Source: Escherichia phage mutPK1A2. Taken from it: a stretch of 44,784 nucleotides of DNA. Location of the stretch: sequence record NC_047889.1; one strand, given 5' to 3'. The position numbers were made by a program, and so were the translations under genes. The notes below the pieces were generated by a model. It had not been told where the DNA came from. It saw only the letters and a program-made list of their open reading frames with translations, and made no database searches. This document shows, piece by piece, positions 1-44,784 of the stretch (position 1 is the first letter of the stretch; each line of letters opens with the position of its first letter).

Positions 1-287
1 CTCGCCCTCGCCCTCGCCGGACTTTCCCCATATGGGGTCGCGCTGCGGTTGGCTTGGGAATTGGGCTAGGCTGGGCCGTCTTCAACCTGCTGCCGCAGGA
101 AGCTCGACGGGCTGGCTGAGGTTTGCCTTGTACTCGCTTAGTGGTACACAAGGAGAACGCCTAGGAAGCGCTAGGGCACGCCTTAGTATTGGACAAGGTG
201 ATTGCCTTAGTGCATCCGCTTAGGGCTTACACGGGCCGTTTTAGGGCCATTCCTGAGCGTTTGACAGGGTGTGTTGGTGTGGGCTAT
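1..287. repeat. Left direct terminal repeat (DTR), at least 287 bp
   Basis: Bases 1..287 are identical to 44498..44784 by direct reading; the right copy is cut by the window end so the true length may be longer. Begins with (CTCGCC)x3. Confidence 0.9.
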
Positions 288-329
288 CTGTTCGTTTCGT
301 CTCGCTGGCGCTCGCCTACACTCACCGCG

Positions 330-351
330 CTTGTGTATCCTTGGTATAATC
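330..351 (+). promoter_or_regulatory. Candidate host sigma70 promoter (extended -10 TGgTATAAT)
   Basis: Perfect TATAAT at 345..350 preceded by TG at 342..343; no good -35, so weak call. Confidence 0.3.
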
Positions 352-364
352 CTGATGGATAGCT

Positions 365-700
365 TAGGTTAACCTTAGTGGGTTGCCTTAGTTAAAGCCT
401 TAGTGCTTAGCTTAGTATCAACTTAGTAGTGTACCTTAGTTAGTCTTAGTGCCAGACCTTAGTGATTGCATAGCTAAAGCTATAAGATGCAATTAGGTCG
501 CGGTCGGTAGACCGCTAAGAGCAGGTAATAGTAATAAAGATGCAGTAGGAGGAACACCAGAAACCTAGCCAACCTAGTCTATCCTAGCTCTGTATCTATT
601 GCTCTTCCTTAGTCTCACATGCTAGACAACCTATGTTCACCTTAGTAGTTGTGACATGTATCACATAAATGATCTATCTTAGTGAAACTTAGTGTTGACA
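365..700 (+). repeat. Array of about 12 short CTTAGT / CCTTAGT repeats internal to the left DTR
   Basis: Recurring CCTTAGT, GCTTAGT, ACTTAGT, TCTTAGT units at irregular spacing between about 373 and 690; related CTTAGT units also inside the DTR (about 136, 183, 209). Confidence 0.7.
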
Positions 701-723
701 CAGAGGCAATCAACAGGTATACA
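695..723 (+). promoter_or_regulatory. Candidate host sigma70 early promoter (TTGACA-17 bp-TATACA)
   Basis: Consensus -35 TTGACA at 695..700, 17-bp spacer, TATACA at 718..723; lies upstream of the early genes as in T7 A-promoters. Confidence 0.45.
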
Positions 724-946
724 TTAGCAATCACTGAGGCGGACCTAGCAAGCTGCCTCAGGTTATAAGCAGGATAATTGATGCGTAGGTCATAGCTAGT
801 GAATGTAGTCGCATGAAGGCTTGAGTAAGGGGCCGTTTAATACCTTCTTCCTCTGGAGACAACGCTTATAGCACCGCTCTTTAACAATTTGCTTAGTGTA
901 ACCTATGTATGCCGTGGTTAATTACTTATTAAATGAGGTATTAACT

Positions 947-1078
947 ATGAGTTTAGCAACGCTGAGTTATGAAGAAATGTATGCAGCCTACTACAACGCA
1001 TTAGATGAAGGAGAAGAAGCATTGACCTTCGCTGAGTTTATGGAGGCTTTATGGAGTTTCTATCATGACTCTAAATAA
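947..1078 (+). CDS. Hypothetical early protein (43 aa, acidic)
   Basis: ATG with upstream TGAGGT; ORF below the 60-aa track cutoff, found by reading; overlaps the next ORF by 14 nt. Confidence 0.35.
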   Translation: MSLATLSYEEMYAAYYNALDEGEEALTFAEFMEALWSFYHDSK

Positions 1079-1247
1079 CCGTGAACTATCCGTTCTCTTC
1101 ACTCTGTTATGCTACATGATTCGTAACAACGAATTGCTTACAGATGATGAGTTGGCACTATATCACCGCTTTCTTAACGAAGGTTGGACAGATACAGTTA
1201 ACCATAAACGTGACTTGATGAAGGAGTTAAGCAATGTATCAGCATGA
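1065..1247 (+). CDS. Hypothetical early protein (60 aa)
   Basis: ORF track; GGAG 9 nt upstream; tight packing with neighbours. Confidence 0.4.
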   Translation: MTLNNRELSVLFTLLCYMIRNNELLTDDELALYHRFLNEGWTDTVNHKRDLMKELSNVSA

Positions 1248-1458
1248 GGTTTTCTTTGAATCAGCTAAAGAAGCTATTCGTTTGCATGATGATATGAAGT
1301 TAGCAGATATGAAGGTTGGCTTGACCAGCTTCCTGCTGGATTACAACATGGAATATCACCGCGTTACCTTGGTATCTGAGTATGACCATCAAACGATTAC
1401 CGAGTATCTAGGTAGCGAAGATTATGATTACGACCAAGTAATCACAACAGACCTGTAA
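1234..1458 (+). CDS. Hypothetical early protein (74 aa)
   Basis: ORF track; strong RBS AAGGAG before ATG. Confidence 0.5.
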   Translation: MYQHEVFFESAKEAIRLHDDMKLADMKVGLTSFLLDYNMEYHRVTLVSEYDHQTITEYLGSEDYDYDQVITTDL

Positions 1459-1584
1459 ATTAGCTATTGACAGCCACGGCATACAAGGTTACATTAAGCA
1501 TCAAGACGGCGACGTCTTTAAACATCCCGCTCTTTAACAATCTGGTTTGTGCCTTGATAGGCTTACTAACAAAGGTGAACTATC

Positions 1585-1749
1585 ATGACTAACGCACAAC
1601 GTAAACGCTATGATGCATTGCAAGAGAAACTTGCTGTTGCTTATGCCGCTTGGCAAGCTAACACAGACAAGAGCAAACACGATAAACTTTATAGTAAAGT
1701 GGTTGCAATTAATGCTAAAATAGATAAACTTGTGAATAGTATCTTATAA
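1585..1749 (+). CDS. Hypothetical early protein (54 aa, basic N-terminus)
   Basis: ATG preceded by AAAGGTGA; flanked by a 19-bp inverted repeat (1543..1561 / 1772..1790); not in the ORF track because under 60 aa. Confidence 0.4.
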   Translation: MTNAQRKRYDALQEKLAVAYAAWQANTDKSKHDKLYSKVVAINAKIDKLVNSIL

Positions 1750-1898
1750 GATAGTTGCTGGCACTAGCCAGCCTATCAAGGCACAAGCCACGCTCTTTAA
1801 CAATTTGGATAGAAGCTTCTTAGTCTGGATAGGTTAAACCTAGGGTATTCTTTTGAGTACCCTATAATGTAACCTAACTAACTAATGAGGATTAAATC

Positions 1899-2228
1899 AT
1901 GGAACGCAATGCTAACGCTTACTACAACCTTCTGGCTGCAACTGTTGAAGCATTCAACGAGCGTATTCAGTTTGATGAGATTCGCGAAGGTGATGATTAC
2001 TCTGATGCACTACATGAGGTTGTAGACAGCAATGTTCCAGTTTATTACAGCGAAATCTTTACTGTGATGGCTGCTGATGGCATTGATGTTGATTTTGAGG
2101 ATGCTGGTTTGATTCCTGACACGAAGGATGTAACCAAGATTCTACAAGCTCGCATCTATGAAGCTCTTTATAATGATGTACCAAATGACAGCGATGTAGT
2201 TTGGTATGAAGGCGAAGAAGAGGAATAA
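1899..2228 (+). CDS. ocr: Ocr-like DNA-mimic anti-restriction protein (T7 gene 0.3 homolog)
   Basis: Highly acidic 109-aa protein; segment [43 protein letters not shown] closely matches recalled T7 Ocr ([43 protein letters not shown]); acidic C-terminus; first sizeable early gene as in T7. Confidence 0.8.
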   Translation: [109 protein letters not shown]

Positions 2229-2336
2229 TAAGATGGAAAGGAAATATAACTTCATATTTTCAGACGGTGTGACCTTAAAATGTTCCTTGCGATTTGCACA
2301 GATTCGTGAGGAAGTACTAGGAACTACATACAAGCT

Positions 2337-2360
2337 ATTTAGCTGACACTATAAGAGAAG
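2337..2360 (+). promoter_or_regulatory. Variant phage-promoter-like element ATTTAGCTGACACTATAAGAGAAG
   Basis: Shares the GACACTATA core with the phage consensus but differs at -11 and around +1; may be a weak early promoter or a relic. Confidence 0.3.
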
Positions 2361-2422
2361 GCTTAACAAGGCGTTGCTACGGTAGCGCCTGATTAAACTT
2401 TCACTTACTAGGAGTTGAGATT

Positions 2423-2608
2423 ATGAAAACCTTGATTGGATGCTTCTTGTTGGCTTCTCTTGCTCTGGCATTTACCGCTAAAGCTGGTTATGACGCTTAT
2501 AAAGTAGAACAAGCCCAGCAAGACTGGGCCAAAAAGTTCAACTTGTGCAGCAAGAGCAACACCTACGAGTACTGCAACAAAACACTAAGACACTTATGGA
2601 AAGAGTAA
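2423..2608 (+). CDS. Small early protein with N-terminal signal peptide (61 aa, 3 Cys)
   Basis: RBS AGGAG; N-terminus MKTLIGCFLLASLALAFTAKA-G is a typical Sec signal peptide with an AKA cleavage motif. Confidence 0.5.
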   Translation: MKTLIGCFLLASLALAFTAKAGYDAYKVEQAQQDWAKKFNLCSKSNTYEYCNKTLRHLWKE

Positions 2609-2672
2609 CTAACCTATAGCCTGCCTGAGTGGGCTATGTGATATTTACTTACCACTATATAAGGTGATTACT

Positions 2673-3557
2673 ATGACTACTGAAAACACCCTCGTGTCTG
2701 TCCGTGAAGCTGCAACCGCTGAAATTAAGCAGCACTTAGACAATATCGGCACTTCTTACATCAAAGTTGGCGCTTGTCTGAATGAATTACGCGGTGATTT
2801 CGAAGGTCAAAAAGACTTTTTAGCTTATGTAGAATCAGAGTTCGGCATCAAGAAGGCACAATGCTACAAGCTGATGAGTGTAGCCCGTGTCTTTGAAGGA
2901 GACGAACGCTTTAAAGGTGTGGCTATGCGTGTAATGCTGGCGCTTGTTCCTTTCGCTGATGAAAATATAATCATGGAGAAGGCCGCAGAACTCGCCGCAG
3001 ATGGCAAGCTGGACACTAACGCCGTAAACGCCTTGATTGAGCCTAAGAAAGAGATAAAGGCCGAAACGGTACAATCTAAGGCTGAGACAGTAAAACCGCA
3101 GGAGAACGCGACTGAGGCCGCAGAATCACAGGAAATGCAAGCGCCGCAGGTAGTGCCACCCGCGAGCGAGCAGGAGGCCGACGAATCAGCACCATGGGGA
3201 GAGGAAAGCAAGCCGGAGGCACCGAAGGCCGCGCCGCTGGATAACACGGCTAATACTGAGAATGCCGCTATTGCTGGTCTGCTGGCACAAATTAAAGCAC
3301 TGACTGAGCAATTACAGGCAGCCAATGATCGCATCGCCTCCTTAAGTAGCGCACGCGAAAGCAAGAAGGCAGCCGCGCCTATGCTGCCGCAATTCAAATC
3401 TTCCTGCTTCTATGCTCGCTTAGGTTTAAGCGCTGAGGAGGCAACGAAGAAAACAGCAGTTAACAAGGCACGCCGCGAACTGGTTAAGCTAGGCTACGGT
3501 GAAGGCCATGAAGCATGGCCCTTAATCTCTGAGGCAGTAGAAGAGTTGACTAAGTAA
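2673..3557 (+). CDS. Hypothetical early protein (294 aa; globular N-domain, acidic Ala/Glu-rich linker, C-domain)
   Basis: Long ORF with SD AAGGTG before ATG 2673 (track start 2664 is GTG); sits immediately upstream of the RNAP gene, the slot held by gene 0.7 in T7, but with no kinase motifs seen. Confidence 0.6.
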   Translation: MTTENTLVSVREAATAEIKQHLDNIGTSYIKVGACLNELRGDFEGQKDFLAYVESEFGIKKAQCYKLMSVARVFEGDERFKGVAMRVMLALVPFADENIIMEKAAELAADGKLDTNAVNALIEPKKEIKAETVQSKAETVKPQENATEAAESQEMQAPQVVPPASEQEADESAPWGEESKPEAPKAAPLDNTANTENAAIAGLLAQIKALTEQLQAANDRIASLSSARESKKAAAPMLPQFKSSCFYARLGLSAEEATKKTAVNKARRELVKLGYGEGHEAWPLISEAVEELTK

Positions 3558-3620
3558 CCTTATCGGTGGCATCTTCTTAGGTGTCACCTATTAAGGTTTC
3601 TTTCACTAGGAGTAAACAAG

Positions 3621-6248
3621 ATGCAAGACCTACACGCTATTCAACTTCAACTTGAAGAAGAAATGTTTAACGGCGGTATCCGTCGCTTTGAAGCGGACCA
3701 ACAACGCCAGATTGCATCCGGTAATGAATCAGACACGGCATGGAATCGCCGCTTATTGTCCGAACTAATCGCACCTATGGCGGAAGGTATTCAGGCTTAC
3801 AAGGAAGAATACGAAGGCAAGAGAGGTCGTGCACCACGTGCATTAGCTTTCATTAACTGCGTAGAAAACGAAGTAGCAGCATATATCACCATGAAAATCG
3901 TTATGGACATGCTGAATACAGACGTTACCTTACAAGCCATCGCTATGAATGTAGCGGACCGCATCGAAGACCAAGTACGTTTTAGCAAGCTGGAAGGTCA
4001 CGCAGCTAAATACTTTGAGAAAGTGAAGAAGTCGCTTAAGGCTAGCAAGACTAAATCTTATCGTCATGCGCACAACGTAGCGGTAGTAGCTGAGAAATCT
4101 GTTGCTGACCGTGACGCGGATTTCTCCCGTTGGGAGGCATGGCCTAAAGACACCTTGCTGCAAATCGGTATGACCTTGCTCGAAATATTGGAGAATAGTG
4201 TATTCTTCAATGGTCAACCTGTCTTCCTTCGTACCTTGCGCACTAACGGCGGAAAGCATGGTGTTTACTATTTACAGACCAGTGAACATGTTGGCGAGTG
4301 GATAACTGCATTTAAGGAACATGTAGCGCAGCTCAGCCCTGCCTATGCACCTTGCGTTATACCTCCCCGCCCTTGGGTATCACCTTTTAACGGTGGGTTT
4401 CATACTGAGAAAGTAGCAAGCCGTATTCGTCTGGTAAAAGGCAATCGTGAGCACGTCCGCAAGCTGACCAAAAAGCAAATGCCAGCGGTTTACAAGGCTG
4501 TTAACGCTTTGCAGGCGACTAAGTGGCAGGTTAATAAAGAGGTTTTGCAGGTAGTAGAAGACGTTATCCGTCTCGACCTTGGTTATGGTGTGCCTTCCTT
4601 TAAACCGCTCATTGACCGCGAGAACAAGCCAGCTAATCCAGTGCCGCTAGAATTTCAGCACCTACGGGGCCGTGAACTGAAAGAAATGCTTACGCCGGAA
4701 CAATGGCAAGCCTTTATCAACTGGAAAGGTGAATGCACCAAGCTGTATACCGCTGAGACTAAGCGCGGCAGCAAATCGGCGGCGACCGTCCGCATGGTAG
4801 GACAGGCCCGTAAATACAGCCAGTTTGACGCAATATACTTCGTGTATGCACTGGACAGCCGCAGCCGCGTCTACGCGCAATCTAGCACGCTCTCTCCGCA
4901 ATCAAACGACTTAGGCAAGGCATTGCTCCGTTTTACCGAAGGGCAGCGCCTTGATAGCGCTGAGGTGCTTAAATGGTTTTTGGTGAACGGGGCTAATAAC
5001 TGGGGTTGGGATAAGAAAACTTTTGACGTGCGCACCGCTAACGTGCTGGATAGTGAATTTCAAGACATGTGCCGCGACATTGCAGCGGATCCGCTGACCT
5101 TCACTCAATGGGTTAATGCCGACTCCCCTTACGACTTCCTTGCTTGGTGCTTTGAATATGCGCGTTATCTGGATGCACTGGATGAAGGCACGCAAGACCA
5201 ATTCATGACGCACCTCCCAGTCCATCAAGATGGTAGTTGTTCTGGTATCCAGCACTACAGTGCTATGCTACGCGATGCAGTAGGTGCGAAAGCGGTAAAC
5301 CTTAAGCCCTCTGACTCCCCTCAAGATATTTATGGTGCCGTTGCGCAGGTAGTAATTCAGAAGAATTATGCATACATGAATGCAGAGGATGCGGAAACCT
5401 TCACTTCTGGCAGCGTGACTTTAACAGGTGCAGAACTTCGTAGCATGGCTAGTGCGTGGGATATGATAGGAATCACTCGCGGCCTGACCAAAAAGCCCGT
5501 AATGACACTACCTTACGGCAGCACACGTCTAACCTGCCGTGAGTCAGTGATTGATTATATCGTTGATTTAGAAGAAAAAGAGGCCCAACGGGCTATTGCG
5601 GAAGGGCGTACCGCCAACCCTGTACATCCTTTTGATAATGACCGTAAGGACAGCCTGACACCTAGCGCAGCTTATAACTATATGACAGCTCTAATCTGGC
5701 CTTCTATCTCGGAAGTGGTTAAAGCTCCTATAGTGGCAATGAAAATGATTCGTCAGCTTGCACGTTTCGCAGCTAAAAGAAACGAAGGCTTAGAATATCC
5801 CTTACCAACTGGCTTCATCTTGCAACAAAAGATAATGGCTACCGATATGCTCCGCGTATCCACTTGCTTGATGGGTGAAATCAAGATGAGTCTCCAGATT
5901 GAAACAGATGTAGTTGATGAAACGGCAATGATGGGTGCGGCTGCTCCTAACTTCGTCCATGGTCACGATGCTAGCCACCTGATTCTGACTGTATGTGACC
6001 TAGTGGATAAAGGTATTACATCCATTGCAGTCATCCATGATTCTTTCGGTACTCATGCAGGACGTACCGCAGACCTGCGGGATAGCTTAAGGGAAGAAAT
6101 GGTTAAGATGTATCAAAACCATAATGCCCTGCAAAACCTGCTAGATGTGCACGAAGAGCGTTGGTTAGTAGACACCGGAATCCAAGTACCAGAGCAAGGG
6201 GAGTTTGACCTTAACGAAATCTTAGTTTCAGACTATTGCTTCGCATAA
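3621..6248 (+). CDS. Single-subunit DNA-dependent RNA polymerase, SP6-type
   Basis: 875 aa; N-terminus [32 protein letters not shown] recognised as SP6 RNAP; catalytic motifs [13 protein letters not shown] and HDSFGTH present; RBS AGGAG. Confidence 0.95.
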
Positions 6249-6255
6249 TATTAAT

Positions 6256-6288
6256 AGGCCATTCCTTCTGGAGTGGCCTTTCCTTTTA
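6256..6288 (+). terminator. Candidate intrinsic terminator after the RNAP gene
   Basis: 10-bp stem AGGCCATTCC / GGAGTGGCCT with loop TTCT followed by TTCCTTTT. Confidence 0.5.
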
Positions 6289-6322
6289 CCTACTACCTGT
6301 AACATTTCATTAACATAAACGT

Positions 6323-6338
6323 GTCTCACATGTGAGAC
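6323..6338. repeat. 16-bp perfect palindrome GTCTCACATGTGAGAC (copy 1)
   Basis: Exact palindrome directly upstream of the promoter at 6341. Confidence 0.85.
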
Positions 6339-6340
6339 TT

Positions 6341-6363
6341 ATTTACCGGACACTATAGGAGAA
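6341..6363 (+). promoter_or_regulatory. Phage RNAP promoter ATTTACCGGACACTATAGGAGAA
   Basis: Matches the recurring consensus ATTTAC(T/C)GGACACTATAGAAG; GACACTATAG core as in SP6-class promoters. Confidence 0.7.
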
Positions 6364-6505
6364 ACCATCGGAGATGGGAAAGAGAAGGGAAGTTAAAGGA
6401 TATAAAGGTAGTAATAGGTATTAAAGGTTATATAGGTTACCTAGGAATACCTATTACCTTCCTCCTTCCTCTTATTACTACTTAGAGGAAGGGCAGACCT
6501 AGGTT

Positions 6506-6521
6506 GTCTCACATGTGAGAC
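6506..6521. repeat. 16-bp palindrome GTCTCACATGTGAGAC (copy 2)
   Basis: Exact copy, again directly upstream of a promoter-like element. Confidence 0.85.
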
Positions 6522-6526
6522 TTCGT

Positions 6527-6549
6527 ATTTACCGGACAGTATAGATAAG
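6527..6549 (+). promoter_or_regulatory. Degenerate promoter-like element ATTTACCGGACAGTATAGATAAG
   Basis: Two core substitutions (CAGTATAGAT vs CACTATAGAA); tandem with the promoter at 6341, reminiscent of the T7 phi1.1A/1.1B pair. Confidence 0.4.
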
Positions 6550-6574
6550 ACTAATTCACTTTGGAGATTTAACC

Positions 6575-6703
6575 ATGCGTAACTTTGAGAAGATGACCCG
6601 TAAAGCTAACCGTTTTGACATGGAAGAAGGGCAGACGAAAGGCAAGAAGCTGAATAAGCCTGTCCGTGACCGTGCATCTAAACGCGCTGCGTGGGAGTTC
6701 TAA
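6575..6703 (+). CDS. Small basic protein (42 aa), gene 1.1-like
   Basis: MRNFEKMTRKANRF... starts like my recollection of T7 gp1.1 and sits right after the RNAP gene; RBS GGAG; below the ORF-track size cutoff. Confidence 0.5.
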   Translation: MRNFEKMTRKANRFDMEEGQTKGKKLNKPVRDRASKRAAWEF

Positions 6704-6706
6704 GTT

Positions 6707-8695
6707 ATGACTATTATTCAGAATGTACCGTGTCCTGCCTGTCAAAAGAATGGACATGATATTACTGGCAACCATCTTATGATATTTGAGGATGGCGCTG
6801 GTTACTGTAACCGTGGTCACTTCCATGATAACGGTAAGCCTTATTACCATAAGCCAGAGGGTGGCATCGAGATAACCGAATTGCCTATTACTGGCAATAT
6901 TAAATATACACCTTCTCAGTTTAAAGAGATGGAGAAGGAAGGGAAGATTAGCGACCCTAAGCTACGCGCCATCGCACTTGGTGGTATGCGTATGAAAGAC
7001 CGTTGGGGGGTTATGAATGAGCAAGAAAGGGCAGACCAAGAAGCAGAGTGGAAACTTGATGTTGAATGGTTCCTCACGCTTAAGCGTAAGAACCTTGTAT
7101 CCCGTCACATTCGAGGTGACATCGCAGCAATGTACGATGTGCGCGTTGGACACGATGAAGAGGGAAGAGTCAACCGTCACTATTATCCACGATATGAAAA
7201 GGGTGTGCTTGTTGGAGCAAAATGCCGGACGTTGCCGAAGGATTTTAAGTTCGGACACCTAGGTAAACTCTTTGGTATGCAAGATCTTTTCGGGATGAAT
7301 ACTTTGTCTCACGTGTTAGACAAGGGAAGACGAAAGGATTGCTTGCTTATTGTGGGCGGCGAACTGGATGCACTAGCAGCACAGCAAATGCTCCTTGATT
7401 CTGCCAAGGGTACTAAGTGGGAAGGCCAGCCTTATCATGTATGGTCTGTCAACAAAGGCGAGTCTTGCCTTGAAGAGATAGTGCAGAACCGTGAGCATAT
7501 CGCCCAATTCAAGAAGATTATATGGGGTTTTGATGGAGATGAGGTAGGGCAGAAGCAGAATCAGCAAGCGGCTCGCCTGTTTCCTGGCAAATCCTATATC
7601 CTTGAATACCCATCTGGTTGCAAAGATGCTAACAAGGCATTGATGGCTGGCAAGGCTAAAGAGTTTGTTGATGCTTGGTTTAATGCCAAGTCATCTGATG
7701 AAGTCTTTGGTAGCCAGATTAAATCTATCGCATCTCAAAGGGATAAGCTCAAGGCTGCACGTCCAGAGCAAGGGCTATCATGGCCTTGGCCTAAGCTGAA
7801 CAAGGTAACGCTAGGTATTCGTAAGAACCAGCTTATCATTGTAGGTGCAGGCTCTGGTGTAGGTAAGACTGAGTTCCTCCGCGAAGTGGTTAAACATCTT
7901 ATTGAAGAACACGGTGAATCTGTAGGCATCATTTCTACAGAAGACCCGATGGTCAAGGTGTCCCGTGCTTTTATCGGTAAGTGGATTGATAAGCGCATTG
8001 AGTTACCGCCAACCAATGACCCGAAAGAAGACGGATACCGTGAGGTGTTCGACTACACCGAGGAAGAAGCTAACGCTGCCATTGATTATGTGGCTGATAC
8101 AGGAAAGCTATTTGTGGCTGACCTAGAAGGCGACTATTCTATGGAGAAGGTAGAGCAAACTTGCCTAGAGTTTGAGGCTATGGGCATTTCTAATATCATC
8201 ATTGATAACTTAACGGGGATTAAATTAGATGAGCGTGCTTTTGGTGGGAAGGTTGGTGCACTTGATGAATGCGTCAAACGAATTGGTACTATCAAAGACC
8301 GACATGCGGTTACGATTTTCCTTGTCTCTCACCTTACACGTCCTCCGGCAAACCGTACCCAACACGAAGAAGGTGGCGAAGTTATCCTTTCTGACTTCCG
8401 AGGCTCAGGCGCTATCGGATTCTGGGCATCTTACGCCTTGGGGATTGAGCGTAATACAAGAGCTGAAACGCTTGATGAAAGGACTACCACGTACATCTCG
8501 TGTGTCAAAGACCGCGACCAAGGAATCTACACTGGAACCAAGGTCATGCTTAAGGGTGACATTCAAACCGGACGTTTAATGGAACCACAAGCCCGTACTA
8601 AGTCATTTGATACAGGTGAAGCAAGGCAACAAGAAGTACCTGATTTACCTGACACTATAGAAGGGACTAACTTCGATGAAGAAAGTGAGTTCTGA
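6707..8695 (+). CDS. DNA primase/helicase (T7 gp4-like)
   Basis: 662 aa; N-terminal Cys zinc-binding region (CPACQ...CNRGH), Walker A GAGSGVGKT, acidic C-terminus ending EESEF. Confidence 0.9.
   Translation: MTIIQNVPCPACQKNGHDITGNHLMIFEDGAGYCNRGHFHDNGKPYYHKPEGGIEITELPITGNIKYTPSQFKEMEKEGKISDPKLRAIALGGMRMKDRWGVMNEQERADQEAEWKLDVEWFLTLKRKNLVSRHIRGDIAAMYDVRVGHDEEGRVNRHYYPRYEKGVLVGAKCRTLPKDFKFGHLGKLFGMQDLFGMNTLSHVLDKGRRKDCLLIVGGELDALAAQQMLLDSAKGTKWEGQPYHVWSVNKGESCLEEIVQNREHIAQFKKIIWGFDGDEVGQKQNQQAARLFPGKSYILEYPSGCKDANKALMAGKAKEFVDAWFNAKSSDEVFGSQIKSIASQRDKLKAARPEQGLSWPWPKLNKVTLGIRKNQLIIVGAGSGVGKTEFLREVVKHLIEEHGESVGIISTEDPMVKVSRAFIGKWIDKRIELPPTNDPKEDGYREVFDYTEEEANAAIDYVADTGKLFVADLEGDYSMEKVEQTCLEFEAMGISNIIIDNLTGIKLDERAFGGKVGALDECVKRIGTIKDRHAVTIFLVSHLTRPPANRTQHEEGGEVILSDFRGSGAIGFWASYALGIERNTRAETLDERTTTYISCVKDRDQGIYTGTKVMLKGDIQTGRLMEPQARTKSFDTGEARQQEVPDLPDTIEGTNFDEESEF
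8643..8665 (+). promoter_or_regulatory. Phage promoter ATTTACCTGACACTATAGAAGGG inside the 3' end of the primase/helicase gene
   Basis: Good consensus match; T7-like phages often embed promoters in the ends of genes. Confidence 0.6.
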
Positions 8696-8716
8696 TTAGT
8701 GTATTTATTAGGGCTT

Positions 8717-8732
8717 GTCTCACATGTGAGAC
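8717..8732. repeat. 16-bp palindrome GTCTCACATGTGAGAC (copy 3, extended stem CTTGTCTCACATGTGAGACAGG)
   Basis: Exact core with extended complementary arms, followed by CTCTTATT. Confidence 0.85.
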
Positions 8733-8771
8733 AGGCTCTTATTAAGTATATTAAATAACTGGAGATTGATT

Positions 8772-9494
8772 ATGTATAAATTAGTATTGAATGCAGGTGA
8801 TTATGTTCGTAACATCAATGAAGCCTCACGTCGTTATCGTTGCCGTGGTGTAGTGGATCGTGTAAGTGAGAACATGTATCATGTAGAATATGATGATGGT
8901 GTTAAGGCTTCTTATCACAAGAAAACTGCACATAAATATCTTGAAAAGGTTGTAGAGGTAAACAATCAATGTAAGTGCATACATGATGAGGTTTGCGATA
9001 AGTGCAGACGTCAGGCAATTAAAGCCTTTACCTTTGCTCAACGCTATGGCTCTATGTATGGTACTGGTCACAAGACCCTTGCAGAAGCAGCTTGGAAGAC
9101 ATTGCAGTTTGAGCATTCAAATGGACGACGCACCACACTTAAGAAAGAGCGCCGCAATGTAATCACTGGTAAGACTCAAAGTGAGATGATTAAGCAATGT
9201 GGCACTGCATTAGGTGTTACACAGTTTAATACTCGTGCATTGGGTAAATCCACAGGACAAGCTATGGTAAAGATTGGCGAAGCCATGATGCATCCAAATG
9301 TACCTGTGCGAATCATGGATGTTGACCATGCAATCACAGAACAAGGTACGCAACGACGTGTAATTAATAAGCATTTTGCCGACACTATAGAAGGTATTAT
9401 TCGTAAGCAAGGGTTGAAAGGTCTTCACATCTTAAATGGTGAAGAATTACTGTACCTACCTATCGTTACTGAAGAAACCTACGTGAATATCTAA
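8772..9494 (+). CDS. Hypothetical protein (240 aa) with Cys cluster CKCIHDEVCDKC
   Basis: ORF track (first ATG at 8772, RBS GGAG); between primase and DNA polymerase. Confidence 0.6.
   Translation: MYKLVLNAGDYVRNINEASRRYRCRGVVDRVSENMYHVEYDDGVKASYHKKTAHKYLEKVVEVNNQCKCIHDEVCDKCRRQAIKAFTFAQRYGSMYGTGHKTLAEAAWKTLQFEHSNGRRTTLKKERRNVITGKTQSEMIKQCGTALGVTQFNTRALGKSTGQAMVKIGEAMMHPNVPVRIMDVDHAITEQGTQRRVINKHFADTIEGIIRKQGLKGLHILNGEELLYLPIVTEETYVNI
9373..9395 (+). promoter_or_regulatory. Weaker promoter-like element ATTTTGCCGACACTATAGAAGGT inside a CDS
   Basis: Core GACACTATAGAAGG conserved; upstream half diverges from consensus. Confidence 0.4.
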
Positions 9495-9504
9495 GGAGTT
9501 AATC

Positions 9505-9723
9505 ATGACTAAGGTATTAATTTATATGCGTGGACCTCATAAATGCTATGCAGTTGTAGCACCAGATGGTGTTAAGCCCTATGGTACTTCAAAAGGATTG
9601 GCATTAATAGGTGCTAGTCGTAGTGCAAGTTTCCAAATGGAACTTTTTGGTCATTGGACTGAATGGCAATTCCGTGAGGATTTTAAAGTCATTGGCAGCT
9701 TCATGGTGAAACATGCAAAATAA
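9505..9723 (+). CDS. Hypothetical protein (72 aa)
   Basis: ORF track; strong RBS TAAGGAG. Confidence 0.55.
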   Translation: MTKVLIYMRGPHKCYAVVAPDGVKPYGTSKGLALIGASRSASFQMELFGHWTEWQFREDFKVIGSFMVKHAK

Positions 9724-9922
9724 ACATAGTCTTAAAATGTTCGATGGTCATGAAGACCTGCAAGCCAAGATTACTAACCAAGCCTTCCTGTTTGCACAGC
9801 TAACTATGGCTGAAGCAAAGAAGAATAGCCTGACGCGCGAGCAAGTTATCAAAGAGGCAACTTGGGAGCCACACCAAGGCAAATACATGGGCCAGAAATT
9901 AACTGTAACACGCAGTCGATAA
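9713..9922 (+). CDS. Hypothetical protein (69 aa)
   Basis: ORF track; overlaps the previous gene by 11 nt; start uncertain. Confidence 0.4.
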   Translation: MQNKHSLKMFDGHEDLQAKITNQAFLFAQLTMAEAKKNSLTREQVIKEATWEPHQGKYMGQKLTVTRSR

Positions 9923-9932
9923 GTAAAGGGTT

Positions 9933-9948
9933 GTCTCACACGTGAGAC
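9933..9948. repeat. Palindrome variant GTCTCACACGTGAGAC (copy 4)
   Basis: One central substitution (CACGTG for CATGTG); follows an ORF stop and is followed by CCTTTC. Confidence 0.8.
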
Positions 9949-9979
9949 AGCCTTTCATCATATTGATTGGAGGTGCATT

Positions 9980-10087
9980 ATGTCACGTGATTATGATTCT
10001 GATTGGGATTTCCAAGATTCAATGAACTCAAAACCTGAACGTTCAGATGACTACTACGAAACAGAGGCAATGTATGAAAGCTATTAA
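9980..10087 (+). CDS. Small acidic protein (35 aa)
   Basis: RBS GGAGGT 7 nt before ATG; short, so tentative. Confidence 0.35.
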   Translation: MSRDYDSDWDFQDSMNSKPERSDDYYETEAMYESY

Positions 10088-10292
10088 AGTCAGTAAGGTT
10101 TGCTCTTGCGGTAAAGGTTATCGCAGTCGTATTGATGGTAAGTGTGGGCATTGCAGGTCTAAGAAAGAGGCTGCTTTGTTTGATAAGTACCACAATGAAT
10201 TAGCATATAACTATCCTCATCTAACACCTAATTCTTTATTAGGACTTGGTTATAGGGTTAAATACTTTGGAGCAATCTATGAAATCAATTGA
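10074..10292 (+). CDS. Small zinc-ribbon-like protein (72 aa; CxC...CxxC)
   Basis: In-frame ATG at 10074 with GAGG upstream inside track ORF 10047..10292; four Cys in VCSCGKG...CGHC; overlaps the DNAP start by 14 nt. Confidence 0.45.
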   Translation: MKAIKVSKVCSCGKGYRSRIDGKCGHCRSKKEAALFDKYHNELAYNYPHLTPNSLLGLGYRVKYFGAIYEIN

Positions 10293-12825
10293 TTGGAAGA
10301 AGGAAGCAGAAGGCCGCATCTTAGTGATGGATTCTGAGGCTAAAGGCCTGCTGGATGCTATCCGATATGGCCACCGCGAAGATGTGCACATCATTTGCTG
10401 CATGGATTTGCTTACTACAGAGGAGTTCCTCTTCTTTGACCCATACGAGATGCGTGACCCTGAAGCAAGAGAACGCCTAAAAGAATGGGAAGGCCATCAA
10501 GATGGAACATTGGTTGACGGTGTTAACTTCCTTAAGCACTGCGAAGCCATCGTCTCACAGAACTTCCTAGGGTACGACGGCCTTCTATTTGAGAAAGCAT
10601 TCCCTGATATCTGGAAAGGCTTTAACTATACCGAGAGACGCGGCAAGGGCAGACTCCGCGCTGACCTGTGTCCGGTACGCGTCATGGATACGCTGGTCAT
10701 GAGTCGCCTGTTAAACCCCGATAGACGCCTCCCTCCGCAAGCATACGCCAAAGGCATGGGTAACGTAGCCCCTCACTCAATTGAGGCGCACGGCATCCGT
10801 ATAGGCCGTTATAAGCCGGAGAACGAGGACTGGTCTAAACTAACGGACCACATGGTTCACCGTGTACGTGAAGACGTGGCTATTGGTCGCGACCTCTTCC
10901 TCTGGCTATACAACGGGGAATGGACGGAGCACAAACGCCGTGGCGTGAATAAACGTACGGGCCTAGGCATTGAGACGGCCTTCCACATGGAATCAATTGT
11001 GGCGCTGGAGATGAGCCGTCAGGCCGAGCGTGGATTCCGTCTGGATATAGATAAAGCATTAGCACGATGCGAGGAATTGGACGCTAAGATTGATGAGACA
11101 GTCGCAGCGTTCCGTCCGCACATGCCTATGCGTATCAGGTCTAAACCTTTTAAACCGGAAGAAAAGAATGAAGTATGCCAACGCGCAAATGAGTATGGAG
11201 CTAGCAACAATATACCTACTGTCCTTGACCCCTCACACTTTCTTCATGCCGAGAGACGAGGAGATCGCAAAACAGTATGGAGTGTCACTACTAAGTCTGG
11301 TGATTGGTCGGCTAGTATCAAGAAAGACTTTCCTCACCTTAGAGGAAACCGTAATGACACGCCAAGTATCAAGTGGATTGGCGCTTACTCGCCTGTTACT
11401 TTCGAAGAGATTCCCTTGGGTAACAGGGATACAGTTAAGCAAGTGCTCTATGATTATGGATGGAAAGGTGTTGAATTTAACGATACCGAGCAAGCGCATC
11501 TGGATGAGTATGGAGTGTTACCCAAACCTTGGAGTGGGAAGATAAATGAAAAGTCCCTTACTTTATGGCAAGAGAGAGCCGCACGTGAAGGTAAAACAGT
11601 CCCTGATTGGTGCTTGGGTATCGCTGCATGGTACATACTCGTATCCCGTCGTGGTCAGATCCTTAACCGTGGTGACGTTGAAGCCTTCGACCAGAAGGGG
11701 GCGTGGCCTTCGCAAGCTGGTGTACGAAAGTGTCGCGGCCTTGTACCTGTAGCATTTAACAAGGAGTTAGGAATCAATGCGCAGCAATATTACGAAAGGT
11801 ACGGATGCTGGCCTACGTCAGACAAGGATGACGGAGAGTGGCGTGTGCCAGCTATTGCTATTAGTATTGGAACTTCTACGTTCCGTATGCGTCATCGTAA
11901 CGTGGTTAATATTCCTGCCCGTGGTTTGTATCCTTTACGTGATTTATTCATAGCCGGTAAAGGTAAGCTAATCCTTGGTTGTGATGGTGCTGGTCTTGAA
12001 CTACGTGTACTGTCTCACTTCATGAATGACCCTGAATATCAAGATATTGTACTGCATGGTGACATTCACACCCATAATCAAATGAAGGCTGGTCTTCCTA
12101 AGCGTGACATGGCGAAGACATTTATATATGCCTTCCTATATGGGTCTGGTATAGCTAGCCTTGCAGCAGTATGTGGTGTTACTGAGGAAGAAATGGAGGA
12201 AGTTGTGGCAAGATTTGAGGTTGAACTACCATCTCTTGCACGTCTTCGTGAGAATGTTATCGCACAAGGTAACAAGTTTGGCTACCTACAAGCACCTGAT
12301 GGTCATTGGGGTCGCATCCGTATGTCTGGTGGTGAACTTAAAGAGCACACTATGCTTAACGTGTTACTCCAAATGACTGGCTCTTTGTGTATGAAATACG
12401 CATTGGTCAGAGCGTTTGCAGTGATGCGCAAGGAAGGTGTGGCCTTAGATAGCATGGGAAACCCTTGCGGTATAGCTAACGTGCACGATGAAATCCAGAT
12501 GGAAGTCCCTGAAGATGAGGTCTTGTTTCTCAACTACGACTTGCCTTTCACCTTAGAAGGGTTCGAAACAGAGAAGGCTGCTGTGAAAGCAGTGTTCGAT
12601 GCAGAGGAGAAACGTGTTCATGTGGATTCTGAAGGACGTATGTGGTCTGCTGCAAATCTCGTTAGCGTTGATGCTGATGCTGGTGTACTTCATTGCCAGC
12701 GTCGCTATCACCGTGCAGGGCATATCATTGCCGACGCAATGACTTGGGCGGGTCAGTATCTGAAGATGCGTTGTCCGATGGCAGGTGAGTATAAGATTGG
12801 TGCAAGTTGGAAGGAGACACACTAA
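10279..12825 (+). CDS. Family A DNA polymerase (T7 gp5-like)
   Basis: 848 aa from ATG 10279 (RBS GGAG); exo motif DSEAKGL, pol motifs DGAGLELRVL, RDMAKTFIYAFLYGSG, HDE. Confidence 0.95.
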   Translation: MKSIDWKKEAEGRILVMDSEAKGLLDAIRYGHREDVHIICCMDLLTTEEFLFFDPYEMRDPEARERLKEWEGHQDGTLVDGVNFLKHCEAIVSQNFLGYDGLLFEKAFPDIWKGFNYTERRGKGRLRADLCPVRVMDTLVMSRLLNPDRRLPPQAYAKGMGNVAPHSIEAHGIRIGRYKPENEDWSKLTDHMVHRVREDVAIGRDLFLWLYNGEWTEHKRRGVNKRTGLGIETAFHMESIVALEMSRQAERGFRLDIDKALARCEELDAKIDETVAAFRPHMPMRIRSKPFKPEEKNEVCQRANEYGASNNIPTVLDPSHFLHAERRGDRKTVWSVTTKSGDWSASIKKDFPHLRGNRNDTPSIKWIGAYSPVTFEEIPLGNRDTVKQVLYDYGWKGVEFNDTEQAHLDEYGVLPKPWSGKINEKSLTLWQERAAREGKTVPDWCLGIAAWYILVSRRGQILNRGDVEAFDQKGAWPSQAGVRKCRGLVPVAFNKELGINAQQYYERYGCWPTSDKDDGEWRVPAIAISIGTSTFRMRHRNVVNIPARGLYPLRDLFIAGKGKLILGCDGAGLELRVLSHFMNDPEYQDIVLHGDIHTHNQMKAGLPKRDMAKTFIYAFLYGSGIASLAAVCGVTEEEMEEVVARFEVELPSLARLRENVIAQGNKFGYLQAPDGHWGRIRMSGGELKEHTMLNVLLQMTGSLCMKYALVRAFAVMRKEGVALDSMGNPCGIANVHDEIQMEVPEDEVLFLNYDLPFTLEGFETEKAAVKAVFDAEEKRVHVDSEGRMWSAANLVSVDADAGVLHCQRRYHRAGHIIADAMTWAGQYLKMRCPMAGEYKIGASWKETH

Positions 12826-12923
12826 TGCAAACTGCTTTTATCATTCTTGGGATCATATTATTTATGGTAGTACTCTGGGCTTTCTCTGGCATTGACCCAG
12901 ATTGTGATGGTAACTACGACTGA
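12825..12923 (+). CDS. Small hydrophobic membrane peptide (32 aa)
   Basis: ATG overlapping the DNAP stop (TAATG); AGGAG upstream; sequence MQTAFIILGIILFMVVLWAFSG is one TM helix. Confidence 0.3.
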   Translation: MQTAFIILGIILFMVVLWAFSGIDPDCDGNYD

Positions 12924-12991
12924 GTTATACTCAAGGTCACTTACGAGTGGCCTTTATGCATAACTTATTCCTACTTATTTTGTCTAACATG

Positions 12992-13014
12992 ATTTACTGG
13001 ACACTATAGAAGGA
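12992..13014 (+). promoter_or_regulatory. Phage promoter ATTTACTGGACACTATAGAAGGA
   Basis: Exact consensus copy. Confidence 0.75.
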
Positions 13015-13078
13015 AATCCTAGGTAATCTAGGTTTATAAGGTAGTATAGGTAACTAAGTAAATATAGGAGATATAAAT

Positions 13079-13465
13079 ATGTCTATGGTAACTACTCTGG
13101 TATTCGTGGCTCAATACTTTCGTGGTCTGGCTAATAAGTTCAAGTCCAAGGCCATCAAAGCTATTGAGTCTCGCATCGAAGCAGTACAGGCAGAGCAAGT
13201 TAAAGTTGAAGACCATCGTAGTTCTCAAATGATTGACTGTCACAACCGCTACTATGCATCTCGTGATGAATTAAATGCACGTCAAGTCAAAGAGGTTGAA
13301 GAAATGATGGCACGTCACCAGCAAGAGCGTGACAACCTGAAAGCTGACTTCGAAGAGAACAAGGCATCCATTGCTCTGGTACATCAAGCTGCATCTGATA
13401 GCTTGAAGAAAGAGATTGTTATGCTGGAAATTGAACTGGACAACTTGACTAATAAGGAGCTATGA
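13079..13465 (+). CDS. Hypothetical coiled-coil protein (128 aa)
   Basis: ORF track; RBS TAGGAG; heptad-like charged sequence. Confidence 0.6.
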   Translation: MSMVTTLVFVAQYFRGLANKFKSKAIKAIESRIEAVQAEQVKVEDHRSSQMIDCHNRYYASRDELNARQVKEVEEMMARHQQERDNLKADFEENKASIALVHQAASDSLKKEIVMLEIELDNLTNKEL

Positions 13466-13761
13466 TGGAAGAAGTGATTCAAGCTAAACATGTAGGTATC
13501 ATCTTTCGTGATCTAGAGCAGCGTAAAGTTGCAGGTCATACCCGTTTGGCTAAAGAAGATGATACAGCAATCACTACTGTTGAACAAGCAGATGCCTATC
13601 GTGGTCCAGAGTTTACTCAAGGTGAAACTTGTCACCAATTGAGCCTATCACTTTGTGACACCATGGCTATTGTAAATGTGCAAGAAGTTGAAGAAGGTGA
13701 GTGTGTCAGTTACATCTACCCTTTAGATACTATTGCACGCATTAAGGTAATCCATAAGTAA
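13462..13761 (+). CDS. Hypothetical protein (99 aa)
   Basis: ORF track; RBS AAGGAG; start overlaps the previous stop. Confidence 0.55.
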   Translation: MMEEVIQAKHVGIIFRDLEQRKVAGHTRLAKEDDTAITTVEQADAYRGPEFTQGETCHQLSLSLCDTMAIVNVQEVEEGECVSYIYPLDTIARIKVIHK

Positions 13762-13783
13762 TTACTGGACACTATAGAACAAT
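13759..13783 (+). promoter_or_regulatory. Phage promoter (AATTACTGGACACTATAGAACAA)
   Basis: Consensus core; followed by a roughly 190-bp structured leader with several hairpins before a strongly expressed gene. Confidence 0.7.
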
Positions 13784-13974
13784 AGGATGTGGGTTTGTCG
13801 GAGACAGTAAAGCCAAGGTGCTCAGTGAGCGTAAAGCCTAAGCACGTCCTATGATTGTAAAGTGTTGATGTTGAACCCTTGTGCATCTTGCACAACCCGA
13901 TACTATATCGGGCTTTCTAGTGAGTACATGCTTGTGCTCAGTACAAAGCTAACTGACAATAGGAGACTAAATAA

Positions 13975-14781
13975 ATGGCACGTGGTGATTTTGATTTTGG
14001 TGCTCAGATTACTAAATCTGAAGGTAAAGTCTTTAAGAATCCAGAAGTAGGTGATCATGAAGCAGTAATCTCTGGCATCATTCATGTTGGTTCCTTCCAA
14101 GACATCTTTAAGAAAGGTAATACCACTGAAGTTAAGAAGCCAGCAAACTTTGTTCTGGTTAAGATTGTCCTGATGGGTGACGATGACAAGAACGAAGATG
14201 GTTCTCGCATGGAACAATGGATGGCTGTGCCTCTGAAGTCTGGTGATAAGGCAACACTGACTAAGTTCCTGAATGCAGTTGACCCTAAAGAGTTGCTGGG
14301 TGGCTTCGATGATTTCATTGGTGAATGCCTGACTGCAACGATGGTTGGTTCTGGTGACAAGAATGACGATGGCTCATTCAAGTATGTTAACTGGAAAGGT
14401 TTCGGTGGTATGCCGGACAAGCTGAAGAAACTTGTCATTGCTCAGGTTGAAGAAGAAGGTCTGTCGATGACAGGTCACATCACCTTCGACAAACTGACCA
14501 AAGAAATCCTTGATGATATTCCTGCTAACTTGGTGCGTCAATACTTCCTTAACGAGACGCCTCGTGGTAAGAACATGTCTGTTTCTGGTTCTCACGTAGA
14601 AGCAATCATCAAAGCTGCTCGCGAAGAAGACCCAGAGTGGAAGAAGGCTAAGAAGAAAGAAGAGGAAGATGCTACCCCAGCTAATCGTAAATCTCTGGCT
14701 ACTGGTGAGTCTGTTCCGCAGGAAGTACCTGAAGCAGAAGATACTCCTGCACCGGAGATGGATGAGGACGCGGAATATTAA
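13975..14781 (+). CDS. Putative ssDNA-binding protein (gp2.5-like)
   Basis: 268 aa; own promoter and structured leader; acidic C-terminal tail ending DEDAEY as in T7 gp2.5; no direct similarity verified. Confidence 0.4.
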   Translation: MARGDFDFGAQITKSEGKVFKNPEVGDHEAVISGIIHVGSFQDIFKKGNTTEVKKPANFVLVKIVLMGDDDKNEDGSRMEQWMAVPLKSGDKATLTKFLNAVDPKELLGGFDDFIGECLTATMVGSGDKNDDGSFKYVNWKGFGGMPDKLKKLVIAQVEEEGLSMTGHITFDKLTKEILDDIPANLVRQYFLNETPRGKNMSVSGSHVEAIIKAAREEDPEWKKAKKKEEEDATPANRKSLATGESVPQEVPEAEDTPAPEMDEDAEY

Positions 14782-14790
14782 GGAGAACGG

Positions 14791-15009
14791 ATGAAAGTAC
14801 AAATCGTAACTCTACATTGCAAGAAAGGAGTCACCACGCTTGGCGGCAACACTTTTCACTCCTTCTCCGAAGGGGAGGTTTATGCTGACCTGCACTACAT
14901 CTGGCGCGATGGGCAGCACGTGGTGAACTACAGCGACCCTGCGACTGGTAAACGCCACGGCGTGTCGCTTCCGGCGCACGACATTGCGCAGGTGAACACA
15001 GTTTTATAA
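14791..15009 (+). CDS. Hypothetical protein (72 aa)
   Basis: ORF track; RBS AAGGAG. Confidence 0.5.
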   Translation: MKVQIVTLHCKKGVTTLGGNTFHSFSEGEVYADLHYIWRDGQHVVNYSDPATGKRHGVSLPAHDIAQVNTVL

Positions 15010-15010
15010 A

Positions 15011-15026
15011 GTCTCACACGTGAGAC
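15011..15026. repeat. Palindrome variant GTCTCACACGTGAGAC (copy 5)
   Basis: Immediately after a stop codon and 15 bp upstream of the promoter at 15042. Confidence 0.8.
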
Positions 15027-15041
15027 AACTCGGTGTCCGGT

Positions 15042-15064
15042 ATTTACTGGACACTATAGAAGAG
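15042..15064 (+). promoter_or_regulatory. Phage promoter ATTTACTGGACACTATAGAAGAG
   Basis: Exact consensus. Confidence 0.75.
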
Positions 15065-15114
15065 AAGAATTTTAATCGGCGATAATGCCATAACCAACAA
15101 AAGGAGAATTTAAT

Positions 15115-15489
15115 ATGTTCAAGATTGAAACTATCGTAAACCGTGTTGTTAAAGGTGCTGCTCTGGTATCCGTTGAGTCTTTCATTATCGTCGATGAAGC
15201 TGACCAACTGGTAGCTGGTACTAAGGCTTATGATACCCGTGAAGAGGCTCAGGCTAAAATTGACAGCATGGGTAACTTCGCTGCGGGTCTGGAGTTTGCT
15301 CGTGCTTGCTTCCATGAGCAGGCTGACAAAGCTCAGATCGGTAAGGCTAATATCGTAGCTGAATATCTGGATTGGATTGCTGCTGGTAAGCCAGTGAAAG
15401 AAGTTAAAGCTGCTGAAGAAGCTGAAGCTCCGGCAGTGGAAGAATCCGCTGCACCGGAAGCTCCGGTAAGTGAAGAAGAAGAGTTTTAA
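15115..15489 (+). CDS. Hypothetical acidic protein (124 aa) with C-terminal tail ending EEEEF
   Basis: ORF track; strong RBS AAGGAG; Ala/Glu-rich acidic tail ending in Phe. Confidence 0.6.
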   Translation: MFKIETIVNRVVKGAALVSVESFIIVDEADQLVAGTKAYDTREEAQAKIDSMGNFAAGLEFARACFHEQADKAQIGKANIVAEYLDWIAAGKPVKEVKAAEEAEAPAVEESAAPEAPVSEEEEF

Positions 15490-15495
15490 TTTATG

Positions 15496-15528
15496 CCCTG
15501 TCTGACTTAGTGCAGGCAGGGTCTTTTG
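15496..15528 (+). terminator. Candidate intrinsic terminator
   Basis: 9-bp stem CCCTGTCTG / CAGGCAGGG with 8-nt loop followed by TCTTTTG. Confidence 0.5.
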
Positions 15529-15553
15529 CGTAATAGTTATTGGAGAATGAATT

Positions 15554-15859
15554 ATGCCGACTATTAAATCTCGTTTAGTAGCAGACTATGTTTATGGTCG
15601 TGATGCTAGAACTTTGAAAGACTATTTCAAAGTAATCATCTTGCTGGATGGAGAAGTGTTTCACACTAAAACATTCACCCTCCCTGAATTGTTTGATTTA
15701 GGTTACTGGGGTTGTACATATCAGGCCATAGCAGACAAGGTGCTACTCAGTGTGTTAAAGGAGTGGCCTACATGCGACCAAACTTCGACTTCGGAGCTAC
15801 AGTATCGGAAGATAATAACCTGTTGCTGTGGCCGACTGAAGGTAATAGAATCGCTTTAA
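15554..15859 (+). CDS. Hypothetical protein (101 aa)
   Basis: ORF track; RBS GGAG; 3' end overlaps the exonuclease gene in another frame by about 88 nt, so the true end is uncertain. Confidence 0.4.
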   Translation: MPTIKSRLVADYVYGRDARTLKDYFKVIILLDGEVFHTKTFTLPELFDLGYWGCTYQAIADKVLLSVLKEWPTCDQTSTSELQYRKIITCCCGRLKVIESL

Positions 15860-16800
15860 TAGATGCTGATATGTTACCCTACATCGTAGGTTATACAATC
15901 AGTGACATGACTTATGTACGAGCCACAACTCGTGTTAAGTCAGGACAAGCCCCATCAATCAAAGATACACCTGAGTGTAAGCAAGCGTGTGACCGTGTGA
16001 ACTCCTTGCTTAACTCTTGGGTGTATGCAGCAGAGTGCGATGCAGCTAAGTTATTCTTGACGAAATCAGAAGCTAACTTCCGTGTTCGCCTAGCATTCAC
16101 CAAGCCTTACAAGGGTCAACGTAAGACCGAGAAGCCTCCCTTCTTCTATGAATTGCGAGAGCATCTCTTAGAGGTTCACGGTGCAATCTTGGCAGATGGA
16201 GAAGAAGCTGATGACCTCATGAGCATCGCACAATGGGCTAGCCACCGCCGCTTCCTGCAAGATACAGGTAACGAGTTCCCTATCGGTAGTCCAGAGCATA
16301 AAGCATTCTCTGATACTTGCATCGTTTCCTTAGATAAGGATTTGATGATTGTTCCCGGTTGGCATCTTCAGCCGGGTCAAGAGAAGAAATGGGTAGAACC
16401 TATGGGTTGGCTTGAGTTACGCCGCAAGGCTAACGGTCAAGTCAAAGACCTAAAAGGTGCTGGCCTTATGTTCCATTATGCACAGATGATTATCGGTGAT
16501 GATATTGATAACTATGCTGGCATACCTGGTCGTGGTGCTAAATATGCCTATGATCTTCTCAAAGGTTGTAAGACAGAGAAAGAATTGTACATGGCAGTGC
16601 TTGGAGCTTACAAAGCTAAGTTCGGTCATGGACAGGTTAAGATTAAGAATTACCGAGGTGGTTATCGGGTTGGCAAAGCCTTTGACCTTATGCTTGAATG
16701 TGGTCGCCTAGCACACATGGCTAGGTTCAAAGGTGATATATGGCGGGCCGATAAGAACCCAATCTTGTGGGGAGATGATGCGGAATGGTTAGCAAATTAA
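15772..16800 (+). CDS. 5'-3' exonuclease (T7 gp6-like, FEN family)
   Basis: Start ATG 15772 with RBS AAGGAG; acidic active-site-like motifs IALIDADMLPY, EADDLMSIA, VSLDKDLMIVPG in the arrangement of FEN-type exonucleases. Confidence 0.7.
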   Translation: MRPNFDFGATVSEDNNLLLWPTEGNRIALIDADMLPYIVGYTISDMTYVRATTRVKSGQAPSIKDTPECKQACDRVNSLLNSWVYAAECDAAKLFLTKSEANFRVRLAFTKPYKGQRKTEKPPFFYELREHLLEVHGAILADGEEADDLMSIAQWASHRRFLQDTGNEFPIGSPEHKAFSDTCIVSLDKDLMIVPGWHLQPGQEKKWVEPMGWLELRRKANGQVKDLKGAGLMFHYAQMIIGDDIDNYAGIPGRGAKYAYDLLKGCKTEKELYMAVLGAYKAKFGHGQVKIKNYRGGYRVGKAFDLMLECGRLAHMARFKGDIWRADKNPILWGDDAEWLAN

Positions 16801-17198
16801 AAGCATCGGAGGTGGCAGCTTATAAGAAGGAATTGCTAGATAAGCAAGGATGGAAATGCCCTCTGTGTGGCGGCAGCCTCAAAGCTGTCACACCTGTAAA
16901 CCGTGTACTTGACCATGACCATGAGACAGGATTCTGCCGTGCTGTTGTATGCCGAGGCTGCAATGGTGCGGAAGGGAAGATTAAGGGTGTTATCTCTGGT
17001 TATGGTAAGGCGGGTAATAACCGTTACTTCCAGCTTCAATGGTTAGAGAGATTGTATGAATACTGGAAGTTACATAGTACGCCTCAGACAGATAAGTTAT
17101 ATCACAAACATCAAACGGAGGCAGAGAAGCGCGAGGCTAAGAACCGTAAGGCACGCCTTGCTTATGCAAGAAAGAAGAAGGAGGTTAAAGTTGGGTAA
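16785..17198 (+). CDS. Endonuclease VII-like Holliday junction resolvase
   Basis: CPLCGG...LDHDHETGFCRAVVCRGCNGAEGKIKG matches the zinc/HNH-like motif pattern I recall for T4 endonuclease VII (CLICQ...HLDHDHE...CNLCNAAEG). Confidence 0.7.
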   Translation: MVSKLKASEVAAYKKELLDKQGWKCPLCGGSLKAVTPVNRVLDHDHETGFCRAVVCRGCNGAEGKIKGVISGYGKAGNNRYFQLQWLERLYEYWKLHSTPQTDKLYHKHQTEAEKREAKNRKARLAYARKKKEVKVG

Positions 17199-18198
17199 GC
17201 TTCGCAGCTTGTACAAAGACTCCGAGGTACTTGATGCAATCGAGCAAGCTACCGACGAGAAAGGTAATGTTAACTACAATGAGATGGCACGTGTATTATC
17301 GTGTCATCCTGTGGGTAAGAAGATTACCCGCCAGTTGGCTCGATACTGGCATGGTCAATTCAAGAAGACCAAGAAGAATGGTGATTACTATCAGACTCTT
17401 CTGCAAGAGGATCGGCGCATCAAAGAAGGGCGTAAGCTCAGGACTCCTGACCGTTACGAGGATTTGGCTGTTGTACCATTGCCTGACTCGCCTCATCGAA
17501 GTGTACTGGTAATCCCTGATACTCATGCACCTTATGAGCACCCAGATACCTTAGGGTTCCTTGCAGCAGTGGCAGCACGTTACCGTCCAGACACAGTGGT
17601 ACATCTCGGAGATGAAGCAGATAAACACGCCCTCTCCTTCCACGACTCTGATCCAAATCTGGATAGTGCTGGGGTGGAATTGGAGAAGGCTCGTGTCTTT
17701 ATGCATAAGCTGCATAAGATGTTTCCTGTGATGCGCCTGTGTCATTCTAATCACGGCTCTATGCACTTCCGTAAGGCAAGCGCCAAAGGTATTCCTGTAC
17801 AATATCTGCGTACCTATCGTGAAGTCTTCTTTCCGCATGGGGGTGGCGACCAGTGGGATTGGCAGCATACACACGTTCTTGAGTTGCCGAATGGTGAACA
17901 GGTTGCATTTAAGCATCAACCCGCAGGCTCAGTCTTAGCAGATGCAGCGCATGAGCGCATGAACTTAGTGTGCGGTCACTTGCATGGTAAGATGTCGGTG
18001 GAGTATGCACGTAATACACATGAACAGTATTGGGCTGTGCAGGGCGGCTGTTTGATTGATGAGTCATCTCGTGCATTTGCCTATGGTCGTGAGTCCAAAT
18101 ACAAGCCAGCATTAGGTTGTGTGGTTATTCTGGAGGGTGTGCCGCACATTGTCCCGATGCAGACCAATAGTGATAATCGCTGGATTGGTAAGATTTAG
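17191..18198 (+). CDS. Calcineurin-like metallophosphoesterase
   Basis: Motifs VIPDTHAP (DxH), HLGDEAD (GDxxD), CHSNHGS (GNH-like), GHLHG; start placed at TTG 17191 behind AAGGAGG (track ATG 17056 would overlap the resolvase by 143 nt); start is uncertain. Confidence 0.65.
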   Translation: MGKLRSLYKDSEVLDAIEQATDEKGNVNYNEMARVLSCHPVGKKITRQLARYWHGQFKKTKKNGDYYQTLLQEDRRIKEGRKLRTPDRYEDLAVVPLPDSPHRSVLVIPDTHAPYEHPDTLGFLAAVAARYRPDTVVHLGDEADKHALSFHDSDPNLDSAGVELEKARVFMHKLHKMFPVMRLCHSNHGSMHFRKASAKGIPVQYLRTYREVFFPHGGGDQWDWQHTHVLELPNGEQVAFKHQPAGSVLADAAHERMNLVCGHLHGKMSVEYARNTHEQYWAVQGGCLIDESSRAFAYGRESKYKPALGCVVILEGVPHIVPMQTNSDNRWIGKI

Positions 18199-18215
18199 TT
18201 GACACTATAGAACAA
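18193..18215 (+). promoter_or_regulatory. Phage promoter ATTTAGTTGACACTATAGAACAA
   Basis: Closest of all copies to the classical SP6 promoter ATTTAGGTGACACTATAGAAG. Confidence 0.65.
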
Positions 18216-18265
18216 AGGGTAGGTATTAGCTTACCCTTGATTGTATAGTGAATGGAGGAATTAAT

Positions 18266-18805
18266 ATGTCACAATATGTATGTGAGAAATGCGGCAATCG
18301 ATATGATAACTGCACCTGTGATTATAATAAAGGTAAAAGGATTAAATCAGGTGATTATGTTATACGACGTGCAGGCTGCCGCGACCCAGAGTGGGGCAGG
18401 GTGTGTAAACTATTAGGCAAGAAATCAGATGCAACATTCAAAGTTATAAAGGATGAGTCTGTCGGCAGCGCCATTATACTTGAAGGTATCGAAAAGCGAG
18501 AATGGTATGCACCTTTTTTCGAGAGAGTGGCAACCCCACCAGTTGTACCTGAGTCTAATAACTCAAACAATAATATGGTTACGCAACCTAAGCACTACGA
18601 GTTCTTCGATGGGGTAGAGGCAATCACTATCATTGCTCGTAGTATGACCGAGAAGCAATTTGCTGGATATTGCATGGGTAATGCTTTGAAGTATCGTCTG
18701 CGTGCAGGGAAGAAATTCAACACGGAAGAAGACCTGAAGAAAGCAGACTACTACAAAGAGCTATTCCAGAAGCATCGTCACGAATGTATTGATGAGGATA
18801 TTTAA
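18266..18805 (+). CDS. gp1.7-like nucleotide kinase
   Basis: C-terminal block PKHYEFFDGVEAITIIARSMTEKQFAGYCMGNALKYRLRAGKK...ADYYKELF matches my recollection of the T7 gp1.7 conserved domain; N-terminal Cys-rich region; RBS GGAGG. Confidence 0.65.
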   Translation: MSQYVCEKCGNRYDNCTCDYNKGKRIKSGDYVIRRAGCRDPEWGRVCKLLGKKSDATFKVIKDESVGSAIILEGIEKREWYAPFFERVATPPVVPESNNSNNNMVTQPKHYEFFDGVEAITIIARSMTEKQFAGYCMGNALKYRLRAGKKFNTEEDLKKADYYKELFQKHRHECIDEDI

Positions 18806-18806
18806 T

Positions 18807-18980
18807 ATGGAAGGTAAACTATATAGAGGGTACTTCGGTAACTTATATAGAGTAAGCCCTCTCGGTTTTGTATTGACCTCCAATGATGAAGGTGCAATGT
18901 GGTTCCTAAGTGCCTATGGTTCTGACTTAGCATACTTTAAAGAGGCAATAGTTAAAGGTGTGATGAAGGAGGTGAAATGA
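18807..18980 (+). CDS. Hypothetical protein (57 aa)
   Basis: Part of track ORF 18789..18980; ATG 18807 chosen on RBS GAGGA. Confidence 0.35.
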   Translation: MEGKLYRGYFGNLYRVSPLGFVLTSNDEGAMWFLSAYGSDLAYFKEAIVKGVMKEVK

Positions 18981-19924
18981 ATATCTTCCAATTCCTAGGT
19001 CTTCCAGAAGACCACCGCAATCACCCATTCATGCTGGTGAAACATCGCGGTGAAGTACCTGAGAAGAAATTAACTTTTCCATGTTATGCACAGGTAAAAC
19101 GAGATGGTATATTTAGTGCTGTGGTTGTTCGCAACGATGGTGTCGTTGGTGTCTTTGGACGCACTGGAAAGAAACTGGCTAACACGGAAACCTTGGAAGA
19201 ATCTTATTCAGCTTTCCCTACTGGCATTTATCTCGGTGAGTTGCAATCTATGGCTATTGATGTCTACCTTGAAGCACTTTCTGGAGTAGTTAACCCTAAC
19301 CGCACTGAGCCACTGGATTTCATAGGCCAGCAGATTAAAGACAACCTGTATATTGACTTCTTCGATATGTTAACTATTAAGGCATTCCATGATGGATTCA
19401 CTGATGTTTCTTATCTCAAACGTTACGATGCTTTACATCGTCGCATCGGCGCTCATCTTAGCGGGTACAACGCTATCCTTCCTATTACTCCTTGCCATAA
19501 TGAGCGAGAAGTTGAAGCGTTTGCGCAAGAGCAAATAGACGCAGGCCGAGAGGGTGCTGTGTTTAAACTGGACTGTGATTATGAAGCAGGCCACAAAGGT
19601 TATCGTCAGACTAAAGAAGTCCGTAAGGTAACTTATGACCTTACTTGTATTGGCTTTGAAGAAGGCAAAGGTAAGTACAAAGGTAAGGTAGCTAACCTCA
19701 TTTTCAAATGGAAAGGAGGCAAGACAATCAAAGCTATGTTAGGTAAAGGGTGGACTCATGCAGATGCAGAACAGATGTTCCACGATATTAAACATGGTGG
19801 ACGATTGAATGTCATTGGTAAAATCTTTGAAGTAAAAGGTCTTCAGGATTCAAGCAAGGGCAACATTCGTCTGCCCAAAGCGGGAGAATTAAGACATGAC
19901 AAAGATGAACCAGATTTCTTTTGA
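18977..19924 (+). CDS. ATP-dependent DNA ligase
   Basis: 315 aa; adenylation motif I KRDG in VKRDGIFSAV; strong RBS AAGGAGGTG; C-terminus DEPDFF. Confidence 0.85.
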   Translation: MNIFQFLGLPEDHRNHPFMLVKHRGEVPEKKLTFPCYAQVKRDGIFSAVVVRNDGVVGVFGRTGKKLANTETLEESYSAFPTGIYLGELQSMAIDVYLEALSGVVNPNRTEPLDFIGQQIKDNLYIDFFDMLTIKAFHDGFTDVSYLKRYDALHRRIGAHLSGYNAILPITPCHNEREVEAFAQEQIDAGREGAVFKLDCDYEAGHKGYRQTKEVRKVTYDLTCIGFEEGKGKYKGKVANLIFKWKGGKTIKAMLGKGWTHADAEQMFHDIKHGGRLNVIGKIFEVKGLQDSSKGNIRLPKAGELRHDKDEPDFF

Positions 19925-20111
19925 TAGCATGAAGGCAACTCGTGCAGTTGAGGTAGCAGAAGTTATCTTTGAAACTTTATCCTGTGGCATGGAAGTGCCA
20001 TATACCTTACTAGCTGATGCAGAAGAGCTTGGTCTTTCTGTAGAAGCTATCCAAGAGAAAGTTGAAGAACTCTATGGTACAGACGAAGAAGAAACCGACG
20101 ATTTCATTTGA
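19896..20111 (+). CDS. Hypothetical acidic protein (71 aa)
   Basis: ORF track; RBS GGGAG; overlaps the ligase end. Confidence 0.4.
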   Translation: MTKMNQISFDSMKATRAVEVAEVIFETLSCGMEVPYTLLADAEELGLSVEAIQEKVEELYGTDEEETDDFI

Positions 20112-20115
20112 GGGT

Positions 20116-20244
20116 ATGGAGATGCTTGAGATGATTCTCAAGCCTTCTTCTCCGAAGGTGACTAAGACTCACGAAGAATTAATCGTAGATGAAGTGAAGC
20201 GTTACATTATGGATTGTGTTAGAGCACAACTGGTGGTCCAATGA
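20116..20244 (+). CDS. Hypothetical small protein (start ambiguous: 20074, 20116 or 20131)
   Basis: Track ORF 20062..20244 starts at TTG; several in-frame ATGs with weak to moderate SD. Confidence 0.3.
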   Translation: MEMLEMILKPSSPKVTKTHEELIVDEVKRYIMDCVRAQLVVQ

Positions 20245-20702
20245 TACGTCCAGCTTCATTCCTAGATATTCCTGAGATTATAAACCTTGGGAATAAATAT
20301 GTGGAAGAGGAAGTCAAGGTTGTAGCCCACCACTCAGCCTCATGGAATGCAGAACAAAGCGCACATAACCTTTGTGCATCTCTTAGTAGAGAAGATTTAT
20401 TCCTATGGGTTGCTGTAGATGAAGGGCAGATTGTAGGTTTTCTGTGGGCTGGCTATCACGAGTTAGCCCCTTGGACACCTGTAAGAGTTGCATCTGACAT
20501 TCTCTTTTATATTGTACCAGAGAAGCGAGGGACACTGCTCGGTATGCGCCTCATCAAAGCCTTGAAGCAATGGGCTAACGATAGTGGGTGTTCCGAGGTT
20601 CGCCTGTCTATCGCTTCTGGTATTAATGAAGAACGTGTCGGACGTATGTATAAGCGACTTGGCTTTGAACAGTTTGGCACTGTGTATAACCTGAAGTTCT
20701 AA
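20241..20702 (+). CDS. GNAT-family N-acetyltransferase
   Basis: 153 aa; acetyl-CoA binding motif region VPEKRGTLLGMRLIKALKQWA (R/Q-x-x-G-x-G/A pattern) and overall GNAT size and layout. Confidence 0.65.
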   Translation: MIRPASFLDIPEIINLGNKYVEEEVKVVAHHSASWNAEQSAHNLCASLSREDLFLWVAVDEGQIVGFLWAGYHELAPWTPVRVASDILFYIVPEKRGTLLGMRLIKALKQWANDSGCSEVRLSIASGINEERVGRMYKRLGFEQFGTVYNLKF

Positions 20703-20711
20703 GGAGATCAC

Positions 20712-20921
20712 ATGGGTATTGTAAAGAAAGCATTTAAGGCTGTCGGTCTTGCTCAAGATGCACCGCGTATTGAAGCCAAGGTTCCTGCTCAGCAGCTTGA
20801 GCGTAAGCCTGAGACTGAAGCTGAAGATATACAGATTGGTGCAGGTGGTGATGATGCGACTGCATCTGCAAAAGGTAAGCGCGGGCTTGTTCGTCCGGTA
20901 GCTTCTAGCTTGAAGGTGTAA
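20712..20921 (+). CDS. Small charged protein (69 aa), possibly gp6.7-like virion protein
   Basis: Strong RBS TAAGGAG; directly upstream of portal as gp6.7/7.3 are in T7; basic C-terminus with KGKRGL. Confidence 0.45.
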   Translation: MGIVKKAFKAVGLAQDAPRIEAKVPAQQLERKPETEAEDIQIGAGGDDATASAKGKRGLVRPVASSLKV

Positions 20922-20922
20922 T

Positions 20923-22473
20923 ATGAAACAGAGCACAGATTTGGAGTATGGAGGTAAGCGGTCTAAGATACCTAAGCTATGGGAGAAGTTCTCCACTAAA
21001 CGTAGCTCTTTCCTTGATAGGGCGAAGCATTACTCCAAATTAACCTTGCCCTATCTGATGAATGACAAAGGTGATAACGAGACTTCGCAGAACGGATGGC
21101 AAGGTGTAGGTGCTCAGGCAACTAACCACCTAGCCAACAAGCTAGCGCAAGTGCTATTCCCTGCACAGCGCTCCTTCTTCCGTGTAGACCTAACTGCACA
21201 AGGTGAGAAGATTCTTAATCAGCGTGGCCTGAAGAAGACAAAGCTAGCTACTATCTTTGCTCAAGTGGAAACACGGGCAATGAAAGAGTTAGAGCAACGT
21301 CAATTCCGGCCTGCTGTAGTAGAAGCATTCAAGCATCTTATTGTTGCTGGTAGCTGTATGCTATACAAGCCAAGCAAAGGTGCAATCAGTGCAATCCCAA
21401 TGCATCACTATGTAGTTAATCGTGACACTAATGGCGACCTGTTAGACATTATCTTACTGCAAGAAAAATCCTTGCGTACATTTGACCCTGCTACACGTGC
21501 TGTAGTAGAGGTTGGCTTGAAAGGTAAGAAATGCAAGGAAGATGACAACATTAAGCTGTACACACATGCTAAGTATCTTGGTGAGGGTTTTTGGGAACTC
21601 AAGCAATCTGCTGATGACATCCCTGTTGGTAAGGTAAGTAAAATCAAATCAGAAAAGCTACCATTTATCCCGCTAACTTGGAAGCGAAGCTATGGTGAGG
21701 ATTGGGGTCGTCCTTTAGCAGAGGATTACTCCGGTGATTTATTCGTTATCCAATTCCTGTCTGAAGCAGTTGCCCGTGGTGCTGCACTGATGGCAGATAT
21801 TAAGTACTTGATTCGTCCAGGAGCTCAGACTGATGTTGACCACTTTGTTAACTCTGGCACTGGTGAGGTTGTCACTGGTGTAGAAGAAGACATCCATATT
21901 GTACAGTTAGGTAAGTATGCAGACCTCACACCTATTAGTGCGGTTCTAGAGGTGTACACTCGCCGTATCGGTGTCGTATTCATGATGGAGACGATGACAC
22001 GCCGTGATGCCGAACGTGTTACTGCTGTAGAAATCCAGCGAGATGCGTTAGAGATTGAGCAGAACATGGGCGGTGTATATTCCCTCTTTGCTACTACTAT
22101 GCAATCGCCAGTAGCGATGTGGGGTCTGCTGGAGGCAGGTGATTCATTCACTAGTGACCTAGTTGACCCTGTGATTATCACAGGCATTGAAGCATTAGGG
22201 CGCATGGCTGAACTGGATAAGCTGGCAAACTTCGCTCAGTACATGTCACTGCCTTTGCAATGGCCTGAGCCTGTCCTAGCTGCTGTGAAGTGGCCTGATT
22301 ACATGGATTGGGTACGTGGTCAAATCTCTGCTGAACTGCCATTCCTTAAATTGACTGAAGAGATGGAGCAAGAACAGGAAGCGCAGATGCAAGCACAGCA
22401 AGCACAGATGCTTGAAGAGGGTGTGGCTAAGGCCATTCCGGGTGTAATTCAACAAGAACTTAAGGAGGCGTAA
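20923..22473 (+). CDS. Portal (head-to-tail connector) protein
   Basis: 516 aa; position before scaffold and capsid; segment WQGVGAQATNHLANKLAQVLFP resembles T7 gp8 WQAVGARGLNNLASKLMLALFP. Confidence 0.85.
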   Translation: MKQSTDLEYGGKRSKIPKLWEKFSTKRSSFLDRAKHYSKLTLPYLMNDKGDNETSQNGWQGVGAQATNHLANKLAQVLFPAQRSFFRVDLTAQGEKILNQRGLKKTKLATIFAQVETRAMKELEQRQFRPAVVEAFKHLIVAGSCMLYKPSKGAISAIPMHHYVVNRDTNGDLLDIILLQEKSLRTFDPATRAVVEVGLKGKKCKEDDNIKLYTHAKYLGEGFWELKQSADDIPVGKVSKIKSEKLPFIPLTWKRSYGEDWGRPLAEDYSGDLFVIQFLSEAVARGAALMADIKYLIRPGAQTDVDHFVNSGTGEVVTGVEEDIHIVQLGKYADLTPISAVLEVYTRRIGVVFMMETMTRRDAERVTAVEIQRDALEIEQNMGGVYSLFATTMQSPVAMWGLLEAGDSFTSDLVDPVIITGIEALGRMAELDKLANFAQYMSLPLQWPEPVLAAVKWPDYMDWVRGQISAELPFLKLTEEMEQEQEAQMQAQQAQMLEEGVAKAIPGVIQQELKEA

Positions 22474-23393
22474 TGTCTTTCTCATTTACTGAACCGTCAA
22501 CCACTCATCCTATTGCTGAAGACAATCCGGTAGAAACCAAGGAGGTATCAACTGATGCTACTACTAATGATGTTCATGCTGATACTAGCACTAATGTACA
22601 AGATGACAATGCTAGTACACAATCTGCTGAAGACACCAGAGGAGAAACTTCTGGACAGCATTCAGAAGCGAGAGACAATGACGGAGAGAATGGTGAATCT
22701 AAGCCAGATGATACCACGACCGACACTGAGGAAGTGCAATACTTCTTCGGAGAATATGAAGTAACAGTAGATATACCACAGGATGTTACTGATAGCCTTA
22801 AAGAGAAAGGTATTGATGCTAAGCAGGTTGCCAAGGAACTCTATGCCAAAGATGGCAAGTTTGAGCTGTCTGATGCAACCAAGAAGAAACTGTATGATGC
22901 TTTTGGCAAGTTTGCGGTAGATGCTTACCTGTCAGGCCTTAAGGCTCAAAATGAAGCCTTCTTCCTAAAAGAAGCCAACGCAGCTAAAGAGTTGGAAGCA
23001 GCTAATACCCAACGCTTCTCTGATGTTTCTAAGGAGATTGGTGGTGAAGAAGGGTGGTCCCGTCTTGAGGCGTGGGCACTTGAAGCGCTGTCTGATGACG
23101 AACTAATGGCATTCAATGCGGTGATGGAATCTGGCAACCAGTACCTCCAGCAATACGCTGTGCGTGAACTGGAGAGTCGCCGTAAGGCTGCACAGGGTGA
23201 TGACAAACCAAACCTGATTGAACCCTCTGCACCTGCTGCTGCGTCTGAAGACAACGGCCCACTATCGCGTGAGCAGTACCTGCGTGAGATGATGACCCTT
23301 AGCTCTCGTTTCGGTACAGACAAGAAAGCGGCTGCTGAGTATCAGGCTAAACTGGATGCTCGCCGTCGTGCGGGGATGGCTCGCGGACTCTAA
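22473..23393 (+). CDS. Capsid assembly (scaffolding) protein
   Basis: 306 aa, very acidic and helical, between portal and major capsid; RBS AAGGAGG. Confidence 0.75.
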   Translation: MSFSFTEPSTTHPIAEDNPVETKEVSTDATTNDVHADTSTNVQDDNASTQSAEDTRGETSGQHSEARDNDGENGESKPDDTTTDTEEVQYFFGEYEVTVDIPQDVTDSLKEKGIDAKQVAKELYAKDGKFELSDATKKKLYDAFGKFAVDAYLSGLKAQNEAFFLKEANAAKELEAANTQRFSDVSKEIGGEEGWSRLEAWALEALSDDELMAFNAVMESGNQYLQQYAVRELESRRKAAQGDDKPNLIEPSAPAAASEDNGPLSREQYLREMMTLSSRFGTDKKAAAEYQAKLDARRRAGMARGL

Positions 23394-23409
23394 TCAGTAT
23401 TTACTGGAC

Positions 23410-23432
23410 ACTATAGAAGGGAGAAATGTCTC
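23410..23432 (+). promoter_or_regulatory. Phage promoter ATTTACTGGACACTATAGAAGGG (capsid promoter)
   Basis: Exact consensus, directly upstream of the major capsid gene. Confidence 0.8.
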
Positions 23433-23469
23433 CCTAAATTATCAATTTGATTTATAAGGAGGTTTATTA

Positions 23470-24675
23470 ATGTCTACGCCGAATAACCTGACCAACGTTG
23501 CAGTCTCCGCTTCCGGTGAGGTAGACAGCCTTCTCATTGAGAAATTCAATGGTAAGGTAAATGAGCAGTACCTGAAGGGTGAGAACATCATGTCATACTT
23601 TGATGTTCAGACTGTTACTGGTACTAATACTGTAAGCAACAAATACTTGGGTGAAACCGAGTTGCAGGTTCTGGCACCGGGCCAGTCTCCGGCTGCAACC
23701 TCTACTCAGGCCGATAAAAACCAACTGGTAATTGATGCCACTGTTATTGCTCGTAACACAGTTGCACACCTGCATGATGTACAGGGTGATATTGACAGCC
23801 TGAAACCTAAGCTGGCTACCAACCAAGCTAAGCAGCTTAAGAAGATGGAAGATGAAATGCTGATTCAGCAGCTGCTGCTGGGTGGTATTGCTAACACTCA
23901 GGCTAAGCGTACTAACCCTCGTGTGAAAGGTCATGGCTTCTCTGTCAACGTGGAGGTCAATGAAAGCGAAGCACTGGTTAACCCGCAGTATGTAATGGCG
24001 GCTGTAGAGTTTGCTCTGGAGCAGCAGCTTGAGCAGGAAGTAGACATCTCTGATGTAGCTATCCTGATGCCGTGGCGCTACTTCAACGTACTGCGTGATG
24101 CAGACCGTATCGTTGACAAGAGCTACACCATTAGCCAGTCCGGTGCAACCATTCATGGTTTTGTTCTGTCTTCTTACAACTGTCCTGTTATCCCGTCTAA
24201 CCGCTTCCCTAAATTCTCTCAGGGTCAGAAACATCACCTGCTGTCCAATGAAGACAACGGTTATCGTTATGACCCGACCGCAGAGATGAATGGTGCTATC
24301 GCTGTACTGTTCACATCTGACGCTCTGCTTGTGGGTCGTTCTATTGATGTAACCGGTGATATCTTCTATGAGAAGAAAGAGAAGACCTACTACATTGATA
24401 CTTTCATGTCTGAAGGTGCAATCCCTGATCGCTGGGAAGCAGTGTCTGTTGTGACAACTAAGCGTAGCACATCTACTGGGGAGGCTGAGGATACTGGTGG
24501 GGCACAGCACACTCAGGTTCTGAACCGTGCACAGCGCAAAGCTGTATACGTCAAGAATGCTGCCCCGGCAAGTGCTGCTGCCGCTGCTAGCTTGTCTGCT
24601 GAAGATTTGGTTGCTGCTGTTCGTGCAGTGATGGCTAATGACATTAAGCCGACTGCAATGAAACCTACTGAGTAA
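23470..24675 (+). CDS. Major capsid protein
   Basis: 401 aa; own strong promoter, RBS TAAGGAGG, strong terminator after it, position after scaffold. Confidence 0.85.
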   Translation: MSTPNNLTNVAVSASGEVDSLLIEKFNGKVNEQYLKGENIMSYFDVQTVTGTNTVSNKYLGETELQVLAPGQSPAATSTQADKNQLVIDATVIARNTVAHLHDVQGDIDSLKPKLATNQAKQLKKMEDEMLIQQLLLGGIANTQAKRTNPRVKGHGFSVNVEVNESEALVNPQYVMAAVEFALEQQLEQEVDISDVAILMPWRYFNVLRDADRIVDKSYTISQSGATIHGFVLSSYNCPVIPSNRFPKFSQGQKHHLLSNEDNGYRYDPTAEMNGAIAVLFTSDALLVGRSIDVTGDIFYEKKEKTYYIDTFMSEGAIPDRWEAVSVVTTKRSTSTGEAEDTGGAQHTQVLNRAQRKAVYVKNAAPASAAAAASLSAEDLVAAVRAVMANDIKPTAMKPTE

Positions 24676-24683
24676 TACCTATG

Positions 24684-24716
24684 CCCTATCTACCTTGCGT
24701 AGGTAGGGTTCTTTTT
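24684..24716 (+). terminator. Intrinsic terminator after the major capsid gene
   Basis: Imperfect 10-bp stem (CCCTATCTAC / GTAGGTAGGG) with loop CTTG followed by TTCTTTTT. Confidence 0.6.
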
Positions 24717-24729
24717 GTTAGGAGGATTC

Positions 24730-25467
24730 ATGCCTGTAATTAGACAAACCAGTAAAGTAGGACATATGATGGAAGATGTGGCCTTCCAGATTATTGATAG
24801 TAAGCTGGAAGCGGTAAACTTGTGTATGCGAGCTATTGGTCGTGAGGGTGTGGATTCTCTCGACTCAGGTGACTTGGACGCAGAAGATGCAAGCAAGATG
24901 ATCGACATCGTATCCCAGCGATTCCAGTACAACAAAGGAGGTGGCTGGTGGTTCAATCGTGAACCAAACTGGCAGATTGCACCTGATACCAATGGTGAAG
25001 TCAATCTACCTAACAACTGCCTAGCAGTATTGCAGTGTTATGCTTTGGGTGAGAAGAAAGTACCCATGACTATGCGAGCAGGTAAGCTCTACTCTACATG
25101 GAGTCATACCTTTGATATGCGTAAGCATGTGAATGCTAATGGTATGATTCGTCTTACCTTACTTACCTTACTTACATATGAGCATCTACCTACTAGTGTA
25201 ATGCAGGCTATTGCCTATCAAGCTGCTGTAGAGTTTATTGTGTCTAAGGATGCAGATCAGACTAAGCTAGCCACTGCACAGCAGATTGCCACTCAACTTC
25301 TTATGGATGTGCAATCCGAACAAATGTCACAAAAGCGACTGAATATGCTTGTGCATAATCCTACGCAGCGTCAGTTCGGTATTATGGCGGGTGGTTCTCA
25401 GAATGTACCTGCTTACTCTCATTCACCATATGATAGTTGGGCACTTCGTCCGTGGGAGGATCGTTAA
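24730..25467 (+). CDS. Tail tubular protein A (gp11-like)
   Basis: RBS AGGAGG before ATG 24730; region AIGREGVDSLDSGDLDAEDASKMIDIV...GGGWWFNREPNWQIAPD resembles T7 gp11. Confidence 0.8.
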   Translation: MPVIRQTSKVGHMMEDVAFQIIDSKLEAVNLCMRAIGREGVDSLDSGDLDAEDASKMIDIVSQRFQYNKGGGWWFNREPNWQIAPDTNGEVNLPNNCLAVLQCYALGEKKVPMTMRAGKLYSTWSHTFDMRKHVNANGMIRLTLLTLLTYEHLPTSVMQAIAYQAAVEFIVSKDADQTKLATAQQIATQLLMDVQSEQMSQKRLNMLVHNPTQRQFGIMAGGSQNVPAYSHSPYDSWALRPWEDR

Positions 25468-27869
25468 TGGAAGTACAAGGTTCGTTAGGGAGGCAAATCC
25501 AAGGGATTAGCCAGCAACCTCCAGCAGTACGTCTTGATGGTCAATGCACTACTATGGTGAACATGGTCCCTGATGTGGTGAATGGGACTCAATCCCGCAT
25601 GGGTACAACTCACATTGCTAAGCTCTTGGATGAAGGTACAGATAATATGGCAACGCACCATTATCGCAGGGGTGAGGGGGATGAAGAGTATTTCTTCACC
25701 TTAAAGAAGGGGCAAGTGCCAGAGATATTTGATAAGCATGGACGCAAGTGCAATGTCATCTCTCAAGATGCACCTATGACCTACCTTTCTGAAGTTGTTA
25801 ACCCTAGGGAAGATGTGCAATTCATGACTATAGCTGATGTTACTTTTATGCTTAACCGTAGGAAAGTGGTTAAAGTTAGTAATAGGAAGTCACCTAAAGT
25901 TGGAGATAAAGCCATTGTGTTTTGTGCATATGGTCAATACGGTACATCTTATTCTATCATAATTAATGGAACTACAGCTGCTAGTTTTAAAACACCAGAT
26001 GGGGGAAGTGCAGAACATGTTGAACAAATACGAACGGAACGTATCACTTCTGAATTGTACTCCAAGTTGCAGCAATGGAGTGGTGTGAATGACTATGAAA
26101 TACAAAGAGATGGTACGAGCATATTTATAGAGAGACGCGATGGTAAAAGTTTCACAGTAACAACTACCGATGGTGCAAAAGGTAAGGACTTAGTGGCTAT
26201 CAAGAATAAAGTTAGCTCTACTGACCTACTCCCTTCTCGTGCGCCTGCTGGTTATAAAGTGCAAGTGTGGCCTACTGGCAGCAAACCTGAGTCTCGTTAC
26301 TGGCTGCAAGCTGAGCCGAAAGAGGGAAACCTTGTGTCTTGGAAAGAAACAATAGCTGCTGATGTATTACTTGGGTTTGATAAAGGCACAATGCCTTACA
26401 TCATTGAACGTACAGGTATCATTGACGGCATAGCTCAATTCAAGATAAGACAAGGTGATTGGGAAGATCGTAAAGTAGGGGACGACTTGACTAACCCTAT
26501 GCCCTCTTTTATTGATGAGGAAGTGCCCCAGACAATAGGTGGGATGTTCATGGTACAGAACCGTCTATGCTTTACAGCAGGCGAAGCGGTTATTGCTTCT
26601 CGTACATCATACTTCTTCGATTTCTTTCGTTATACGGTTATCTCTGCACTGGCAACTGACCCATTTGATATTTTCTCAGATGCGAGTGAAGTTTATCAAT
26701 TGAAACACGCAGTAACCTTAGATGGCGCTACCGTGTTATTCTCTGATAAGTCACAATTCATTTTGCCAGGAGATAAACCGCTAGAGAAATCCAACGCCTT
26801 ACTCAAGCCTGTCACAACATTTGAAGTTAACAATAAAGTTAAACCAGTAGCCACTGGTGAGTCTGTAATGTTTGCTACTAACGATGGTGCTTACTCTGGT
26901 GTCCGAGAGTTCTATACAGACTCTTATAGTGACACTAAGAAGGCACAAGCAATCACAAGTCATGTGAATAAGCTTATCGAAGGTAACATTATCAACATGG
27001 CAGCAAGTACCAATGTCAACCGATTGCTTGTCACTACCGATAAATATCGTAACATAATTTACTGCTATGATTGGTTATGGCAAGGTACAGACCGTGTACA
27101 ATCAGCATGGCATGTATGGGAGTGGCCTATGGGTACAAAGGTGCGAGGTATGTTTTATTCTGGTGAATTACTTTATCTACTCCTTGAGCGAGGCGATGGC
27201 GTCTATCTGGAGAAGATGGACATGGGTGATGCACTAACCTGTGGTTTGAATGACCGCATCAGAATGGATAGGCAAGCAGAGTTGATCTTCAAGCATTTTA
27301 AAGCAGAAGATGAATGGATATCTGAACCACTTCCTTGGACTCCTACTAACCCAGAACTTTTGGATTGCATCTTAATAGAAGGGTGGGATTCATATATTGG
27401 AGGTTCTTTCCTGTTCAAATATAACCCTAGTGATAACACCTTGTCTACAACCTTTGACATGCATGATGATAACCACGTAAAAGCGAAGGTTATTGTTGGT
27501 CAGATTTACCCTCAAGAGTTTGAACCAACACCTGTAGTTATCAGAGATAGGCAAGACCGTGTATCCTATATTGATGTACCTGTTGTGGGATTAGTTCACC
27601 TTAATCTTGATATGTATCCTGATTTCTCCGTGGAGGTTAAGAATGTGAAGAGTGGTAAAGTACGCAGGGTGCTAGCGTCAAACCGTATAGGTGGTGCTCT
27701 CAACAATACAGTAGGCTATGTTGAACCAAGAGAAGGTGTCTTCAGATTCCCACTGAGAGCTAAGAGTACGGATGCTGTTTATCGTATTATTGTAGAATCA
27801 CCTCACACATTCCAGCTCCGCGATATTGAGTGGGAAGGGAGCTACAATCCAACCAAAAGGAGGGTCTAA
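25467..27869 (+). CDS. Tail tubular protein B (gp12-like)
   Basis: 800 aa; N-terminal GISQQPPAVRLDGQ resembles T7 gp12 GISQQPDILRYPDQ; start overlaps previous stop (TAATG). Confidence 0.85.
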   Translation: MEVQGSLGRQIQGISQQPPAVRLDGQCTTMVNMVPDVVNGTQSRMGTTHIAKLLDEGTDNMATHHYRRGEGDEEYFFTLKKGQVPEIFDKHGRKCNVISQDAPMTYLSEVVNPREDVQFMTIADVTFMLNRRKVVKVSNRKSPKVGDKAIVFCAYGQYGTSYSIIINGTTAASFKTPDGGSAEHVEQIRTERITSELYSKLQQWSGVNDYEIQRDGTSIFIERRDGKSFTVTTTDGAKGKDLVAIKNKVSSTDLLPSRAPAGYKVQVWPTGSKPESRYWLQAEPKEGNLVSWKETIAADVLLGFDKGTMPYIIERTGIIDGIAQFKIRQGDWEDRKVGDDLTNPMPSFIDEEVPQTIGGMFMVQNRLCFTAGEAVIASRTSYFFDFFRYTVISALATDPFDIFSDASEVYQLKHAVTLDGATVLFSDKSQFILPGDKPLEKSNALLKPVTTFEVNNKVKPVATGESVMFATNDGAYSGVREFYTDSYSDTKKAQAITSHVNKLIEGNIINMAASTNVNRLLVTTDKYRNIIYCYDWLWQGTDRVQSAWHVWEWPMGTKVRGMFYSGELLYLLLERGDGVYLEKMDMGDALTCGLNDRIRMDRQAELIFKHFKAEDEWISEPLPWTPTNPELLDCILIEGWDSYIGGSFLFKYNPSDNTLSTTFDMHDDNHVKAKVIVGQIYPQEFEPTPVVIRDRQDRVSYIDVPVVGLVHLNLDMYPDFSVEVKNVKSGKVRRVLASNRIGGALNNTVGYVEPREGVFRFPLRAKSTDAVYRIIVESPHTFQLRDIEWEGSYNPTKRRV

Positions 27870-28591
27870 TGGCTATAGGTTCAGCCGTTATGTCTGGTAT
27901 GTCTTCTATTGGTAGTATGTTTGCAGGCAGCGGTGCAGCAGCCGCTGCTGGAGGTGCTGCCGCAGGTGGCGGAGGTTTGCTAGGTTCACTAGGTGGATTC
28001 CTAAGTGGCTCCACTGCTGGTTTCTCTAATGCTGGCCTTCTTGGTGCTGGCCTTCAAGGGTTAGGCTTGATTGGTGATCTCTTTGGTGGAAGTGATGAAG
28101 CCAAGGCGATGAAGAAAGCACAAGAAGAGCAATGGCGGCAGCAGCTTATTGCTACACAAGAGGCGTACAAGACAGTGGCAGACGCAGAACGTTCTGCTGC
28201 TAAACAATATCATGCAGATGCAATCAGTAATCAGGCTTCACTGCTACAGCAGCGAGCACAGGTTGCATTACTTGCTGGGGCTACTGGTACTGGTGGTAAT
28301 TCTGTGTCCTCTATGCTTAATGACTTAGCAGCAGATGGCGGCAGGAACCAGAGTACTATCATTGATAACTATGAGAATCAGAAGATTAATTTCACCAACC
28401 AGCTTAAGTCTATCCAACGTGGTGGTCAGATGCAGATGCGTGAGTTTAAGAAGCCTTCTGCTATGAATACCTTGGTTAAAGGTATTCCAAGTCTGGCATC
28501 TGCCTATGTAACTGGTAGTAAGTCTGGCAAGGCATTGGGTAAAGCCTTAACTGATTCTCGCACATATTCATCTGGAACAAGAGGTATTTAA
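27869..28591 (+). CDS. Internal virion protein (Gly/Ala-rich N-terminus)
   Basis: 240 aa; low-complexity G/A/S N-terminal region; position after tail tubular B as gp13/gp14 in T7. Confidence 0.65.
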   Translation: MAIGSAVMSGMSSIGSMFAGSGAAAAAGGAAAGGGGLLGSLGGFLSGSTAGFSNAGLLGAGLQGLGLIGDLFGGSDEAKAMKKAQEEQWRQQLIATQEAYKTVADAERSAAKQYHADAISNQASLLQQRAQVALLAGATGTGGNSVSSMLNDLAADGGRNQSTIIDNYENQKINFTNQLKSIQRGGQMQMREFKKPSAMNTLVKGIPSLASAYVTGSKSGKALGKALTDSRTYSSGTRGI

Positions 28592-31539
28592 TGGCAATTG
28601 AGCGACAAGCAGTACAAGGTCTGCCACAAGTGCAGGCCACTTCTCCTAATGTCATGACCTTTGCACCTCAACAAGTGGGAGGTGTGGAGGCTGGCGTGGC
28701 TTCTACCTCCGGTAGTAGGTTTATCGAAGACCTTATTCGTGCAGCAAGCAGCGTGGCTGATGTTACCACTGGTATCCTTAATCAGAAGATTGAGGAAGAT
28801 AAGGTTGTTCAAATGGAACGGGCATATAACGGATTAATGCCTTCTGAGGATGCAACTCGTGGTGGCGCTCGTGCTAACATGCTTGTCAAAGCTCAACTGC
28901 TAGCTAATGATGAAGCAGCACGAATGAAAGACATGGCTACTCGTTTCCAAGGGACGGATGACGAGTGGACACAACTTATGGTTGACTCTCGTAATGAGAT
29001 GCAGAATAAGCTGTTCCAGCAATACCCTGAGTTGCAAGGTGACAAAGATACTATGCGTATGGTCACTAATGTCTTCCAAGAACAGCAGCCTCAGATTTGG
29101 GCTACACGGACCCAGCATAAACTTGACCGTGAACAAGCAGACCGTGAGGATACCTTTGACGGGCGAGTGGCTTCTACTTGGGATTCTAATATTGACCCTG
29201 AAGCATCTGGCTATGCTTTACAGGAACGAATCCGCGAAGGTCTGACTCAAGGATTACTACCTGAACAGATGCACAAGAAGTTAGTCCAGCGGGCAATTTC
29301 ACTTGCACAAGGTGGGGATGTTAGCATGGCTGAAGCACTGAAGTATGTGAAGGACGATAAGGGCGTTTCTGTTTATGCTAAGAATCCACAGCTTATCACA
29401 GCCATCACTAGTGGTAATGCAGTTTGGGCTAGGAATAATGTAGCTGATGTAACTCGTATGTCTTTCGAAGTTAAAGAATCATACCTTGCAGGCGATTTAA
29501 CTGATGAAGAATTATTGGAACGAGCACAGCACATTAATAATCTGACAGGTAACTCTGTCTTCTCTAATTCAGAGCTAGAGGCACTGATGCGCAAACGGGC
29601 TAAGCAGAATGCAGAGCTAGGTGCAATGCAGGATATGCGACGTGAGCTTTACTCCGACCGCCTGACTGGCTTCCAAGGTAAGACTGATAAAGAGAAGAAG
29701 GCTTACATTGATGTTATCAAACAGGATAGCCAACTTTATGCAGACCAGCAAATCAAACAACGTGGCTTGGACCCTTACAGTCAAGAGGCTGAAGCTATTC
29801 GTGGTGCAGTGGAAGTGCAGCGCCTGCAATTCATGAACTCCAAAGGCTTAGTGGATGATACCTTTGAGTCTCGTATCAAAGCCATGGAATCTATGCTATC
29901 GCCTGAGCACTTTGCCAAGGGCGAACCACAGGAGTTGATGACTATTCGCCAGTTGTGGGAACAGTTGCCAGAAGAGAGCCGAGGTGTCTTTGGTGACACG
30001 GTGAATGGCTACATGGATAACTACAACACTGCACTACAAATGGGAGAGACACCTTTGCAGGCTGCAAGGTTTGCGCGTGAAGCACAGCAGAAATTCTCTC
30101 GTACTGAGAAGGAAAACAAGAAGTTCAACTCAGCTATTGGAGATGCACTGGATGAGGTATCTGGTGCTGGCTGGTTTGATGGTAAAACCGAAGTGTCAGA
30201 CTTAGGTAAAGCTATTGCGGAAGAAGAGTTACGAGCTAAGGCCAATATGTTGTGGTCTAGCGGTATGCGTAACATGGATTCTATCAAGAAGGCTTTAATT
30301 ACTTGGGGCAATAAACGCTACACTCAATCAGAGGATGCAAAGACTTCAGGTGGCTATTTCATTAAAGGTGATTACACTTCTGCATCTGATATGCTTATGT
30401 CAGTTGGGAAAGGTGTAAACCCTACCGATGTCCCTCTGGCGCTTGGTAGGTATGTAGAAACACAGATGCCAGAATTGAAGAAGGAGCTTCAAGAGTGGGA
30501 AACTAAGGATGATGTGTACATTGATTACAATGAACAGAAAGGAACTTTTGTGATTCGTGCTGGTGCAGCAGGTCGCCCTCTTTCTGGAGTAATCCCTGTA
30601 ACTTCTTTGGATACCACTTCACTACTGGATTCTGCCTATCAGAAGAAAGTAGAAGAACGAGATAAAGGCGAGTATGTTCATCCCTATCGTACAGGTATCG
30701 GTGCACAAGAACCAATGCCAGCTAAGCCAACTGCCAAAGATATTGGTAAATTTGGACTAGCTAACTTCCTCATGTCTTCTGCTTTTGCTTCTGGTGAGAA
30801 TCTGCCTTCTAACTTCGAGATTAACTATCGAGGTAATATGCAACAATTCTATGACAAGCTAGCTATGGATGAGAATAAAGATAAAGTTGGCTTTAATAAG
30901 GCAACTGGAACCTTTACTCCATATAAAGACGCTCACGGTGAGTCTATCGGTTACGGTCATTTCTTAACGGAAGAAGAGAAGCGAAACGGGTATATTAAGA
31001 TTGGCGATGAACTAGTTCCCTATCGAGGGTCTATGTCTCAGCTTACAGAGAGTAAGGCTCGCGCTCTTATGGAGCAAGATGCTAAGAAGCATGTGCCTCC
31101 TACTCGTGACTGGAAGATTCCGTTTGACCAGATGCATCCTGCACAGCAACGTGGCTTGATGGATTTAACCTACAATTTAGGTAAAGGTGGAATCCAGAAC
31201 TCACCGCGTGCTCTTGCTGCATTCAAAGCTGGTAAACTTACGGAAGGCTTTATCGAAATGCTGGGTACTGCATCTAGTGAAGGTAAACGTGTTTCTGGCT
31301 TACTGAAGCGACGTGCTGAGGCTTACAATATGGCATCTGCTGGTGGTGTGCCTAAGATTACCGAAGTGGAGACTCGTGAAGATGGCTCCATGTGGGTTAG
31401 GTTTGGTGGCCCTATGCCAGCAGGTTCTGTCTCGGCATGGACTCATAAACGTATTGGCGCGGATGGTTGGTATCAGGTTTATGATGCTGCACCTACCAAG
31501 TTAACTAAAGATTCTAAGGTAGGTAAAGTTAAATTGTAG
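28591..31539 (+). CDS. Internal virion protein with C-terminal GH24 lysozyme-like domain
   Basis: 982 aa; C-terminal region (about nt 30900..31330) has T4-lysozyme-like motifs DAHGESIGYGH and LMDLTYNLGKGG. Confidence 0.75.
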   Translation: MAIERQAVQGLPQVQATSPNVMTFAPQQVGGVEAGVASTSGSRFIEDLIRAASSVADVTTGILNQKIEEDKVVQMERAYNGLMPSEDATRGGARANMLVKAQLLANDEAARMKDMATRFQGTDDEWTQLMVDSRNEMQNKLFQQYPELQGDKDTMRMVTNVFQEQQPQIWATRTQHKLDREQADREDTFDGRVASTWDSNIDPEASGYALQERIREGLTQGLLPEQMHKKLVQRAISLAQGGDVSMAEALKYVKDDKGVSVYAKNPQLITAITSGNAVWARNNVADVTRMSFEVKESYLAGDLTDEELLERAQHINNLTGNSVFSNSELEALMRKRAKQNAELGAMQDMRRELYSDRLTGFQGKTDKEKKAYIDVIKQDSQLYADQQIKQRGLDPYSQEAEAIRGAVEVQRLQFMNSKGLVDDTFESRIKAMESMLSPEHFAKGEPQELMTIRQLWEQLPEESRGVFGDTVNGYMDNYNTALQMGETPLQAARFAREAQQKFSRTEKENKKFNSAIGDALDEVSGAGWFDGKTEVSDLGKAIAEEELRAKANMLWSSGMRNMDSIKKALITWGNKRYTQSEDAKTSGGYFIKGDYTSASDMLMSVGKGVNPTDVPLALGRYVETQMPELKKELQEWETKDDVYIDYNEQKGTFVIRAGAAGRPLSGVIPVTSLDTTSLLDSAYQKKVEERDKGEYVHPYRTGIGAQEPMPAKPTAKDIGKFGLANFLMSSAFASGENLPSNFEINYRGNMQQFYDKLAMDENKDKVGFNKATGTFTPYKDAHGESIGYGHFLTEEEKRNGYIKIGDELVPYRGSMSQLTESKARALMEQDAKKHVPPTRDWKIPFDQMHPAQQRGLMDLTYNLGKGGIQNSPRALAAFKAGKLTEGFIEMLGTASSEGKRVSGLLKRRAEAYNMASAGGVPKITEVETREDGSMWVRFGGPMPAGSVSAWTHKRIGADGWYQVYDAAPTKLTKDSKVGKVKL

Positions 31540-31556
31540 TACCTAACTCAAGGCTT

Positions 31557-31572
31557 GTCTCACATGTGAGAC
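31557..31572. repeat. 16-bp palindrome GTCTCACATGTGAGAC (copy 6, extended stem)
   Basis: Exact core with flanks CTT...AGG, followed by TCTTTAT. Confidence 0.85.
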
Positions 31573-31603
31573 AGGTCTTTATGATAGGCACTATGGAGGA
31601 ACT

Positions 31604-34600
31604 ATGGAACAAGATATTAAGACTAATTGGGCTGGATATGTCCAGTCTACTCCTGAGCCGTTTTCTATTGAGGCGGCTCCGGTATCGGCTCCTACGATAC
31701 GCCAGCGTAATGAGTTACAAGAGCAAGTTCTTGAAGCCAAAGCTGATGCGGACATCTTAGGTGCTGTAGGTGCTGCCTTCCAGAATGAATGGTTGGCATT
31801 TGGAGGTAAGCGATGGTATGACCGTGCCACTGCTGATTTCACACCTCAACCTGACTTTGAAATCCAACCGGAGCAACGTGAAGCTCTTCGCTTCAAATAC
31901 GGCACGGATATGATGCAGACAATCACTGAGGGTGTTCGTTCTGAGGATGAATTGAACTTCCGTATTCAGAATGCTGATGAAGACCTTGAGCGTAATAAAC
32001 GTATTGCGCAGGCTGGCTGGGTTGGCTCTGTGGCAACGATTGGTGCTGCTGTGCTTGACCCTGTTGGCTGGGTTGCCTCTATTCCAACCGGTGGTGCAGC
32101 TAAAGTTGGACTTGTAGGCCGTGCTGTGCGTGGTGCTATCGCCGCTGGCGTGAGTAATGCCGCTATTGAATCCGTATTGGTCCAAGGTGACATGACTCGT
32201 GATTTAGATGACATTATGGTGGCACTAGGCTCAGGTATGGCGATGGGTGGCGTTATCGGCGCTGTAGCGCGTGGTAGGGCCACTAAGCTCAGTGAGCAAG
32301 GGGATGACAGAGCGGCAAGCATTGTGCGCAGTGCAGACGCAGGGGACCGCTATGTGCGTGCTGTTGCTGATGACAGTATCGGTGCGATGCGTGTTAAGGG
32401 TGAAGAGGTACTCACTGAGGGTGCATTTGATATCTCTAGCAAAGGTGAAGATTTGCTGAAAATCCTACAGCGGGAAGGTAATGCAATTGATATGACACCT
32501 CGCCGCTGGGCCGGAACTATGTCTGCCCTTGGGACTGTCGTGCACTCCTCTCAGGATGCTAGTGTTCGTGGCCTCGGTGCTCGCCTGTTTGAGTCTCCGC
32601 AAGGTTTAGGTATGCAAAAGGCATCTGCCAGTCTTATGCAGAATACCAACTTGAATCGACTGAAGTCTGCTGATATGAACCGTTTCAATGACGGGTTTGA
32701 CTTATGGCTCAAAGAGAATAATATCAATCCAGTTGCAGGCCATACTAACTCTCACTATGTGCAACAATATAATGAGAAGGTATGGGAAGCTGTACGCATC
32801 GGTATGGATGAGTCTACGCCTAAGTCTATCCGTATGGCAGCAGAGGGGCAGCAAGCTATGTATCGTGAAGCATTAGCATTACGTCAACGCTCTGGTGAAG
32901 CTGGGTTTGAAAAGGTCAAAGCAGATGATAAGTACATGCCTGATATTTTTGACAGTATGAAGGCTCGTCGTCAATTCGGTATGCACGATAAAGAGGACAT
33001 CATTGAGCTATTCTCTCGTGCATACCAGAATGGTTCTCGTAAGGTTCCAAAGGAAGTGGCTGATGAGATTGCACGTGCACAAGTAAACCGTGTTGTGGAT
33101 GCCACTCTGACAGGACGTATGAGTTTCGAAAAGGCTATGTCTGGTCAGACTAAAGCAGAGTATGAAGCAATAATGCGCAAGGCAGGCTTCAGTGATGAAG
33201 AAATTGAAAAGATGGTAGAAGCTCTGGATAATAAAGAAACCAGAGATAATATCTCTAACCGAGCTAAGATGAGTTTAGGCTTAGATGTTACTCAAGAGTA
33301 CAATGGCATTCGTATGCGTGACTTTATGAATACTAACGTGGAAGAGTTAACAGATAACTACATGAAGGAAGCGGCAGGTGGTGCTGCCTTGGCTCGTCAA
33401 GGTTTCTCTACCTATCAGGCTGCACTTAATGCAATTGACCTTGTAGAGCGAAATGCACGAAATGCAGCTAAAGATACAAAAGCGCACGCACAATTTGAAG
33501 CGGAGTCTGCTAAGATTCGTCAATCAGAGCCTGATTACAAGAAGGCACAAGAGAAGATTGAAGAGTTAAAGAAGCGACTTAAATTGAAAGAGAAAGATGA
33601 AGCAGCTGGTCTGGCTATTGATGAAGAAATCCGTCAGATGCGAGAAGGGCTTCGCTTGATTATGGGTAAATCTATCGATGCAGACCCACAGGCTTTGTCT
33701 ACTAAAATGCTGCGTCGTGGTCGTGACATTACAGGTGTACTTCGCTTAGGTCAGATGGGCTTCGCACAGCTAGGTGAACTTGCTAACTTCATGGGTGAGT
33801 TTGGTATTGCTGCAACCACTATAGCTTTAGGTAAGCAATTCCGCTTTACATCTAAGGCTTTGCGGAGCGGTGATGGCTTCTTCCGAGATAAGAACTTGGC
33901 AGAAGTAGAGAGGATGGTAGGTTACATTGGTGAGGATAACTGGCTAACAACCAAGGGTGCACGTCCAGATGAGTTTGGTGATGTAACCACAGTAAGAGGG
34001 ATGATGGCTCACTTTGACCAATCCATGAACTCAATACGTCGTGCTCAGACCAACCTATCACTCTTCCGAATGGCACAAGGCTCTCTGGAGCGAATGACCA
34101 ATAGGCAAATAGCTTTGTCTTTCATTGACCACCTTGAAGGCAAGAGGATTATTCCTCAGAAGAAACTGGAGGAACTTGGTCTTACTCAGGAGTTCATGAC
34201 TAACCTACAGAAGCACTATGATGCTAACTCTAAAGGTTCTGGCTTGCTTGGCTTTGATACAATGCCTTATGCCATGGGTGAAACTTTAGCTAATGCTATT
34301 CGTCGTAAGTCAGGTATAATTATCCAACGTAACTTCATTGGTGATGAAGGTATCTGGATGAACAAAGCACTAGGTAAGACATTTGCACAGCTTAAGTCAT
34401 TCTCTCTTGTATCTGGTGAGAAGCAATTTGGTCGAGGGATTCGCCACGATAAAATTGGTCTTGCTAAGAAGACAGCTTACGGGTTTGCTTTGGGTTCAAT
34501 AGTGTATGCGGCAAAAGCCTATGTGAACTCTATTGGGCGAGAAGACCAAGATGAATATTTGGAAGAGAAGTTATCGCCTAAAGGGTTGGCCTTTGGTGCA

Positions 34601-34912
34601 ATGGGTATGATGAGTACAACTGCTGTATTTAGTCTAGGTGGAGATTTCTTAGGTGGCCTAGGTGTTCTACCTTCCGAACTCATTCAATCACGCTATGAAG
34701 CAGGTTTCCAAAGTAAGGGTCTGATTGACCAAATACCTCTGGTTGGCGTTGGTGCAGATGCAGTAAATCTGGCTAATTCAATCAAGAGGTATGCAGAAGG
34801 TGACACAGAAGGTGTAGATGTCGCTAAGCGAGCACTTCGTCTTGTGCCACTAACTAATGTAATAGGTGTCCAAAACGCATTGCGTTATGGCTTAGATGAA
34901 CTGGAGGATTGA
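31604..34912 (+). CDS. Large internal virion (core/ejection) protein
   Basis: 1102 aa; RBS GGAGG; position and size consistent with T7 gp15/gp16-class core proteins. Confidence 0.75.
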   Translation: MEQDIKTNWAGYVQSTPEPFSIEAAPVSAPTIRQRNELQEQVLEAKADADILGAVGAAFQNEWLAFGGKRWYDRATADFTPQPDFEIQPEQREALRFKYGTDMMQTITEGVRSEDELNFRIQNADEDLERNKRIAQAGWVGSVATIGAAVLDPVGWVASIPTGGAAKVGLVGRAVRGAIAAGVSNAAIESVLVQGDMTRDLDDIMVALGSGMAMGGVIGAVARGRATKLSEQGDDRAASIVRSADAGDRYVRAVADDSIGAMRVKGEEVLTEGAFDISSKGEDLLKILQREGNAIDMTPRRWAGTMSALGTVVHSSQDASVRGLGARLFESPQGLGMQKASASLMQNTNLNRLKSADMNRFNDGFDLWLKENNINPVAGHTNSHYVQQYNEKVWEAVRIGMDESTPKSIRMAAEGQQAMYREALALRQRSGEAGFEKVKADDKYMPDIFDSMKARRQFGMHDKEDIIELFSRAYQNGSRKVPKEVADEIARAQVNRVVDATLTGRMSFEKAMSGQTKAEYEAIMRKAGFSDEEIEKMVEALDNKETRDNISNRAKMSLGLDVTQEYNGIRMRDFMNTNVEELTDNYMKEAAGGAALARQGFSTYQAALNAIDLVERNARNAAKDTKAHAQFEAESAKIRQSEPDYKKAQEKIEELKKRLKLKEKDEAAGLAIDEEIRQMREGLRLIMGKSIDADPQALSTKMLRRGRDITGVLRLGQMGFAQLGELANFMGEFGIAATTIALGKQFRFTSKALRSGDGFFRDKNLAEVERMVGYIGEDNWLTTKGARPDEFGDVTTVRGMMAHFDQSMNSIRRAQTNLSLFRMAQGSLERMTNRQIALSFIDHLEGKRIIPQKKLEELGLTQEFMTNLQKHYDANSKGSGLLGFDTMPYAMGETLANAIRRKSGIIIQRNFIGDEGIWMNKALGKTFAQLKSFSLVSGEKQFGRGIRHDKIGLAKKTAYGFALGSIVYAAKAYVNSIGREDQDEYLEEKLSPKGLAFGAMGMMSTTAVFSLGGDFLGGLGVLPSELIQSRYEAGFQSKGLIDQIPLVGVGADAVNLANSIKRYAEGDTEGVDVAKRALRLVPLTNVIGVQNALRYGLDELED

Positions 34913-35874
34913 TGAGTTATACTTTCACAGAACATATAGCCAACGGTACGCAAGTTACCTATCCCTTTAGCTTTGCTGGTAGGGATAAAGGTTATCTTCG
35001 TGCCTCAGATGTGATAGTGGAATCTCTTCAAGGTAACACTTGGATTGAGGTTACATCTGGCTGGCAATTAACTGGTACGCATCAAATCACTTTTGATGTA
35101 GCACCCGTTGCAGGTTTGAAGTTCCGTATTCGAAGGGAAGTACAAAAGGAATATCCATACGCTGAGTTTGACCGTGGTGTTACCTTGGATATGAAGTCTT
35201 TAAATGGTTCTTTCATTCATATACTGGAGATTACACAGGAGTTACTTGATGGGTTTTATCCAGAAGGATACTTCATTAAGCAGAATGTAAGCTGGGGCGG
35301 CAATAAGATTACTGACCTAGCTGATGGTGAGAATCCAAAAGATGCAGTAAATAAATCACAGCTAGATGCTATCGACAAGAAGCATACTGATTGGAACTCT
35401 GCACAAGACATAGAGATTGCTGGTATTAAGAGAGGGATGGTGTCTGGTGTATCGCATCGCACTATCCCTTGGTATATGGTCGCCTCCGGTGGAGAGCAAA
35501 TCATTCGACCACCTTACTCATTTGATGATGCTATGGTGTTTATAAACGGTGTATTCCAGCATGAACTAGCAGGTGCAGTATCAGTGGGGTATGATGTTAT
35601 AACCCTGTCCGAGCCATTACAGGCTGGGGATGAAGTTTATGTGCTTATCGGTAGTCGCTTAACCCCACCTACAAGTGCGGATACTATCCTCTTTACACAA
35701 GCAGTGAGTGAAGGTACACAATCTATCGACATTGTAACGGCTTTCCAACGTCTTGATGTATATTTAGATGGCCTGTATCAACCTAATAATGCTTATGAAA
35801 TCGTAGGGTCTACTATCACTTTCAGTGAGCCATTACCTGAGTGTGTCGTAAGTATGAAGTTACAACTAGTGTAA
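34912..35874 (+). CDS. Tail fiber-like adaptor protein (T7 gp17 N-terminal domain homolog)
   Basis: 320 aa from ATG 34912; N-terminal pattern resembles the T7 gp17 tail-attachment domain; short length fits an adaptor that carries separate tailspikes. Confidence 0.65.
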   Translation: MSYTFTEHIANGTQVTYPFSFAGRDKGYLRASDVIVESLQGNTWIEVTSGWQLTGTHQITFDVAPVAGLKFRIRREVQKEYPYAEFDRGVTLDMKSLNGSFIHILEITQELLDGFYPEGYFIKQNVSWGGNKITDLADGENPKDAVNKSQLDAIDKKHTDWNSAQDIEIAGIKRGMVSGVSHRTIPWYMVASGGEQIIRPPYSFDDAMVFINGVFQHELAGAVSVGYDVITLSEPLQAGDEVYVLIGSRLTPPTSADTILFTQAVSEGTQSIDIVTAFQRLDVYLDGLYQPNNAYEIVGSTITFSEPLPECVVSMKLQLV

Positions 35875-35883
35875 GGAGGTGCA

Positions 35884-36078
35884 ATGATTAACTCCGAACT
35901 GGTAGATAGTGGTGTGAAGCTGGCGCCACCTGCATTAGTATCAGGTGGGTACTTCCTCGGTATCAGTTGGGATAATTGGGTGTTAATAGCAACATTCATT
36001 TATACCGTGTTGCAAATTGGAGACTGGTTTTATAATAAGTTCAAGATTTGGAGGGAGAAGCGTGAGCGTACACAATAA
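35884..36078 (+). CDS. Holin (T7 gp17.5-like)
   Basis: 64 aa; RBS AAGGAGGTG; LGISWDNWVLIATFIYTVLQIG resembles T7 holin FGLSLNEWFYVAAIAYTVVQIG; one TM helix and a basic C-terminus. Confidence 0.7.
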   Translation: MINSELVDSGVKLAPPALVSGGYFLGISWDNWVLIATFIYTVLQIGDWFYNKFKIWREKRERTQ

Positions 36079-36361
36079 ACATGCAGCTACAGAGGATGAG
36101 GTTGGCATTCTGCATGGTGCTATTACCAAGATGTTCAACAAGAAAGCACAGGCAATACTGGACACTATAGAAGGGGATCCAGATGCAGCACTGGCTTTAG
36201 TGTCCGGTAAGGACATTGGAGCTATGTGTAAGTGGGTACTGGATAATGGCATCACTGCTACACCTGCTGCACAGCAGGAAGAATCCAAGTTATCTAAGCG
36301 CCTCAAGGCTATCCGAGAGGCATCAAGTGGCAAGATTATTCAGTTTACAAAAGAGGAGTAA
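36062..36361 (+). CDS. Putative terminase small subunit
   Basis: About 100 aa from GTG 36062 behind GGAGGG (track start 36017 is TTG inside the holin gene); upstream of large terminase. Function by position only. Confidence 0.45.
   Translation: MSVHNKHAATEDEVGILHGAITKMFNKKAQAILDTIEGDPDAALALVSGKDIGAMCKWVLDNGITATPAAQQEESKLSKRLKAIREASSGKIIQFTKEE
36154..36176 (+). promoter_or_regulatory. Promoter-like element AATACTGGACACTATAGAAGGGG inside the small terminase gene
   Basis: Core CTGGACACTATAGAAGG conserved; would drive HNH and large terminase. Confidence 0.5.
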
Positions 36362-36364
36362 GAG

Positions 36365-36697
36365 ATGATAAAGCAGATAGAGGAGGAAGGATATACAATA
36401 CTGCCGGAAGGTGTGATTCTTAGTAAGAGAAAACAACCTATGCGGTTTAGTGTTAACCATAAAGGCTATGCACGTATTGGTTTGATGCTAAAAGGCAAGC
36501 AACGCTTCTTCTATCTGCACGTCATTATTGCTACTAAATTCTGTAAGAAGCTACCACACCATACTCAAGTTAATCATAAAGATGGCAATAAATTGAATAA
36601 CGCTAAAGATAACTTAGAGTGGTGTACTGCTAGCGAAACATACTGCACAAATACCATGGAGACATACAAGGAGATATTACTTTGTACTCTAAGATGA
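36365..36697 (+). CDS. HNH endonuclease (homing-endonuclease type)
   Basis: 110 aa; HKGYARIGL...FFYLHVIIATKF...VNHKDGNKLNNAKDNLEWCTASE is the HNH_3-type motif pattern; strong RBS AGGAG. Confidence 0.8.
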   Translation: MIKQIEEEGYTILPEGVILSKRKQPMRFSVNHKGYARIGLMLKGKQRFFYLHVIIATKFCKKLPHHTQVNHKDGNKLNNAKDNLEWCTASETYCTNTMETYKEILLCTLR

Positions 36698-36795
36698 AAG
36701 AACTAAGAGCTGTAGGAATGACCTATAAGCAGATAGCACAGAGCTTAAATGTAAGTGTGGCTACCGTGTTTAAACATTGTAAGGCAGGTGATTGA
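36694..36795 (+). CDS. Small helix-turn-helix ORF (33 aa), possibly the detached DNA-binding tail of the HNH endonuclease
   Basis: MKELRAVGMTYKQIAQSLNVSVATVFKHCK reads as an HTH; its ATG overlaps the HNH stop (ATGA) in the -1 frame and its stop overlaps the large terminase start. Confidence 0.4.
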   Translation: MKELRAVGMTYKQIAQSLNVSVATVFKHCKAGD

Positions 36796-38693
36796 TGGCT
36801 AAGGCAAGAGAATCACAAGCAGAGGCTCTTGCCAGATGGGAGATGCTACAGGAATTACAGCAGACCTTTCCTTACACAGCGGAAGGTTTGCTTCTCTTTG
36901 CAGATACAGTTATTCATAACTTGATTGCAGGCAAACCTCATCTGATTCGTATGCAGGCCGATATTTTAAAGTTTCTATTCTATGGACATAAATATCGCCT
37001 CATCGAAGCGCCCCGTGGCATCGCTAAAACTACACTATCAGCAATCTATACTGTTTTCCGTATCATCCATGAACCCCATAAGCGTATCATGGTAGTGTCC
37101 CAAAACGCCAAGCGAGCAGAGGAAATTGCAGGTTGGGTAGTGAAAATCTTCCGTGGCCTAGACTTCCTTGAGTTTATGCTACCGGACATATACGCTGGCG
37201 ACCGTGCATCAGTCAAAGCATTTGAGATTCACTACACGTTACGCGGCAGCGATAAGTCACCTTCTGTATCCTGTTACTCTATCGAAGCAGGTATGCAGGG
37301 TGCTCGTGCTGATATTATTCTAGCAGATGACGTAGAATCGATGCAGAATGCTCGTACAGCAGCAGGCCGCGCCTTGCTTGAGGAGTTGACCAAGGAGTTT
37401 GAATCTATTAACCAATTTGGTGACATCATCTACCTTGGGACGCCTCAGAACGTAAACTCTATCTACAATAACTTACCTGCTCGTGGTTACTCGGTTCGTA
37501 TCTGGACCGCACGTTATCCTTCAGTAGAGCAAGAGCAATGTTATGGTGACTTCCTTGCACCTATGATTGTGCAGGATATGAAAGACAACCCAGCACTTCG
37601 CTCTGGTTATGGGTTAGACGGTAACAGTGGTGCACCTTGCGCACCTGAAATGTACGATGATGAAGTGCTGATTGAGAAGGAAATCTCTCAGGGTGCGGCT
37701 AAGTTCCAGCTTCAGTTTATGCTTAATACTCGCATGATGGATGCTGACCGCTATCCGCTACGCCTGAATAACCTCATCTTCACTTCATTCGGTACAGAGG
37801 AAGTCCCTGTGATGCCTACATGGAGCAACGACTCTATTAACATCATTGGCGATGCACCGAAGTATGGCAATAAGCATACAGACTTTATGTATCGCCCTGT
37901 GGCCCGACCTTATGAGTGGGGTGCTGTTACCCGCAAGATTATGTATATTGACCCCGCAGGTGGCGGTAAGAACGGGGATGAAACTGGTGTGGCTATCGTC
38001 TTCCTGCACGGCACATTCATTTATGTGTATCAGTGCTTTGGTGTGCCGGGAGGATACCGCGAATCGTCCCTGAATCGCATTGTGCAGGCCGCAAAGCAGG
38101 CAGGTGTTAAAGAGGTATTCATTGAAAAGAACTTTGGTCATGGCGCGTTTGAGGCCGTTATAAAGCCATACTTTGAACGAGAGTGGCCTGTGACTCTGGA
38201 GGAAGATTACGCCACCGGACAGAAAGAGTTGCGTATCATTGAAACACTAGAGCCACTAATGGCGGCCCACAGGCTCATCTTCAACGCAGAGATGGTCAAG
38301 TCTGATTTTGAGTCGGTACAGCACTATCCGCTTGAACTACGCATGTCATACAGCCTTTTCAATCAAATGTCGAACATCACGATTGAGAAGAACAGCCTAC
38401 GACACGATGACCGCTTAGACGCTCTGTATGGCGCTATACGGCAATTAACTTCTCAGATAGACTATGACGAGGTTACACGGATTAATCGCCTCAGAGCGCA
38501 GGAGATGCGCGATTACATCCATGCTATGAACACACCTCACCTCCGTAGGGCAATGCTCTATGGAGATTATGGCACTGAGCGAAGAGTAACCAACACTTCC
38601 GTGGCTATGCAGCAAAGAGTATACGGTCAGAATTACAGGAGTAAATCGGCAAGCAGAAATACACTTTCTGCAAGGATTTCAAGGACTTATTAA
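36795..38693 (+). CDS. Terminase large subunit
   Basis: 633 aa; Walker A-like APRGIAKTT; size and position typical of T7 gp19. Confidence 0.85.
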   Translation: MAKARESQAEALARWEMLQELQQTFPYTAEGLLLFADTVIHNLIAGKPHLIRMQADILKFLFYGHKYRLIEAPRGIAKTTLSAIYTVFRIIHEPHKRIMVVSQNAKRAEEIAGWVVKIFRGLDFLEFMLPDIYAGDRASVKAFEIHYTLRGSDKSPSVSCYSIEAGMQGARADIILADDVESMQNARTAAGRALLEELTKEFESINQFGDIIYLGTPQNVNSIYNNLPARGYSVRIWTARYPSVEQEQCYGDFLAPMIVQDMKDNPALRSGYGLDGNSGAPCAPEMYDDEVLIEKEISQGAAKFQLQFMLNTRMMDADRYPLRLNNLIFTSFGTEEVPVMPTWSNDSINIIGDAPKYGNKHTDFMYRPVARPYEWGAVTRKIMYIDPAGGGKNGDETGVAIVFLHGTFIYVYQCFGVPGGYRESSLNRIVQAAKQAGVKEVFIEKNFGHGAFEAVIKPYFEREWPVTLEEDYATGQKELRIIETLEPLMAAHRLIFNAEMVKSDFESVQHYPLELRMSYSLFNQMSNITIEKNSLRHDDRLDALYGAIRQLTSQIDYDEVTRINRLRAQEMRDYIHAMNTPHLRRAMLYGDYGTERRVTNTSVAMQQRVYGQNYRSKSASRNTLSARISRTY

Positions 38694-38714
38694 TTACCGG
38701 ACACTATAGAAGGA
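38692..38714 (+). promoter_or_regulatory. Phage promoter AATTACCGGACACTATAGAAGGA
   Basis: Consensus core immediately after the terminase stop; followed by an AT-rich TAGGT-repeat leader and hairpin GGGTGTAC-TCCT-GTACACCC. Confidence 0.7.
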
Positions 38715-38845
38715 AGGCCCAGATAATAAGAGAAATAACAAGGATAATATAGGTTAACCTAGGTTATATAGGTATTCCTTAGTATGGGTGTACTCCTGTA
38801 CACCCTATTCCTTACTTCCTTACTATATTAACTATAATAGGAGAT

Positions 38846-39127
38846 ATGATGGCTAATGAGTACAGCAATCAGCCTTTAACAGGCCGATATGACAGAAAAC
38901 AAGTACAACCAGTTAGTGAACACTTAATGGTCCCAAGTGTTAACACTAATATTGATCTATACAACCCAGCAAAACAGGCTAGTGTTATTAATGATACCAC
39001 AAAGTCCGGTAAGCAACTCGGAGCTATGCTTGTAACAGAAATGGGTGTCCTGATGCTAGCCCGTGGAGGTGAACCCACAAGCAAGTGGGACCAGACAAAG
39101 ACATCAGAGATTATTGTTCCAGCCTAA
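38846..39127 (+). CDS. Paralog family member 1 (93 aa), unknown function
   Basis: RBS AGGAG; shares the motif SGKQ-x-GAM-V...L..AR...P.S.WD with the next ORF. Confidence 0.6.
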   Translation: MMANEYSNQPLTGRYDRKQVQPVSEHLMVPSVNTNIDLYNPAKQASVINDTTKSGKQLGAMLVTEMGVLMLARGGEPTSKWDQTKTSEIIVPA

Positions 39128-39143
39128 TAAGAGGAGAAAAGAT

Positions 39144-39431
39144 ATGCCTAAGTATGGAGATGCAAACACTGTAACAGGTCAGTCCTTCCGTGTTAAAGAT
39201 GTTCAAACTATTGCAACTGCACTGCCATTGCCTGTGGTAGCAGAGGCAGACCTTAAATCTAAAGCACACCCAATTAACATCCACCATCTTTCGGGTAAAC
39301 AAAAAGGAGCCATGGTTGCGGTACAGAAAGCAGAGGGATCGCTATATATCGCTGTAGCACGAGATGCACTACCTGAATCTCCGTGGGATGCCACTACAAT
39401 GGAAGGTACCGCTGTTACGCCAGCGGGGTAA
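39144..39431 (+). CDS. Paralog family member 2 (95 aa), unknown function
   Basis: ATG 39144 with RBS AGGAG; contains HLSGKQKGAMVAVQKAEGSLYIAVARDALPESPWD. Confidence 0.6.
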   Translation: MPKYGDANTVTGQSFRVKDVQTIATALPLPVVAEADLKSKAHPINIHHLSGKQKGAMVAVQKAEGSLYIAVARDALPESPWDATTMEGTAVTPAG

Positions 39432-39438
39432 TATTATC

Positions 39439-40116
39439 ATGTTAGGTATTACAGGACAACGAAGTTTAAGTCATCAATCAAAGGTTGCCACGGAAGTGGC
39501 TCCTATTGTTGATATCTCAGAGGTGTCTGACGTTAACTCTTATCTAAACCAAAAGCACCTATCAGGTAAACAGGAAGACTATACTGTTCTGGCTAAGAAA
39601 GGTTCACGTTATTCATTGTATGCTGCAACAGGTTCTAAGCCAGAAGATAAGTGGTTGCCTTTAGAGCAAGCAACCCTACCTGATTCGAGTGCGTTAGATC
39701 TAATTGACACCATCGATGTTGAAGTTGCAAGTGCAAGCGACACAGTAGAGGTTAATGTAACCAAAGAGGGGACTGTGTGCATCCAGACGCCTATGAAGGG
39801 CTTAGCAGGTGATACAGTTTACCGGCAAGAATTGACTGCCAATATTAACCTTACCATTAATGAAAACGGAAGCCAAAGCGATACGGTTAAATTAAACATA
39901 TCAATTCCTAATTTGCCAGGAACATCTAGTGGTTCTTACTATACAGTTGACAATGTGCTGTGTACTTCTTTTGGAGACGACAGTCCTGTTATTGCCAATA
40001 TAGATGTCGATAAGGCTACCACTAACTTGATTGCTGTTACACTTCGTAAAGAGACGGCAACAGACATTAAGCTGTCTCTTGTAATTAGGTGGTCAATGCC
40101 AGTGGAGGTTGTATAA
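39439..40116 (+). CDS. Paralog family member 3 (225 aa; paralogous N-domain plus C-terminal extension)
   Basis: ATG 39439 (track start 39364 overlaps the upstream gene); N-terminal region has the same TGQ...HLSGKQ...WLP architecture. Confidence 0.55.
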   Translation: MLGITGQRSLSHQSKVATEVAPIVDISEVSDVNSYLNQKHLSGKQEDYTVLAKKGSRYSLYAATGSKPEDKWLPLEQATLPDSSALDLIDTIDVEVASASDTVEVNVTKEGTVCIQTPMKGLAGDTVYRQELTANINLTINENGSQSDTVKLNISIPNLPGTSSGSYYTVDNVLCTSFGDDSPVIANIDVDKATTNLIAVTLRKETATDIKLSLVIRWSMPVEVV

Positions 40117-40460
40117 TGCTTAACAAGTACTTCAAGCGTAAAGAGTTTGCTTGCCGTTGTGGGTGCGGTACATCCACTGTTGATGCTGAGTTATTACAGG
40201 TAGTCACAGATGTACGTGAGCACTTTGGTGCTCCTGTAGTTATTACTTCTGGACACCGCTGTGCTAAGCACAATGCTAATGTGGGAGGTGCTAAGAACTC
40301 CATGCATCTTACTGGTAAGGCTGCTGACATTAAGGTACAAGGTACTACACCTTACCGTGTATGGTCCTATCTAACAGCACGCTACCCCAATAAATATGGC
40401 ATTGGGTCTTATTCTAATTTCACCCACATTGATGTAAGAGAGGGATGTGCACGATGGTAA
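40116..40460 (+). CDS. Endolysin, M15-family zinc peptidase
   Basis: 114 aa from ATG 40116 (RBS GGAGGT); the FKRKEFACRCGCG...SGHRC...H...D pattern is characteristic of M15 peptidase endolysins. Confidence 0.75.
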   Translation: MLNKYFKRKEFACRCGCGTSTVDAELLQVVTDVREHFGAPVVITSGHRCAKHNANVGGAKNSMHLTGKAADIKVQGTTPYRVWSYLTARYPNKYGIGSYSNFTHIDVREGCARW

Positions 40461-40585
40461 GATGTATTGAATGGTGCGAGCGCAGGGTTGCTCAAGCTGC
40501 CGAGGATGGCAACTATGATGACTGGAAGAACTACTCTGACTTGTTAGCTCAATGGAAAAGGAGATGCAATGAAAAAGCTGTTTAA
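40454..40585 (+). CDS. Small hydrophilic ORF (43 aa)
   Basis: ATG overlapping the endolysin end; weak SD; short. Confidence 0.25.
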   Translation: MVRCIEWCERRVAQAAEDGNYDDWKNYSDLLAQWKRRCNEKAV

Positions 40586-40718
40586 GTCTAAGAAAGTGGT
40601 AGGTGCACTGGTTGCACTGGTGATTGCTCTTGTTTCTGTAGGTCTTGGCGTAGACCTAGGTGAAGGTACGGAAGGCTCCGTCACCGACGTGGTATGCCAA
40701 GTAATCACCTGTGAATAA
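40569..40718 (+). CDS. Small membrane protein (49 aa, one TM helix), lysis-associated candidate
   Basis: Strong RBS AAAAGGAG; MKKLFKSKK then hydrophobic VVGALVALVIALVSVGLGV then acidic tail; lies in the lysis cassette. Confidence 0.4.
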   Translation: MKKLFKSKKVVGALVALVIALVSVGLGVDLGEGTEGSVTDVVCQVITCE

Positions 40719-40932
40719 GGTGCTAGAGGTGGTAGTAGGTCTTATTGGCCTGCTGCTTGCCGCTAAGAAGAAGAAGGAAGAGAAGGAGGCACAAAGTGAG
40801 GCGAATCATGCTAGCGACAATCCTGCTGATTGGTTCGCTGATCACTTCAGGGTGTCAGACGGCGTTACCAGAGAATCCAAAGGTGAAGCCTCTGAAGCCG
40901 ACGCTTACGGCAGTCTACGAGGTGGACGATAA
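40711..40932 (+). CDS. Small TM protein ORF, i-spanin-like candidate (start uncertain, GTG 40711/40729)
   Basis: Hydrophobic N-terminus VVGLIGLLLAA then a charged region; a lipoprotein ORF is embedded in another frame, as in Rz/Rz1 pairs; short for an i-spanin. Confidence 0.3.
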   Translation: MNKVLEVVVGLIGLLLAAKKKKEEKEAQSEANHASDNPADWFADHFRVSDGVTRESKGEASEADAYGSLRGGR

Positions 40933-41005
40933 AGTCTGTTTCAGTAAGCCTGACGCTACAAAATTAGGTCTGTATATTCTCTCGCTAGAACGCGGGTATA
41001 ATTAA
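40808..41005 (+). CDS. Putative o-spanin-like outer-membrane lipoprotein (Rz1-like)
   Basis: ATG 40808 with GAGG upstream; MLATILLIGSLITSGC has a lipobox-like TSGC; Pro-rich mature region; overlaps the previous ORF out of frame. Confidence 0.4.
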   Translation: MLATILLIGSLITSGCQTALPENPKVKPLKPTLTAVYEVDDKVCFSKPDATKLGLYILSLERGYN

Positions 41006-41034
41006 TACATAATTTTATGTATCAGTGTCTTACG

Positions 41035-41057
41035 ATTTACTGGACACTATAGAAGAG
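41035..41057 (+). promoter_or_regulatory. Phage promoter ATTTACTGGACACTATAGAAGAG (tailspike promoter)
   Basis: Exact consensus upstream of the tailspike region. Confidence 0.75.
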
Positions 41058-41135
41058 ATAAGATAGGCCGTTCTTTTGAGCGGCCTATTACTAGCCAATC
41101 TTCATAGGGAGGGTTGGGACGTAATAGGAGAGTAT

Positions 41136-41276
41136 ATGGCTAAGTTAACTAAACCCAAGACAACGGGCTTACTACATAGAGATACTGTACTAGCTACCTT
41201 ATTAGATAATTTACTATCTAAAAGGCGTGTTACATTTGAAGGTGTAGTTCCAAGTGAAGATACTAAATTGAGATAG
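41136..41276 (+). pseudogene. Short ORF (46 aa), possible N-terminal remnant of a lost second tailspike gene
   Basis: Good RBS (AGGAGAG) right after a strong promoter but only 46 codons (MAKLTKPKTTGLLHRDTV...), followed by about 260 bp of non-coding DNA; in related two-tailspike phages a full tailspike gene sits here. Confidence 0.4.
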
Positions 41277-41537
41277 AAGTACCTGCAACAGGAGATTTAG
41301 ATTCTTCGTGGGCATCACTTGTATCATTAAGTACACCTACACTTTGTACAGCTTGGATTACTAAAGTGTCAGATACTAGATTAGAAGTACATGTGTTCCA
41401 TACAGCACAAGTTGAAATAGACATAGATGTAGATGTTTACATTCTAGGTAAACACATTGTCAGTGCGTAAGCACTGCTTTTCGCGCAACTTTTCTTAAAG
41501 GTTATCATGATGGTAGCCTTTCAGAAAAGGAGGTTAC

Positions 41538-43973
41538 ATGATTCAAAGACTAAGTTCTTCATTAGTTAAATTCAAGAGTAAAATAGCAGGTGCAATCTGG
41601 CGTAACTTGGATGACAAGCTCACCGAGGTTGTATCGCTTAAAGATTTTGGAGCCAAAGGTGATGGTAAGACAAACGACCAAGATGCAGTAAATGCAGCGA
41701 TGGCTTCAGGTAAGAGAATTGACGGTGCTGGTGCTACTTACAAAGTATCATCTTTACCTGATATGGAGCGATTCTATAACACCCGCTTCGTATGGGAACG
41801 TTTATCAGGTCAACCTCTTTACTATGTGAGTAAAGGTTTTATCAATGGTGAACTCTATAAAATCACGGATAACCCTTATTACAATGCTTGGCCTCAAGAC
41901 AAAGCGTTTGTATATGAGAACGTGATATATGCACCTTACATGGGTAGCGACCGTCATGGTGTTAGTCGTCTGCATGTATCATGGGTTAAGTCTGGTGACG
42001 ATGGTCAAACATGGTCTACACCAGAGTGGTTAACTGATCTGCATCCAGATTACCCTACAGTGAACTATCATTGTATGAGCATGGGTGTATGTCGCAACCG
42101 TCTGTTTGCCATGATTGAAACACGTACTTTAGCCAAGAACGCACTAACCAATTGTGCATTGTGGGATCGCCCTATGTCTCGTAGTCTGCATCTTACGGGT
42201 GGTATCACTAAGGCTGCAAATCAGCGATATGCAACAATACATGTACCAGATCACGGACTATTCGTGGGCGATTTTGTTAACTTCTCTAATTCTGCGGTAA
42301 CAGGTGTATCAGGTGATATGACTGTTGCAACGGTAATAGATAAGGACAACTTCACGGTTCTTACACCTAACCAGCAGACTTCAGATTTGAATAACGCTGG
42401 AAAGAATTGGCACATGGGTACTTCTTTCCATAAGTCTCCGTGGCGTAAGACAGATCTTGGTCTAATCCCTCATGTCACAGAGGTGCATAGCTTTGCTACT
42501 ATTGATAACAATGGCTTTGTTATGGGCTATCATCAAGGTGATGTAGCTCCACGAGAAGTTGGGCTTTTCTACTTCCCTGATGCTTTCAATAGCCCATCTA
42601 ATTATGTTCGTCGTCAGATACCATCTGAGTATGAACCAGATGCGGCAGAGCCATGCATCAAGTACTATGACGGTGTATTATACCTTATCACTCGTGGTAC
42701 TCGTGGCGACCGACTAGGAAGCTCTCTGCATCGTAGTAGAGATATAGGTCAGACTTGGGAGTCACTAAGATTTCCACATAATGTGTATCATACTACTTTA
42801 CCGTTTGCTAAGGTAGGAGATGACCTTATTATGTTTGGTTCAGAACGTGCAGAAAATGAATGGGAAGCAGGTGCACCAGATGATCGTTACAAGGCATCTT
42901 ATCCTCGTACCTTCTATGCACGATTGAATGTAAACAATTGGAATGCAGCTGATATTGAATGGGTTAACATCACAGACCAAATCTATCAGGGTGACATTGT
43001 GGACTCTAGTGTAGGTGTAGGTTCGGTAGTAGTTAAAGACAGCTACATTTACTATATCTTTGGTGGCGAAAACCATTTCAACCCAATGACTTATGGTGAC
43101 AACAGAGATAAAGACCCATTTAAAGGTCATGGACACCCTACTGATATATACTGCTATAAGATGCAGATTGCAAATGACAGTCGTGTATCTCGTAAGTTTA
43201 CATATGGTGCAACTCCCGGACAGGCTATACCTACCTTCATGGGTACTGATGGTATTCGTACTATTCCTGCTCCACTTCACTTATCAGGAGAGGTAGTTGC
43301 CGCAGATATGACTGTCGAACATCTTACCCTGAAGGCAAGTACAAGTGCTAATATTCGCTCAGAGATGCTGATGGAAGGTGAATATGGGTTCATTGGTAAG
43401 ACTATACCAAAGGATAACCCAACTGCCCAACGTGTCATCATCTCTGGTGGAGGGGGTACAGCAGCAGATACCGGTGCGCAAATTACCTTACATGGAGCAG
43501 GTTCTAGTACTTCTAGACGCGCAGTATATAATGCCAATGAGCACTTGTTCCAAAGCGGGGCTATCATGCCCTACAATGATAACGTGTATCCTGCTGGCGG
43601 CCCTCGTAATAGATTCACTACTATCCATCTTACAAGTGACCCTATTATTACGTCTGATGCCACTCATAAGTATGGATCACAAGGTATTGATGAGAGTGTA
43701 CTAAAGGCATGGGGTAAGGTTAGCTTCAAGCAGTACAAGTTGATTGGTGAGATGTCTCGTGGTGTGCACCACACTCACTTTGGTGTATTGGCACAAGACA
43801 TTGTAGCTGCTTTTGCATCCGAAGGGTTAGATGCAATCGACTTCGGCATTGTCTCCTTCGAAGAAGGTCAGTTTGGTGTTAGATATAGTGAAATCTTAAT
43901 CTTGGAGGCTGCTTATACTCGTTATCGTTTAGATAAGTTAGAGGAGATGTATGCCACTAATAAAATCAGTTAA
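41538..43973 (+). CDS. Tailspike endosialidase (endo-N-acetylneuraminidase) with C-terminal chaperone-like end
   Basis: 811 aa; sialidase Asp-boxes SGDDGQTW and SRDIGQTW; overall sequence recognised as K1-phage endosialidase; RBS AAAAGGAGGT. Confidence 0.9.
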   Translation: MIQRLSSSLVKFKSKIAGAIWRNLDDKLTEVVSLKDFGAKGDGKTNDQDAVNAAMASGKRIDGAGATYKVSSLPDMERFYNTRFVWERLSGQPLYYVSKGFINGELYKITDNPYYNAWPQDKAFVYENVIYAPYMGSDRHGVSRLHVSWVKSGDDGQTWSTPEWLTDLHPDYPTVNYHCMSMGVCRNRLFAMIETRTLAKNALTNCALWDRPMSRSLHLTGGITKAANQRYATIHVPDHGLFVGDFVNFSNSAVTGVSGDMTVATVIDKDNFTVLTPNQQTSDLNNAGKNWHMGTSFHKSPWRKTDLGLIPHVTEVHSFATIDNNGFVMGYHQGDVAPREVGLFYFPDAFNSPSNYVRRQIPSEYEPDAAEPCIKYYDGVLYLITRGTRGDRLGSSLHRSRDIGQTWESLRFPHNVYHTTLPFAKVGDDLIMFGSERAENEWEAGAPDDRYKASYPRTFYARLNVNNWNAADIEWVNITDQIYQGDIVDSSVGVGSVVVKDSYIYYIFGGENHFNPMTYGDNRDKDPFKGHGHPTDIYCYKMQIANDSRVSRKFTYGATPGQAIPTFMGTDGIRTIPAPLHLSGEVVAADMTVEHLTLKASTSANIRSEMLMEGEYGFIGKTIPKDNPTAQRVIISGGGGTAADTGAQITLHGAGSSTSRRAVYNANEHLFQSGAIMPYNDNVYPAGGPRNRFTTIHLTSDPIITSDATHKYGSQGIDESVLKAWGKVSFKQYKLIGEMSRGVHHTHFGVLAQDIVAAFASEGLDAIDFGIVSFEEGQFGVRYSEILILEAAYTRYRLDKLEEMYATNKIS

Positions 43974-44106
43974 GCAAGCTGCTGTACTCCAGAATACAGA
44001 AGAACTTATTCAATCAGGACGTGACCCTAAGCAGGCATACGCCATTGCCAAGGATGTACAACGTAGAGCATTGAGTAAGCCCTCTGCATCGTCTGCGAAG
44101 CAGTAA
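43951..44106 (+). CDS. Hypothetical small protein (51 aa)
   Basis: ATG with GAGGAG upstream, overlapping the tailspike 3' end. Confidence 0.3.
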   Translation: MPLIKSVKQAAVLQNTEELIQSGRDPKQAYAIAKDVQRRALSKPSASSAKQ

Positions 44107-44166
44107 CACTTAGTCTACACAAGGGCTGGTTTAGGTTGGCCCTTAGTGCAACCCAAAGGAGGTTTG

Positions 44167-44322
44167 ATGATTTGGATTCATACTTATGGAGTCGGCCCAT
44201 TCAAACGTAAGGTACTCAGGAAGATACATGACACTGAAGAGTCTGCACTGGCTAGCCAGAAGGTTCTTGGTGGAACTGTACAGGCTTACCTGAAGCAACC
44301 CAAGGGATTCTACTTAGTGTAA
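44167..44322 (+). CDS. Hypothetical small protein (51 aa)
   Basis: Strong RBS AAAGGAGGT before ATG. Confidence 0.4.
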   Translation: MIWIHTYGVGPFKRKVLRKIHDTEESALASQKVLGGTVQAYLKQPKGFYLV

Positions 44323-44337
44323 TCAAATGGAGATAAC

Positions 44338-44433
44338 ATGTTAGTAGGCTTAATTAGTTTTATCTTAGGTGTATGCGTAGGTTTCTGTATTATGCCTGTA
44401 GCAATAGCTTGTGCACTTAAGGCTGAGGTATAG
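44338..44433 (+). CDS. Small hydrophobic peptide (31 aa)
   Basis: RBS GGAG; MLVGLISFILGVCVGFCIMPVAIACALKAEV is a single TM segment; short, tentative. Confidence 0.25.
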   Translation: MLVGLISFILGVCVGFCIMPVAIACALKAEV

Positions 44434-44497
44434 GTGACCTTAGTCTTGTACAAGGATCAATCAAAGTCAAAATTTTGATATAGGCGTGTGTCAGCTC

Positions 44498-44784
44498 TCT
44501 CGCCCTCGCCCTCGCCGGACTTTCCCCATATGGGGTCGCGCTGCGGTTGGCTTGGGAATTGGGCTAGGCTGGGCCGTCTTCAACCTGCTGCCGCAGGAAG
44601 CTCGACGGGCTGGCTGAGGTTTGCCTTGTACTCGCTTAGTGGTACACAAGGAGAACGCCTAGGAAGCGCTAGGGCACGCCTTAGTATTGGACAAGGTGAT
44701 TGCCTTAGTGCATCCGCTTAGGGCTTACACGGGCCGTTTTAGGGCCATTCCTGAGCGTTTGACAGGGTGTGTTGGTGTGGGCTA
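44498..44784. repeat. Right direct terminal repeat (DTR)
   Basis: Same sequence as 1..287; T7-like genomes carry terminal redundancy used in concatemer formation and packaging. Confidence 0.9.

Follow-up and report, generated by a model that had tools for sequence, protein, structure and literature searches.

At its left end, the phage genome analysed here carries an array of CTTAGT hexamers, all in the same orientation, which judged by its layout appears to be the SP6/K1E-group (Molineuxvirinae) counterpart of the short-repeat arrays of T7 and T3. The stretch of DNA under study (the window, 44,784 bp) represents an entire linear genome. Its direct terminal repeat (DTR) of 286 bp is perfect, the left copy (1–286, plus strand) being 100% identical to the right copy (44499–44784, plus strand). 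We give an even chance to the reading that this array offers a multi-site platform to the maturation or packaging machinery at the concatemer junction.

The terminal repeat and the CTTAGT array

The left terminus of the window consists of CTCGCC three times. Its left end is 85–91% identical to K1E, K1-5-like and other Vectrevirus phages, and the tailspike region finds its matches among K1 endosialidase phages. The phage collection contained no record identical to the window. Inside the left DTR, at about 27–38, lies the palindrome CCCCATATGGGG, which is common to the window, K1E, T7 and Klebsiella lineages. Written as CCCCATA(T/G)GGG, it is found about 27 nt from the left genome end (27–38 in the window, 27–37 in L003, 18528–18538 in L037), with the exact pattern in the window, K1E, T7 and the Klebsiella lineages and near variants at the same place in SP6 and Era103 (CCCCATAGGGT/C) and in K1F (CCCCATAGGCC). 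It represents a deeply conserved terminal-repeat element. The right edge of the DTR is straddled by ATCTGTT (286–292, plus strand, and from 44784 onward in the concatemer), the A being the last base of the DTR and the preceding base a T. The whole window contains only two plus-strand copies of this heptamer. ATCTGTT is also found at the DTR edge in K1E (288), SP6 (174), K1-5, T7 (161, with a terminal repeat (TR) of 160) and T3 (232, TR of 231), and it is the seven-base signal, already described for the concatemer junction of T7, at which T7-type RNA polymerases undergo class II pausing or termination (10.1101/2021.01.11.426313; 10.64898/2026.02.12.705533).

All CTTAGT copies in the end regions are on the plus strand. 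Copies inside the DTR had been predicted, and three lie there (137–142, 182–187 and 206–211, repeated at 44635–44640, 44680–44685 and 44704–44709); the K1E DTR has the same three copies and the DTR region of other relatives one to three. Past the DTR edge the series is led by two degenerate units within 340–368, CTTGGT (340) and CTTAGG (363). In the relatives the first of these places is mostly occupied by CCTTAGG and in a few cases by CCTTAGT or CCTTATG, and the second place is also variable. The sequence TGGTATAAT at 342–350 corresponds to a consensus extended -10 element and is peculiar to this phage, the place being taken by a CCTTAGG unit in most relatives. Transcription from this element, should it be active, would run rightwards over the core array. 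This core array (374–463) comprises eight CTTAGT units starting at 374, 387, 399, 411, 422, 435, 445 and 458 and separated by unrelated spacers. It begins 88 bp past the DTR edge, so that the array lies interior to the DTR as originally described, without adjoining it. Three units with one mismatch to the motif, CCTAGC or CCTAGT, follow at 564, 573 and 583 (564–588), then four distal CTTAGT copies at 608, 641, 678 and 688 (608–693), and a further copy at 892–897, four bases past an rrn-type boxA CGCTCTTTAACAATTT (875–890). Left of the right DTR there are four copies (44109, 44142, 44313 and 44439), located within or at the ends of intergenic spacers. A single right-end copy near 44447 had been predicted; it exists, at 44438–44444, as one of these four.

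The original prediction of a repeat array at the left end holds, and its frequency is far above expectation. Between 130 and 700 we counted 15 CTTAGT copies on the plus strand and none on the minus strand, compared to 0.59 on average (sd 0.75) and at most 5 when the local sequence was shuffled 2000 times with dinucleotides preserved. Half of the copies in the unique genome (15 of 30) thus fall into a stretch of 571 bp (binomial P = 5e-21), which corresponds to a plus-strand density of about 20/kb, compared to 0.23/kb in the rest of the genome. For the four right-end copies the local shuffles gave 0.28 on average and never more than 3. No minus-strand CTTAGT was found in 100–950 or in 44050–44498. 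Regarding the repeat unit, the original prediction of a CTTAGT-containing heptamer stands only in its core: CCTTAGT accounts for 9 of the 15 copies in 130–700, and among the 20 end-region copies a preceding C and a following G are each present in 11. The invariant unit is the hexamer CTTAGT.

The core units are spaced by 13, 12, 12, 11, 13, 10 and 13 bp. They fit a period of 11.9 bp (Rayleigh R = 0.95; R = 0.11 at 10.5 bp) and are therefore out of phase with the 10.5-bp DNA helix. A helical or long-range phasing of all copies was rejected, as R outside the core reaches 0.81 and stays below the 95% value of the null distribution (0.84). Tandem Repeats Finder reported a weak 24-bp period with 69% matches, the weakness of the signal being due to the unrelated spacers; with the hexamer alone conserved, a simple tandem repeat arising by slippage was rejected as well. 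Nor are gene bodies depleted of the motif, the plus-strand counts of 10, 13 and 7 in the window, K1E and SP6 being close to the Markov expectation of about 7–12. Single copies in gene bodies at the expected frequency fit a function that needs clustering.

Directly past the core array follows a conserved block with two hairpins (464–565). It is 86% identical across 12 phages and 88–89% identical even to Klebsiella phages. Three base pairs of the first hairpin have undergone compensatory exchange (ATAGCT/AGCTAT to ACATGC/GCATGT); the second, GCGGTC-ggta-GACCGC (499–514), is invariant. The sequence AAGATGCA occurs twice in the block. Positions 1–1500 gave no Rfam match with E ≤ 1, and a structured RNA family was thus not encountered. 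The block may be part of the same junction module as the array.

Other elements of the left end are of regulatory type. An early sigma-70-type promoter, TTGACA-N17-TATACA (694–722), has its -35 hexamer at 694–699, directly abutted by CTTAGTG, the copy at 688. About 70 bp upstream of the expected start of this promoter we noticed a perfect CRP consensus, TGTGA-N6-TCACA (650–665), which is kept in K1E, SP6, CrRp3, ACG-C91 and VEc3 and degenerate in the Klebsiella lineage. The rrn-type boxA CGCTCTTTAACAAT is present three times in the early region (875–890, 1528–1543 and 1791–1806), which suggests that host RNA polymerase undergoes antitermination of the NusB/NusE type when it makes early transcripts. 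The boxA at 875–890 is followed by CTTAGTG, and one copy after boxA is found in nearly all relatives. The idea that one factor reads every copy, drawn from this boxA-adjacent copy, was rejected: the ATAGTG that follows boxA in the Klebsiella lineage has its homologue in another conserved context, boxA-GTGTCTTGATAGGC, which SP6 possesses as well. SP6-like phage promoters of the ATTTACYGGACACTATAGAAG type are confined to 2335 (first) to 41033 (last), and phage promoters comparable to phiOL and phiOR beside the array were thus rejected. A family of 16–18-bp perfect palindromes, TGTCTCACATGTGAGACA, occurs at 6322, 6505, 7305, 8716, 9932, 15010 and 31556, in several cases just upstream of phage promoters. 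A degenerate member (612–627) of this palindrome family (GTCTCACATGTGAGAC type) overlaps the CTTAGT at 608; a similar element is present in Era103. At the right end, the interval from the last conserved gene to the right DTR holds two small ORFs (58 and 31 aa; 44146–44433), both of which terminate at a CTTAGT copy or shortly ahead of one. These ORFs are absent from several relatives, and the right-end copies consequently lie at different distances from the DTR in different phages.

Conservation of the array and motif switches between lineages

The array was found in all 11 relatives compared (K1E, K1-5, SP6, UAB_Phi78, GRNsp51, SE29, CrRp3, ACG-C91, VEc3 and two Klebsiella phages), equally far from the DTR edge in each, as expected if the original prediction was right. 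Its carriers are phages of E. coli, Salmonella, Klebsiella and Citrobacter, four host genera in all, and themselves belong to at least two phage genera. When the 11 relatives were aligned with MAFFT, the columns of the core hexamers are 91% identical to the window, compared to 54% for the spacers, and the distal hexamers are 82% identical, compared to 54% for the surrounding sequence. The relatives keep a spacing of 10–13 bp, and the number of core copies ranges from 5 to 8, varying by whole units. This pattern shows that the hexamer is under selection, and not the spacers. At the right end, the pair of copies 33 bp apart is kept in K1E, SP6 and GRNsp51, and CTTAGT copies left of the right DTR are also kept in CrRp3 and Klebsiella phages. 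Ten further metagenomic or isolate contigs that cross the junction show the same cluster beside GCTATCTGTT.

The feature is ordinary as far as the window alone is concerned, being common to SP6, K1-5 and K1E. In the published Molineuxvirinae genomes (SP6, K1-5, K1E, UAB_Phi78 and others) the array has the same hexamer at the same positions relative to ATCTGTT, and the window differs from them in detail only, for example by TGGTATAAT at 342–350.

Arrays of the same build with a different motif were found in other lineages. Era103, a member of the same subfamily as the window, has CCTTATG units, and K1F, a T7-like phage recorded on E. coli (a K1-strain phage according to a cited title), has no CTTAGT and CCTACAG units instead. 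The Klebsiella F4M1D/Kp7-like lineage (L032, L034 and L037) carries almost no CTTAGT and has at the equivalent place 11 units of the CATAGTGCA type in 290 bp, in a single orientation and including runs with a spacing of 11–12 bp. The arrays of Era103, K1F and this Klebsiella lineage resemble that of the window in their place after the DTR and in their single orientation and differ from it in the motif. Other Klebsiella phages (IME184, K44PH129C1 and K1-ULIP33) have CTTAGT. Five perfect DnaA boxes (TGTGGATAA) in one orientation were noted in the terminal repeat of the F4M1D/Kp7-like lineage (18565–18724 in L037; also in L032 and L034). In K1-ULIP33 (L012, 1–800) the left end is a mosaic, with a CTTAGT array, ATCTATT at the DTR edge and, beyond it, a promoter region that shares 95% identity with the CATAGTGCA lineage; a promoter-proximal ATAGTG is found alongside a CTTAGT array.

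The array motif tracks the phage lineage and not the host. As the motif differs between phages of the same host, a host protein is unlikely to be its reader, and a phage-encoded reader that co-evolves with the motif would be the simplest explanation. The window encodes both subunits of a T7-type terminase on the plus strand, a gp18-type small terminase (36062–36361; PF11123, DNA_Packaging_2, E = 5e-16) and a large terminase (36792–38693; PF22530, E = 2e-35). An HNH endonuclease ORF (PF13392) lies between the two genes (36365–36697); in K1E a homing endonuclease splits the large terminase gene instead. The small terminase of CTTAGT phages is 78–97% identical to that of the window, compared to 67% in the CATAGTGCA lineage; the large terminase, with values of 79–99% and 76.5%, is removed to nearly the same degree in the two groups. 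The small-terminase differences of the CATAGTGCA lineage are concentrated in residues 44–75, which have few or no substitutions among CTTAGT phages. K1-ULIP33, whose promoter region derives from the CATAGTGCA lineage, combines a CTTAGT array with a small terminase of the CTTAGT type. This correlation between the small-terminase patch and the array motif is suggestive only, as it comprises two clades and one mosaic and most of the genome backbone co-segregates with it. No solved structure homologous to the small terminase was found, and no DNA-binding motif is known for this small-terminase family. The small terminase is our most likely candidate for the reader of the array.

A possible platform at the concatemer junction and competing explanations

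In the replicative concatemer one DTR joins two genomes, and the junction then forms a zone of about 1.3 kb with some 20 co-oriented CTTAGT hexamers: 4 are found to the left of the DTR, 3 belong to it and 13 follow on its right, 8 of the latter making up the core array. In a packaging role the hexamers could act as multiple weak binding sites of low specificity for a phage-encoded maturation protein. An oligomeric small terminase of the gp18 type would bind them, possibly together with phage RNA polymerase paused at ATCTGTT, and the clustered binding would mark the concatemer junction and set its polarity. The terminase would then cut at both DTR edges, with duplication of the DTR, so that packaging would start and end at the right places. 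The strong, strand-exclusive enrichment at both genome ends and the presence of small and large terminase genes of the T7 type are in favor of such a function, as are the selection on the hexamer, the layout common to T7 and T3, the lineage-bound motif and the distinct small-terminase patch of the CATAGTGCA lineage. Simple binding to one face of the DNA is not to be expected, as the 12-bp period is out of phase with the helix. Several copies in promoter contexts, namely the copy at 688 by the -35 hexamer and three copies around the K1-5-type promoter, count against it, as packaging does not require them.

These promoter-linked copies lead to the main rival explanation, which we consider unlikely on balance: the hexamers, located on the roughly 0.9 kb that enter first, would be recognised by an early phage protein or one delivered with the virion, or would modulate host RNA polymerase, thereby controlling genome entry or the strong early promoters, and their packaging-like placement would be secondary. 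The left-end copies are indeed all confined to the first 900 bp and point the way transcription runs, and besides the CTTAGTG that abuts TTGACA at 694 and the copy after boxA in nearly all relatives, two of the three hexamers of K1-5-type promoters are located upstream of the -35 and one in the spacer; the spacer of T7 promoter A1 contains CTTAAAG. Such a role does not account for the conserved right-end copies, which lie left of the right DTR and are the last to enter. Moreover, the core array is found upstream of those early promoters that are conserved, and no promoter is anywhere near the copies inside the DTR. Again, the different motifs in phages of the same host make a host factor unlikely, and K1-ULIP33, with its promoter-proximal ATAGTG next to a CTTAGT array, indicates that the two sets of repeats need not match.

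A part in replication or recombination of the genome ends seems decidedly improbable to us. The hexamers might here restrict how far exonucleases resect past the DTR while concatemers form, or might guide the nicking and priming by which the DTR is duplicated. Their presence in one orientation on both sides of the DTR and the conserved hairpin block after the array would suit this idea, and the five DnaA boxes in the DTR of a related lineage hint at ends that recruit replication-type proteins. However, the array is accompanied neither by an AT-rich unwinding region nor by a nearby phage promoter (2335 being the first and 41033 the last), it lacks iteron-like features, with a unit of 6 bp compared to 17–22 bp, and the hexamer contains none of the primase trinucleotides, which are GTC for T7 and GCA for SP6. 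Primase sites as such were rejected on the same comparison, made by eye. We regard it as very improbable, and already disfavored, that the array has no function and arose neutrally when replication slipped in non-coding DNA. The variation in copy number by whole units among relatives and the weak 24-bp periodicity would be in line with slippage, but the hexamers remain 91% identical while the spacers have diverged to 54%, the array persists across phage and host genera, its units keep strictly to one orientation, both genome ends retain conserved dispersed copies, and sister lineages have equivalent arrays with a different motif.

If the packaging function is correct, it can be taken one step further. 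The arrays may form a lineage-specific address code read by the small terminase, an extension that we put forward tentatively and hold to be rather doubtful. Motif (CTTAGT, CATAGTGCA, CCTTATG, CCTAAAG or CCTACAG) and small-terminase patch, switched together, would then set the packaging specificity. Co-infecting related Autographiviridae would in this case each package their own concatemers only, and the deeply conserved ATCTGTT and CCCCATAGGGG would supply the common chemistry of cutting and pausing. In T7-like phages junction recognition, duplication of the terminal repeat and exact cutting of the ends are still poorly understood (PMC13595956). The present comparison makes the arrays testable, as it provides a conserved layout, a selected hexamer, motifs that nature has switched between sister lineages infecting one host genus, and a protein patch that is a candidate for co-variation. 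It would also have a practical bearing on packageable phagemids and engineered K1- or Klebsiella-specific phages, in which the array would need to be kept and matched to the terminase.

Comparison with T7, T3 and other repeat-based systems

The short-repeat arrays on either side of the T7 and T3 terminal repetition were reportedly named SRL and SRR by Dunn and Studier in 1983. To our knowledge, no function has been assigned to the arrays beside T7-type terminal repeats since they were first noticed in T7. A literature search for SRL/SRR, CCTAAAG and CTTAGT yielded no description of the arrays, with the SP6, K1-5 and K1F genome papers and the T7 refactoring paper beyond its reach. We compared the window with the T7 and T3 sequences by direct reading. 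T7 carries CCTAAAG three times in its 160-bp TR (17, 41 and 60), ATCTGTT at 161, a CCTAAAG-like array at 175–355 with a spacing of 12–13 bp and a period of 13.05 bp, and repeat copies left of the right TR at 39621–39700. For T7-like Yersinia phages 11–34 repeats have been described in the interval that separates the left TR from the first phage promoter, with further repeats between the last promoter and the right TR and a variable copy number (PMC5923468).

The likeness to T7 that had been proposed for the array is borne out with respect to the layout; the role in concatemer processing and packaging that came with it is putative in both phages. In the window as in T7 and T3, copies are present in the TR, ATCTGTT is located at the right edge of the TR, an array lies just inside the left TR and a few copies lie left of the right TR, the unit measures 6–7 bp in a single orientation, and terminase genes of the T7 type are present. 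The left array, the right-end set, the TR-internal copies, the orientation, the spacing and the junction context of a T7-group short-repeat array are thus all found in the window. The spacing is regular with non-repeated spacers in both, with a period of 11.9 bp in the window compared to 13.05 bp in T7. The unit itself is different, CTTAGT in the window and CCTAAAG in T7; as it is lineage-specific even within the T7 group (CCTACAG in K1F), we did not treat identity of the unit as defining. Further differences concern the distance of the core array from ATCTGTT, about 88 bp in the window and about 14 bp in T7, the lack of a phiOL/phiOR-type phage promoter by the array of the window and the conserved hairpin block that follows it.

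Iterons of replication origins are a less fitting comparison and were rejected: the unit has 6 bp and not 17–22 bp, no phage promoter is located within 2 kb, and no AT-rich tract was seen by eye in 287–700. Recognition sites with multiple repeats are familiar from other terminases, namely the hexamers of P1 pac and the R sites of lambda cosB. The window, with its putative recognition repeats, resembles these systems in that several short oriented units are clustered by a terminase cut site. It differs from them in that the terminase belongs to another family, the repeats are placed on both sides of a duplicated 286-bp repeat, and the junction contains a polymerase pause site.

Follow-up and report, generated by a model that had tools for sequence, protein, structure and literature searches.

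We propose that the early left end of this phage genome, the part presumably read by the host polymerase, is organized as rRNA-operon-like modules, each combining a boxA with a helix, and that these modules would serve anti-termination, release of messages by RNase III, and exchange of gene cassettes. We place the probability of this reading at about 0.6. The repeated motif matches the host boxA, the helices next to it bear the marks of selection, their arrangement reproduces that of rRNA operons, and the genes they enclose have moved between phages as blocks.

Three copies of a boxA motif

A motif scan of the window, by which we mean the whole 44,784-nt stretch analysed, found matches to CGCTCTTTAACAATYTGG at 875-892 (one mismatch, ending in TGC), 1528-1545 and 1791-1808, all on the + strand of the 44.8-kb genome. 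Chance predicts 0.05 matches, and three were reached in 0 of 100 shuffles. The earlier note was right to report three copies, although it set the first at about 864 instead of 875, and its placing of every copy between small early ORFs fails for copy 1, which precedes the first ORF and belongs to the 5′ leader. The window is a complete SP6/K1E-like genome of 44.8 kb.

875..892, + strand: boxA copy 1 (core GCTCTTTAACAA at 876-887), part of the 5′ leader on the presumed host-RNAP early transcript; fits the consensus
1503..1518, + strand: small hairpin AAGACG-GCGA-CGTCTT, seen in the sequence at the position of the rrn boxB, 10 nt upstream of boxA 2
1528..1545, + strand: boxA copy 2 (core 1529-1540); 18-mer identical to that of T7
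1791..1808, + strand: boxA copy 3 (core 1792-1803), a motif match

Over 15-17 nt the motif and the rrn boxA have the same sequence. The leader boxA of E. coli rrnB has 15 contiguous bases in common with it (the GCTCTTTAACAA core plus TTT), copy 2 (GCTCTTTAACAATCTGG) differs from the rrnB spacer boxA region at one base, and the sequence downstream of copy 3 (AATTTGGATAGAAGC) is similar to that of the rrnB 16S-23S spacer (AATCTGGATCAAGC). All three copies agree with the gamma-proteobacterial boxA consensus GYTCTTTAANA (PMC5725501), which matches the 44.8-kb genome exactly three times, always on the + strand and upstream of 2337. That position marks the first SP6-type promoter-like site, and all three boxAs precede both it and the phage RNA polymerase gene. 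Promoter-like sites lie upstream of the boxAs in this genome, and the K30 record annotates a host promoter 46 nt before its boxA. By its sequence, the repeated motif is thus an rrn-type boxA, the likely anti-termination signal for host NusB/S10. The motif is also conserved, as the earlier note had anticipated: each of 22 relatives carries two to four copies in which the core is invariant and the flanks vary. The third copy of SP6 (GATCTTTAACAA; deviant version GAUCUUUAACAA) and the fourth of K1E (GCTCTTTTAACAA; deviant version GCUCUUUUAACAA) are off consensus.

The small hairpin at 1503-1518 is predicted in both the minimum free energy (MFE) and the centroid structure of the global fold, and in T5 and rrnB a hairpin and then "ac" stand immediately before boxA. 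No clear boxC was found in the window, and boxB-like hairpins were weak only. To our knowledge, rrn-type anti-termination is regarded as restricted to rRNA, apart from a few cellular exceptions (suhB and CRISPR arrays).

Long-range helices next to boxA

Copies 1 and 2 of boxA run after 1-3 nt into the 5′ strand of a long-range helix.

890..919, + strand: 5′ strand of stem A, with one bulged base at 905 (repeat search, duplex energy, global fold)
1467..1495, + strand: sigma-70 promoter-like TTGACA-17-TACATT, 10/12 matches, which may be an internal early promoter and overlaps stem A on its 3′ strand
1472..1500, + strand: 3′ strand of stem A (duplex energy, global fold, pairing in relatives)
1543..1563, + strand: 5′ strand of stem B (repeat search, duplex energy, global fold, covariation)
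1757..1772, + strand: small hairpin GCTGGC-ACTA-GCCAGC, abutting and overlapping the first 3 nt of the stem B 3′ arm; present in the centroid
1770..1790, + strand: 3′ strand of stem B, directly abutting boxA 3 (covariation)

Stem A encloses three small ORFs (947-1458) and comprises 29 pairs and one bulged base, with a duplex energy of −56.3 kcal/mol against −22.3 ± 3.7 for shuffled 3′ arms; stem B has 21 contiguous pairs at −53.3 kcal/mol against −22.1 ± 4.0. Folding of the early transcript, a check proposed in the earlier note, recovers both helices in the MFE and centroid structures of an unbiased global fold (860-1900, 1041 nt) and leaves all three boxA copies unpaired. Stem B had been described as a 19-bp inverted repeat with 18 complementary positions; the repeat is real but longer, and its supposed mismatch is a U.G wobble. 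Assigning an inverted repeat to copies 2 and 3 only was incomplete, as copy 1 has the overlooked pair 890-919/1472-1500. The hairpin noted after the 54-aa ORF is present at 1757-1772 and takes compensating forms in the alignment of relatives (GCCAGC/GCTGGC, GCTTGC/GCAAGC, GGTCGGC/GCTGGCC). Both stems are long-range helices exceeding 17-20 bp that adjoin boxA and close around a cargo; the requirement for a helix of more than 17 bp is taken from PMC10250234.

The pairing of stem B is maintained by compensatory evolution. Among relatives it is kept in 94% of cells, and in 99% within a 16-bp core, against 23-44% for slid controls; seven pairs have changed on both sides, giving a covariation score matched in 0 of 500 shuffles. 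Stem A pairs in 98.9% of cells among 15 relatives, with one U-A/A-U switch and one invariant G.U, but it varies little (23 of 30 pairs are constant and one has changed on both sides), and its compensatory signal taken alone is weak. A conserved promoter-like site, whose −35 hexamer lies outside the core helix and reads TTGACA in 14 of the 15 relatives and TTGACT in SP6, overlaps the 3′ strand of this stem, so the conservation of stem A may in part reflect constraint at the DNA level. The stems contain 98 G.U against 16 A.C combinations, favouring the + strand, a count that is biased because the folding algorithm scores G.U as a pair; our argument for selection on the + strand therefore uses the invariant and recurrent G.U pairs of stems A and B instead. 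In L024, L025, My1 and T5 the same position is filled by unrelated stem sequences, replacements that support the position of the stem as such. Judged by covariation together with the G.U wobbles, the repeats have the character of an RNA helix under selection. An Rfam search of positions 1-4000 at permissive thresholds returned no match at the boxA/stem modules, only spurious miRNA-model matches on the 2346-2417 hairpin.

The local hairpin before ocr

No convincing long-range partner was found downstream of boxA 3 (best −34.5 kcal/mol), and a local hairpin accounts for the third module instead.

1808..1898, + strand: T7 R0.3-like local hairpin containing internal loops; the 3′ side extends to the ocr ribosome-binding site
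1899..2228, + strand: ocr, DNA-mimic anti-restriction protein (Pfam PF08684, E = 9e-31; phrog_2568), the first gene past the last boxA

The hairpin folds with −33.6 kcal/mol (z = −3.95), and five of its pairs still pair after changes on both sides. Its build is that of the annotated T3 sites R0.3, R0.5 and R1. The general build of T3/T7 RNase III sites (an upper stem of about 9-10 bp, an asymmetric internal loop and a lower stem) recurs here at 1808-1898, 2340-2425, 2605-2650 and 3555-3600; the long-range stems A and B do not share it. In T7, T3 and phiA1122 the identical boxA precedes R0.3, an RNase III site annotated in the T3 record, by about 30 nt.

These observations bear on the suggestion in the earlier note that the layout resembles the RNA processing sites of T7 early mRNA. 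The resemblance holds insofar as copy 3 fronts a T3/T7-type hairpin; the motif, on the other hand, is a boxA predicted to be single-stranded and not a processing site, and the first two stems are of the long-range leader-trailer type and not local hairpins of the T7 type. Plain intercistronic processing by RNase III, with the motif a conserved part of the site and unrelated to Nus factors, would explain why the motif always adjoins helices that resemble RNase III substrates, including its distance of roughly 30 nt from R0.3 in T3 and T7. It sits poorly with a motif that is predicted to lie unpaired outside the helices, that equals the rrn boxA over 15-17 nt, and that stays invariant while the neighbouring helices change entirely. 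Moreover, a boxA search of the first 3.3 kb of T3 finds a single match, and the annotated sites R0.5 and R1 are without the motif. We know of no need of RNase III for a single-stranded sequence motif, and we consider this explanation quite unlikely.

Exchange of the enclosed genes

947-1078, 1065-1247 and 1234-1458, + strand: module 1 cargo, three small overlapping ORFs (PHROG families 2061, 9275 and 6403, no function label)
1585..1749, + strand: module 2 cargo, a 54-aa ORF equivalent to K1E gp2.8 (phrog_16783, E = 6e-41)

A Pfam search of the small early ORFs gave no match. The 54-aa ORF occurs in 21 phage records, among them that of T7-like K30 and those of Klebsiella phages with genomes of about 40-42 kb. 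Aligning relatives, as the earlier note had proposed, showed the unit with the bracketed ORF to be absent from CrRp3 and present in K30. CrRp3 lacks exactly one 263-bp boxA-to-boxA unit, an "empty site" with a single boxA standing in its place; this junction was read by eye and from comparison of the boxA copies, because the repetition of boxA led MAFFT to misplace the gap. In K30, which belongs to the T7-like Studiervirinae, the boxA-to-boxA unit is about 95% identical and homology ends at both boxAs, on a backbone that is otherwise unrelated. The number of modules varies among relatives from two to four, and the B-type frame carries at least eight unrelated ORFs at one fixed position. These comparisons strongly support the view that the boxA-to-boxA unit moves as a block, by gain, loss and exchange, across phage subfamilies; the small early genes enclosed by stems would then be swappable cassettes common to unrelated phages. 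A small cassette bounded by inverted repeats had in fact been the second suggestion made from the sequence, and it is borne out by this block-wise presence and absence, with the arms behaving as an RNA helix and not as transposon ends.

Inverted repeats nested within direct repeats, together with the empty site of CrRp3 and the filled site of K30 on an unrelated backbone, could also be taken for a mobile element at the DNA level, similar to a MITE or transposon with boxA as its target-site duplication, or for a boxA that is a mere recombination linker without function in RNA. We find this very improbable. Compensatory changes and wobbles of the G.U type on the + strand only point to selection on an RNA helix; the arms occur at module positions only, with no dispersed copies in the genome; no transposase is present, and the many unrelated cargos share their one position. 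The 12-18 bp "duplication" is exactly the host boxA, which function combined with homologous exchange fits far better, and T7 and T3 retain a single boxA without a cassette. The transposon/MITE assignment was rejected on the same four points: no dispersed arms, covariation at the RNA level, no transposase, and a direct repeat that is boxA.

Likeness to rRNA operons and a proposed mechanism

The geometry of the early left end copies the layout of an rRNA operon. In rrnB, the 16S leader-trailer duplex (−57.9 kcal/mol) starts 0-3 nt after boxA, and the 23S duplex, beginning UCUGGAU, lies directly 3′ of the spacer boxA. Phage modules and rrn operons alike have the identical boxA core, a helix of −45 to −58 kcal/mol that starts 0-3 nt after it and closes around a cargo, a second boxA after the first helix and, in some copies, a small hairpin ahead of boxA. 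They differ in that the phage cargo consists of 0.2-0.6 kb of translated small ORFs in place of 1.5-2.9 kb of rRNA, and that the next boxA follows the helix by 0-29 nt in place of about 270 nt; the phage modules also have no recognisable boxC, are swappable, and number from two to four. The rrn anti-termination complex (rrnTAC) makes the polymerase Rho-resistant, doubles its elongation speed, and bridges the 5′ and 3′ strands to give more cotranscriptional cleavage by RNase III (PMC10250234; bioRxiv 10.64898/2026.03.17.712431).

By analogy with these operons, we infer Nus-factor binding, anti-termination, cleavage by RNase III and reloading at the phage modules. Each module opens with a boxA predicted to be single-stranded, and 0-3 nt later a strong helix begins with its 5′ strand. 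In modules 1 and 2 this helix is long-range and surrounds one to three small early genes, and in module 3 it is the local R0.3-like hairpin before ocr; after the 3′ strand of each long-range helix, the next boxA follows by 0-29 nt. Nascent boxA RNA bound by NusB/S10, with NusA, NusG and SuhB, would yield a faster, Rho-resistant E. coli RNA polymerase, able to get as far as the phage RNA polymerase gene, which lies 3.6 kb downstream. The anti-termination complex would hold the boxA-proximal 5′ strand at the RNA exit, and with this strand tethered, a helix of the leader-trailer type would snap shut as the 3′ strand emerges. RNase III may then cut the helix, so that each cassette becomes a separate mRNA whose ends are base-paired; such a cut would sever the tether, which would explain the fresh boxA after each helix, like the spacer boxA of rrn. 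Since boxA is invariant and common to T7-like, SP6-like and T5-like early regions, it would also serve as the homology joint for cassette gain, loss and exchange.

Several points stand against this mechanism. The cargo is translated mRNA, on which ribosomes already shield the transcript from Rho and might melt the long-range helices, and a boxA near a start codon can act in the opposite direction, as in suhB, where its effects are translational repression and more Rho termination (PMC5725501; PMC12360218). The want of a clear boxC, the weakness of the boxB-like hairpins, the near-invariance of stem A, the off-consensus copies of SP6 and K1E and the restriction of long-range stems to some lineages also count against it. 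Negative control of the suhB type, in which a boxA/Nus loop hides the ribosome-binding site of the cassette and promotes Rho termination to limit possibly toxic early genes, draws on the 44 nt from the end of boxA 2 to the ATG at 1585, a distance inside the 50-nt suhB-like target window (PMC5725501), and on the context-dependent ability of boxA to stimulate Rho termination (2025 review, PMC12360218). However, the nearest supported starts (947 and 1899) are 59 nt away from boxA 1 and 95 nt away from boxA 3, the geometry is the leader-trailer layout of rrn and not that of suhB, and early termination would also cut off the essential phage RNA polymerase gene downstream. We regard such control as unlikely. 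That the phage RNA instead acts as a sponge, with boxA fragments freed by RNase III titrating NusB/S10/SuhB from host rrn operons and thereby contributing to host shut-off, would suit the presence of several boxA copies per transcript and the argument that stable sequestration of processed boxA RNA is harmful to the cell (bioRxiv 10.64898/2026.03.17.712431). Two to four copies per transcript would be a weak competitor, however, because host rrn transcripts are extremely abundant, and a sponge leaves the fixed adjacency of boxA and helix unexplained; it is hardly to be expected.

Relation to other phages and other Nus-factor targets

The early regions of T7 and T3 share with this genome the same 18-mer, CGCTCTTTAACAATCTGG, and with module 3 the order of boxA, local hairpin with internal loops, and ocr (gene 0.3). 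T7, T3 and phiA1122 have one boxA and local hairpins only, whereas this genome has three, two of them with gene-enclosing long-range helices. The GenBank records of K1E, SP6 (two records), K1-5, T7, phiA1122, T3 and K30 contain no boxA feature, even where promoters or RNase III sites are annotated. Our search of the literature on boxA in T7-like phages, Autographiviridae, SP6, K1-5, T3, T5 and pre-early regions found no description, and a closed-access mention of the T7 or SP6 copies is possible; reviews of the T7 group may, we presume, already have mentioned the T7 boxA.

The likeness extends to the pre-early (first-step-transfer) regions of T5 and My1, in which boxA is immediately followed by a long-range helix of 25-26 bp around a small ORF. 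These phages belong to the Demerecviridae and differ in carrying the modules on the other strand of the terminal repeat; their boxA/stem modules are likewise without annotation in the records. The 3′ arms of their stems contain promoter-like TTGACA-17-TAAGAT (T5) and TTGACA-17-TATGAT (My1). The My1 stem and the B-type arm have CTGATAGGCTTACT in common, and the cargo of an SP6-like contig is a homologue of the My1 cargo (38% identity, E = 1e-11).

We speculate further that lytic phages that enter stepwise, T7-like, SP6-like and T5-like, disguise their first host-read unit as an rRNA operon for anti-termination, helix chaperoning and the use of boxA as a joint between families. A full rrn complex assembled on boxA would outrun Rho and speed transcription, and possibly genome entry; its RNA-looping chaperone activity would fold the gene-enclosing helices for excision by RNase III; and boxA would be the universal joint of an integrase-free exchange between families of small early cassettes, probably for host takeover or anti-defence. 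We advance this wider proposal tentatively and would sooner expect it to fail than to hold. If the modules work in the way proposed by analogy with rrn, two or more families of strictly lytic phages would use the host rrnTAC without a phage factor, applying to protein-coding cassettes both its processivity and its chaperoning of RNA for RNase III, and their loops of 0.26-0.65 kb would provide a compact natural system for the coupling of transcription to long-range helix formation by rrnTAC. Modules of this kind would account for the independent expression of very small accessory early genes, would make boxA-to-boxA a simple rule for cataloguing fast-exchanged early genes, a class in which anti-defence functions abound, and would offer a testable tie of Nus factors to transcription-driven genome entry. 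The combination of boxA and stem may also supply portable insulating parts for phage engineering.

Consensus boxAs on non-rRNA transcripts are known from the suhB 5′-UTR (PMC5725501) and from CRISPR arrays (see PMC7665894), in both cases as Nus-factor targets outside rrn. Those boxAs differ from the phage modules in being single copies with no adjoining leader-trailer helix, and the suhB copy acts negatively.

In T4-type phages, promoter-stem-loop (PeSL) cassettes drive modular shuffling. There, as here, short conserved regulatory repeats surround small early genes and appear to act as recombination joints; the PeSL repeat combines a promoter with a terminator-like stem-loop, whereas the repeat described here combines a boxA of the Nus-factor type with a gene-enclosing helix.

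The nut sites of lambda also place a phage boxA on nascent RNA for host Nus factors, a role assumed here by analogy. Lambda-type anti-termination depends on a phage protein, and the lambda boxA is a shorter variant, whereas the phage core here is the full rrn consensus; this genome also has no boxB-type N-binding hairpin after boxA. A lambda-type nut site was rejected for these copies, as boxA is followed by a long-range strand or an R0.3-like hairpin and the small ORFs have no Pfam match.

Long-range stems are not general to boxA contexts, being found at or below −40 kcal/mol in 9 of 106 contexts against 2 of 212 controls, and are lineage-specific. The same motif scan also picked up contigs with partial matches to temperate phages, lambdoid ones and others of Salmonella/Klebsiella. 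Many scan matches differ in the context that follows boxA (TCTGGATATCC...), and one with a context of the TCTGGATATCC type (L127) partially matches temperate lambdoid and other Salmonella/Klebsiella phages.

Genome setting and early-region features

An exact 286-bp direct repeat at its two ends (1-286 and 44499-44784) shows the window to be a complete, full-length linear genome. Over the left 3.6 kb it shares 92.5% identity with coliphage K1E; the phage is a member of the SP6/K1E group (Autographiviridae, Molineuxvirinae, Vectrevirus).

Early-region features of the window
875-892, + strand: rrn-type boxA, copy 1
890-919 with 1472-1500: stem A
947-1458: three small ORFs enclosed by stem A
1528-1545, + strand: rrn-type boxA, copy 2
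1543-1563 with 1770-1790: stem B, around a 54-aa ORF
1757-1772: small hairpin after the 54-aa ORF
1791-1808, + strand: rrn-type boxA, copy 3
1899-2228: ocr (Pfam PF08684), 3′ of the boxA/stem modules
2337: first SP6-type promoter-like sequence, 3′ of the modules
3621-6248: single-subunit RNA polymerase gene, 3′ of the modules

The boxA/stem stretch should be transcribed by host RNA polymerase only. The untranslated leader (181-646) also holds nine + strand copies of CCTTAGT (181, 205, 373, 386, 398, 434, 457, 607 and 640), compared with five in the other 42 kb; CTTAGT is also found at the start of stem A's 5′ arm (892) and again after boxA 3 (1819). The array could consist of genome-end or packaging repeats, or could bind a protein.

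The repeated motif matches rrn boxA

An earlier note had reported three copies of a motif lying between small early ORFs. The number and presence of the copies stand, as 18-mers (copy 1 ending in TGC) with a chance expectation of 0.05, but copy 1 starts 11 nt to the right of the position then given and sits in the leader. The leader boxA of E. coli K-12 rrnB, TGCTCTTTAACAATTTATC, has 15 contiguous bases in common with the motif, and the boxA region of the rrnB 16S-23S spacer, GCTCTTTAAAAATCTGGAT, differs from copy 2, GCTCTTTAACAATCTGG, by one base. The functional boxA consensus GYTCTTTAANA (PMC5725501) fits all three copies and has no other match on either strand of the genome. An identical 18-mer, CGCTCTTTAACAATCTGG, occurs once each in T7, T3 and phiA1122, 3′ of the host promoters and 5′ of the R0.3 RNase III site. 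Together, the rrnB match, the consensus fit and these T7, T3 and phiA1122 copies identify the motif, at the level of sequence, as an rrn-type boxA, the predicted RNA site of the NusB-S10 heterodimer.

Nearly every non-terminal boxA precedes a long-range helix

The inverted repeat previously noticed around the 54-aa ORF exists and is slightly longer than described, at 21 contiguous pairs, its supposed mismatch being a U·G wobble; the small hairpin after this ORF is present as well. Stem A, which had gone unnoticed, lies directly 3′ of copy 1, comprises 29 pairs and one bulge, and is the stronger of the two (duplex energies of −56.3 kcal/mol for stem A and −53.3 for stem B, against −22 ± 4 for shuffled partners). 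When the RNA folding proposed as a check was run on 860-1900, both long-range helices appeared in the minimum free energy and centroid structures, all three boxA copies were unpaired, and a local hairpin was predicted 3′ of copy 3 (local fold −33.6 kcal/mol, z = −3.95). This last hairpin has the build of the annotated RNase III sites of T3 and stays paired through double changes (GGGUA/UACCC to GGAGA/UCUCC). Further intergenic hairpins of the T3/T7 RNase III-site build lie at 2340-2425, 2605-2650 and 3555-3600, two of them overlapped by weak SP6-type promoter-like sequences (2337, ATTTAGCTGACACTATAAGAG; 2643, ATTTACTTACCACTATATAAG). Just 3′ of local hairpins, a direct repeat of the ribosome-binding context ATTAA..TTTCACT.ACTAGGAGT....ATG (2392-2428 and 3590-3626) precedes the ORFs at 2423 and 3621, the latter being the polymerase gene.

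We compared 22 relatives (K1E, K1-5, SP6 and IMG/VR contigs; RNA polymerase identity 76-100%), each of which carries two to four boxA copies 5′ of the polymerase gene, with a core that is invariant or varies only where the consensus tolerates it. The fourth copy in K1E carries a one-base insertion: this terminal copy (~2237-2249, GCTCTTTTAACAA) contains one extra T, and the terminal copy of SP6 (1536-1547, GATCTTTAACAA) has A at the consensus Y position. Both could be weakened or decaying sites, and they would offer useful natural variants for binding tests. The 5′ strand of a 21- to 30-bp long-range helix starts 1-3 nt after each non-terminal boxA, and the matching 3′ strand ends 0-29 nt 5′ of the next boxA; the exceptions are the first modules of contigs L020 and L025 (~−20 kcal/mol).

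Stem B covaries convincingly across the relatives: 94% of alignment cells are paired (99% in a 16-bp core), seven pairs have changes on both sides (e.g., G-C to A-U and A-U to G-C in L013, L015 and L020), and the covariation score was matched by 0 of 500 shuffles, with slid controls 23-44% paired. Stem A, 98.9% paired and nearly invariant, is by itself weak evidence for RNA-level selection; it has one invariant G·U, a single U-A to A-U switch found in six sequences, and an indel through which SP6 and L018 have a pair in place of the bulge. Helices just as strong, but with wholly different sequences, occupy the same place relative to boxA in L024 (module 1), L025 (module 2) and the T5-like phages My1 and T5. 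Because recurrent G·U pairs would be A·C mismatches on the opposite strand, the pattern points to + strand RNA as the target of selection. A reading in which the motif is only part of RNA processing sites does not explain the arrangement, since it leaves an invariant, single-stranded rrn boxA unaccounted for.

The modules as exchangeable cassettes

Aligning the early regions of relatives, as had been suggested, bore out the idea of a small cassette bounded by inverted repeats. Citrobacter phage CrRp3 equals the window minus exactly one 263-bp boxA-to-boxA unit; the B-type module is missing from several relatives and present twice in K1E; and, from phage to phage, at least eight unrelated ORFs occupy its homologous frame. 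Versions of the 54-aa ORF (phrog_16783) that are 93-96% identical turn up in K30, a T7-like phage (Studiervirinae), and in ~40- to 42-kb Klebsiella phages. In K30, nucleotide homology to the window (~95%) starts exactly at the upstream boxA and stops just past the downstream one, with unrelated flanks. A transposon or MITE is unlikely, given the lack of dispersion, the covariation and the variety of cargo; no dispersed arm copies were found elsewhere in the genome, and no mobilizing enzyme for the cassette was evident. The simplest mechanism would be homologous exchange at the common boxA and inside the conserved arms.

Comparison with the rrn operon

The leader boxA of rrnB is followed after 0-3 nt by the 5′ strand of the 16S leader-trailer helix (−57.9 kcal/mol), and the 23S helix (−44.9 kcal/mol) has a 5′ strand that starts UCUGGAU directly after the spacer boxA. 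The phage modules match rrnB in geometry and in the range of helix energies, down to a fresh boxA after every helix. In rrn operons, boxA is both required and sufficient for nucleating an anti-termination complex that is Rho resistant and elongates ~2-fold faster, and RNase III acts on the leader-trailer helix, which is >17 bp long (PMC10250234). According to a 2026 preprint (bioRxiv 10.64898/2026.03.17.712431), this complex, once stably assembled, forms a bridge between the 5′ strand and the polymerase and strongly raises co-transcriptional RNase III cleavage. From the rrn-like geometry and this established mechanism, we propose that the phage early operon would put the rrn machinery to both of these uses, with binding, anti-termination and cleavage all predicted. 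A negative, suhB-like role of boxA at individual cassettes is possible, yet hard to square with the essential polymerase gene downstream, and a Nus-factor sponge is quantitatively implausible.

A sigma-70 promoter-like sequence (TTGACA-17-TACATT, 1467-1495) overlaps the 3′ strand of stem A. The −35 hexamer is not part of the core helix; 14 of 15 relatives have it as TTGACA, and SP6 has TTGACT. Transcripts starting here and read-through RNA cut by RNase III would have similar 5′ ends, just 5′ of the next boxA.

T5-like and other phages

Scanning viral contigs for the motif pointed us to Pectobacterium phage My1 (T5-like, Demerecviridae), which has four boxAs on one strand in its left terminal repeat, two of them followed by strong long-range helices.

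BoxA copies in T5-like phages
9461, 7051, 6747 and 6268, − strand: My1 (NC_018837)
4988, − strand: T5 (NC_005859), GCTCTTTAAAAA, single copy in first-step-transfer DNA

In T5, a small hairpin precedes boxA, which is followed at once by a ~26-bp helix (−49 kcal/mol) enclosing T5.008; the hairpin, GGCGG-gaagttta-CCGCC plus "ac," holds the place that boxB holds in rrnB. Such rrn-type boxA/helix modules occur in the first-step-transfer (pre-early) terminal repeat of T5-like phages, where the T5 and My1 records annotate none. In T5, the arm equivalent to the stem A 3′ strand contains TTGACA-17-TAAGAT (~4722-4690, − strand), the promoter P_D/E20; the equivalent arm of My1, 3′ of its boxA at 6747, contains TTGACA-17-TATGAT. 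The My1 stem and the SP6-like B arm have CTGATAGGCTTACT in common, and My1 cargo is homologous to an ORF of the SP6-like contig L025 (38% identity, E = 1e-11).

BoxA is not annotated in any of the eight GenBank records inspected, and the literature searched, which did not extend to the SP6 and K1-5 genome papers, held no paper linking boxA to T7-, SP6- or T5-like phages. A 2025 review of Rho termination gives boxA roles for lambda, rrn, suhB and hisG only (PMC12360218); the single T7 boxA may already be mentioned in older work. We regard the arrangement of several boxA copies with gene-enclosing helices, and its role as a frame for swapping cassettes between phage families, as new within a known type of system.

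The architecture is not universal: a long-range helix of −40 kcal/mol or stronger accompanies 9 of 106 boxA contexts (controls, 2 of 212), and many other matches share a post-boxA context of another kind. L127, the contig of that type that was examined, is a partial match to Salmonella/Klebsiella phages, temperate lambdoid ones among them. Two viral contigs carry two to three same-strand boxAs each, partly with strong long-range partners: L043 (2973 and 3208) and L125 (IMGVR_UViG; 4207, 4531 and 5540, + strand). L125 has no close relatives in the phage collection, tRNA matches aside, and its boxA at 4531 has a partner of −46.9 kcal/mol ~790 nt away.

What the first reader, a model, noticed from the sequence alone, without database searches (positions are those of the whole stretch)
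1899..3557. Early anti-host module: Ocr-like DNA mimic plus two uncharacterised early proteins
The 109-aa acidic protein at 1899..2228 is a clear Ocr homolog. Directly after it are a 61-aa protein with a Sec-type signal peptide and three cysteines (unusual for an early gene of a lytic podovirus; possibly periplasmic) and a 294-aa protein with an acidic Ala/Glu-rich linker in the gene-0.7 position but without kinase motifs. Genes co-located with Ocr are good candidates for new defence or host-takeover inhibitors.
Basis: partly seen in the sequence, partly recalled or inferred. Interest (0 to 1): 0.6.

Follow-up and report, generated by a model that had tools for sequence, protein, structure and literature searches.

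The report
Early genes of a K1-5-like coliphage
This is the ordinary early-gene block of a K1-5/SP6-type E. coli phage: a known anti-restriction DNA mimic, a small exported peptide in a fast-changing gene slot, and a conserved uncharacterised protein that joins a DNA-binding-type domain to a crippled chaperone-recruiting (J) domain.

Summary
The window is a complete Vectrevirus genome, 95% identical to phage K1-5 across this region.

- **Ocr, 1899..2228:** a true Ocr (Pfam E 9e-31; 50% identical to T7 Ocr).
- **gp4, 2233..2346:**
- **gp5, 2423..2608:** the 61-aa protein has a textbook Sec signal peptide (MK, 17 uncharged residues, AKA|G) and a conserved Cys pair. It is under purifying selection (dN/dS about 0.05). 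It sits in a hypervariable slot which, in related phages, holds at least 8 unrelated small proteins. Nearly all carry a hydrophobic segment, and T7 gene 0.5 is the positional parallel, so it is not unusual.
- **gp6, 2673..3557:** the 294-aa protein is not an orphan accessory gene. It occurs in 212 phage records, roughly the whole SP6-like clade, whichever anti-restriction gene is present.
  - Its parts are a DUF3102 / ParB-KorB-like helix-turn-helix domain, an acidic disordered linker, a coiled coil, a PxLPQF motif and a J-like domain.
  - All 86 family members examined lack the HPD motif.
  - It shows no homology to the T7 gp0.7 kinase.
  - It is most likely a DNA-tethered dimeric adaptor, a pseudo-J-domain protein. 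Its partner is unknown.

A coordinated "Ocr module" is not supported. These genes evolve independently, and gp5 and gp6 each have their own weak phage promoter. Interest is moderate.

The parts
1816..1890 (+). Stable RNA hairpin in the leader of the Ocr gene (RNase III-site-like), just downstream of a boxA-like CGCTCTTTAACAAT at 1791..1804
   Evidence: Folding 1770..1898 gives -37.7 kcal/mol, z -4.27, with 0 of 200 shuffles folding as well. The boxA-like 14-mer is repeated at 875, 1528 and 1791 (family D10). It is also present in T7 at record position 812, upstream of gene 0.3.
1899..2228 (+). Ocr-like DNA mimic, 109 aa (K1-5 gp3)
   Evidence: Pfam ocr E 9.3e-31. phrog_2568 'ocr-like anti-restriction' E 8.7e-51. 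T7 Ocr (1s7z) E 2.8e-27, 50% identity over 98 aa. pI 4.05. dN/dS 0.09 against ULINTec6.
   Evidence: phrog_11746 E 2.9e-29. Annotated as gene 4 in K1-5 and K1E. 73% identical to an unannotated ORF in SP6. Present in most of the 33 related loci, including those where Ocr is replaced. No hydrophobic segment (KD19 0.63).
2336..2358 (+). Weak phage-RNA-polymerase promoter (TATTTAGCTGACACTATAAGAGA) upstream of gp5
   Evidence: Scores 24.2 bits on a weight matrix built from 11 consensus promoters of this genome, against 9.5 bits for the best non-promoter site. The identical site is present in K1-5 and K1E, and a related one in SP6.
2349..2411 (+). Stable RNA hairpin in the gp5 leader
   Evidence: -27.1 kcal/mol, z -5.58, 0 of 200 shuffles as stable.
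2423..2485 (+). gp5 signal peptide (aa 1-21, MKTLIGCFLLASLALAFTAKA)
   Evidence: Made of an n-region MK, a 17-residue uncharged h-region and AKA|G. The four intact alleles differ only by conservative hydrophobic substitutions. The PP1 homologue carries ...NQAKA|SYD.
2486..2608 (+). gp5 mature peptide (40 aa, pI 8.66, Cys42 and Cys51) plus the stop codon
   Evidence: Both Cys are invariant in the intact alleles. The AF2 model is a helix-turn-helix hairpin with the two Cys flanking the turn, but confidence is low (pLDDT 62). dN/dS is about 0.05 against the ULINTec6 allele. There are only 6 clusters in 5.8e9 proteins and 12 phage records.
2615..2638 (+). Terminator-like or processing hairpin after gp5
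   Evidence: 10-bp stem. Stability is not significant on its own (z -1.49).
2642..2664 (+). Second weak phage-type promoter (TATTTACTTACCACTATATAAGG) upstream of gp6 and the RNA polymerase gene
   Evidence: Scores 21.2 bits on the weight matrix, against a 9.5-bit background. The K1-5 equivalent scores 25.2 bits.
2700..3038 (+). gp6 N-terminal helical domain (aa 10-122): DUF3102-type, ParB/KorB/VirB-like helix-turn-helix; HTH is H46-57 and H61-74
3039..3257 (+). gp6 acidic disordered linker (aa 123-195)
   Evidence: pLDDT about 47-57 over most of it. Net charge -9. Across the family the length ranges from 38 to 94 aa with mean charge -7. Only 29% identical to SP6.
3258..3368 (+). gp6 coiled-coil helix (aa 196-232)
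   Evidence: Single helix H196-230, pLDDT 93-94 over most of it. The length is fixed at 37 aa in most members. 68% identical to SP6.
3378..3395 (+). Conserved P-x-L-P-Q-F motif (aa 236-241) capping the J-like domain
   Evidence: P, L and F are at least 90% conserved across the family.
3387..3557 (+). gp6 C-terminal J-like (pseudo-J) domain (aa 239-294) plus the stop codon; the HPD motif is replaced by Y-G-E
3556..3598 (+). Stable RNA hairpin between gp6 and the RNA polymerase gene (3621..6248)
   Evidence: -22.5 kcal/mol, z -4.75, 0 of 200 shuffles as stable.

Best explanation
The interval is the standard early (class I) gene block of a K1-5-like Vectrevirus. It is read first by host RNA polymerase and then also from two weak phage promoters. 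It holds four genes that evolve independently, not one module.

1. **Ocr.** An acidic dimeric DNA mimic that titrates type I restriction enzymes and BREX. This is the known mechanism; membership is shown here by homology.
2. **gp4.** A 37-aa cytoplasmic protein conserved across the subfamily. Its role is unknown.
3. **gp5.** It is made as a 61-aa precursor, exported by Sec and cleaved after AKA21. This releases a 40-aa basic peptide whose two cysteines probably form a disulfide that staples a helical hairpin in the periplasm.
   - It is one allele of a hypervariable slot that holds unrelated small membrane or exported proteins in relatives. The positional equivalent in T7 is gene 0.5.
   - I infer that it acts on the cell envelope, most plausibly in superinfection exclusion or on an envelope-located host factor.
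4. **gp6.** The clade-wide conserved early protein encoded immediately upstream of the RNA polymerase gene.
   - I infer that its DUF3102 / ParB-KorB-like helix-turn-helix domain binds DNA and that the 37-residue coiled coil dimerises it.
   - An acidic flexible linker gives reach. The extremely conserved C-terminal pseudo-J domain, with its PxLPQF cap, docks a conserved partner.
   - Because the HPD motif is missing in every member, it cannot stimulate DnaK's ATPase in the canonical way.
   - It therefore works as a DNA-tethered adaptor or decoy (a 'type IV' J-domain protein), not as a normal co-chaperone.
   - It is a positional but non-homologous counterpart of T7 gp0.7, a kinase fused to a DNA-binding domain.

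**Shown:** gene structure, homology, domain architecture, loss of HPD, phyletic distribution, selection and promoters.

**Inferred:** export and cleavage of gp5, its disulfide, DNA binding and dimerisation by gp6, the identity of its partner, and all physiological roles.
For: **Identity of the phage.** 95.4% identity to K1-5 over 1800..3700, with matching annotation.

**Ocr.**

**gp5.**
- Signal-peptide anatomy and its conservation.
- Distant homologue with the same signal-peptide junction and a Cys pair in Pectobacterium phage PP1: pairwise BLASTP E 6e-7.
- dN/dS about 0.05, and only 78% nucleotide identity inside closely similar flanks.
- Slot survey: 19 of 33 related loci carry a small ORF there. 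11 of 12 distinct alleles exceed the KD19 threshold of 1.6, while all control early proteins score 1.17 or less.
- T7 gp0.5 is hydrophobic (KD19 2.18) at the analogous position.

**gp6.**
- Distribution: 212 phage records, all at 80% coverage or more, and 132 representatives at 50% identity. Distant members still lie in early regions upstream of the RNA polymerase gene and after a SAM lyase. The SP6-like RNA-polymerase clade is roughly 220 records.
- Structure: AF2 pLDDT 82 with four clear segments.
- N-terminal domain: DUF3102 and KorB/ParB/VirB-like evidence.
- C-terminal domain: J-domain evidence.
- HPD absent in 86 of 86 members.
- Per-domain identity to SP6 of 75/29/68/94% against 85% for the RNA polymerase.
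- Conserved basic and polar residues on the recognition helix.

**Transcription signals.** Promoters and hairpins.

**Literature.**
- HSV-1 ICP22 is an immediate-early protein with a J-like region but no HPD, and it recruits Hsc70 to nuclear loci (PMC13254874).
- The C-terminal domain of the T7 kinase binds DNA and directs the kinase to nucleic-acid-binding proteins (PMC13645617).
Against: **gp6.**
- The window's own protein hits neither DUF3102 nor DnaJ in Pfam at E 0.01 or better. Both assignments rest on family members, profiles and fold comparison.
- All DnaJ hits fall below Pfam's gathering score.
- The N-terminal domain is net acidic (charge -4 to -5, pI 4.9), which is unusual for a DNA binder.
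- No repeated operator-like DNA site was found. The one repeated palindrome behaves as an RNA hairpin.
- No partner of the J-like domain has been identified.

**gp5.**
- No SignalP run was possible.
- The structure model has low confidence (pLDDT 62).
- There is no functional homologue.
- The signal sequence could be an uncleaved anchor.

**Slot.** The K1E allele is only borderline hydrophobic (KD19 1.42).
Confidence: 0.6

Rival explanations
1. Ocr, gp5 and gp6 form an anti-host, counter-defence island, and gp5 and gp6 are new inhibitors of specific bacterial defence systems.
For: - All are early genes next to a proven anti-restriction gene.
- T7 gp0.7, at the position of gp6, is reported to be a broad anti-defence factor (PMC13645617).
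- gp5 is sporadic, allelic and sometimes frameshifted or absent, as arms-race genes often are.
- gp6 has an acidic disordered region.
Against: - gp6 is near-universal in a clade that infects Escherichia, Salmonella, Klebsiella, Proteus, Erwinia, Vibrio, Pseudomonas and Marinomonas. It is strongly constrained and independent of which anti-restriction gene is present.
- There are no PADLOC hits and no plasmid homologues.
- gp5 is exported, so it could reach only envelope or periplasmic targets, whereas most known defence effectors are cytoplasmic.
Confidence: 0.2
2. gp6 serves the phage's own gene expression or replication. It is a DNA-bound accessory or regulatory factor of the phage RNA polymerase, for example in the host-to-phage polymerase switch. 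It might stand in for the T7 lysozyme-RNA polymerase control that SP6-like phages appear to lack. In this view the J-like domain docks the phage polymerase rather than a host protein.
For: - gp6 is tightly syntenic with the RNA polymerase gene and co-transcribed with it from the same weak phage promoter.
- Its distribution coincides with the SP6-type RNA polymerase clade and stops at the T7-type clade.
- The J-like domain is conserved across phages with very different hosts, which a phage-encoded partner would explain.
Against: - Gene order is conserved for nearly everything in these genomes, so synteny is weak evidence.
- In marine relatives 2-4 small genes separate gp6 from the polymerase gene.
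- No repeated DNA site that could act as an operator was found.
- The absence of a T7-type amidase lysozyme was not tested here.
Confidence: 0.2
3. The fold resemblances of gp6 are generic helical-bundle similarities. It neither binds DNA nor relates functionally to J proteins, and acts for example as an acidic scaffold or decoy protein.
For: - The window protein itself has no significant Pfam hit.
- Foldseek-PDB E values exceed 1.
- The N-terminal domain and the whole protein are acidic.
Against: - Two independent sequence-profile routes point to the same families. DUF3102 is hit by 28 of 86 members, one above the gathering score. About 30 of the 37 PDB hits of the C-terminal profile are J domains, aligned in register over helices I-III.
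Confidence: 0.12
4. gp5 is not secreted. Its N-terminal hydrophobic stretch is an uncleaved membrane anchor, so gp5 is a small inner-membrane protein like the other slot alleles and T7 gp0.5. The alternative that it is a lipoprotein using the L-I-G-C7 lipobox is also considered here.
For: - Most other alleles of the slot look like single-pass membrane proteins without an obvious cleavage site.
- AF2 models residues 5-44 as one continuous helix.
Against: - AKA|G at positions 19-21 fits the -3/-1 rule, and the 21-residue length is typical. The junction motif AKA|[GS]YD is conserved down to the PP1 homologue.
- The lipobox reading would leave a 6-residue signal peptide, which is too short (read directly from the sequence).
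Confidence: 0.2

Closest known systems
T7 Ocr (gp0.3), DNA-mimic anti-restriction protein (PDB 1s7z)
   Same: The window protein 1899..2228 is 50% identical to it over 98 aa. It has the same length class, the same acidity, and the same first-expressed position after a boxA-like element and an RNA hairpin.
   Different: 109 aa against 117 aa, with a short EGEEEE tail. A second, more T7-like Ocr type (122-124 aa) replaces it in some Vectrevirus genomes. Its activity was not tested.
HPD-less pseudo-J-domain proteins ('type IV' JDPs): mitochondrial Pam16/Tim16, and HSV-1 ICP22
   Different: There is no detectable specific homology to Pam16 or ICP22. gp6 is fused to a DUF3102 helix-turn-helix domain and a coiled coil, and has a family-specific PxLPQF cap. 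Binding to DnaK or to a J protein was not tested.
Rki (RB43 ORF057w), the first functional phage-encoded J-domain protein (PMC3486835)
   Same: A phage-encoded protein with a J-type domain.
   Different: Rki is described as a functional J-domain protein that interacts with DnaK and stabilises sigma32. gp6 lacks HPD and has a different architecture. No similarity beyond the J fold was examined.
DUF3102 (PF11300) proteins, and the DNA-binding domains of KorB, ParB, SopB and VirB
   Different: gp6 has no ParB/Srx CTPase domain and no ParB C-terminal dimerisation domain. No repeated palindromic site was found. DUF3102 itself is uncharacterised; only 3 papers in the library mention it.
T7 gp0.7 (T7K), a protein kinase with a C-terminal DNA-binding shut-off domain
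   Same: It occupies the same genomic position, immediately upstream of the RNA polymerase gene, in the same early class. It is also a two-part protein, with a DNA-binding part and an effector part.
   Different: It is not homologous (hhalign probability 0.3%), and gp6 has no kinase. The domain order is reversed.
T7 gp0.5, and small phage-encoded periplasmic or membrane exclusion proteins (T4 Spackle and Imm, T5 Llp; recalled from general knowledge)
   Same: gp5 is a small early protein targeted to the envelope. T7 gp0.5 (47 aa, KD19 2.18) sits at the analogous position after genes 0.3 and 0.4.
   Different: There is no sequence similarity to any of them. gp5 has a cleavable signal peptide and a Cys pair. 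The function of T7 gp0.5 is itself unknown. The resemblance to Spackle, Imm and Llp is an analogy from memory, not a test.

Membership tests
Ocr (Pfam PF08684, DNA mimic) | Significant match to the family model and to T7 Ocr over the whole domain | tested here: met
   106.7 bits against a cut-off of 25, profile positions 5-97 of 101. 1s7z E 2.8e-27 over residues 7-104.
Ocr (Pfam PF08684, DNA mimic) | Strongly acidic surface that mimics DNA phosphate | tested here: met
   pI 4.05, 28 D+E against 6 K+R. The surface distribution itself was not modelled.
Ocr (Pfam PF08684, DNA mimic) | Inhibits type I restriction-modification enzymes and BREX | not testable with these tools
   Needs restriction or BREX plating assays.
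J-domain proteins (Pfam PF00226) | Helical-hairpin J fold (helices I-IV) | tested here: met
J-domain proteins (Pfam PF00226) | Sequence match to the family at the curated threshold | tested here: not met
   The window protein has no hit. The best family member scores 26.0 bits against a gathering score of 27.8. The profile-to-PDB search finds J domains only at E 4.5e-4 to 0.4.
J-domain proteins (Pfam PF00226) | HPD tripeptide in the loop between helices II and III, required for Hsp70 ATPase stimulation (PMC13254874) | tested here: not met
   Y-G-E in the window protein. T-A-A, N-A-D or similar in marine members, and N-P-D at best (P0151). 0 of 86 members have HPD.
J-domain proteins (Pfam PF00226) | Binds an Hsp70 (DnaK) | not testable with these tools
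   Needs pull-down, an ATPase assay or complex prediction.
Pseudo-J-domain ('type IV') proteins | Recognisable J domain with a non-conservative replacement of HPD | tested here: met
   The definition is taken from PMC13254874.
DUF3102 (Pfam PF11300) | Sequence match to the family model | tested here: inconclusive
   The window protein has no hit at E 0.01 or better. 28 of 86 homologues hit, with P0212 at 29.4 bits above the 24.4-bit gathering score, and the hits map to the region aligned with gp6 aa 10-122. Foldseek matches to BFVD DUF3102 proteins are at E 1e-3 to 1e-2.
ParB/KorB family | Helix-turn-helix DNA-binding domain of the KorB-O / ParB type | tested here: inconclusive
ParB/KorB family | N-terminal ParB/Srx (CTP-binding) domain | tested here: not met
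   No such Pfam hit in any of the 86 members. The gp6 helical domain starts at residue 10.
ParB/KorB family | Repeated palindromic binding sites (parS or operator) on the replicon | tested here: not met
   The only repeated palindrome, GTCTCACATGTGAGAC, has G.U-type asymmetry in its flanks and in all three SP6 copies. It therefore behaves as a plus-strand RNA hairpin.
T7 gp0.7 protein kinase | Homology to the kinase or shut-off domains | tested here: not met
   BLASTP E 8.4. hhalign probability 0.3%. No kinase family in Pfam or NCBIfam.
Sec (SPase I) secretory proteins | Tripartite signal peptide: basic n-region, hydrophobic h-region of 7-15 or more residues, and small residues at -3 and -1 | tested here: met
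   MK, then T3-A19, then A-K-A|G. KD19 1.81. Conserved in the alleles and in the PP1 homologue. No dedicated predictor was available.
Sec (SPase I) secretory proteins | Actual export and cleavage | not testable with these tools
   Needs PhoA or BlaM fusions, or mass spectrometry.

The most novel reading that the evidence does not exclude
gp6 is a phage-encoded, DNA-tethered pseudo-J-domain protein. It captures, relocalises or blocks the host Hsp70 system (DnaK, or the J proteins DnaJ and CbpA) on DNA, as a bacterial-virus counterpart of HSV-1 ICP22. It would serve the whole SP6-like clade as a general host-takeover or anti-defence factor, in the place where T7 uses its DNA-directed kinase. In parallel, the slot upstream of it would be a diversifying cassette of envelope-targeted peptides for superinfection exclusion.
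Probability: 0.12. Interest if true: 0.7.

Novelty: new variant of a known kind. Interest (0 to 1): 0.4.

Why it matters
SP6/K1-5-type phages are widely used: SP6 RNA polymerase as a reagent, and K1- and Klebsiella-capsule phages in therapy. Yet the gene immediately upstream of their polymerase gene has no assigned function, and GenBank labels it variously as 'endolysin', 'protein kinase' or 'late transcription factor'.

Recognising it as a DUF3102 helix-turn-helix domain fused to an HPD-less J-like domain gives a concrete, testable handle:
- Does it bind DNA?
- What does its highly conserved pseudo-J domain dock?

If the partner is DnaK or a J protein, it would be a rare bacterial-virus example of a pseudo-J-domain protein with a defined role. 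That class is still called enigmatic (PMC13254874).

The variable slot of small exported or membrane proteins is a compact natural library for studying envelope-level phage-phage or phage-host conflict. If neither idea holds, the region is simply the ordinary early block of a known phage.

Tried and rejected
1. **The repeated palindrome as a gp6 operator.** The palindrome GTCTCACATGTGAGAC has 8 copies, several just upstream of phage promoters. I rejected the operator idea because the stem extensions use T.G (G.U) pairs. The three SP6 copies (GTCTAACATGTTGGAC) share a T.G pair that pairs only in plus-strand RNA.
2. **Homology of gp6 to T7 gp0.7.** None was found.
3. **gp6 relatives on plasmids, for example in leading regions.** No match.
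4. **PADLOC defence models for all four proteins.** Nothing meaningful.
5. **A host origin for gp5.** No blastn match in 5,426 E. coli genomes, no PDB match, and only weak chance-level Pfam hits.
6. **Third large homology search, using the J-like profile.** It returned only 7 fragments, so no new domain contexts were found.
7. **Structure prediction of gp5.** Confidence was low (pLDDT 62), so I ran no fold search on it.
8. **The afdb50 fold library** was unavailable. Foldseek against the PDB gave no significant hit.
9. **A 175-aa protein in the Ocr slot of some Klebsiella phages** looked kinase-like by eye (GKGSF...). It has no Pfam hit and no similarity to T7 gp0.7, so I dropped the idea.
10. 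**Literature.** I found no paper on K1-5 gp5 or gp6, on SP6 gp6 or gp7, or on the function of DUF3102. The original SP6 and K1-5 genome papers are not in the searchable library.
11. **The search for related loci with the full 86-sequence alignment** failed for lack of a conserved stretch. It worked with 13 closer sequences.


Full report
**What the window is.** The 44,784-base window has identical 286-base ends (1-286 and 44499-44784) and an 875-aa single-subunit RNA polymerase gene at 3621..6248. Bases 1800-3700 are 95.4% identical to Escherichia phage K1-5. They are 94-97% identical to many other Vectrevirus genomes (Autographiviridae, Molineuxvirinae). In K1-5 the interval is annotated as genes 3 (Ocr-like), 4, 5 and 6, followed by the RNA polymerase gene. 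So the finding lies in the early region of a complete K1-5-like phage genome.

**Checking the observation.** All three ORFs are present as described.

- **Ocr (1899..2228).**
  - It matches Pfam 'ocr' at E 9.3e-31, the PHROG 'ocr-like anti-restriction' family at E 8.7e-51, and the solved T7 Ocr at E 2.8e-27.
  - It is 50% identical to T7 Ocr over 98 residues and has pI 4.05.
- **The 61-aa ORF (2423..2608).**
  - It has three cysteines and an N-terminus built like a Sec signal peptide: Met-Lys, 17 uncharged residues, then Ala-Lys-Ala|Gly.
- **The 294-aa ORF (2673..3557).**
  - It has a disordered acidic linker at residues 123-195.
  - It has no kinase signature.
  - It has no similarity to T7 gp0.7 by BLASTP or profile comparison (probability 0.3%).

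**Transcription signals.** I built a weight matrix from the 11 consensus phage promoters of this genome.

- Two further sites score well above background: 24.2 bits at 2336..2358, just before gp5, and 21.2 bits at 2642..2664, just before gp6. The best non-promoter site scores 9.5 bits.
- The first site is identical in K1-5 and K1E. K1-5 also has the second, and SP6 has a related site after its gp4.
- Both sites differ from the consensus around the start (TATAA and TATAT instead of TATAG), so they are probably weak.
- Stable RNA hairpins lie before Ocr, before gp5 and after gp6, with z scores of -4.3, -5.6 and -4.75.
- gp5, gp6 and the polymerase gene can therefore be read by both the host and the phage polymerase, and each gene is a separate unit.

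**gp5.**

- *It is rare.* There are 12 phage records and 6 clusters among 5.8 billion proteins, two of them frameshifted. There are no E. coli chromosomal, PDB or family matches.
- *It is a real gene.* Against the ULINTec6 allele there are 25 synonymous and 15 non-synonymous differences, giving dN/dS of about 0.05. The gene is only 78% identical at the DNA level. The flanking genes differ far less (dS 0.12-0.22), which indicates allele exchange.
- *The signal peptide is conserved.* The alleles differ there only by conservative hydrophobic changes, and both mature-region cysteines are invariant.
- *The slot is hypervariable.* In 33 related loci from IMG/VR, the position between gp4 and gp6 is empty in some phages. 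In 19 loci it holds one of at least 8 unrelated small ORFs.
- *The slot proteins are hydrophobic.* 11 of 12 distinct alleles exceed the classical Kyte-Doolittle threshold (19-residue mean of 1.6 or more). Every other small early protein scores 1.17 or less. The K1E allele is borderline at 1.42.
- *There is a distant homologue.* The Pectobacterium phage PP1 allele has the same junction (AKA|SYD...EQARQD) and a Cys pair (pairwise BLASTP E 6e-7).
- *T7 has a parallel.* Its 47-aa hydrophobic gene 0.5 sits at the analogous position after genes 0.3 and 0.4.
- *The structure is uncertain.* The AF2 model is a low-confidence helical hairpin (pLDDT 62) with Cys42 and Cys51 flanking the turn.
- *Conclusion.* gp5 is most likely exported and cleaved to a 40-residue, disulfide-stapled peptide that acts in the envelope. 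Its accessory, allelic nature fits superinfection exclusion or another envelope-level conflict, but that role is inferred.

**gp6: distribution.**

- tblastn finds full-length homologues in 212 phage records. They come from phages of Escherichia, Klebsiella, Salmonella, Proteus, Erwinia, Pectobacterium, Vibrio, Pseudomonas and Marinomonas. All have genomes of about 43-48 kb.
- An exhaustive HMMER search finds 132 representatives at 50% clustering.
- The polymerase query was listed at even steps. About 11 of the 60 rows fall at 41% identity or more before the drop to about 33% for T7-type phages. That implies roughly 220 records in the SP6-like clade, so gp6 is close to universal there and absent from T7-type phages.
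- Distant metagenomic members remain in early regions. They lie upstream of the polymerase gene and downstream of an S-AdoMet lyase instead of Ocr.
- dN/dS is 0.10.

**gp6: architecture.** AF2 with an 86-sequence alignment gives mean pLDDT 82. The model has a helical domain (residues 10-122), a disordered segment (123-195), one long helix (196-230) and a compact helical domain (239-293).

- *N-terminal domain.*
  - 28 of 86 family members hit Pfam DUF3102, one of them above the gathering score. The hits map to the N-terminal domain.
  - Foldseek against the PDB also ranks VirB and KorB first, but not significantly. BFVD returns DUF3102 phage proteins.
  - The putative recognition helix conserves Lys61 (82 of 86), Ala62, Gln63, Tyr65 and Lys/Arg66. 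The domain is net acidic, which is a caveat.
- *C-terminal domain.*
  - 8 of 86 members hit Pfam DnaJ, all just below threshold.
  - For a profile of the domain, about 30 of its 37 PDB hits are J-domain chains (best E 4.5e-4), aligned in register.
  - Where J domains have His-Pro-Asp, gp6 has Tyr-Gly-Glu. No member of the family has HPD; the closest is Asn-Pro-Asp in one marine sequence.
  - HPD is essential for stimulating Hsp70's ATPase. Recognisable J domains without it are classed as pseudo- or 'type IV' J-domain proteins, such as Pam16 (PMC13254874).
- *Conservation by segment.* A P-x-L-P-Q-F motif immediately before the domain is at least 90% conserved. Identity to SP6 gp7 is 75% for the N-terminal domain, 29% for the linker, 68% for the coiled coil and 94% for the J-like domain. 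The polymerase is 85% identical. The J-like module is therefore the most constrained part and probably docks a highly conserved partner.

**How gp6 most likely works.**

- *Shown:* a conserved early protein with a DUF3102 / KorB-like domain, a flexible acidic linker, a fixed-length coiled coil and a pseudo-J domain.
- *Inferred:* it binds DNA through the helix-turn-helix domain, dimerises through the coiled coil, and uses the pseudo-J domain as a docking surface rather than as an Hsp70 activator.
- *Precedents:*
  - T7 gp0.7 at the same genomic position couples an effector (a kinase) to a DNA-binding domain that directs it to nucleic-acid-binding proteins (PMC13645617).
  - HSV-1 ICP22 is an immediate-early protein with a J-like region but no HPD, and it recruits Hsc70 to nuclear loci (PMC13254874).
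  - Neither is homologous to gp6.
- *Open question:* whether the partner is DnaK, a host J protein (as Pam16 binds Pam18), the phage polymerase or something else cannot be decided here.
- *No operator found:* the one repeated palindrome in the genome behaves as an RNA hairpin.

**Is it a module?** The data argue against a functional unit centred on Ocr.

- The anti-restriction slot switches between two Ocr types, a SAM lyase and unrelated proteins, while gp4 and gp6 stay in place.
- The gp5 slot turns over independently.
- gp5 and gp6 each have their own promoter and flanking hairpins.
- gp6 behaves as a core gene and gp5 as an accessory one.

**Novelty and score.** The DNA is about 95% identical to a phage sequenced two decades ago, and Ocr is known. 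gp5 is 100% identical to deposited hypothetical proteins. What is new is the interpretation:

- gp6 is a DUF3102 helix-turn-helix protein fused to a pseudo-J domain. I found this in no paper, and GenBank annotates it contradictorily.
- The slot upstream of it is a cassette of small envelope-targeted proteins.

This is a new variant of known kinds (pseudo-J-domain proteins, DUF3102 proteins, and small phage envelope proteins). Interest is moderate at 0.4. The result gives testable hypotheses, but it is not a surprise on present evidence.

Noticed in passing
window 875-888, 1528-1541, 1791-1804: There are three copies of CGCTCTTTAACAAT, each in the leader of an early gene. The same 14-mer occurs in T7 at record position 812, between promoter A3 and gene 0.3. 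From memory it matches the rrn/lambda boxA antitermination consensus (TGCTCTTTAACAA). That would suggest NusB/NusE-dependent antitermination of host-polymerase early transcripts. I did not check this against a reference.
   Followed up: partly
window 612, 6323, 6506, 7306, 8717, 9933, 15011, 31557 (16-mers): The palindrome GTCTCACATGTGAGAC is repeated 8 times, two of the copies degenerate. Copies often lie right after a gene and just upstream of a phage promoter. The flanks, and the three SP6 equivalents (GTCTAACATGTTGGAC), keep pairing through G.U wobbles. These are therefore plus-strand RNA hairpins, probably phage-polymerase terminator, pause or processing sites, rather than protein operators.
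   Followed up: partly
window 1-286 and 44499-44784: There are perfect 286-base direct terminal repeats, so the window is a complete linear phage genome.
   Followed up: no
window 2336-2358 and 2642-2664, compared with 12 other sites (e.g. 6340, 8642, 12991, 41034): The genome has 14 phage-type promoters by weight-matrix scan. The two upstream of the polymerase gene are among the three weakest, along with 6526, and have non-consensus start regions. This implies a weak positive feedback loop on the RNA polymerase gene itself.
   Followed up: partly
related loci L010, L015-L020 versus L011-L014 (Ocr position); L029, L031 and L006, L008 (SAM lyase); L030, L033, L035-L037 (other proteins): The anti-restriction slot upstream of gp4 is itself allelic. 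It holds two Ocr types (109-113 aa 'MERNANAYY' and 122-124 aa T7-like 'MAMSNMTYSQVY'), an S-AdoMet lyase (Pfam E 1.2e-35), or uncharacterised proteins of 101-175 aa.
   Followed up: partly
GenBank records KY295891, KY295893, OR424384, MG775042, OQ291025, OR594181, and protein P0086: Homologues of gp6 carry mutually contradictory and unsupported product names: 'andolysin', 'late transcription factor VLTF-4', 'protein kinase', 'putative prolipoprotein diacylglyceryl transferase', 'similar to DNA polymerase' and 'endolysin'.
   Followed up: no
window 2528-2536 (A-run in gp5); proteins P0122, P0125, P0126: gp5 contains an A-rich run (GCCAAAAAG). K1-5 has an extra Lys there. Two metagenomic variants are frameshifted from about that point, which suggests that the gene is easily lost or phase-variable.
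   Followed up: no
gp6 homologues P0135-P0137, P0147-P0175, P0224, P0240 (N-terminal 65-225 residues): Most non-enterobacterial members of the gp6 family carry an extra N-terminal extension (median about 85 aa, up to 225 aa). It has no recurrent Pfam match, so its nature is unknown.
   Followed up: no
locus L003 (OR594179.1, phage SHAK7163): This record is classified as Studiervirinae; Kayfunavirus and named vB_EcoM (myovirus). Yet it is 95% identical to this Vectrevirus early region, so it is probably misclassified. Its gp6 also carries a short insertion in the acidic linker.
   Followed up: no

Follow-up and report, generated by a model that had tools for sequence, protein, structure and literature searches.

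A conserved tandem-promoter interval after the RNA polymerase gene as a candidate replication origin in the SP6-group phage mutPK1A2

As judged from its sequence, the interval that follows the RNA polymerase gene was the best candidate for the start of replication in Escherichia phage mutPK1A2, a K1-5/K1E-like phage of the SP6 group whose complete genome (NC_047889.1; 44,784 nt) was the window analyzed here. By analogy with T7, this module may be the main transcription-primed replication origin of the phage, an idea to which we gave an even chance. The analysis defined a primary candidate at 6.3 to 6.55 kb and paralogous modules at 13.0 and 38.7 kb. In the primary candidate, the order of elements was terminator, palindrome, promoter P1, 5' hairpin, C-free run, G-free tract, third hairpin, palindrome 2, promoter P2, and gene 1.1; all of them were on the + strand, except for the palindromes, which have no strand. 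The ORF list contained no ORF of 40 aa or more within positions 6290 to 6560. A coding role for the leader was rejected, as its sole ATG-initiated frame (position 6374, 16 codons) has an ACG start in K1E-type relatives.

The left boundary of the candidate region was the gene for a single-subunit phage RNA polymerase (875 aa, positions 3621 to 6248, +), which was taken from the ORF list and is annotated as RNA polymerase in K1-5, K1E, and SP6. To the right was an ORF of 42 aa (6575 to 6703, +) that showed 59% identity to T7 gp1.1 (E value of 1e-13) and matched the Pfam family Phage_1_1 (PF08200; E value of 7e-16). The third-codon diversity of this gene 1.1 homologue was just 0.063 among 12 Vectrevirus genomes. 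It was followed by the DNA primase/helicase gene (6707 to 8695, +; ORF list and annotation in relatives), which is the first replication gene that P1 and P2 serve, and the replication enzymes (RNA polymerase, primase/helicase, and DNA polymerase) were encoded as in T7. Because the ORF after P2 was a gene 1.1 homologue, which by its similarity is the right anchor for the comparison with T7, the interval is, as far as gene order can tell, the positional orthologue of the phi1.1A-R1.1-phi1.1B region. In T7, phi1.1A and phi1.1B lie between genes 1 and 1.1 and form the primary origin (PMC8373140).

The first-pass annotation had described the layout of this interval as the same as that of the T7 primary origin, which proved to be correct in part. 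The flanking genes (the RNA polymerase gene upstream and a 42-aa gene 1.1 downstream) were the same, and both intervals contained two tandem rightward promoters, with a spacing of 186 nt here and 75 nt in T7. Both also had an AT-rich, C-poor initially transcribed tract with repeats, which were of the TTAAG type in T7 and of the (T/A)AGGT type here. However, the AT-rich repeat segment was located between P1 and P2, whereas in T7 it follows both promoters. Thus, it was directly downstream of P1 but not of P2, whose start site was just 30 nt from the gene 1.1 start codon. Other differences were that the T7 terminator TE is located after gene 1.3, whereas the early terminator here came directly after the polymerase gene, and that the T7 interval has no palindrome, whereas a 16-bp palindrome preceded each promoter here. 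In addition, origin activity has been demonstrated in T7, whereas the site described here is a candidate drawn from sequence.

The terminator that the annotation had placed between the RNA polymerase gene and the promoters was recovered by a terminator scan as an early-region intrinsic terminator (6256 to 6289, +), which consisted of a 10-bp hairpin (6256 to 6279) and a following TTCCTTTTAC T-run that reached position 6289. This terminator is annotated in KAW1A4500 and PM 116 and was found in all relatives compared, and it is strongly supported that early transcription by the host polymerase stops at the hairpin. Between the terminator and palindrome 1, comparison of relatives revealed a conserved non-coding block, TTTTACCTACTACCTGTAACATTTCATTAACA (6284 to 6318, +), which was near-identical across Vectrevirus, Zindervirus, and the Klebsiella K44-type phages (pi = 0.035).

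The 16-bp palindrome GTCTCACATGTGAGAC occurred exactly, as the annotation had stated, ahead of each promoter: palindrome 1 (6323 to 6338) was 2 nt 5' of P1, and the identical palindrome 2 (6506 to 6521) was 5 nt 5' of P2. There were eight copies in the genome when up to three mismatches were allowed (0.23 expected), a number that none of 100 shuffles reached, and palindrome-promoter pairs were found at 6323/6341, 6506/6527, and 15011/15042. Palindrome 2 was invariant (pi = 0) among the 12 Vectrevirus genomes, and relatives carried a genus-specific palindrome at the position of palindrome 1. We found no paper containing the palindrome in the searchable literature.

The tandem promoters, described earlier as consensus at 6341 and degenerate at 6527, were also confirmed. 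P1 (ATTTACCGGACACTATAG; 6341 to 6358, +) had no mismatches to the 18-nt promoter motif, and P2 (CAGTATAG; 6527 to 6544, +) was a non-consensus variant with one mismatch, CAG for CAC. By analogy with the SP6 promoter, we took the +1 of P1 to be the G at 6358 and that of P2 to be position 6544. The motif had 13 matches in the genome (0.02 expected), 12 of which were on the + strand and one of which, with three mismatches, was on the - strand. P2 was nearly invariant (pi = 0.007) among the 12 Vectrevirus genomes; its off-consensus base was the same in Acadevirus, and Zindervirus and the K44-type phages had another (TATTG). It is strongly supported that P1 and P2, in tandem, drive the transcription of gene 1.1 and the primase/helicase gene.

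Our analysis also provided strong support for a 186-nt conserved leader on P1 transcripts, in which a hairpin near the 5' end is followed by a C-free (T/A)AGGT tract, a long inverted repeat, and another hairpin. The 5' hairpin, H1 (CCATC-GGA-GATGG; 6365 to 6377, +), had 5 bp, corresponded to +8 to +20 of the P1 transcript, and had a z score of -3.3; its third pair was A-T, G-C, T-A, or C-G in different relatives and was compensated every time. A run-length count placed a 70-nt C-free tract at 6370 to 6439 (+), which included a purine-rich stretch and in which (T/A)AGGT occurred four times, at 6405, 6415, 6424, and 6433 (a spacing of 9 to 10 nt). The next-longest C-free run in the genome was 39 nt, and the maximum of 200 Markov simulations was 58 nt. 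In the best 60-nt window of Vectrevirus, Zindervirus, and one Acadevirus locus, the C content was 0 to 3%, compared to 8 to 15% in controls from the RNA polymerase gene. The long C-free run had gone unremarked in the first-pass annotation. The TAGGT and CCTAGG repeats that had been listed there were present in three and two copies, respectively, in positions 6358 to 6505 (0.25 and 0.05 expected). The core of the segment (6395 to 6460) had 29% G+C, compared to 45% in the genome, a value within the bottom 0.2% of 60-nt windows; some eight further sites in the genome equaled or exceeded it in AT-richness.

The inverted repeat and the AT-rich segment noted previously were both present, but the arms of the repeat were at 6411 to 6422 and 6446 to 6457 instead of 6408 to 6419 and 6448 to 6459, a difference of 2 to 3 nt. 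This element, H2 (6411 to 6457, +), had perfect 12-bp arms, GTAATAGGTATT / AATACCTATTAC, one of which was within the C-free run, and an apex that included the palindrome TAGGTTACCTA (6433 to 6443). No other perfect 12-bp inverted repeat in the genome had a loop that did not exceed 68 nt. A long central hairpin was predicted in every clade, and in most Vectrevirus relatives H2 was predicted to have about 18 to 22 paired positions with mismatches. Beginning at the second arm was a 39-nt G-free, pyrimidine-rich tract (6446 to 6484, +), the second-longest G-free run in the genome. The third hairpin, H3 (CCTTCCTCT / AGAGGAAGG; 6464 to 6492, +), had an 11-nt loop and a z score of -4.1; none of 200 shuffles folded equally well, and equivalents with compensatory changes were found in relatives.

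Transcription and mRNA stability suffice to account for the promoters, the 5' hairpins, and the structured leader. It is possible, although we thought it rather doubtful, that the interval functions only in transcription and RNA processing. Specifically, P1 and P2 would start the middle genes, H1 to H3 would protect the mRNA 5' end, H2 would be the counterpart of the T7 RNase III site R1.1, and replication would start elsewhere or at no fixed site. The R1.1 site is an irregular hairpin that is located between the tandem promoters and transcribed from the first, and the position of H2 matched it exactly. H2 had no detectable sequence homology to R1.1, however, and unlike R1.1 it was embedded in a repeat array whose motif was kept even in Vibrio phage BD5, which lacks the complementary arm. 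In favor of a role in RNA, the three-hairpin leader was predicted in every clade, and 5' hairpins were also found after the promoters at 18193, 23399, and 41035; the fold score of H2, on the other hand, was just z = -1.3 to -2.5.

A cross-genus alignment for covariation recovered H1 but misaligned the H2 arms, so covariation was analyzed per clade. The paired sites showed six compensatory changes, mostly in H1 and H3, and 16 changes that created or removed a G.U pair versus 9 A.C mismatches, an excess that is in the direction expected for RNA but was not significant. Similarly, in 25 of 34 relatives the + strand was predicted to be the more stably folded of the two, but the order was reversed in the K13-type clade. 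Rfam 15 had no match at the gathering score in the whole window, and in this region its matches were at chance level only (e.g., a plant miRNA model at 23 bits versus a gathering score of 85). A stabilizing hairpin also left several features unexplained, namely, the invariant AGGT motif across genera, the BD5 array, the extreme C-free composition, and the conserved block upstream of P1, which is outside the P1 and P2 transcripts. Furthermore, a role in transcription is compatible with a role as an origin.

According to the first-pass annotation, an arrangement that was not conserved in relatives would have spoken against an origin. We found that the arrangement was kept across genera. The module order (terminator, palindrome, P1, 5' hairpin, AGGT array, pyrimidine tract/hairpin, P2, and gene 1.1) was observed in Vectrevirus, Zindervirus, the Klebsiella K44- and K13-types, Acadevirus, and Pectobacterium phage PP1, and a single-promoter form was observed in Erwinia phage phiEa100 and in BD5. 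The architecture was kept in at least seven related phage lineages. Among the 12 Vectrevirus genomes, the diversity of the 326-nt non-coding interval was 0.039, which is about 6-fold lower than the 0.23 to 0.24 at third-codon positions of the flanking genes.

Base composition provided a second point of comparison with T7. Over +1 to +80 of the 17 T7 promoters, the lowest C contents (0.09 to 0.15) were those of phiOL, phi1.1B, phi6.5, and phiOR, which are known or reputed origins; three of the four also had the lowest G+C contents (0.25 to 0.33), and that of phiOR was 0.38. In mutPK1A2, the promoter with the lowest C content was P1 (0.04), followed by those at 12992, 18193, and 38692. The signature of a promoter with AT-rich repeats was not unique to 6.3 to 6.5 kb, as it was also found at 12992 and 38692. 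In the case of the 12992 module (12992 to 13061, +), repeat and motif comparison identified a phage promoter and four (T/A)AGGT repeats directly after +1. The DNA polymerase gene is upstream of this module, and no 150-nt window of the genome was richer in A+T than the one in which the module is located (30% G+C). In the case of the 38692 module (38692 to 38840, +), motif comparison identified a phage promoter, a purine tract, three copies of TAGGT, and a hairpin that covaried; none of the other G-free runs in the genome was as long as the one in this module. Because the 38692 counterparts in K1-5, SP6, and Pm5460 directly follow the terminase large-subunit gene, this module corresponds to the position of phiOR. 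The predicted modules resembled phiOR, phi6.5, and phiOL in that a phage promoter is followed by AT-rich, C-poor sequence; unlike these T7 sites, they shared an explicit repeat motif and paired purine and pyrimidine tracts.

These modules raised the question of whether the main origin is at 12992 or 38692, with the site after the polymerase gene being secondary at most, which we judged to be unlikely. K1-5 and SP6 carried the 12992-type array at the syntenic position, but Proteus phage Pm5460 lacked it. According to PMC4837284, Dobbins et al. (2004) proposed that bidirectional replication of SP6 originates in the DNA polymerase gene region; the SP6 module is at 12542, about 400 nt beyond that gene, and the minimum of the detrended purine skew of SP6 was at 12506. 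In addition, the phiOR position shared by 38692 is that of a known secondary origin in T7 (PMC8373140). However, the module after the RNA polymerase gene had the widest range of relatives and was the only one with tandem promoters, and its orthology to the T7 primary origin favored the site at 6.3 to 6.5 kb. We found no initiation mapping for any SP6-group phage in the searchable literature.

Skew-based arguments for any of these sites were unreliable on T7 itself. The cumulative GC skew, which had been proposed as a check on the origin, gave no diagnostic signal; it was monotonic over the whole genome and did not change sign. The minimum of the detrended skew was at 6369 here, at 6602 in K1-5, and at 6690 in SP6, but its position was 9808 in Pm5460, and in T7, where the true origin is at about 5.9 kb, it was 9537. 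We rejected the GC, AT, purine, and keto skews as origin evidence because the inflection at about 6.4 kb coincides with the boundary of the early and middle genes, and was not reproduced in Pm5460, and because the same method misplaced the T7 origin.

If the interval after the RNA polymerase gene is a transcription-primed origin, initiation might proceed as follows. A P1 transcript of the C-free, AT-rich, and easily melted tract would stay on the template as an R-loop, which would be favored by the purine-rich RNA and a foldable displaced strand. The phage DNA polymerase would then extend the P1 RNA rightward, and the primase/helicase, once loaded onto the displaced strand, would give rise to a leftward fork. 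Firing of P2 just downstream may add negative supercoiling and help to open the tract, and the inverted repeat may double in RNA as a processing or stabilizing hairpin like R1.1. In vitro, promoter-primed replication is increased when T7 promoters are placed in tandem (PMC12796468). The proposed use of the transcript was reminiscent of ColE1 RNA II and of the mitochondrial light-strand promoter with conserved sequence block II, where a transcript is proposed to remain as an RNA:DNA hybrid over a strand-asymmetric, purine-rich RNA tract and to prime a DNA polymerase, and the mitochondrial polymerase is itself T7-like. Unlike these R-loop-primed origins, the tract here contained no G-quadruplex-type sequence, and the R-loop is proposed by analogy only.

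Several features of the palindromes and repeats suggested recognition by a protein instead. The palindromes varied in sequence between genera yet stayed perfectly dyad-symmetric, they were syntenic in four genomes (with one site inside the primase gene), and a GTCTCAC...GTGAGAC core was common to phages of E. coli, Erwinia, Pseudomonas, and Vibrio. Likewise, the AGGT motif and its spacing of about one helical turn were constant across genera with different promoters. The palindromes might therefore be operators or insulators and the AGGT repeats iteron-like sites, through which a putative phage protein or a conserved host protein would control the early-to-middle switch or initiate replication at an origin. 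We considered this very unlikely. No candidate binding protein was found, and the early and neighboring small ORFs had no recognizable DNA-binding or initiator-like domain. Three palindrome copies per genome were the tips of 13-bp hairpins with U.G pairs and U-rich tails, one of which is annotated as a terminator in Pm5460, and they resembled RNA terminators or stabilizers more than operators. An iteron-type origin was rejected: only the 5-nt (T/A)AGGT core was kept, which is far below known iterons (typically 17 to 22 bp), and the neighboring small ORFs gave no initiator candidate. T7 replication is not known to need an initiator protein. A broader form of the idea also seemed improbable to us. 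Specifically, the SP6 group and several non-T7 lineages of the same family would use a compound origin module that T7 lacks (genus-specific palindrome, promoter, 5' hairpin, and phased (T/A)AGGT array in a C-free tract), with no more than three syntenic copies in a genome. A dedicated putative protein would recognize the palindrome, the array, or both, and initiation would be factor-dependent rather than simply promoter-primed.

Three other proposals for the repeats and their surroundings were set aside. The recognition site of the SP6 primase is reportedly 5'-GCA-3'. From the polymerase stop codon to gene 1.1, there was a single GCA (6493), and no such site can occur on either strand of the C-free tract; moreover, the primase site in the AT-rich cluster of T7 is reported to be unused (PMC12839067). 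Primase sites were thus uninformative as origin evidence. The repeats resembled positions -15 to -11 of the SP6 promoter (TAGGT), but a role as decoy promoter halves was rejected, as the motif was unchanged in genera whose promoters read TACCGG or TAAAGA. A role as translational enhancers was unlikely as well, as the repeats at P1 and 38692 were 60 to 130 nt from the start codon and behind hairpins, and those at P1 were also behind the second promoter.

Phages of the SP6 and K1-5 types have provided an RNA polymerase in wide use and have applications in therapy and engineering. If the transcription-primed origin is real, the T7 and SP6 groups would have separated after promoter-primed initiation between genes 1 and 1.1 had arisen, and replication systems that run on an SP6-type polymerase would gain a second, orthogonal promoter-origin. 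If it is not, a strongly constrained leader and conserved palindromes would still call for explanation. In either case, each sub-element (the palindromes, H1, the C-free tract with its repeats, H2, and P2) can be mutated individually.

T4-type phages carry "promoter-early stem-loop" (PeSL) cassettes, in which a stem-loop and a promoter form units that are repeated at gene-module boundaries. The repeated palindrome-promoter units observed here were similar in kind, but they differed from PeSL cassettes in phage family, polymerase, and element order. Finally, the palindrome of the Vectrevirus type was also found in the Zindervirus Kenya-K30, where it occurred alongside an extra small ORF.

An exact 286-bp direct repeat at the two ends of the window (1-286 and 44499-44784) indicated that it was the whole genome. 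Identity over the 6200-6720 segment was 94-96% with K1-5, K1E, AAPEc6, and other Vectrevirus phages and about 72% with SP6, and the window phage, together with these Vectrevirus relatives, belongs to the SP6 group (Autographiviridae, subfamily Molineuxvirinae). The open reading frames (ORFs) for the 875-aa phage RNA polymerase, the primase/helicase, and the DNA polymerase were located at 3621-6248, 6707-8695, and 10246-12825, respectively. A 42-aa gene 1.1 homologue (6575-6703) was 59% identical to T7 gp1.1 (E 1e-13) and matched Pfam Phage_1_1 (E 7e-16). Third-codon diversity in this gene was unusually low among 12 Vectrevirus genomes (0.063 versus 0.23-0.24 in the flanking genes), which suggested nucleotide-level constraint running through the whole tiny gene.

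It is close to certain that the interval between the RNA polymerase gene and gene 1.1 is the gene 1/gene 1.1 control region, in which an early terminator is combined with two tandem phage promoters, P1 and P2, from which the replication genes are transcribed. The first-pass annotation had proposed a primary replication origin here, and the observation behind that proposal was confirmed. The terminator reported after the RNA polymerase gene was a hairpin at 6256-6279 with a T-run extending to 6289. P1 (6341-6358) matched the 18-nt promoter motif exactly and P2 (6527-6544) with one mismatch, as expected of the consensus and degenerate elements described; genome-wide, the motif had 13 matches against 0.02 expected, 12 on the + strand and 1 (weak) on the - strand. 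The 16-bp palindrome GTCTCACATGTGAGAC was present in exact form 5' of each promoter, at 6323-6338 and 6506-6521. Both TAGGT and CCTAGG were over-represented, and the core was AT-rich (29% G+C versus 45% for the genome), a level equaled at about eight other places. The inverted repeat had real, perfect 12-bp arms, the only ones of such kind in the genome, and they lay at 6411-6422 and 6446-6457, 2-3 nt from where they had been placed. Two further features were absent from the first-pass annotation. Over 70 nt (6370-6439) the interval lacked C, a longer C-free run than any other in the genome; the next longest was 39 nt, and the maximum in 200 Markov simulations was 58 nt. The second-longest G-free run was located at 6446-6484. 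Some 30 nt lying between the terminator and the first palindrome (6284-6318), TTTTACCTACTACCTGTAACATTTCATTAACA, were near-identical in Vectrevirus, Zindervirus, and phages of the Klebsiella K44 type; this block is upstream of P1 and is in neither the P1 nor the P2 transcript.

The T7 coordinates are 5822 for the end of gene 1, 5848 and 5923 for the starts of phi1.1A and phi1.1B, and 6007 for the start of gene 1.1; the two promoters constitute the primary origin (PMC8373140). The gene 1.1 homology and the T7 map thus made the window interval orthologous in position to the primary-origin region of T7, a relationship stronger than the analogy drawn originally. The claimed likeness in layout held for position and for the tandem promoters, but not for the AT-rich segment, which is 3' of phi1.1B in T7, whereas the AT-rich inverted repeat in the window is between P1 and P2. 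Only 30 nt separated the P2 start site from the gene 1.1 start codon. The T7 segment between phi1.1A and phi1.1B is the R1.1 RNase III hairpin.

There was similarly little doubt that the P1 leader, for which +1 was set at G 6358 on the model of the SP6 promoter, is strongly constrained, structured, and extreme in composition. A 5-bp hairpin at the transcript start, H1 (6365-6377; z = -3.3), was followed by a purine-rich stretch, four (T/A)AGGT repeats (6405, 6415, 6424, and 6433; spacing of 9-10 nt), the inverted repeat (hairpin H2), a pyrimidine tract, and hairpin H3 (6464-6492; z = -4.1). No conserved coding potential was found in the leader, and its sole ATG reads ACG in K1E-type relatives. 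The same three hairpins were predicted in each clade. Of 34 non-independent sequences, 25 folded better as the + strand than as the - strand, and one clade showed the reverse. Within clades, 16 changes involved G.U pairs, 9 gave A.C mismatches, and 6 were compensatory. The predicted folding and the pair changes leaned, without being decisive, towards RNA structure on the transcribed strand. The inverted repeat may also act as an R1.1-like hairpin for processing or stabilisation, which would be compatible with an origin role; the same hairpins would also suit a region devoted to transcription and RNA processing alone, a reading that we consider possible, if rather doubtful. The H3 3' arm and GGGCAGAC (6480-6498) recurred inside gene 1.1 at 6618-6636 (19 nt, 84% identity, with the 11-nt exact core GAAGGGCAGAC), which could reflect chance or a duplication remnant.

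The interval was compared in annotated phage collection loci and in 80 viral-contig loci retrieved via the RNA polymerase C-terminus. The conserved order was terminator, palindrome, P1, H1, AGGT array, pyrimidine tract/hairpin, (palindrome), P2, and gene 1.1. This full order was observed across several genera, namely in Vectrevirus, Zindervirus, Klebsiella K44- and K13-type phages, Acadevirus (Proteus), and Pectobacterium PP1, and single-promoter forms were found in Erwinia phiEa100 and Vibrio BD5. The third pair of H1 was A-T, G-C, T-A, or C-G depending on the phage and was compensated every time. P2 was never consensus, and each deviation was stable within its own lineage: CAGTATAG in Vectrevirus and Acadevirus, with CAG for the consensus CAC immediately 5' of TATAG, and, in Zindervirus and K44-type phages, TATTG instead of TATAG. 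The lowest-C 60-nt window contained 0-3% C in Vectrevirus, Zindervirus, and one Acadevirus locus (L037), compared to 8-15% in polymerase-gene controls. Nucleotide diversity in the 326-nt non-coding interval was 0.039 among the 12 Vectrevirus genomes, compared to 0.23-0.24 at third-codon positions and 0.015-0.032 at first and second positions of flanking genes; the interval was therefore constrained like protein-coding positions. HNH homing-endonuclease genes were inserted on one side or the other of gene 1.1, either after P2 or before the primase gene, in BP12B, UAB_Phi78, PM 85, PM 116, LL11, VEc3, and Mt1B1_P10 (relatives' loci L007, L008, L009, and L010; database matches H36, H65, and H78), and none was found within the P1-to-P2 block in the four loci whose sequence was inspected (L007-L010).

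Palindrome copies with up to 3 mismatches numbered 8 genome-wide against 0.23 expected (612, 6323, 6506, 7306, 8717, 9933, 15011, and 31557). The sites were syntenic in K1-5 and SP6, five of them also in Pm5460, and one imperfect palindrome within the primase/helicase ORF was common to the window, K1-5, and SP6. The palindrome sequence differed by genus with its symmetry kept (GTCTCAC.., GTCCAAC.., and a 17-mer in Proteus phages), the GTCTCAC..GTGAGAC core was also present in Erwinia, Pseudomonas, and Vibrio phages, and the AGGT motif was identical between genera. Such symmetry and motif identity are points in favour of a protein-recognised operator or iteron module, a reading that we judge highly improbable. 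The palindromes at 6323, 6506, and 15011 were bare and immediately 5' of promoters; those at 8717, 9933, and 31557 formed the tips of predicted 13-bp hairpins that contain U.G pairs, carry U-rich tails, and look terminator-like. In Salmonella phage Kenya-K30 (L006, 2001-2110), a Zindervirus with its own GTCYAAC-type palindromes, a Vectrevirus-type GTCTCACATGTGAGAC adjoined an additional inserted ORF of 30 aa that separates gene 1.1 from the primase gene, which hinted that palindromes move along with small gene cassettes.

Base composition was calibrated with phiOL, 1.1B, 6.5, and OR, the T7 promoters that act as origins or are termed replication promoters. Among 17 T7 promoters, these four had the lowest C content from +1 to +80 (0.09-0.15), and three of them were also lowest in G+C (0.25-0.33; phiOR, 0.38). 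The lowest C values in the window belonged to P1 (0.04) and the promoters at 12992 (0.06), 18193 (0.09), and 38692 (0.10), so the three promoters followed by (T/A)AGGT arrays (P1, 12992, and 38692) shared the base-composition signature of the T7 origin promoters. At least three (T/A)AGGT motifs within +1 to +100 were present at 3 of 12 promoters, compared to 2.9% of random 100-nt windows, and the promoter-plus-array signature is not unique to the 6.3-6.5 kb site. The 12992-13061 module, downstream of the DNA polymerase gene and in the genome's most AT-rich 150-nt window, was syntenic in K1-5 and SP6 and absent from Pm5460. The 38692-38840 module, whose leader carries a covarying GC-rich hairpin and the genome's longest G-free run (38799-38839), had counterparts with a covarying hairpin in K1-5, SP6, and Pm5460, directly 3' of the terminase large-subunit gene. 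This is the position of T7 phiOR, a known secondary origin (PMC8373140). P1 was the lowest in C of the three and the sole tandem one. In vitro, tandem T7 promoters are more effective than single promoters at starting replication (PMC12796468). We consider it unlikely that the primary origin lies at 12992 or 38692.

Cumulative GC skew, suggested as a check on the origin, rose monotonically. The detrended minimum fell at 6369 in the window, 6602 in K1-5, 6690 in SP6, and 9808 in Pm5460. Skew was set aside as origin evidence because the window minimum coincided with the point where genes transcribed by the host polymerase give way to those transcribed by the phage polymerase, the Pm5460 minimum lay at 9808, and the T7 minimum (9537) misplaced the true origin near 5.9 kb. 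The literature searched gave no mapped origin for phages of the SP6 group; Dobbins et al. (2004) are said, in PMC4837284, to have suggested the SP6 DNA polymerase gene region as the bidirectional replication origin.

The origin interpretation was partly supported: orthology and conservation were solid, the layout differed from that of T7, and an origin function is putative. We give roughly even chances to the module also being the main transcription-primed origin, like its T7 orthologue. In such an origin, P1 RNA would stay hybridised across the C-free, easily melted tract and be extended rightward by DNA polymerase, and the displaced strand would load primase/helicase for a leftward fork. P2 firing just downstream would generate negative supercoiling that aids opening of the tract. 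At the left end of the genome (330-700), arrays of short CCTTAGT/CTTAGTG-type repeats were present, and Pm5460 carried a palindrome and a phage promoter at about 560-590, a phiOL-like position.

Follow-up and report, generated by a model that had tools for sequence, protein, structure and literature searches.

The RNase III sites of phages T7 and T3 (R0.3, R0.5, R1, R1.1, R1.3, R4.7 and R18.5) are intercistronic + strand elements, often beside phage promoters, and consist of a lower stem, an asymmetric internal loop and an upper stem, with the flank consensus AGUG..UA.CUCAAGG / CCUUUAUGAU..CAUU and an upper-stem sequence common to the sites of one genome. T4-type phages are reported to carry promoter-early stem-loops (PeSL), said to have been described by Arbiol et al. 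in 2010 as mobile regulatory cassettes, that is, a conserved stem-loop followed at once by a promoter and repeated at gene-module boundaries. Bacterial REP/BIME elements are short, near-identical imperfect palindromes past stop codons, which form mRNA hairpins and evolve in concert, and the class I terminators of T7-like RNA polymerases (T-phi, SP6 t5) place a hairpin at the end of a transcription unit. The palindromes described here share traits with each of these systems, and they also differ from each of them.

The window, that is, the whole stretch of 44,784 nucleotides analysed (Escherichia phage mutPK1A2, NC_047889.1), is the complete genome of a Vectrevirus, a K1E/K1-5-like phage, and carries a terminal repeat of 286 bp. 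A sequence-only reading of this DNA had pointed to a 16-bp palindrome and had proposed as checks a count against shuffled sequence, conservation in related phages and RNA folding energies. The whole window was searched for GTCTCAC-RY-GTGAGAC with at most three mismatches, and eight matches were found against 0.23 ± 0.47 expected, and eight were attained by 0 of 100 dinucleotide shuffles, so the enrichment is confirmed. At least six of the eight copies lie outside every + strand ORF, although such DNA makes up 6-10% of the genome (P ~1e-6 to 2e-5), and seven are really intergenic because the ORF overlapping the copy at 31557 is spurious; the palindrome is non-random and intergenic. The six exact or one-substitution copies of the earlier reading consist of four exact ones (6323, 6506, 8717 and 31557) and two with one mismatch, the centre AC replacing AT (9933 and 15011). 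Its degenerate left-end copy exists, although at 612-627 with two mismatches and not at about 609, and an additional two-mismatch copy at 7306-7321, within the primase/helicase gene (6707-8695), had been overlooked and is the one exception to the intergenic siting that it claimed. Copies do follow stop codons, as it had claimed, with gaps of 21 nt (8717), 10 nt (9933), 1 nt (15011) and 17 nt (31557), but the extended complementary flanks hold for 8717, 9933 and 31557 only, and what had been called a U-rich tail is better taken as the T7-type 3' internal-loop motif CUUUAUGAU. The copies and the elements associated with them are as follows:

612-627, + strand: degenerate left-end copy GTCTCACATGCTAGAC, two mismatches, hairpin broken in mutPK1A2 (-2.9 kcal/mol)
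6256-6289, + strand: intrinsic terminator-like hairpin and T-tract (TE analogue), right after the RNA polymerase gene
6323-6338, + strand: stand-alone exact core, 6-bp stem and CAUG loop, 2 nt upstream of phage promoter 6341-6360 (-6.9 kcal/mol, z -0.6)
6506-6521, + strand: stand-alone exact core, 5 nt upstream of phage promoter 6527-6546
7306-7321, + strand: in-frame coding copy GTCTCACGTGTTAGAC in the primase/helicase gene, codons S-H-V-L-D
8698-8755, + strand: RNase III-type two-helix element after the helicase gene, core 8717-8732 as apex (-25.8 kcal/mol, z -7.5)
9914-9971, + strand: RNase III-type two-helix element overlapping the gp11 stop, core 9933-9948 as apex (-22.9 kcal/mol, z -5.8)
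12921-12970, + strand: canonical T7-type RNase III site without the palindrome (UACUCAAGGUCACUUACGAGUGGCCUUUAUGCAU), 45.5 bits, E 2e-8, 22 nt upstream of promoter 12992
15011-15026, + strand: core with AC centre, 1 nt past the gp17 stop and 15 nt upstream of promoter 15042-15061
31538-31595, + strand: RNase III-type two-helix element between gp35 and gp36, core 31557-31572 as apex (-22.8 kcal/mol, z -5.1)

The three flanked copies (8717, 9933 and 31557) cap 58-nt two-helix RNA structures on the + strand. Two coaxial helices with an asymmetric internal loop are present at 8698-8755, 9914-9971 and 31538-31595 and absent at 6323, 6506, 15011 and 612; the folding energies accordingly divide the copies, the flanked sites folding far better than shuffles (z -5.1 to -7.5) and the bare copies having z about 0. 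In two of the three the + strand folds much better than the - strand, which reaches -12.3 kcal/mol at 8698-8755. The flanks of all three match the T7 RNase III-site consensus (ACUCAAGG...CCUUUAU↓GAU, the arrow marking the cut), or, as derived from seven T7 sites, AGUGnUAUACUCAAGG...CCUUUAUGAUU, and CUCAAGG and CCUUUAUGAU were found around the upper stem. In ACUCAAGG and CUUUAUGAU the 31557 site does not differ from T7, and the 9933 site (AAAGG/CCUUUCAUCAU) and the 8717 site (UUAGGG/CUCUUAUUAAG) fit the consensus in part; the flank consensus of the family agrees with that of the T7 sites.

A covariance model built from T7 sites only and run with filters off ranked the three flanked sites 2nd, 4th and 9th in the window, all on the + strand, with scores of 30.3 bits (E 1e-4) for 31538-31595, 19.9 bits (E 0.039) for 9914-9971 and 13.6 bits (E 1.4) for 8698-8755, these E-values being rough because the calibration was shortened. 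The scores of the 9914 and 8698 sites are marginal. All three align to the model over its full length with the core apex as a loop insertion, and the gp35/36 site has homologues in SP6, Kp K61, PM85, PP1 and Era103 with scores of 35-46 bits; the model also picks out the canonical site at 12921 and sites at the positions of T7 R0.3 and R1. Moreover, among 21 sites from seven phages, 97.6% of cells pair, as against 35-42% with the partners slid, changes on both sides (compensatory) occur in 12 of 22 pairs, and G-U pairs are kept at columns 4-58 and 21-41. Sequence, structure, covariation and the T7-only model therefore support 8717, 9933 and 31557 as probable homologues of T7-type RNase III sites with a role in RNA processing, one of the options raised earlier, and this does not extend to the stand-alone copies, which have no conserved flank structure. 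By homology to T7, a cut is predicted after 8742 in 8698-8755 (CUCUUAU↓UAAG), and by alignment to T7, cuts are predicted after 9958 in 9914-9971 (CCUUUCAU↓CAU) and after 31582 in 31538-31595 (ACUCAAGGCUU-core-AGGUCUUUAU↓GAU).

Cleavage here is thus predicted, and the upper stem is of 13 bp, not about 10 bp as in T7/T3, since the T7-type GGUCACU/AGUGGCC top has given way to a separate palindromic module of 16 nt. Unlike the T7/T3 top, this module also occurs alone, beside promoters, inside genes and in tandem (BD5, Achelous). The site at 12921 has no palindrome, so an RNase III signal can do without the core, and in Era103 the gp35/36 site is likewise an RNase III site without the core; from such sites it follows that the core has some function of its own.

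The conservation in related phages that the earlier reading had proposed to examine is found, since the core recurs across SP6-like lineages, namely in Molineuxvirinae, Colwellvirinae, Gajwadongvirus and a Vibrio phage. Pseudomonas and Vibrio phages share it with coliphages. Each genome has its own core variant of 16 or 17 nt in which GTC/GAC is invariant, the cores of PM85 and Achelous having 7-bp arms and a 3-nt centre (A-C/G-T), and a change at one arm position is matched by its partner across lineages (5/12, 6/11 and 7/10). The RNase III-like hairpins of BD5 and Achelous have the core beside them in tandem and not inside them. The palindrome is a real and anciently conserved RNA stem-loop of the SP6/K1-5-like phages, and the 17-nt form and the paired arm changes indicate that the core is a hairpin and not a duplex site of fixed spacing. 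The same 16-mer in high-GC contigs of 85 kb and 129 kb was set aside, its contexts being unrelated.

The copies within genes follow the variant of their genome (N to H twice), from which it follows that the copies evolve in concert. At the primase/helicase copy, relatives with A5 cores read S-N-V-L-D, and a perfect palindrome at 7306-7321 would make a TGA stop. The coding copies went from N to H towards the genome consensus while their own pairing worsened, a change that simple hairpin stability does not explain. K1-5 has two A5/T12-type cores among its C5/G12 ones. The core swap at 9570 of K1-5 adjoins a module junction.

As the earlier reading stated, some copies lie close upstream of promoters: three of the 12 phage promoters in the window (6341, 6527 and 15042) start 2, 5 and 15 nt past a copy, gaps (to position -17) that range from 0 to 18 nt in relatives, and five of the eight copies have no adjacent promoter. 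The bare hairpins at 6323, 6506 and 15011 have 6-7 bp and weak stems (-7 to -11 kcal/mol, z about 0); at 6506 the 5' flank AGGUU is that of the flanked sites, but its 3' partner is absent, and the 15011 core is followed by a second hairpin (15035-15052) that sequesters the specificity region of the promoter. A sigma-70-like early promoter (651-680) follows the 612-627 copy at a distance of about 25 nt; the homologue of this copy is well formed in K1-5, SP6, Kp K61, PP1, PM85, Era103 and Achelous, abutting a phage promoter directly in PM85 and Era103. A terminator-like hairpin after the polymerase gene precedes the first core in every lineage examined, and the core-next-to-promoter and terminator-core-promoter layouts recur in all of them. 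Since 6323 is downstream of the terminator and 612 upstream of the first early promoter, these two would be transcribed only by read-through. No consistent extended structure was found at the stand-alone and left-end sites on either strand, and RNase III cannot use the bare copies as they stand.

In contrast with T4-type PeSL, the promoters here are those of a single-subunit polymerase, and the stem-loop also occurs without a promoter and in RNase III sites; no sign of mobility was seen. Compared with REP/BIME, the palindrome is much shorter (16-17 nt), these phages have no RAYT-like transposase, and instead of being scattered by transposition the copies occupy homologous positions in distant genomes. 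Unlike class I terminators, the copies have no long G+C-rich stem, and a stable G+C-rich hairpin followed by a U run was not found; the U run is absent at 15011 and at most copies in BD5, Achelous and Era103, so the earlier option of a termination signal, in the sense of an ordinary class I terminator, is unsupported. SP6 terminator t5 was rejected as a relative of the palindrome, its hairpin sequence being unrelated. Over the whole window, Rfam gave no relevant match at E <=1. GTC is the trinucleotide of the T7 primase and SP6 primase reportedly uses GCA, because of which the idea of a primase site was dropped; resemblances to CRP, LacI and MetJ-like operators were ruled out by inspection. 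A literature search with the exact sequences of 18 motif variants and keywords found no description, and an earlier annotation as terminators or RNase III sites in the SP6/K1-5 genome papers (Dobbins 2004, Scholl 2004) is possible.

The option of a dimeric protein site on DNA is weakened by the 17-nt form with its 3-nt centre in related phages, by the variable promoter distance of 0 to 18 nt and by flank pairing through G-U pairs, which exists in + strand RNA only. Half-sites at fixed spacing were not found, since the same arms are 16 nt in Vectrevirus and Era103 and 17 nt in Achelous and PM85, nor was a fixed position relative to the promoter; a fixed-spacing DNA operator is not supported. 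In Zindervirus the copies share a consistent asymmetry (T4/G13, which in RNA is a U.G pair), but across more contigs 23 are U.G and 15 C.A, the latter being concentrated at left-end sites and common also at some post-polymerase sites. Both orientations occur, so the asymmetry is not decisive, and at only 23:15 it was given up as a clean test of RNA versus DNA; the C.A orientation is not predicted by + strand pairing selection alone. At the stand-alone copies, a dimeric DNA-binding protein may have its site.

On balance, the palindrome is probably a modular + strand stem-loop, of which three copies cap RNase III signals and the bare ones are end-of-unit hairpins. It would be the DNA image of a short + strand RNA stem-loop with a 6-7 bp stem GUCUCA(C)/(G)UGAGAC and a 2-4 nt centre, presumably an ancient modular element of SP6-like phages at the junctions of transcription or translation units. 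The 8717, 9933 and 31557 copies would form the apical half of T7-type processing signals, each with a 13-bp upper stem, an asymmetric internal loop with CUUUAUGAU-like sequence and a lower stem of 8-10 bp; judging from T7, host RNase III would cut the 3' side of the internal loop and split the polycistronic mRNA, and the upstream message would end in a hairpin. The bare copies (6323, 6506, 15011 and the remnant 612), each placed after one unit ends and before the next promoter, would most likely be end-of-unit hairpins on read-through transcripts, acting as a 3' barrier or pause, and this is the weakest step. Near-identity of the copies may be maintained by copy-to-copy homogenisation or by a shared sequence-reading partner. 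The earlier view that identity implies a sequence-specific partner is half right, because T7 RNase III sites likewise share their upper-stem sequence and K1-5 accepts a foreign core variant at one site.

Such a partner could be a phage-encoded protein or the phage RNA polymerase, reading the core as hairpin RNA or duplex DNA at unit boundaries while the cis sites co-evolve with it. This is unlikely, even though GTC/GAC is invariant among phages with no more than 42-46% identity between their RNA polymerases, every centre is R-Y (A-S-T where the core has 17 nt), position 5/12 is confined to A-U and C-G (amino/keto kept), G-C being absent although mutation would reach it more easily, one variant is common to all copies of a genome, and the core lies tightly beside promoters in every lineage; in addition, the derived N to H changes, seen in the Vectrevirus helicase and in the Era103 RNA polymerase and ligase, fall in exactly the lineages with a genome-wide C5 core. 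However, K1-5 mixes A5/T12 and C5/G12 cores, so specificity at 5/12 is not strict, the arm spacing is 16 or 17 nt between phages with identical arms, and the core-promoter gap varies from 0 to 18 nt. A co-varying gene for a trans factor was sought and none was found, no gene tracking the core variant by presence or similarity; Pfam and PHROGs were uninformative for the universal proteins gp6, gp10, gp16 and gp18, so that gp6, gp16 and gp18 offer no informative family match.

The same N to H changes are predicted by pairing between copies alone, since the palindrome is self-complementary and any two copies on one transcript can form a 16-bp duplex, which might be functional, for example as an RNase III substrate looping out the 6323/6506 segment, and whose mutual pairing would keep the copies identical: with C5, the pairing of the coding copy with a consensus copy rises (15/16 versus 14/16) as its own hairpin worsens. 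Palindromy, identity within a genome and genome-wide switches would be accounted for, and both the MFE and the centroid of 6285-6560 pair 6323 with 6506 (-76.6 kcal/mol, z -3.1), but by sequence inspection the 6323/6506 flanks are not complementary in a way that other lineages keep, the 17-nt lineages show no alternation of ACU and AGU centres along the genome, local hairpins form first in transcription, most copies are more than 1 kb apart and translated, and gene conversion predicts identical tracking; such pairing is highly improbable. Slightly better, yet still very doubtful, is the suggestion that the phage RNA polymerase terminates weakly or pauses at the bare copies, which would shield the downstream promoter from read-through. 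In all lineages they do stand at unit ends, past the post-polymerase terminator and immediately ahead of promoters, and 6323 and 6506, followed by UUAUUU and UUCGUAUUU, respectively, are the only copies that pass a lax terminator scan, with 6-bp stems. A paper that cites the SP6 genome papers (PMC11347151) gives seven terminators for the SP6 polymerase, one of them just 14 bp away from a start site, a distance that would fit a core-plus-promoter cassette, although this match is our inference. Against this, most copies have no U run (15011; BD5 and Achelous sites), the stems are weak, copies also lie inside genes in which termination would do harm (RNA polymerase, helicase and ligase), and the SP6 terminator t5 that is used in experiments differs from them, being a GC-rich hairpin that has a U run.

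The modular stem-loop with its three RNase III-capping copies suggests that phages of the SP6/K1-5 type use T7-style RNase III punctuation of long mRNAs, for which predicted cut positions are now given. It also sets apart a second, older module, the GUC...GAC hairpin beside promoters, which evolves in concert even inside essential genes. In a bolder form, which is conceivable but rather tentative, this stem-loop would be a hitherto unrecognised punctuation element of the whole SP6-like supergroup (Molineuxvirinae, Colwellvirinae, Gajwadongvirus and related Vibrio phages), read sequence-specifically by a conserved phage factor or acting through copy-to-copy RNA pairing, and strong enough to have forced N to H in RNA polymerase, helicase and ligase, with RNase III sites built around it secondarily. 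If the module has its own reader, it would represent a new layer of gene-expression control in a group of phages widely used for therapy and as a source of SP6/K1E RNA polymerase tools, and even without one, the elements would be ready-made insulator or processing parts and a compact sequence signature for the group.

The sequence is a complete phage genome of 44,784 bp, as is seen from the direct terminal repeat at both of its ends:

1-286 and 44499-44784: direct terminal repeat of 286 bp, repeated sequence

It shares about 95% identity with Escherichia phages ACG-C91 and K1E (Vectrevirus, Molineuxvirinae, Autographiviridae), all genes run left to right, and there are 12 phage promoters of the ATTTACYGGACACTATAGRA type. 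The palindrome GTCTCACATGTGAGAC, called the core here together with its variants, is present in exact copies at 6323, 6506, 8717 and 31557; the copies at 9933 and 15011 have one mismatch and those at 612 and 7306 have two. These 8 matches stand against 0.23 expected by chance, and 7 of them are intergenic, though non-coding DNA makes up 6-10% of the genome. The sequence-only reading, which had proposed a repeated and conserved signal, did not list the copy at 7306 in the primase/helicase gene; K1E, K1-5 and R4596 keep all the positions.

RNA folding divides the copies sharply into two classes. Those at 8717, 9933 and 31557 are the tips of 56-58-nt plus strand structures (-25.8, -22.9 and -22.8 kcal/mol; z -7.5, -5.8 and -5.1, respectively). 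In each, an internal loop separates an upper stem of 13 bp from a lower stem of 8-10 bp. Several of the pairs are G-U, so the minus strand folds much more poorly at two of these sites (-12.3 and -14.2); the remaining one (-21.0) is the exception. The stand-alone copies at 6323, 6506 and 15011 form the 6-bp core hairpin only (between -6.9 and -10.8 kcal/mol, z near 0). A search for extended structure at stand-alone sites of the lineages compared gave none that was consistent, and most of those sites lack a U-run. The 612 copy gave no fold.

For comparison, phage T7 was folded at ten RNase III cut positions, reportedly those of Dunn and Studier in 1983, and the seven canonical sites were aligned, giving the consensus AGUGnUAUACUCAAGGUCACU..GAGUGGCCUUUAU|GAUUnUCAUU; the 31557 site reads ACUCAAGGCUU, the core, then AGGUCUUUAUGAU. 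A covariance model was built from the T7 sites alone and the window was searched with filters off.

Matches of the window to the T7 RNase III site model
12921-12970: 45.5 bits, E 2e-8; no palindrome; a canonical T7-like site that differs little from the T7 consensus
31538-31595: 30.3 bits, E 1e-4; palindrome site
41488-41536: 22.5 bits; RNase III-like hairpin without the palindrome
9914-9971: 19.9 bits, E 0.039; palindrome site
1829-1880: 19.9 bits; without the palindrome, before ocr, the position of T7 R0.3
3553-3604: 18.1 bits; without the palindrome, before the RNA polymerase gene, the position of T7 R1
2604-2652: 16.0 bits; RNase III-like hairpin without the palindrome
8698-8755: 13.6 bits, E 1.4; palindrome site

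Scored with the same model, the gp35/36 site reaches 35-46 bits in SP6, Klebsiella phage K61PH164C1, Proteus PM85, Pectobacterium PP1 and Erwinia Era103. When the three flanked sites of seven phages were aligned (21 sequences), 97.6% of cells were paired, compared with 35-42% when the partners were slid, both sides had changed in 12 of 22 pairs and G-U pairs were kept at two positions. By structure and sequence, the flanked copies belong with the RNase III sites of the T7 group and are putative cleavage sites; the scissile bonds, placed by homology, would lie after 8742, 9958 and 31582. The U-rich tail described earlier is the conserved motif on the 3' side of the internal loop.

Related genomes carry the core at equivalent homologous places, each in a version of its own. 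These places are the left end, the region behind the polymerase gene, the helicase gene itself and the region behind it, the regions ahead of the DNA polymerase gene and of gene 18, and the gp35/gp36 boundary.

Core versions in related phages
Vectrevirus, Era103: GTCTCAC-RY-GTGAGAC
SP6, UAB_Phi78: GTCYAAC-RY-GTTGGAC
K61PH164C1, PP1: GTCCAAC-RY-GTTGGAC
Vibrio phage BD5: GTCTAAC-GY-GTTAGAC
ECBP5: GTCTAGT-RY-ACTAGAC
PM85: GTCCAAC-ASU-GTTGGAC, 17 nt
Pseudomonas phage Achelous (Colwellvirinae): GTCTCAC-ASU-GTGAGAC, 17 nt

Since the outer GTC/GAC is invariant, the arms vary jointly and the centre is 2 or 3 nt long, a hairpin fits the core better than a duplex site of fixed spacing. In a scan of the collection, the 17-nt form was almost confined to 42-48-kb contigs of this phage type. 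RNase III sites occur without a core (12921 in the window; gp35/36 in Era103), and in BD5 and Achelous the core adjoins RNase III-like hairpins and is not inside them; these sequence comparisons argue that the core is an independent, much older module which has been joined to RNase III signals rather than being such a signal.

In every lineage the gap from a core to a downstream phage promoter is 0-18 nt, the elements behind the polymerase gene always come as terminator, core, promoter, and the left-end copy directly touches a promoter in PM85 and Era103. Because the U.G and C.A orientations number 23 to 15 in IMG/VR contigs, with C.A mostly at left-end sites, a role at the DNA level is possible for some stand-alone copies. 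At 15035-15052 the sequence GTCCGGTATTTACTGGAC forms a hairpin, and its 3' arm coincides with the specificity region (-11 to -5) of promoter 15042; in the counterparts in SP6, PM85 and PP1 the 5' arm is altered to fit the phage's own promoter. The arrangement resembles T7 R13 and R6.5, where the promoter forms part of a hairpin of the read-through RNA. The stretch 6358-6505 separates two core-promoter cassettes; this leader of 150 nt is non-coding and AT/purine-rich, contains a long hairpin and occupies the position equivalent to that of the T7 primary replication origin (phi1.1A/B). In Era103 (7022-7072), two cores 19 nt apart enclose a truncated promoter, ATTAACCACCCAGGAA, which suggests deletion or recombination between cassettes. 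In behaviour the stand-alone core is like T4 PeSL cassettes and REP elements, yet it is a member of neither. No description of the motif was found in the searchable literature, a scope outside which the original SP6 and K1-5 genome papers fall. A later study puts the number of SP6 terminators at seven, with one of them just 14 bp away from a start site (PMC11347151), and that one may be a core-promoter cassette.

Other palindromes were also encountered. ECBP5 has a further palindrome of 18 bp, GTACTAGTTRGCTAGTAC, at about 6061-6078 and about 14590-14607; it is similar to the consensus of the trp operator and is found just downstream of two cores. In an unrelated context, a high-GC 85-kb IMG/VR contig carries three exact copies and a fourth near copy of the 16-mer GTCTCACGCGTGAGAC within 100 bp (2061-2159), upstream of ParB/ParA-like genes, probably a partition or operator site.

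Within one genome, all copies share a common variant. The in-frame coding copies always read S-(N/H)-(V/M/T/A)-L-D, with Asn (AAC), probably ancestral, as the common state at the helicase and polymerase sites; His (CAC) appears as H202 in the helicase of Vectrevirus and, by independent change, in the polymerase and ligase of Era103, exactly the lineages with C at position 5 of the genome-wide core. The partner position cannot change too because TGA would arise, and the N to H change makes the copy pair less well with itself but match the other copies more closely. K1-5 has at 9570-9585 a foreign core of the Klebsiella/Pectobacterium-phage type, GTCCAACGTGTTGGAC, amid otherwise native Vectrevirus flanks near a module junction, about 30 nt away from where the downstream gene departs from that of the window; it resembles a junction made by recombination at the hairpin. 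No gene tracking the core variant was found when one was sought, and the conserved proteins of unknown function were uninformative. In the minimum-energy fold of 6285-6560, the 6323 copy pairs with that at 6506. Taken together, the shared variants, the N to H change and the K1-5 core point either to homogenisation between copies, to a common partner that reads the sequence, or to a functional pairing of one copy with another.

Follow-up and report, generated by a model that had tools for sequence, protein, structure and literature searches.

The 44,784-nt stretch analyzed here (the window), from Escherichia phage mutPK1A2 (NC_047889.1), raises the question of whether a phage whose polymerase had been described as "SP6-type" uses promoters of a different specificity. 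The initial annotation, made from the sequence alone, had noticed about twelve elements of the form ATTTAC(T/C)GGACACTATAGAAG between positions 6341 and 41057, in which the upstream specificity region departs from that of the classical SP6 promoter, and had suggested a natural promoter-specificity variant. We found that the window comprises a whole Vectrevirus (K1E-like) phage genome, with terminal repeats of 286 bp and a nucleotide identity of about 95% to K1E, and that the elements are very probably the middle and late promoters of this K1E/K1-5-like coliphage, read by its own T7-family RNA polymerase (RNAP) encoded at 3621-6248. Judged by sequence comparison, they are real, in all probability functional, and already known promoters, which represent the normal, catalogued state of the genus and are not peculiar to this genome.

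Number, composition, and placement of the elements

A scan of the whole window with ATTTACYGGACACTATAGAAG, allowing no more than 3 mismatches, returned 12 matches, all on the + strand (6341, 6527, 8643, 9373, 12992, 13760, 15042, 18193, 23399, 36153, 38692, and 41035), compared to 0 matches over 100 dinucleotide-preserving shuffles used as a control. Four of the matches are exact copies (12992, 15042, 23399, and 41035). With one further element at 2337, the family comprises 13 + strand elements of 21 bases each, 12 of which fall in the interval 6341-41057, as the original count had it. The end of that interval lies 2 bases beyond the last match (41035-41055), a trivial offset. Near-matches to the core on the minus strand, at 41378, 36212, and 5745, are without the upstream consensus and were rejected as promoters, and an Rfam search of the whole window gave no match.

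When the G of GAAG is taken as +1, a count matrix of the 13 copies shows that GACA at -9 to -6 and TATA at -4 to -1 are invariant, while -5 has a single C-to-G exception, at 6527. Variation is found at -12 (C in 10 copies and G in 3), -11 (T in 7 and C in 6), and -10 (G in 9, T in 3, and C in 1), so that -11 is occupied by pyrimidines only, with G in 0 of 13. The sequence ATTTA stands at -17 to -13 in 8 of the 13 copies. The elements thus have the features of T7-family promoters, namely, the core CACTATAG from -7 to +1 with an AT-rich segment from -17 to -13, many gene-adjacent copies that are co-oriented with the genes (13/13 on the + strand), and a cognate single-subunit RNAP in the same genome (gene 3621..6248). 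Each promoter would consist of 17 bp that serve for recognition and melting (-17 to -1) and, after them, a start of the form G(A/G)A(G). The promoters would point along the genes, each immediately 5' of a gene or within the final codons of the preceding one. In the window, each element lies 20 to 330 nt 5' of a gene start or over the preceding stop codon.

The first element, ATTTAGCTGACACTATAAGAG (2337..2357), which has an A at +1, is located in the early region, over the end of the gp4 homologue and 5' of gp6 and the RNAP gene. Its orthologues, with TATA followed by AGAG or AGAT, occur in K1E, K1-5, SP6, UAB_Phi78, SE29, Koku, L028, L030, L031, BS375, and Erwinia S2, and their upstream specificity bases are those of their own genus. 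A terminator-like hairpin is found at 6256-6279, upstream of the promoter ATTTACCGGACACTATAGGAG (6341..6361), which the scan places 93 nt 3' of the RNAP stop codon (orthologues at K1E 6824, K1-5 6020, and SP6 6118). The off-consensus promoter ATTTACCGGACAGTATAGATA (6527..6547), with G at -5, lies about 30 nt 5' of the gp8 homologue, and its counterparts at the corresponding site of K1E (7008), K1-5 (6204), and Proteus phage PM93 (6594) share the -5 G variant. It is followed by ATTTACCTGACACTATAGAAG (8643..8663) within the 3' end of the primase/helicase gene and 5' of gp10, ATTTTGCCGACACTATAGAAG (9373..9393) within the gp10 3' end and 5' of gp10.5, the consensus promoter ATTTACTGGACACTATAGAAG (12992..13012) 3' of the DNA polymerase gene and gp14 and 5' of gp15, and AATTACTGGACACTATAGAAC (13760..13780) over the gp15.5 stop codon and 5' of gp16. 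A second consensus promoter (15042..15062) lies 5' of gp18, ATTTAGTTGACACTATAGAAC (18193..18213) lies over the gp22 stop codon and 5' of gp23, and a third consensus copy (23399..23419) separates the scaffold gene from the major capsid gene. The last three are CAATACTGGACACTATAGAAG (36153..36173) within the small terminase gene, 5' of an HNH open reading frame and the large terminase gene; AATTACCGGACACTATAGAAG (38692..38712) over the large terminase stop codon, 5' of gp41/42-like genes; and a consensus copy (41035..41055) 5' of a gp46 remnant and the endosialidase tailspike gene (orthologues at K1E 41717, K1-5 39265, and SP6 39910).

Elements that are dispersed through a phage genome could instead be signals for replication, packaging, or recombination, but we consider this extremely improbable here, since the core exactly matches the one defined experimentally for SP6 and T7, the elements are strictly co-oriented with genes at gene-proximal sites that are orthologous to SP6 promoters, and they covary with the RNAP loop across genera (see below). 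In addition, a K1E-type sequence acts as a promoter in vitro (PMC13029058).

Comparison with K1E, K1-5, and SP6 promoters

K1E, K1-5, and SP6 are annotated in GenBank without promoter features, and the promoters of these phages were re-derived by scanning their genomes (the records compared date from 2006 for K1E and 2004 for K1-5). The promoters of K1-5, K1E, and SP6 were reportedly first described and listed by Scholl 2004 (J Mol Biol), Stummeyer 2006 (Mol Microbiol), Dobbins 2004 (J Bacteriol), and Scholl 2002, and saturation mutagenesis of the SP6 promoter was reportedly described by Shin 2000 (PNAS). The promoters of the K1E and K1-5 (Vectrevirus) gp7 polymerases have the same consensus, ATTTACTGGACACTATAGAAG, as those of the window and the same 13 orthologous positions, with one-to-one correspondence at all 13 sites and matching flanks. 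The off-consensus copies are shared as well: the element that precedes the RNAP gene has A at +1, and one that follows the gene has G at -5. What separates the genomes is confined to single bases in particular copies, such as CCT at 8643 in the window versus CCG at K1E 9342, or CTA at K1-5 13352. On promoter sequence, the elements belong with the K1E/K1-5 subclass, which has C-Y-G at -12 to -10 with a pyrimidine at -11.

The comparison with SP6 (Zindervirus) upheld much of the original description. The SP6 consensus given there is correct, as the SP6 genome (L003) has ATTTAGGTGACACTATAGAAG, and all of its promoters carry G at -11. The downstream half is identical from -9 to +1, as are -17 to -13 and the start region, and the sites are orthologous; the upstream specificity region differs, with GGT at -12 to -10 in SP6 versus CYG in the window. 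In the orthologous SP6 promoters the flanks are kept and the triplet alone is changed. For example, the SP6 orthologue of 13760 is AATTAGGTGACACTATAGAACAATAGG (13005), with identical flanks and changes confined to -12 to -10, while those of 18193 and 23399 are ATTTAAGTGACACTATAGAACAAAGGG (17428) and ATTTAGGTGACACTATAGAAGGGAG (22413), respectively, and that of 15042 lies at 14286. The elements at 18193 (ATTTAGTTGACACTATAGAAC) and 2337 (ATTTAGCTGACACTATAAGAG) come closer to the SP6 form, as had been noticed, and so does the one at 8643 (beginning ATTTACCTG), but all three keep a pyrimidine at -11. The core from -7 to +1 and the AT-rich segment are common to both groups, and the consistent difference is at -11.

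The cognate polymerase and its specificity loop

The gene at 3621..6248 (+ strand) encodes a single-subunit phage RNAP of 875 amino acids (Pfam RNA_pol PF00940, 6e-89; RPOL_N, 1.4e-31), and T7 RNAP chains in the PDB match it at 4e-111; the PDB search found no SP6-family polymerase structure. By MAFFT alignment, the enzyme is 99.5% identical to K1E gp7 (4 residue differences) and 98.9% identical to K1-5 gp7 (10 differences), compared to 85.1% identity to SP6 RNAP (131 differences). In the sense that matters here, the label "SP6-type" must therefore give way to a K1E/K1-5 enzyme.

The specificity loop comprises residues 734 to 771 (38 amino acids; 5820..5933, + strand) and was aligned to T7 residues 735 to 772. 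Both MAFFT and phmmer equate R745, S747, K755, and S757 with T7 R746, N748, R756, and Q758, respectively, in an alignment to T7 RNAP of about 35% identity. These four T7 residues make base-specific contacts, as stated in a 2025 study (PMC11880802) that cites the T7 complex structure. K1E and K1-5 have this loop unchanged, and none of their RNAP differences from the window enzyme fall in it. SP6 RNAP has the same residues at the T7 R746, R756, and Q758 positions but carries Arg746 where the window has Ser747 (codon 5859-5861, + strand, from the gene translation), so the elements also differ from the classical SP6 class in their enzyme, and the proposed covariation of promoter and loop is borne out. 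The Lys and Ser at the T7 Arg756 and Gln758 positions are unchanged relative to SP6, and promoter bases -9 and -8 (G and A) are also unchanged.

A known parallel is T7 versus T3 discrimination (Asn748/Asp749), where close polymerase-promoter pairs likewise differ at this loop position and at promoter positions -11 and -10; T7 and T3 pair Asn and Asp with G and C, while SP6 and the K1E type pair Arg and Ser with G and Y. The initial annotation had made its proposal dependent on the nearest relatives not already having this consensus together with an identical loop. K1E and K1-5 have both, and the 2025 study places K1E and SP6 in separate polymerase-promoter specificity clusters by T7 positions 748, 756, and 758 (PMC11880802). 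The difference from SP6 is real, but it is already present in relatives, and it may represent a relaxation of specificity instead of a switch.

The -11 base and the loop residue across genomes

In genomes with an Arg loop (SP6 type; 9 loci), -11 is G in 81 of 81 promoters, while in those with a Ser loop (K1E type; 11 loci) it is C or T in 79 of 81, although these promoters are not independent observations, since they come from orthologous sites in related genomes. The other two Ser-loop promoters have G at -11, one being a perfect SP6 consensus (L009:2709), and A is found at none. Variation at -12 and -10 occurs in each clade. The -11 position holds the base that separates K1E-type from SP6-type promoters, and it tracks the loop residue at the T7 Asn748 position. 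The loop and the bases at -12 to -8 also shift together in further genera (PM93, BS375, Erwinia S2, and L028). A simple one-residue code, with Arg for G and Ser for a pyrimidine at -11, was rejected as a general rule because Arg is paired with A in PM93 and with T in BS375.

We infer that Arg in SP6-type enzymes, at the position where T7 Asn748 contacts -11 and -10, favors G at -11, that Ser in K1E-type enzymes would no longer demand it, and that the whole promoter set would have shifted together to C-Y-G after the Arg/Ser change. It is improbable, in our estimate, that the promoter difference is determined by residues other than Ser747, whether by E741D or D752E, by K68R, which lies in the AT-rich recognition loop, or by the segment that aligns with the intercalating hairpin and carries a 1-residue insertion. 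The 131 differences between the SP6 and window enzymes leave room for such residues; E741D, D752E, and 128 other substitutions cosegregate with R746S, the two loop changes segregate perfectly with promoter type, and PMC11880802 reports that K1E and SP6 key-residue triplets failed to transplant into T7 RNAP, the grafted residue/base combinations being inactive and outside the T7-derived rules. However, R-to-S is the only nonconservative loop change and lies at the position that contacts -10 and -11 in T7, the bases expected to be contacted by the unchanged Lys and Ser (-9 and -8) have not changed, and K68R has nothing to explain, since the AT-rich -17 to -13 segment is the same in both clades.

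A full-text literature search for the promoter sequence found only one paper (PMC13029058, 2026), in which an SP6-like RNAP, No. 2049, transcribes in vitro from TATTTACTGGACACTATAGGAGGA; for TATTTACTGGACACTATAGG, tested in vitro in that paper, the polymerase reads the SP6 promoter as well. No. 2049, which is classed as K1E type by its promoter consensus, gave a normalized signal of 3.5% on the SP6 promoter versus about 2% on its own K1E-type consensus. Unlike the T7/T3 pair, a K1E-type enzyme thus read the SP6 promoter, and K1E/SP6 combinations placed in T7 RNAP were inactive. The signal of No. 2049 on the SP6 promoter, the two Ser-loop promoters with -11 G, and the variability of -12 and -10 in both clades would fit an enzyme in which Ser747 leaves -11 and -10 without discrimination, so that C-Y-G is drift in a tolerated zone, the K1E enzyme reads SP6 promoters, and the systems are not orthogonal. 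We regard this as rather unlikely, since a free -11 should commonly give G and A, as opposed to the 79 pyrimidines in 81 promoters and the lack of A, and since the 13 orthologous sites changed in concert. Returning to the Arg/Ser change as the basis of the difference, we suggest tentatively that it may make recognition asymmetric, with K1E-type enzymes tolerating SP6 promoters and the SP6 enzyme rejecting K1E-type promoters, a reading that we did not find spelled out in the literature searched.

For K1E-type and SP6-type pairs, these data confirm a difference at -11 together with one loop residue. The K1E pair is already in use in biotechnology, where K1E RNAP and its promoter drive reporter expression in the C3P3 expression system, according to PMC6412113, and where it has entered in vitro transcription screens, besides forming its own cluster in the 2025 covariation study. 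A mildly useful addition is the natural count, 81/81 G versus 79/81 pyrimidines, with its hint of a Ser enzyme that is tolerant and not orthogonal, a tolerance that would be relevant when SP6 and K1E polymerases are used side by side. For the phage itself, a coliphage specific for the K1 capsule, the elements show where the transcription units lie, with little import beyond correct annotation. If asymmetric recognition is true, it would explain the survival of SP6-consensus promoters in Ser-loop genomes (L009:2709), the reverse of which is not seen (81/81 with -11 G), and a single residue would form a one-way compatibility barrier between cocirculating Vectrevirus and Zindervirus modules.

Genome context and gene content

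An exact 286-bp direct terminal repeat (1-286 = 44499-44784) shows that the window covers a complete, linear phage genome, with nucleotide identities of ~95% to coliphage K1E and 93 to 94% to K1-5, relatives placed in the genus Vectrevirus, subfamily Molineuxvirinae. K1E proteins mapped onto it gave a collinear gene map whose last gene encodes the endosialidase tailspike (41538-43973). The single-subunit RNA polymerase (RNAP; 875 amino acids, 3621-6248; Pfam RNA_pol, 6e-89; RPOL_N, 1.4e-31; T7 RNAP structures, 4e-111), which the initial annotation had called SP6-type, is K1E-type, with 99.5% identity to K1E gp7, 98.9% to K1-5 gp7, 85.1% to SP6 RNAP, and 35% to T7 RNAP.

The large terminase gene (36792-38693) is unbroken, whereas that of K1E is split (40A/40B) by a homing-endonuclease gene; a free-standing HNH endonuclease open reading frame (36365-36697, 110 amino acids; Pfam HNH_3, 5.5e-10) is placed between the genes for the small and the large terminase. 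At 41136-41467, a K1E gp46 homologue fills the slot of the K5 lyase gene of K1-5; the match breaks into two segments (41136-41273 and 41267-41467) with different reading frames, and the homologue looks like a frameshifted remnant. A K1E gp5 homologue was not found between the element at 2337 and gp6 (2354-2672), so the content of this ~320-nt stretch appears unlike that of K1E. For K1E gp1.5, gp2.5, gp8.5, gp9.5, and gp13.5, tblastn gave no match in the window.

The promoter set and neighboring signals

Scanning the window with up to 3 mismatches allowed, we found 12 matches to ATTTACYGGACACTATAGAAG, all + strand and spread over 6341-41055, and none in 100 dinucleotide-preserving shuffles. A scan with the SP6 consensus added a 13th element at 2337 and showed that 18193, 2337, and 8643 are the copies nearest the SP6 form, the first two of which had already been picked out as such. 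Every element follows the direction of the genes and lies directly 5' of a gene or over the final codons of the gene before it: 6341 and 6527 are 3' of the RNAP gene, others precede gp10, gp10.5, gp15, gp16, gp18, and gp23, 23399 is 5' of the major capsid gene, 36153 is within the gene for the small terminase and precedes that for the large one, 38692 is 3' of the terminase, and 41035 is 5' of the tailspike gene. When +1 is set at the G of GAAG, GACA at -9 to -6 and TATA at -4 to -1 do not vary among the 13 copies, and -5 is C in all except 6527, which has G. Position -12 is C in 10 copies and G in 3, -11 is T in 7 and C in 6 and never G or A, and -10 is G in 9, T in 3, and C in 1; the claim that the consensus differs from that of SP6 is correct as stated.

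In equivalent scans, the promoter sites correspond one-to-one across the window, K1E, K1-5, and SP6. K1E and K1-5 share the consensus ATTTACTGGACACTATAGAAG and both odd copies of the window, namely the early-region copy with A at +1 and the copy with G at -5 that follows the RNAP gene. In contrast, SP6 has GGT at -12 to -10 in orthologous places with the same flanks, as in the pair SP6 13005 (AATTAGGTGACACTATAGAACAATAGG) and window 13760 (AATTACTGGACACTATAGAACAATAGG). Given their placement and these shared sites and flanks, we assign the 13 elements as the promoters of a K1E-type phage for its own polymerase; on sequence comparison, the entire set has moved in concert relative to SP6.

The first odd copy (2337-2357; ...TATA AGAG/AGAT) has A for G at +1 and lies in the early region ~1.3 kb 5' of the RNAP gene. 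Similar A-start elements are present in SP6 (2104), K1E (2779), K1-5 (2014), and further related genomes or contigs (L025:2305, L020:2490, L021:25611, L028:8736, L030:2132, L031:2693, L023:45465, and L024:1628), that is, in all genera examined. Each carries its own genus's specificity bases, so the element co-evolves with the polymerase; it probably has a function, and could act as a weak feed-forward promoter driving gp6 and the RNAP gene. The second odd copy (6527-6547, ACAGTATA) is the second promoter downstream of the RNAP gene, and its G at -5 recurs at the matching site in K1E (7008), K1-5 (6204), and Proteus phage PM93 (6594, ACCAGTATA). Its conservation despite the departure from consensus suggests a promoter that is specialized or weak by design, perhaps like the promoter pair downstream of T7 gene 1 that serves the replication origin.

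A terminator-like hairpin (6256-6279; 10-bp stem with 6 G-C pairs, T-rich tail) immediately follows the stop codon of the RNAP gene and precedes the first phage promoter; it is probably where early host-polymerase transcription ends. We also found a perfect 16-bp palindrome, GTCTCACATGTGAGAC, that occurs 8 times in the window (0.23 expected), with exact copies at 6323-6338, 6506-6521, 8717-8732, and 31557-31572 and copies with 1 to 2 mismatches at 612, 7306, 9933, and 15011; several lie 2 to 15 nt 5' of phage promoters. Other Vectrevirus genomes have exact copies at the same places; the SP6 counterpart, present at three syntenic sites, reads GTCTAACATGTTGGAC. In the SP6 form, one C-G pair is replaced by A-T in a compensatory manner and a T-A becomes T-G, a pattern that fits an RNA hairpin, as a processing or stabilizing site, better than a DNA operator; the palindrome had no match in Rfam.

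Co-variation of specificity loop and promoter

The loop region aligned to T7 RNAP without gaps, with MAFFT and an independent phmmer alignment in agreement, and window residues R745, S747, K755, and S757 correspond to T7 R746, N748, R756, and Q758, which make base-specific contacts in the T7-promoter complex structure (PMC11880802). A PDB search found no SP6-family polymerase structures. The window loop, coded at 5820-5933, has the same sequence as the K1E and K1-5 loops. Relative to SP6, Arg746 to Ser is its only nonconservative change, at the T7 position reading -10/-11; E741D and D752E likewise co-segregate with promoter type. The residues expected to read -9/-8 are the same in SP6 and the window, as are the bases there (G and A).

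We then compared related genomes from GenBank and IMG/VR, counting promoters whose core is GACACTATA and whose upstream part is AT-rich. At the residue aligned to T7 Asn748, nine loci have Arg (SP6, UAB_Phi78, BP12B, SE29, Klebsiella phage Koku, and four metagenomic contigs) and 11 have Ser (the window, K1E, K1-5, ACG-C91, LL11, AAPEc6, and five contigs). Position -11 is G in 81/81 promoters of the Arg-loop loci and C or T in 79/81 promoters (G in 2/81) of the Ser-loop loci, counts that are non-independent, the genomes being akin and the sites orthologous. The association of Arg with G and of Ser with a pyrimidine is a fixed difference between the two clades.

Co-variation of loop and promoter appears broad, extending to more distant genera. 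With residues given for T7 748, 756, and 758, bases for -12 to -10, and the core from -9, the combinations are R, R, S with (G/A)AG and ACCACTATA in Proteus phage PM93; R, N, Y with (G/C)TG and GCGAGTATA in Klebsiella phage BS375; S, R, S with CCA and CCCAGTATA in Erwinia phage S2; and R, F, S with TGT and TGCACTATA in metagenomic contig L028. A simple one-residue code for -11 is out, since Arg is also paired with A or T there. L028 (IMG/VR 3300045988_000861) and contigs L030 and L031 represent additional SP6-family specificities: the L028 polymerase is 83% identical to that of the window, has Phe in place of the SP6/K1E Lys aligned to T7 R756, and is accompanied by TGTTGCACTATAG promoters with TG at -9/-8, while L030 and L031 have differing loops and the promoters GGGGCTACTATAG and GGGCGGACTATAG.

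Switched or relaxed specificity

We propose that an SP6-type Arg746 would read G at -11, that its change to Ser would lift the need for this G, and that the promoters would afterwards have settled on C-Y-G. Polymerase No. 2049 (>84% identity to SP6 RNAP; chosen promoter TATTTACTGGACACTATAGGAGGA) gave a normalized signal of 3.5% on the SP6 promoter versus ~2% on its own consensus (PMC13029058). Among Ser-loop genomes, the element at L009:2709 has G at -11 and is a perfect SP6 consensus (ATTTAGGTGACACTATAGAAG), and the one at 13788 in LL11 has a CGG triplet, again with G at -11. The No. 2049 signal and these G-bearing sites suggest that the Ser enzyme is tolerant, not strictly re-targeted; the two sites themselves would suggest module exchange with SP6-type phages combined with such tolerance. 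We looked for a base other than G at -11 in Arg-loop genomes and found none among 81 promoters at 9 loci. One-way compatibility, in which the Ser enzyme would accept either form of promoter but the Arg enzyme would read -11G alone, is a tentative reading that we consider somewhat doubtful. Residue/base combinations of K1E and SP6 gave no activity on grafting into T7 RNAP and had poor covariation-model scores (PMC11880802).

The initial annotation had raised the possibility of a natural promoter-specificity variant co-varying with the loop. The co-variation holds, and what it reflects may be a relaxation, not a switch, but the variant is not new: the nearest relatives, K1E and K1-5, have this consensus and an identical loop. 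Their genomes were deposited in 2004 to 2006, and Scholl et al. (2004) and Stummeyer et al. (2006) reportedly list the K1-5 and K1E promoters. In a 2025 study, cognate polymerase-promoter pairs extracted from phage genomes were sorted on two criteria, the residues at T7 748, 756, and 758 and the bases found at five positions of the promoter, and K1E and SP6 came out as separate clusters (PMC11880802). The C3P3 expression system is built on K1E RNAP and "the K1E promoter" (PMC6412113, PMC10908868). The promoter variant of the window is real and was correctly read in outline, and it is the known, genus-typical state.
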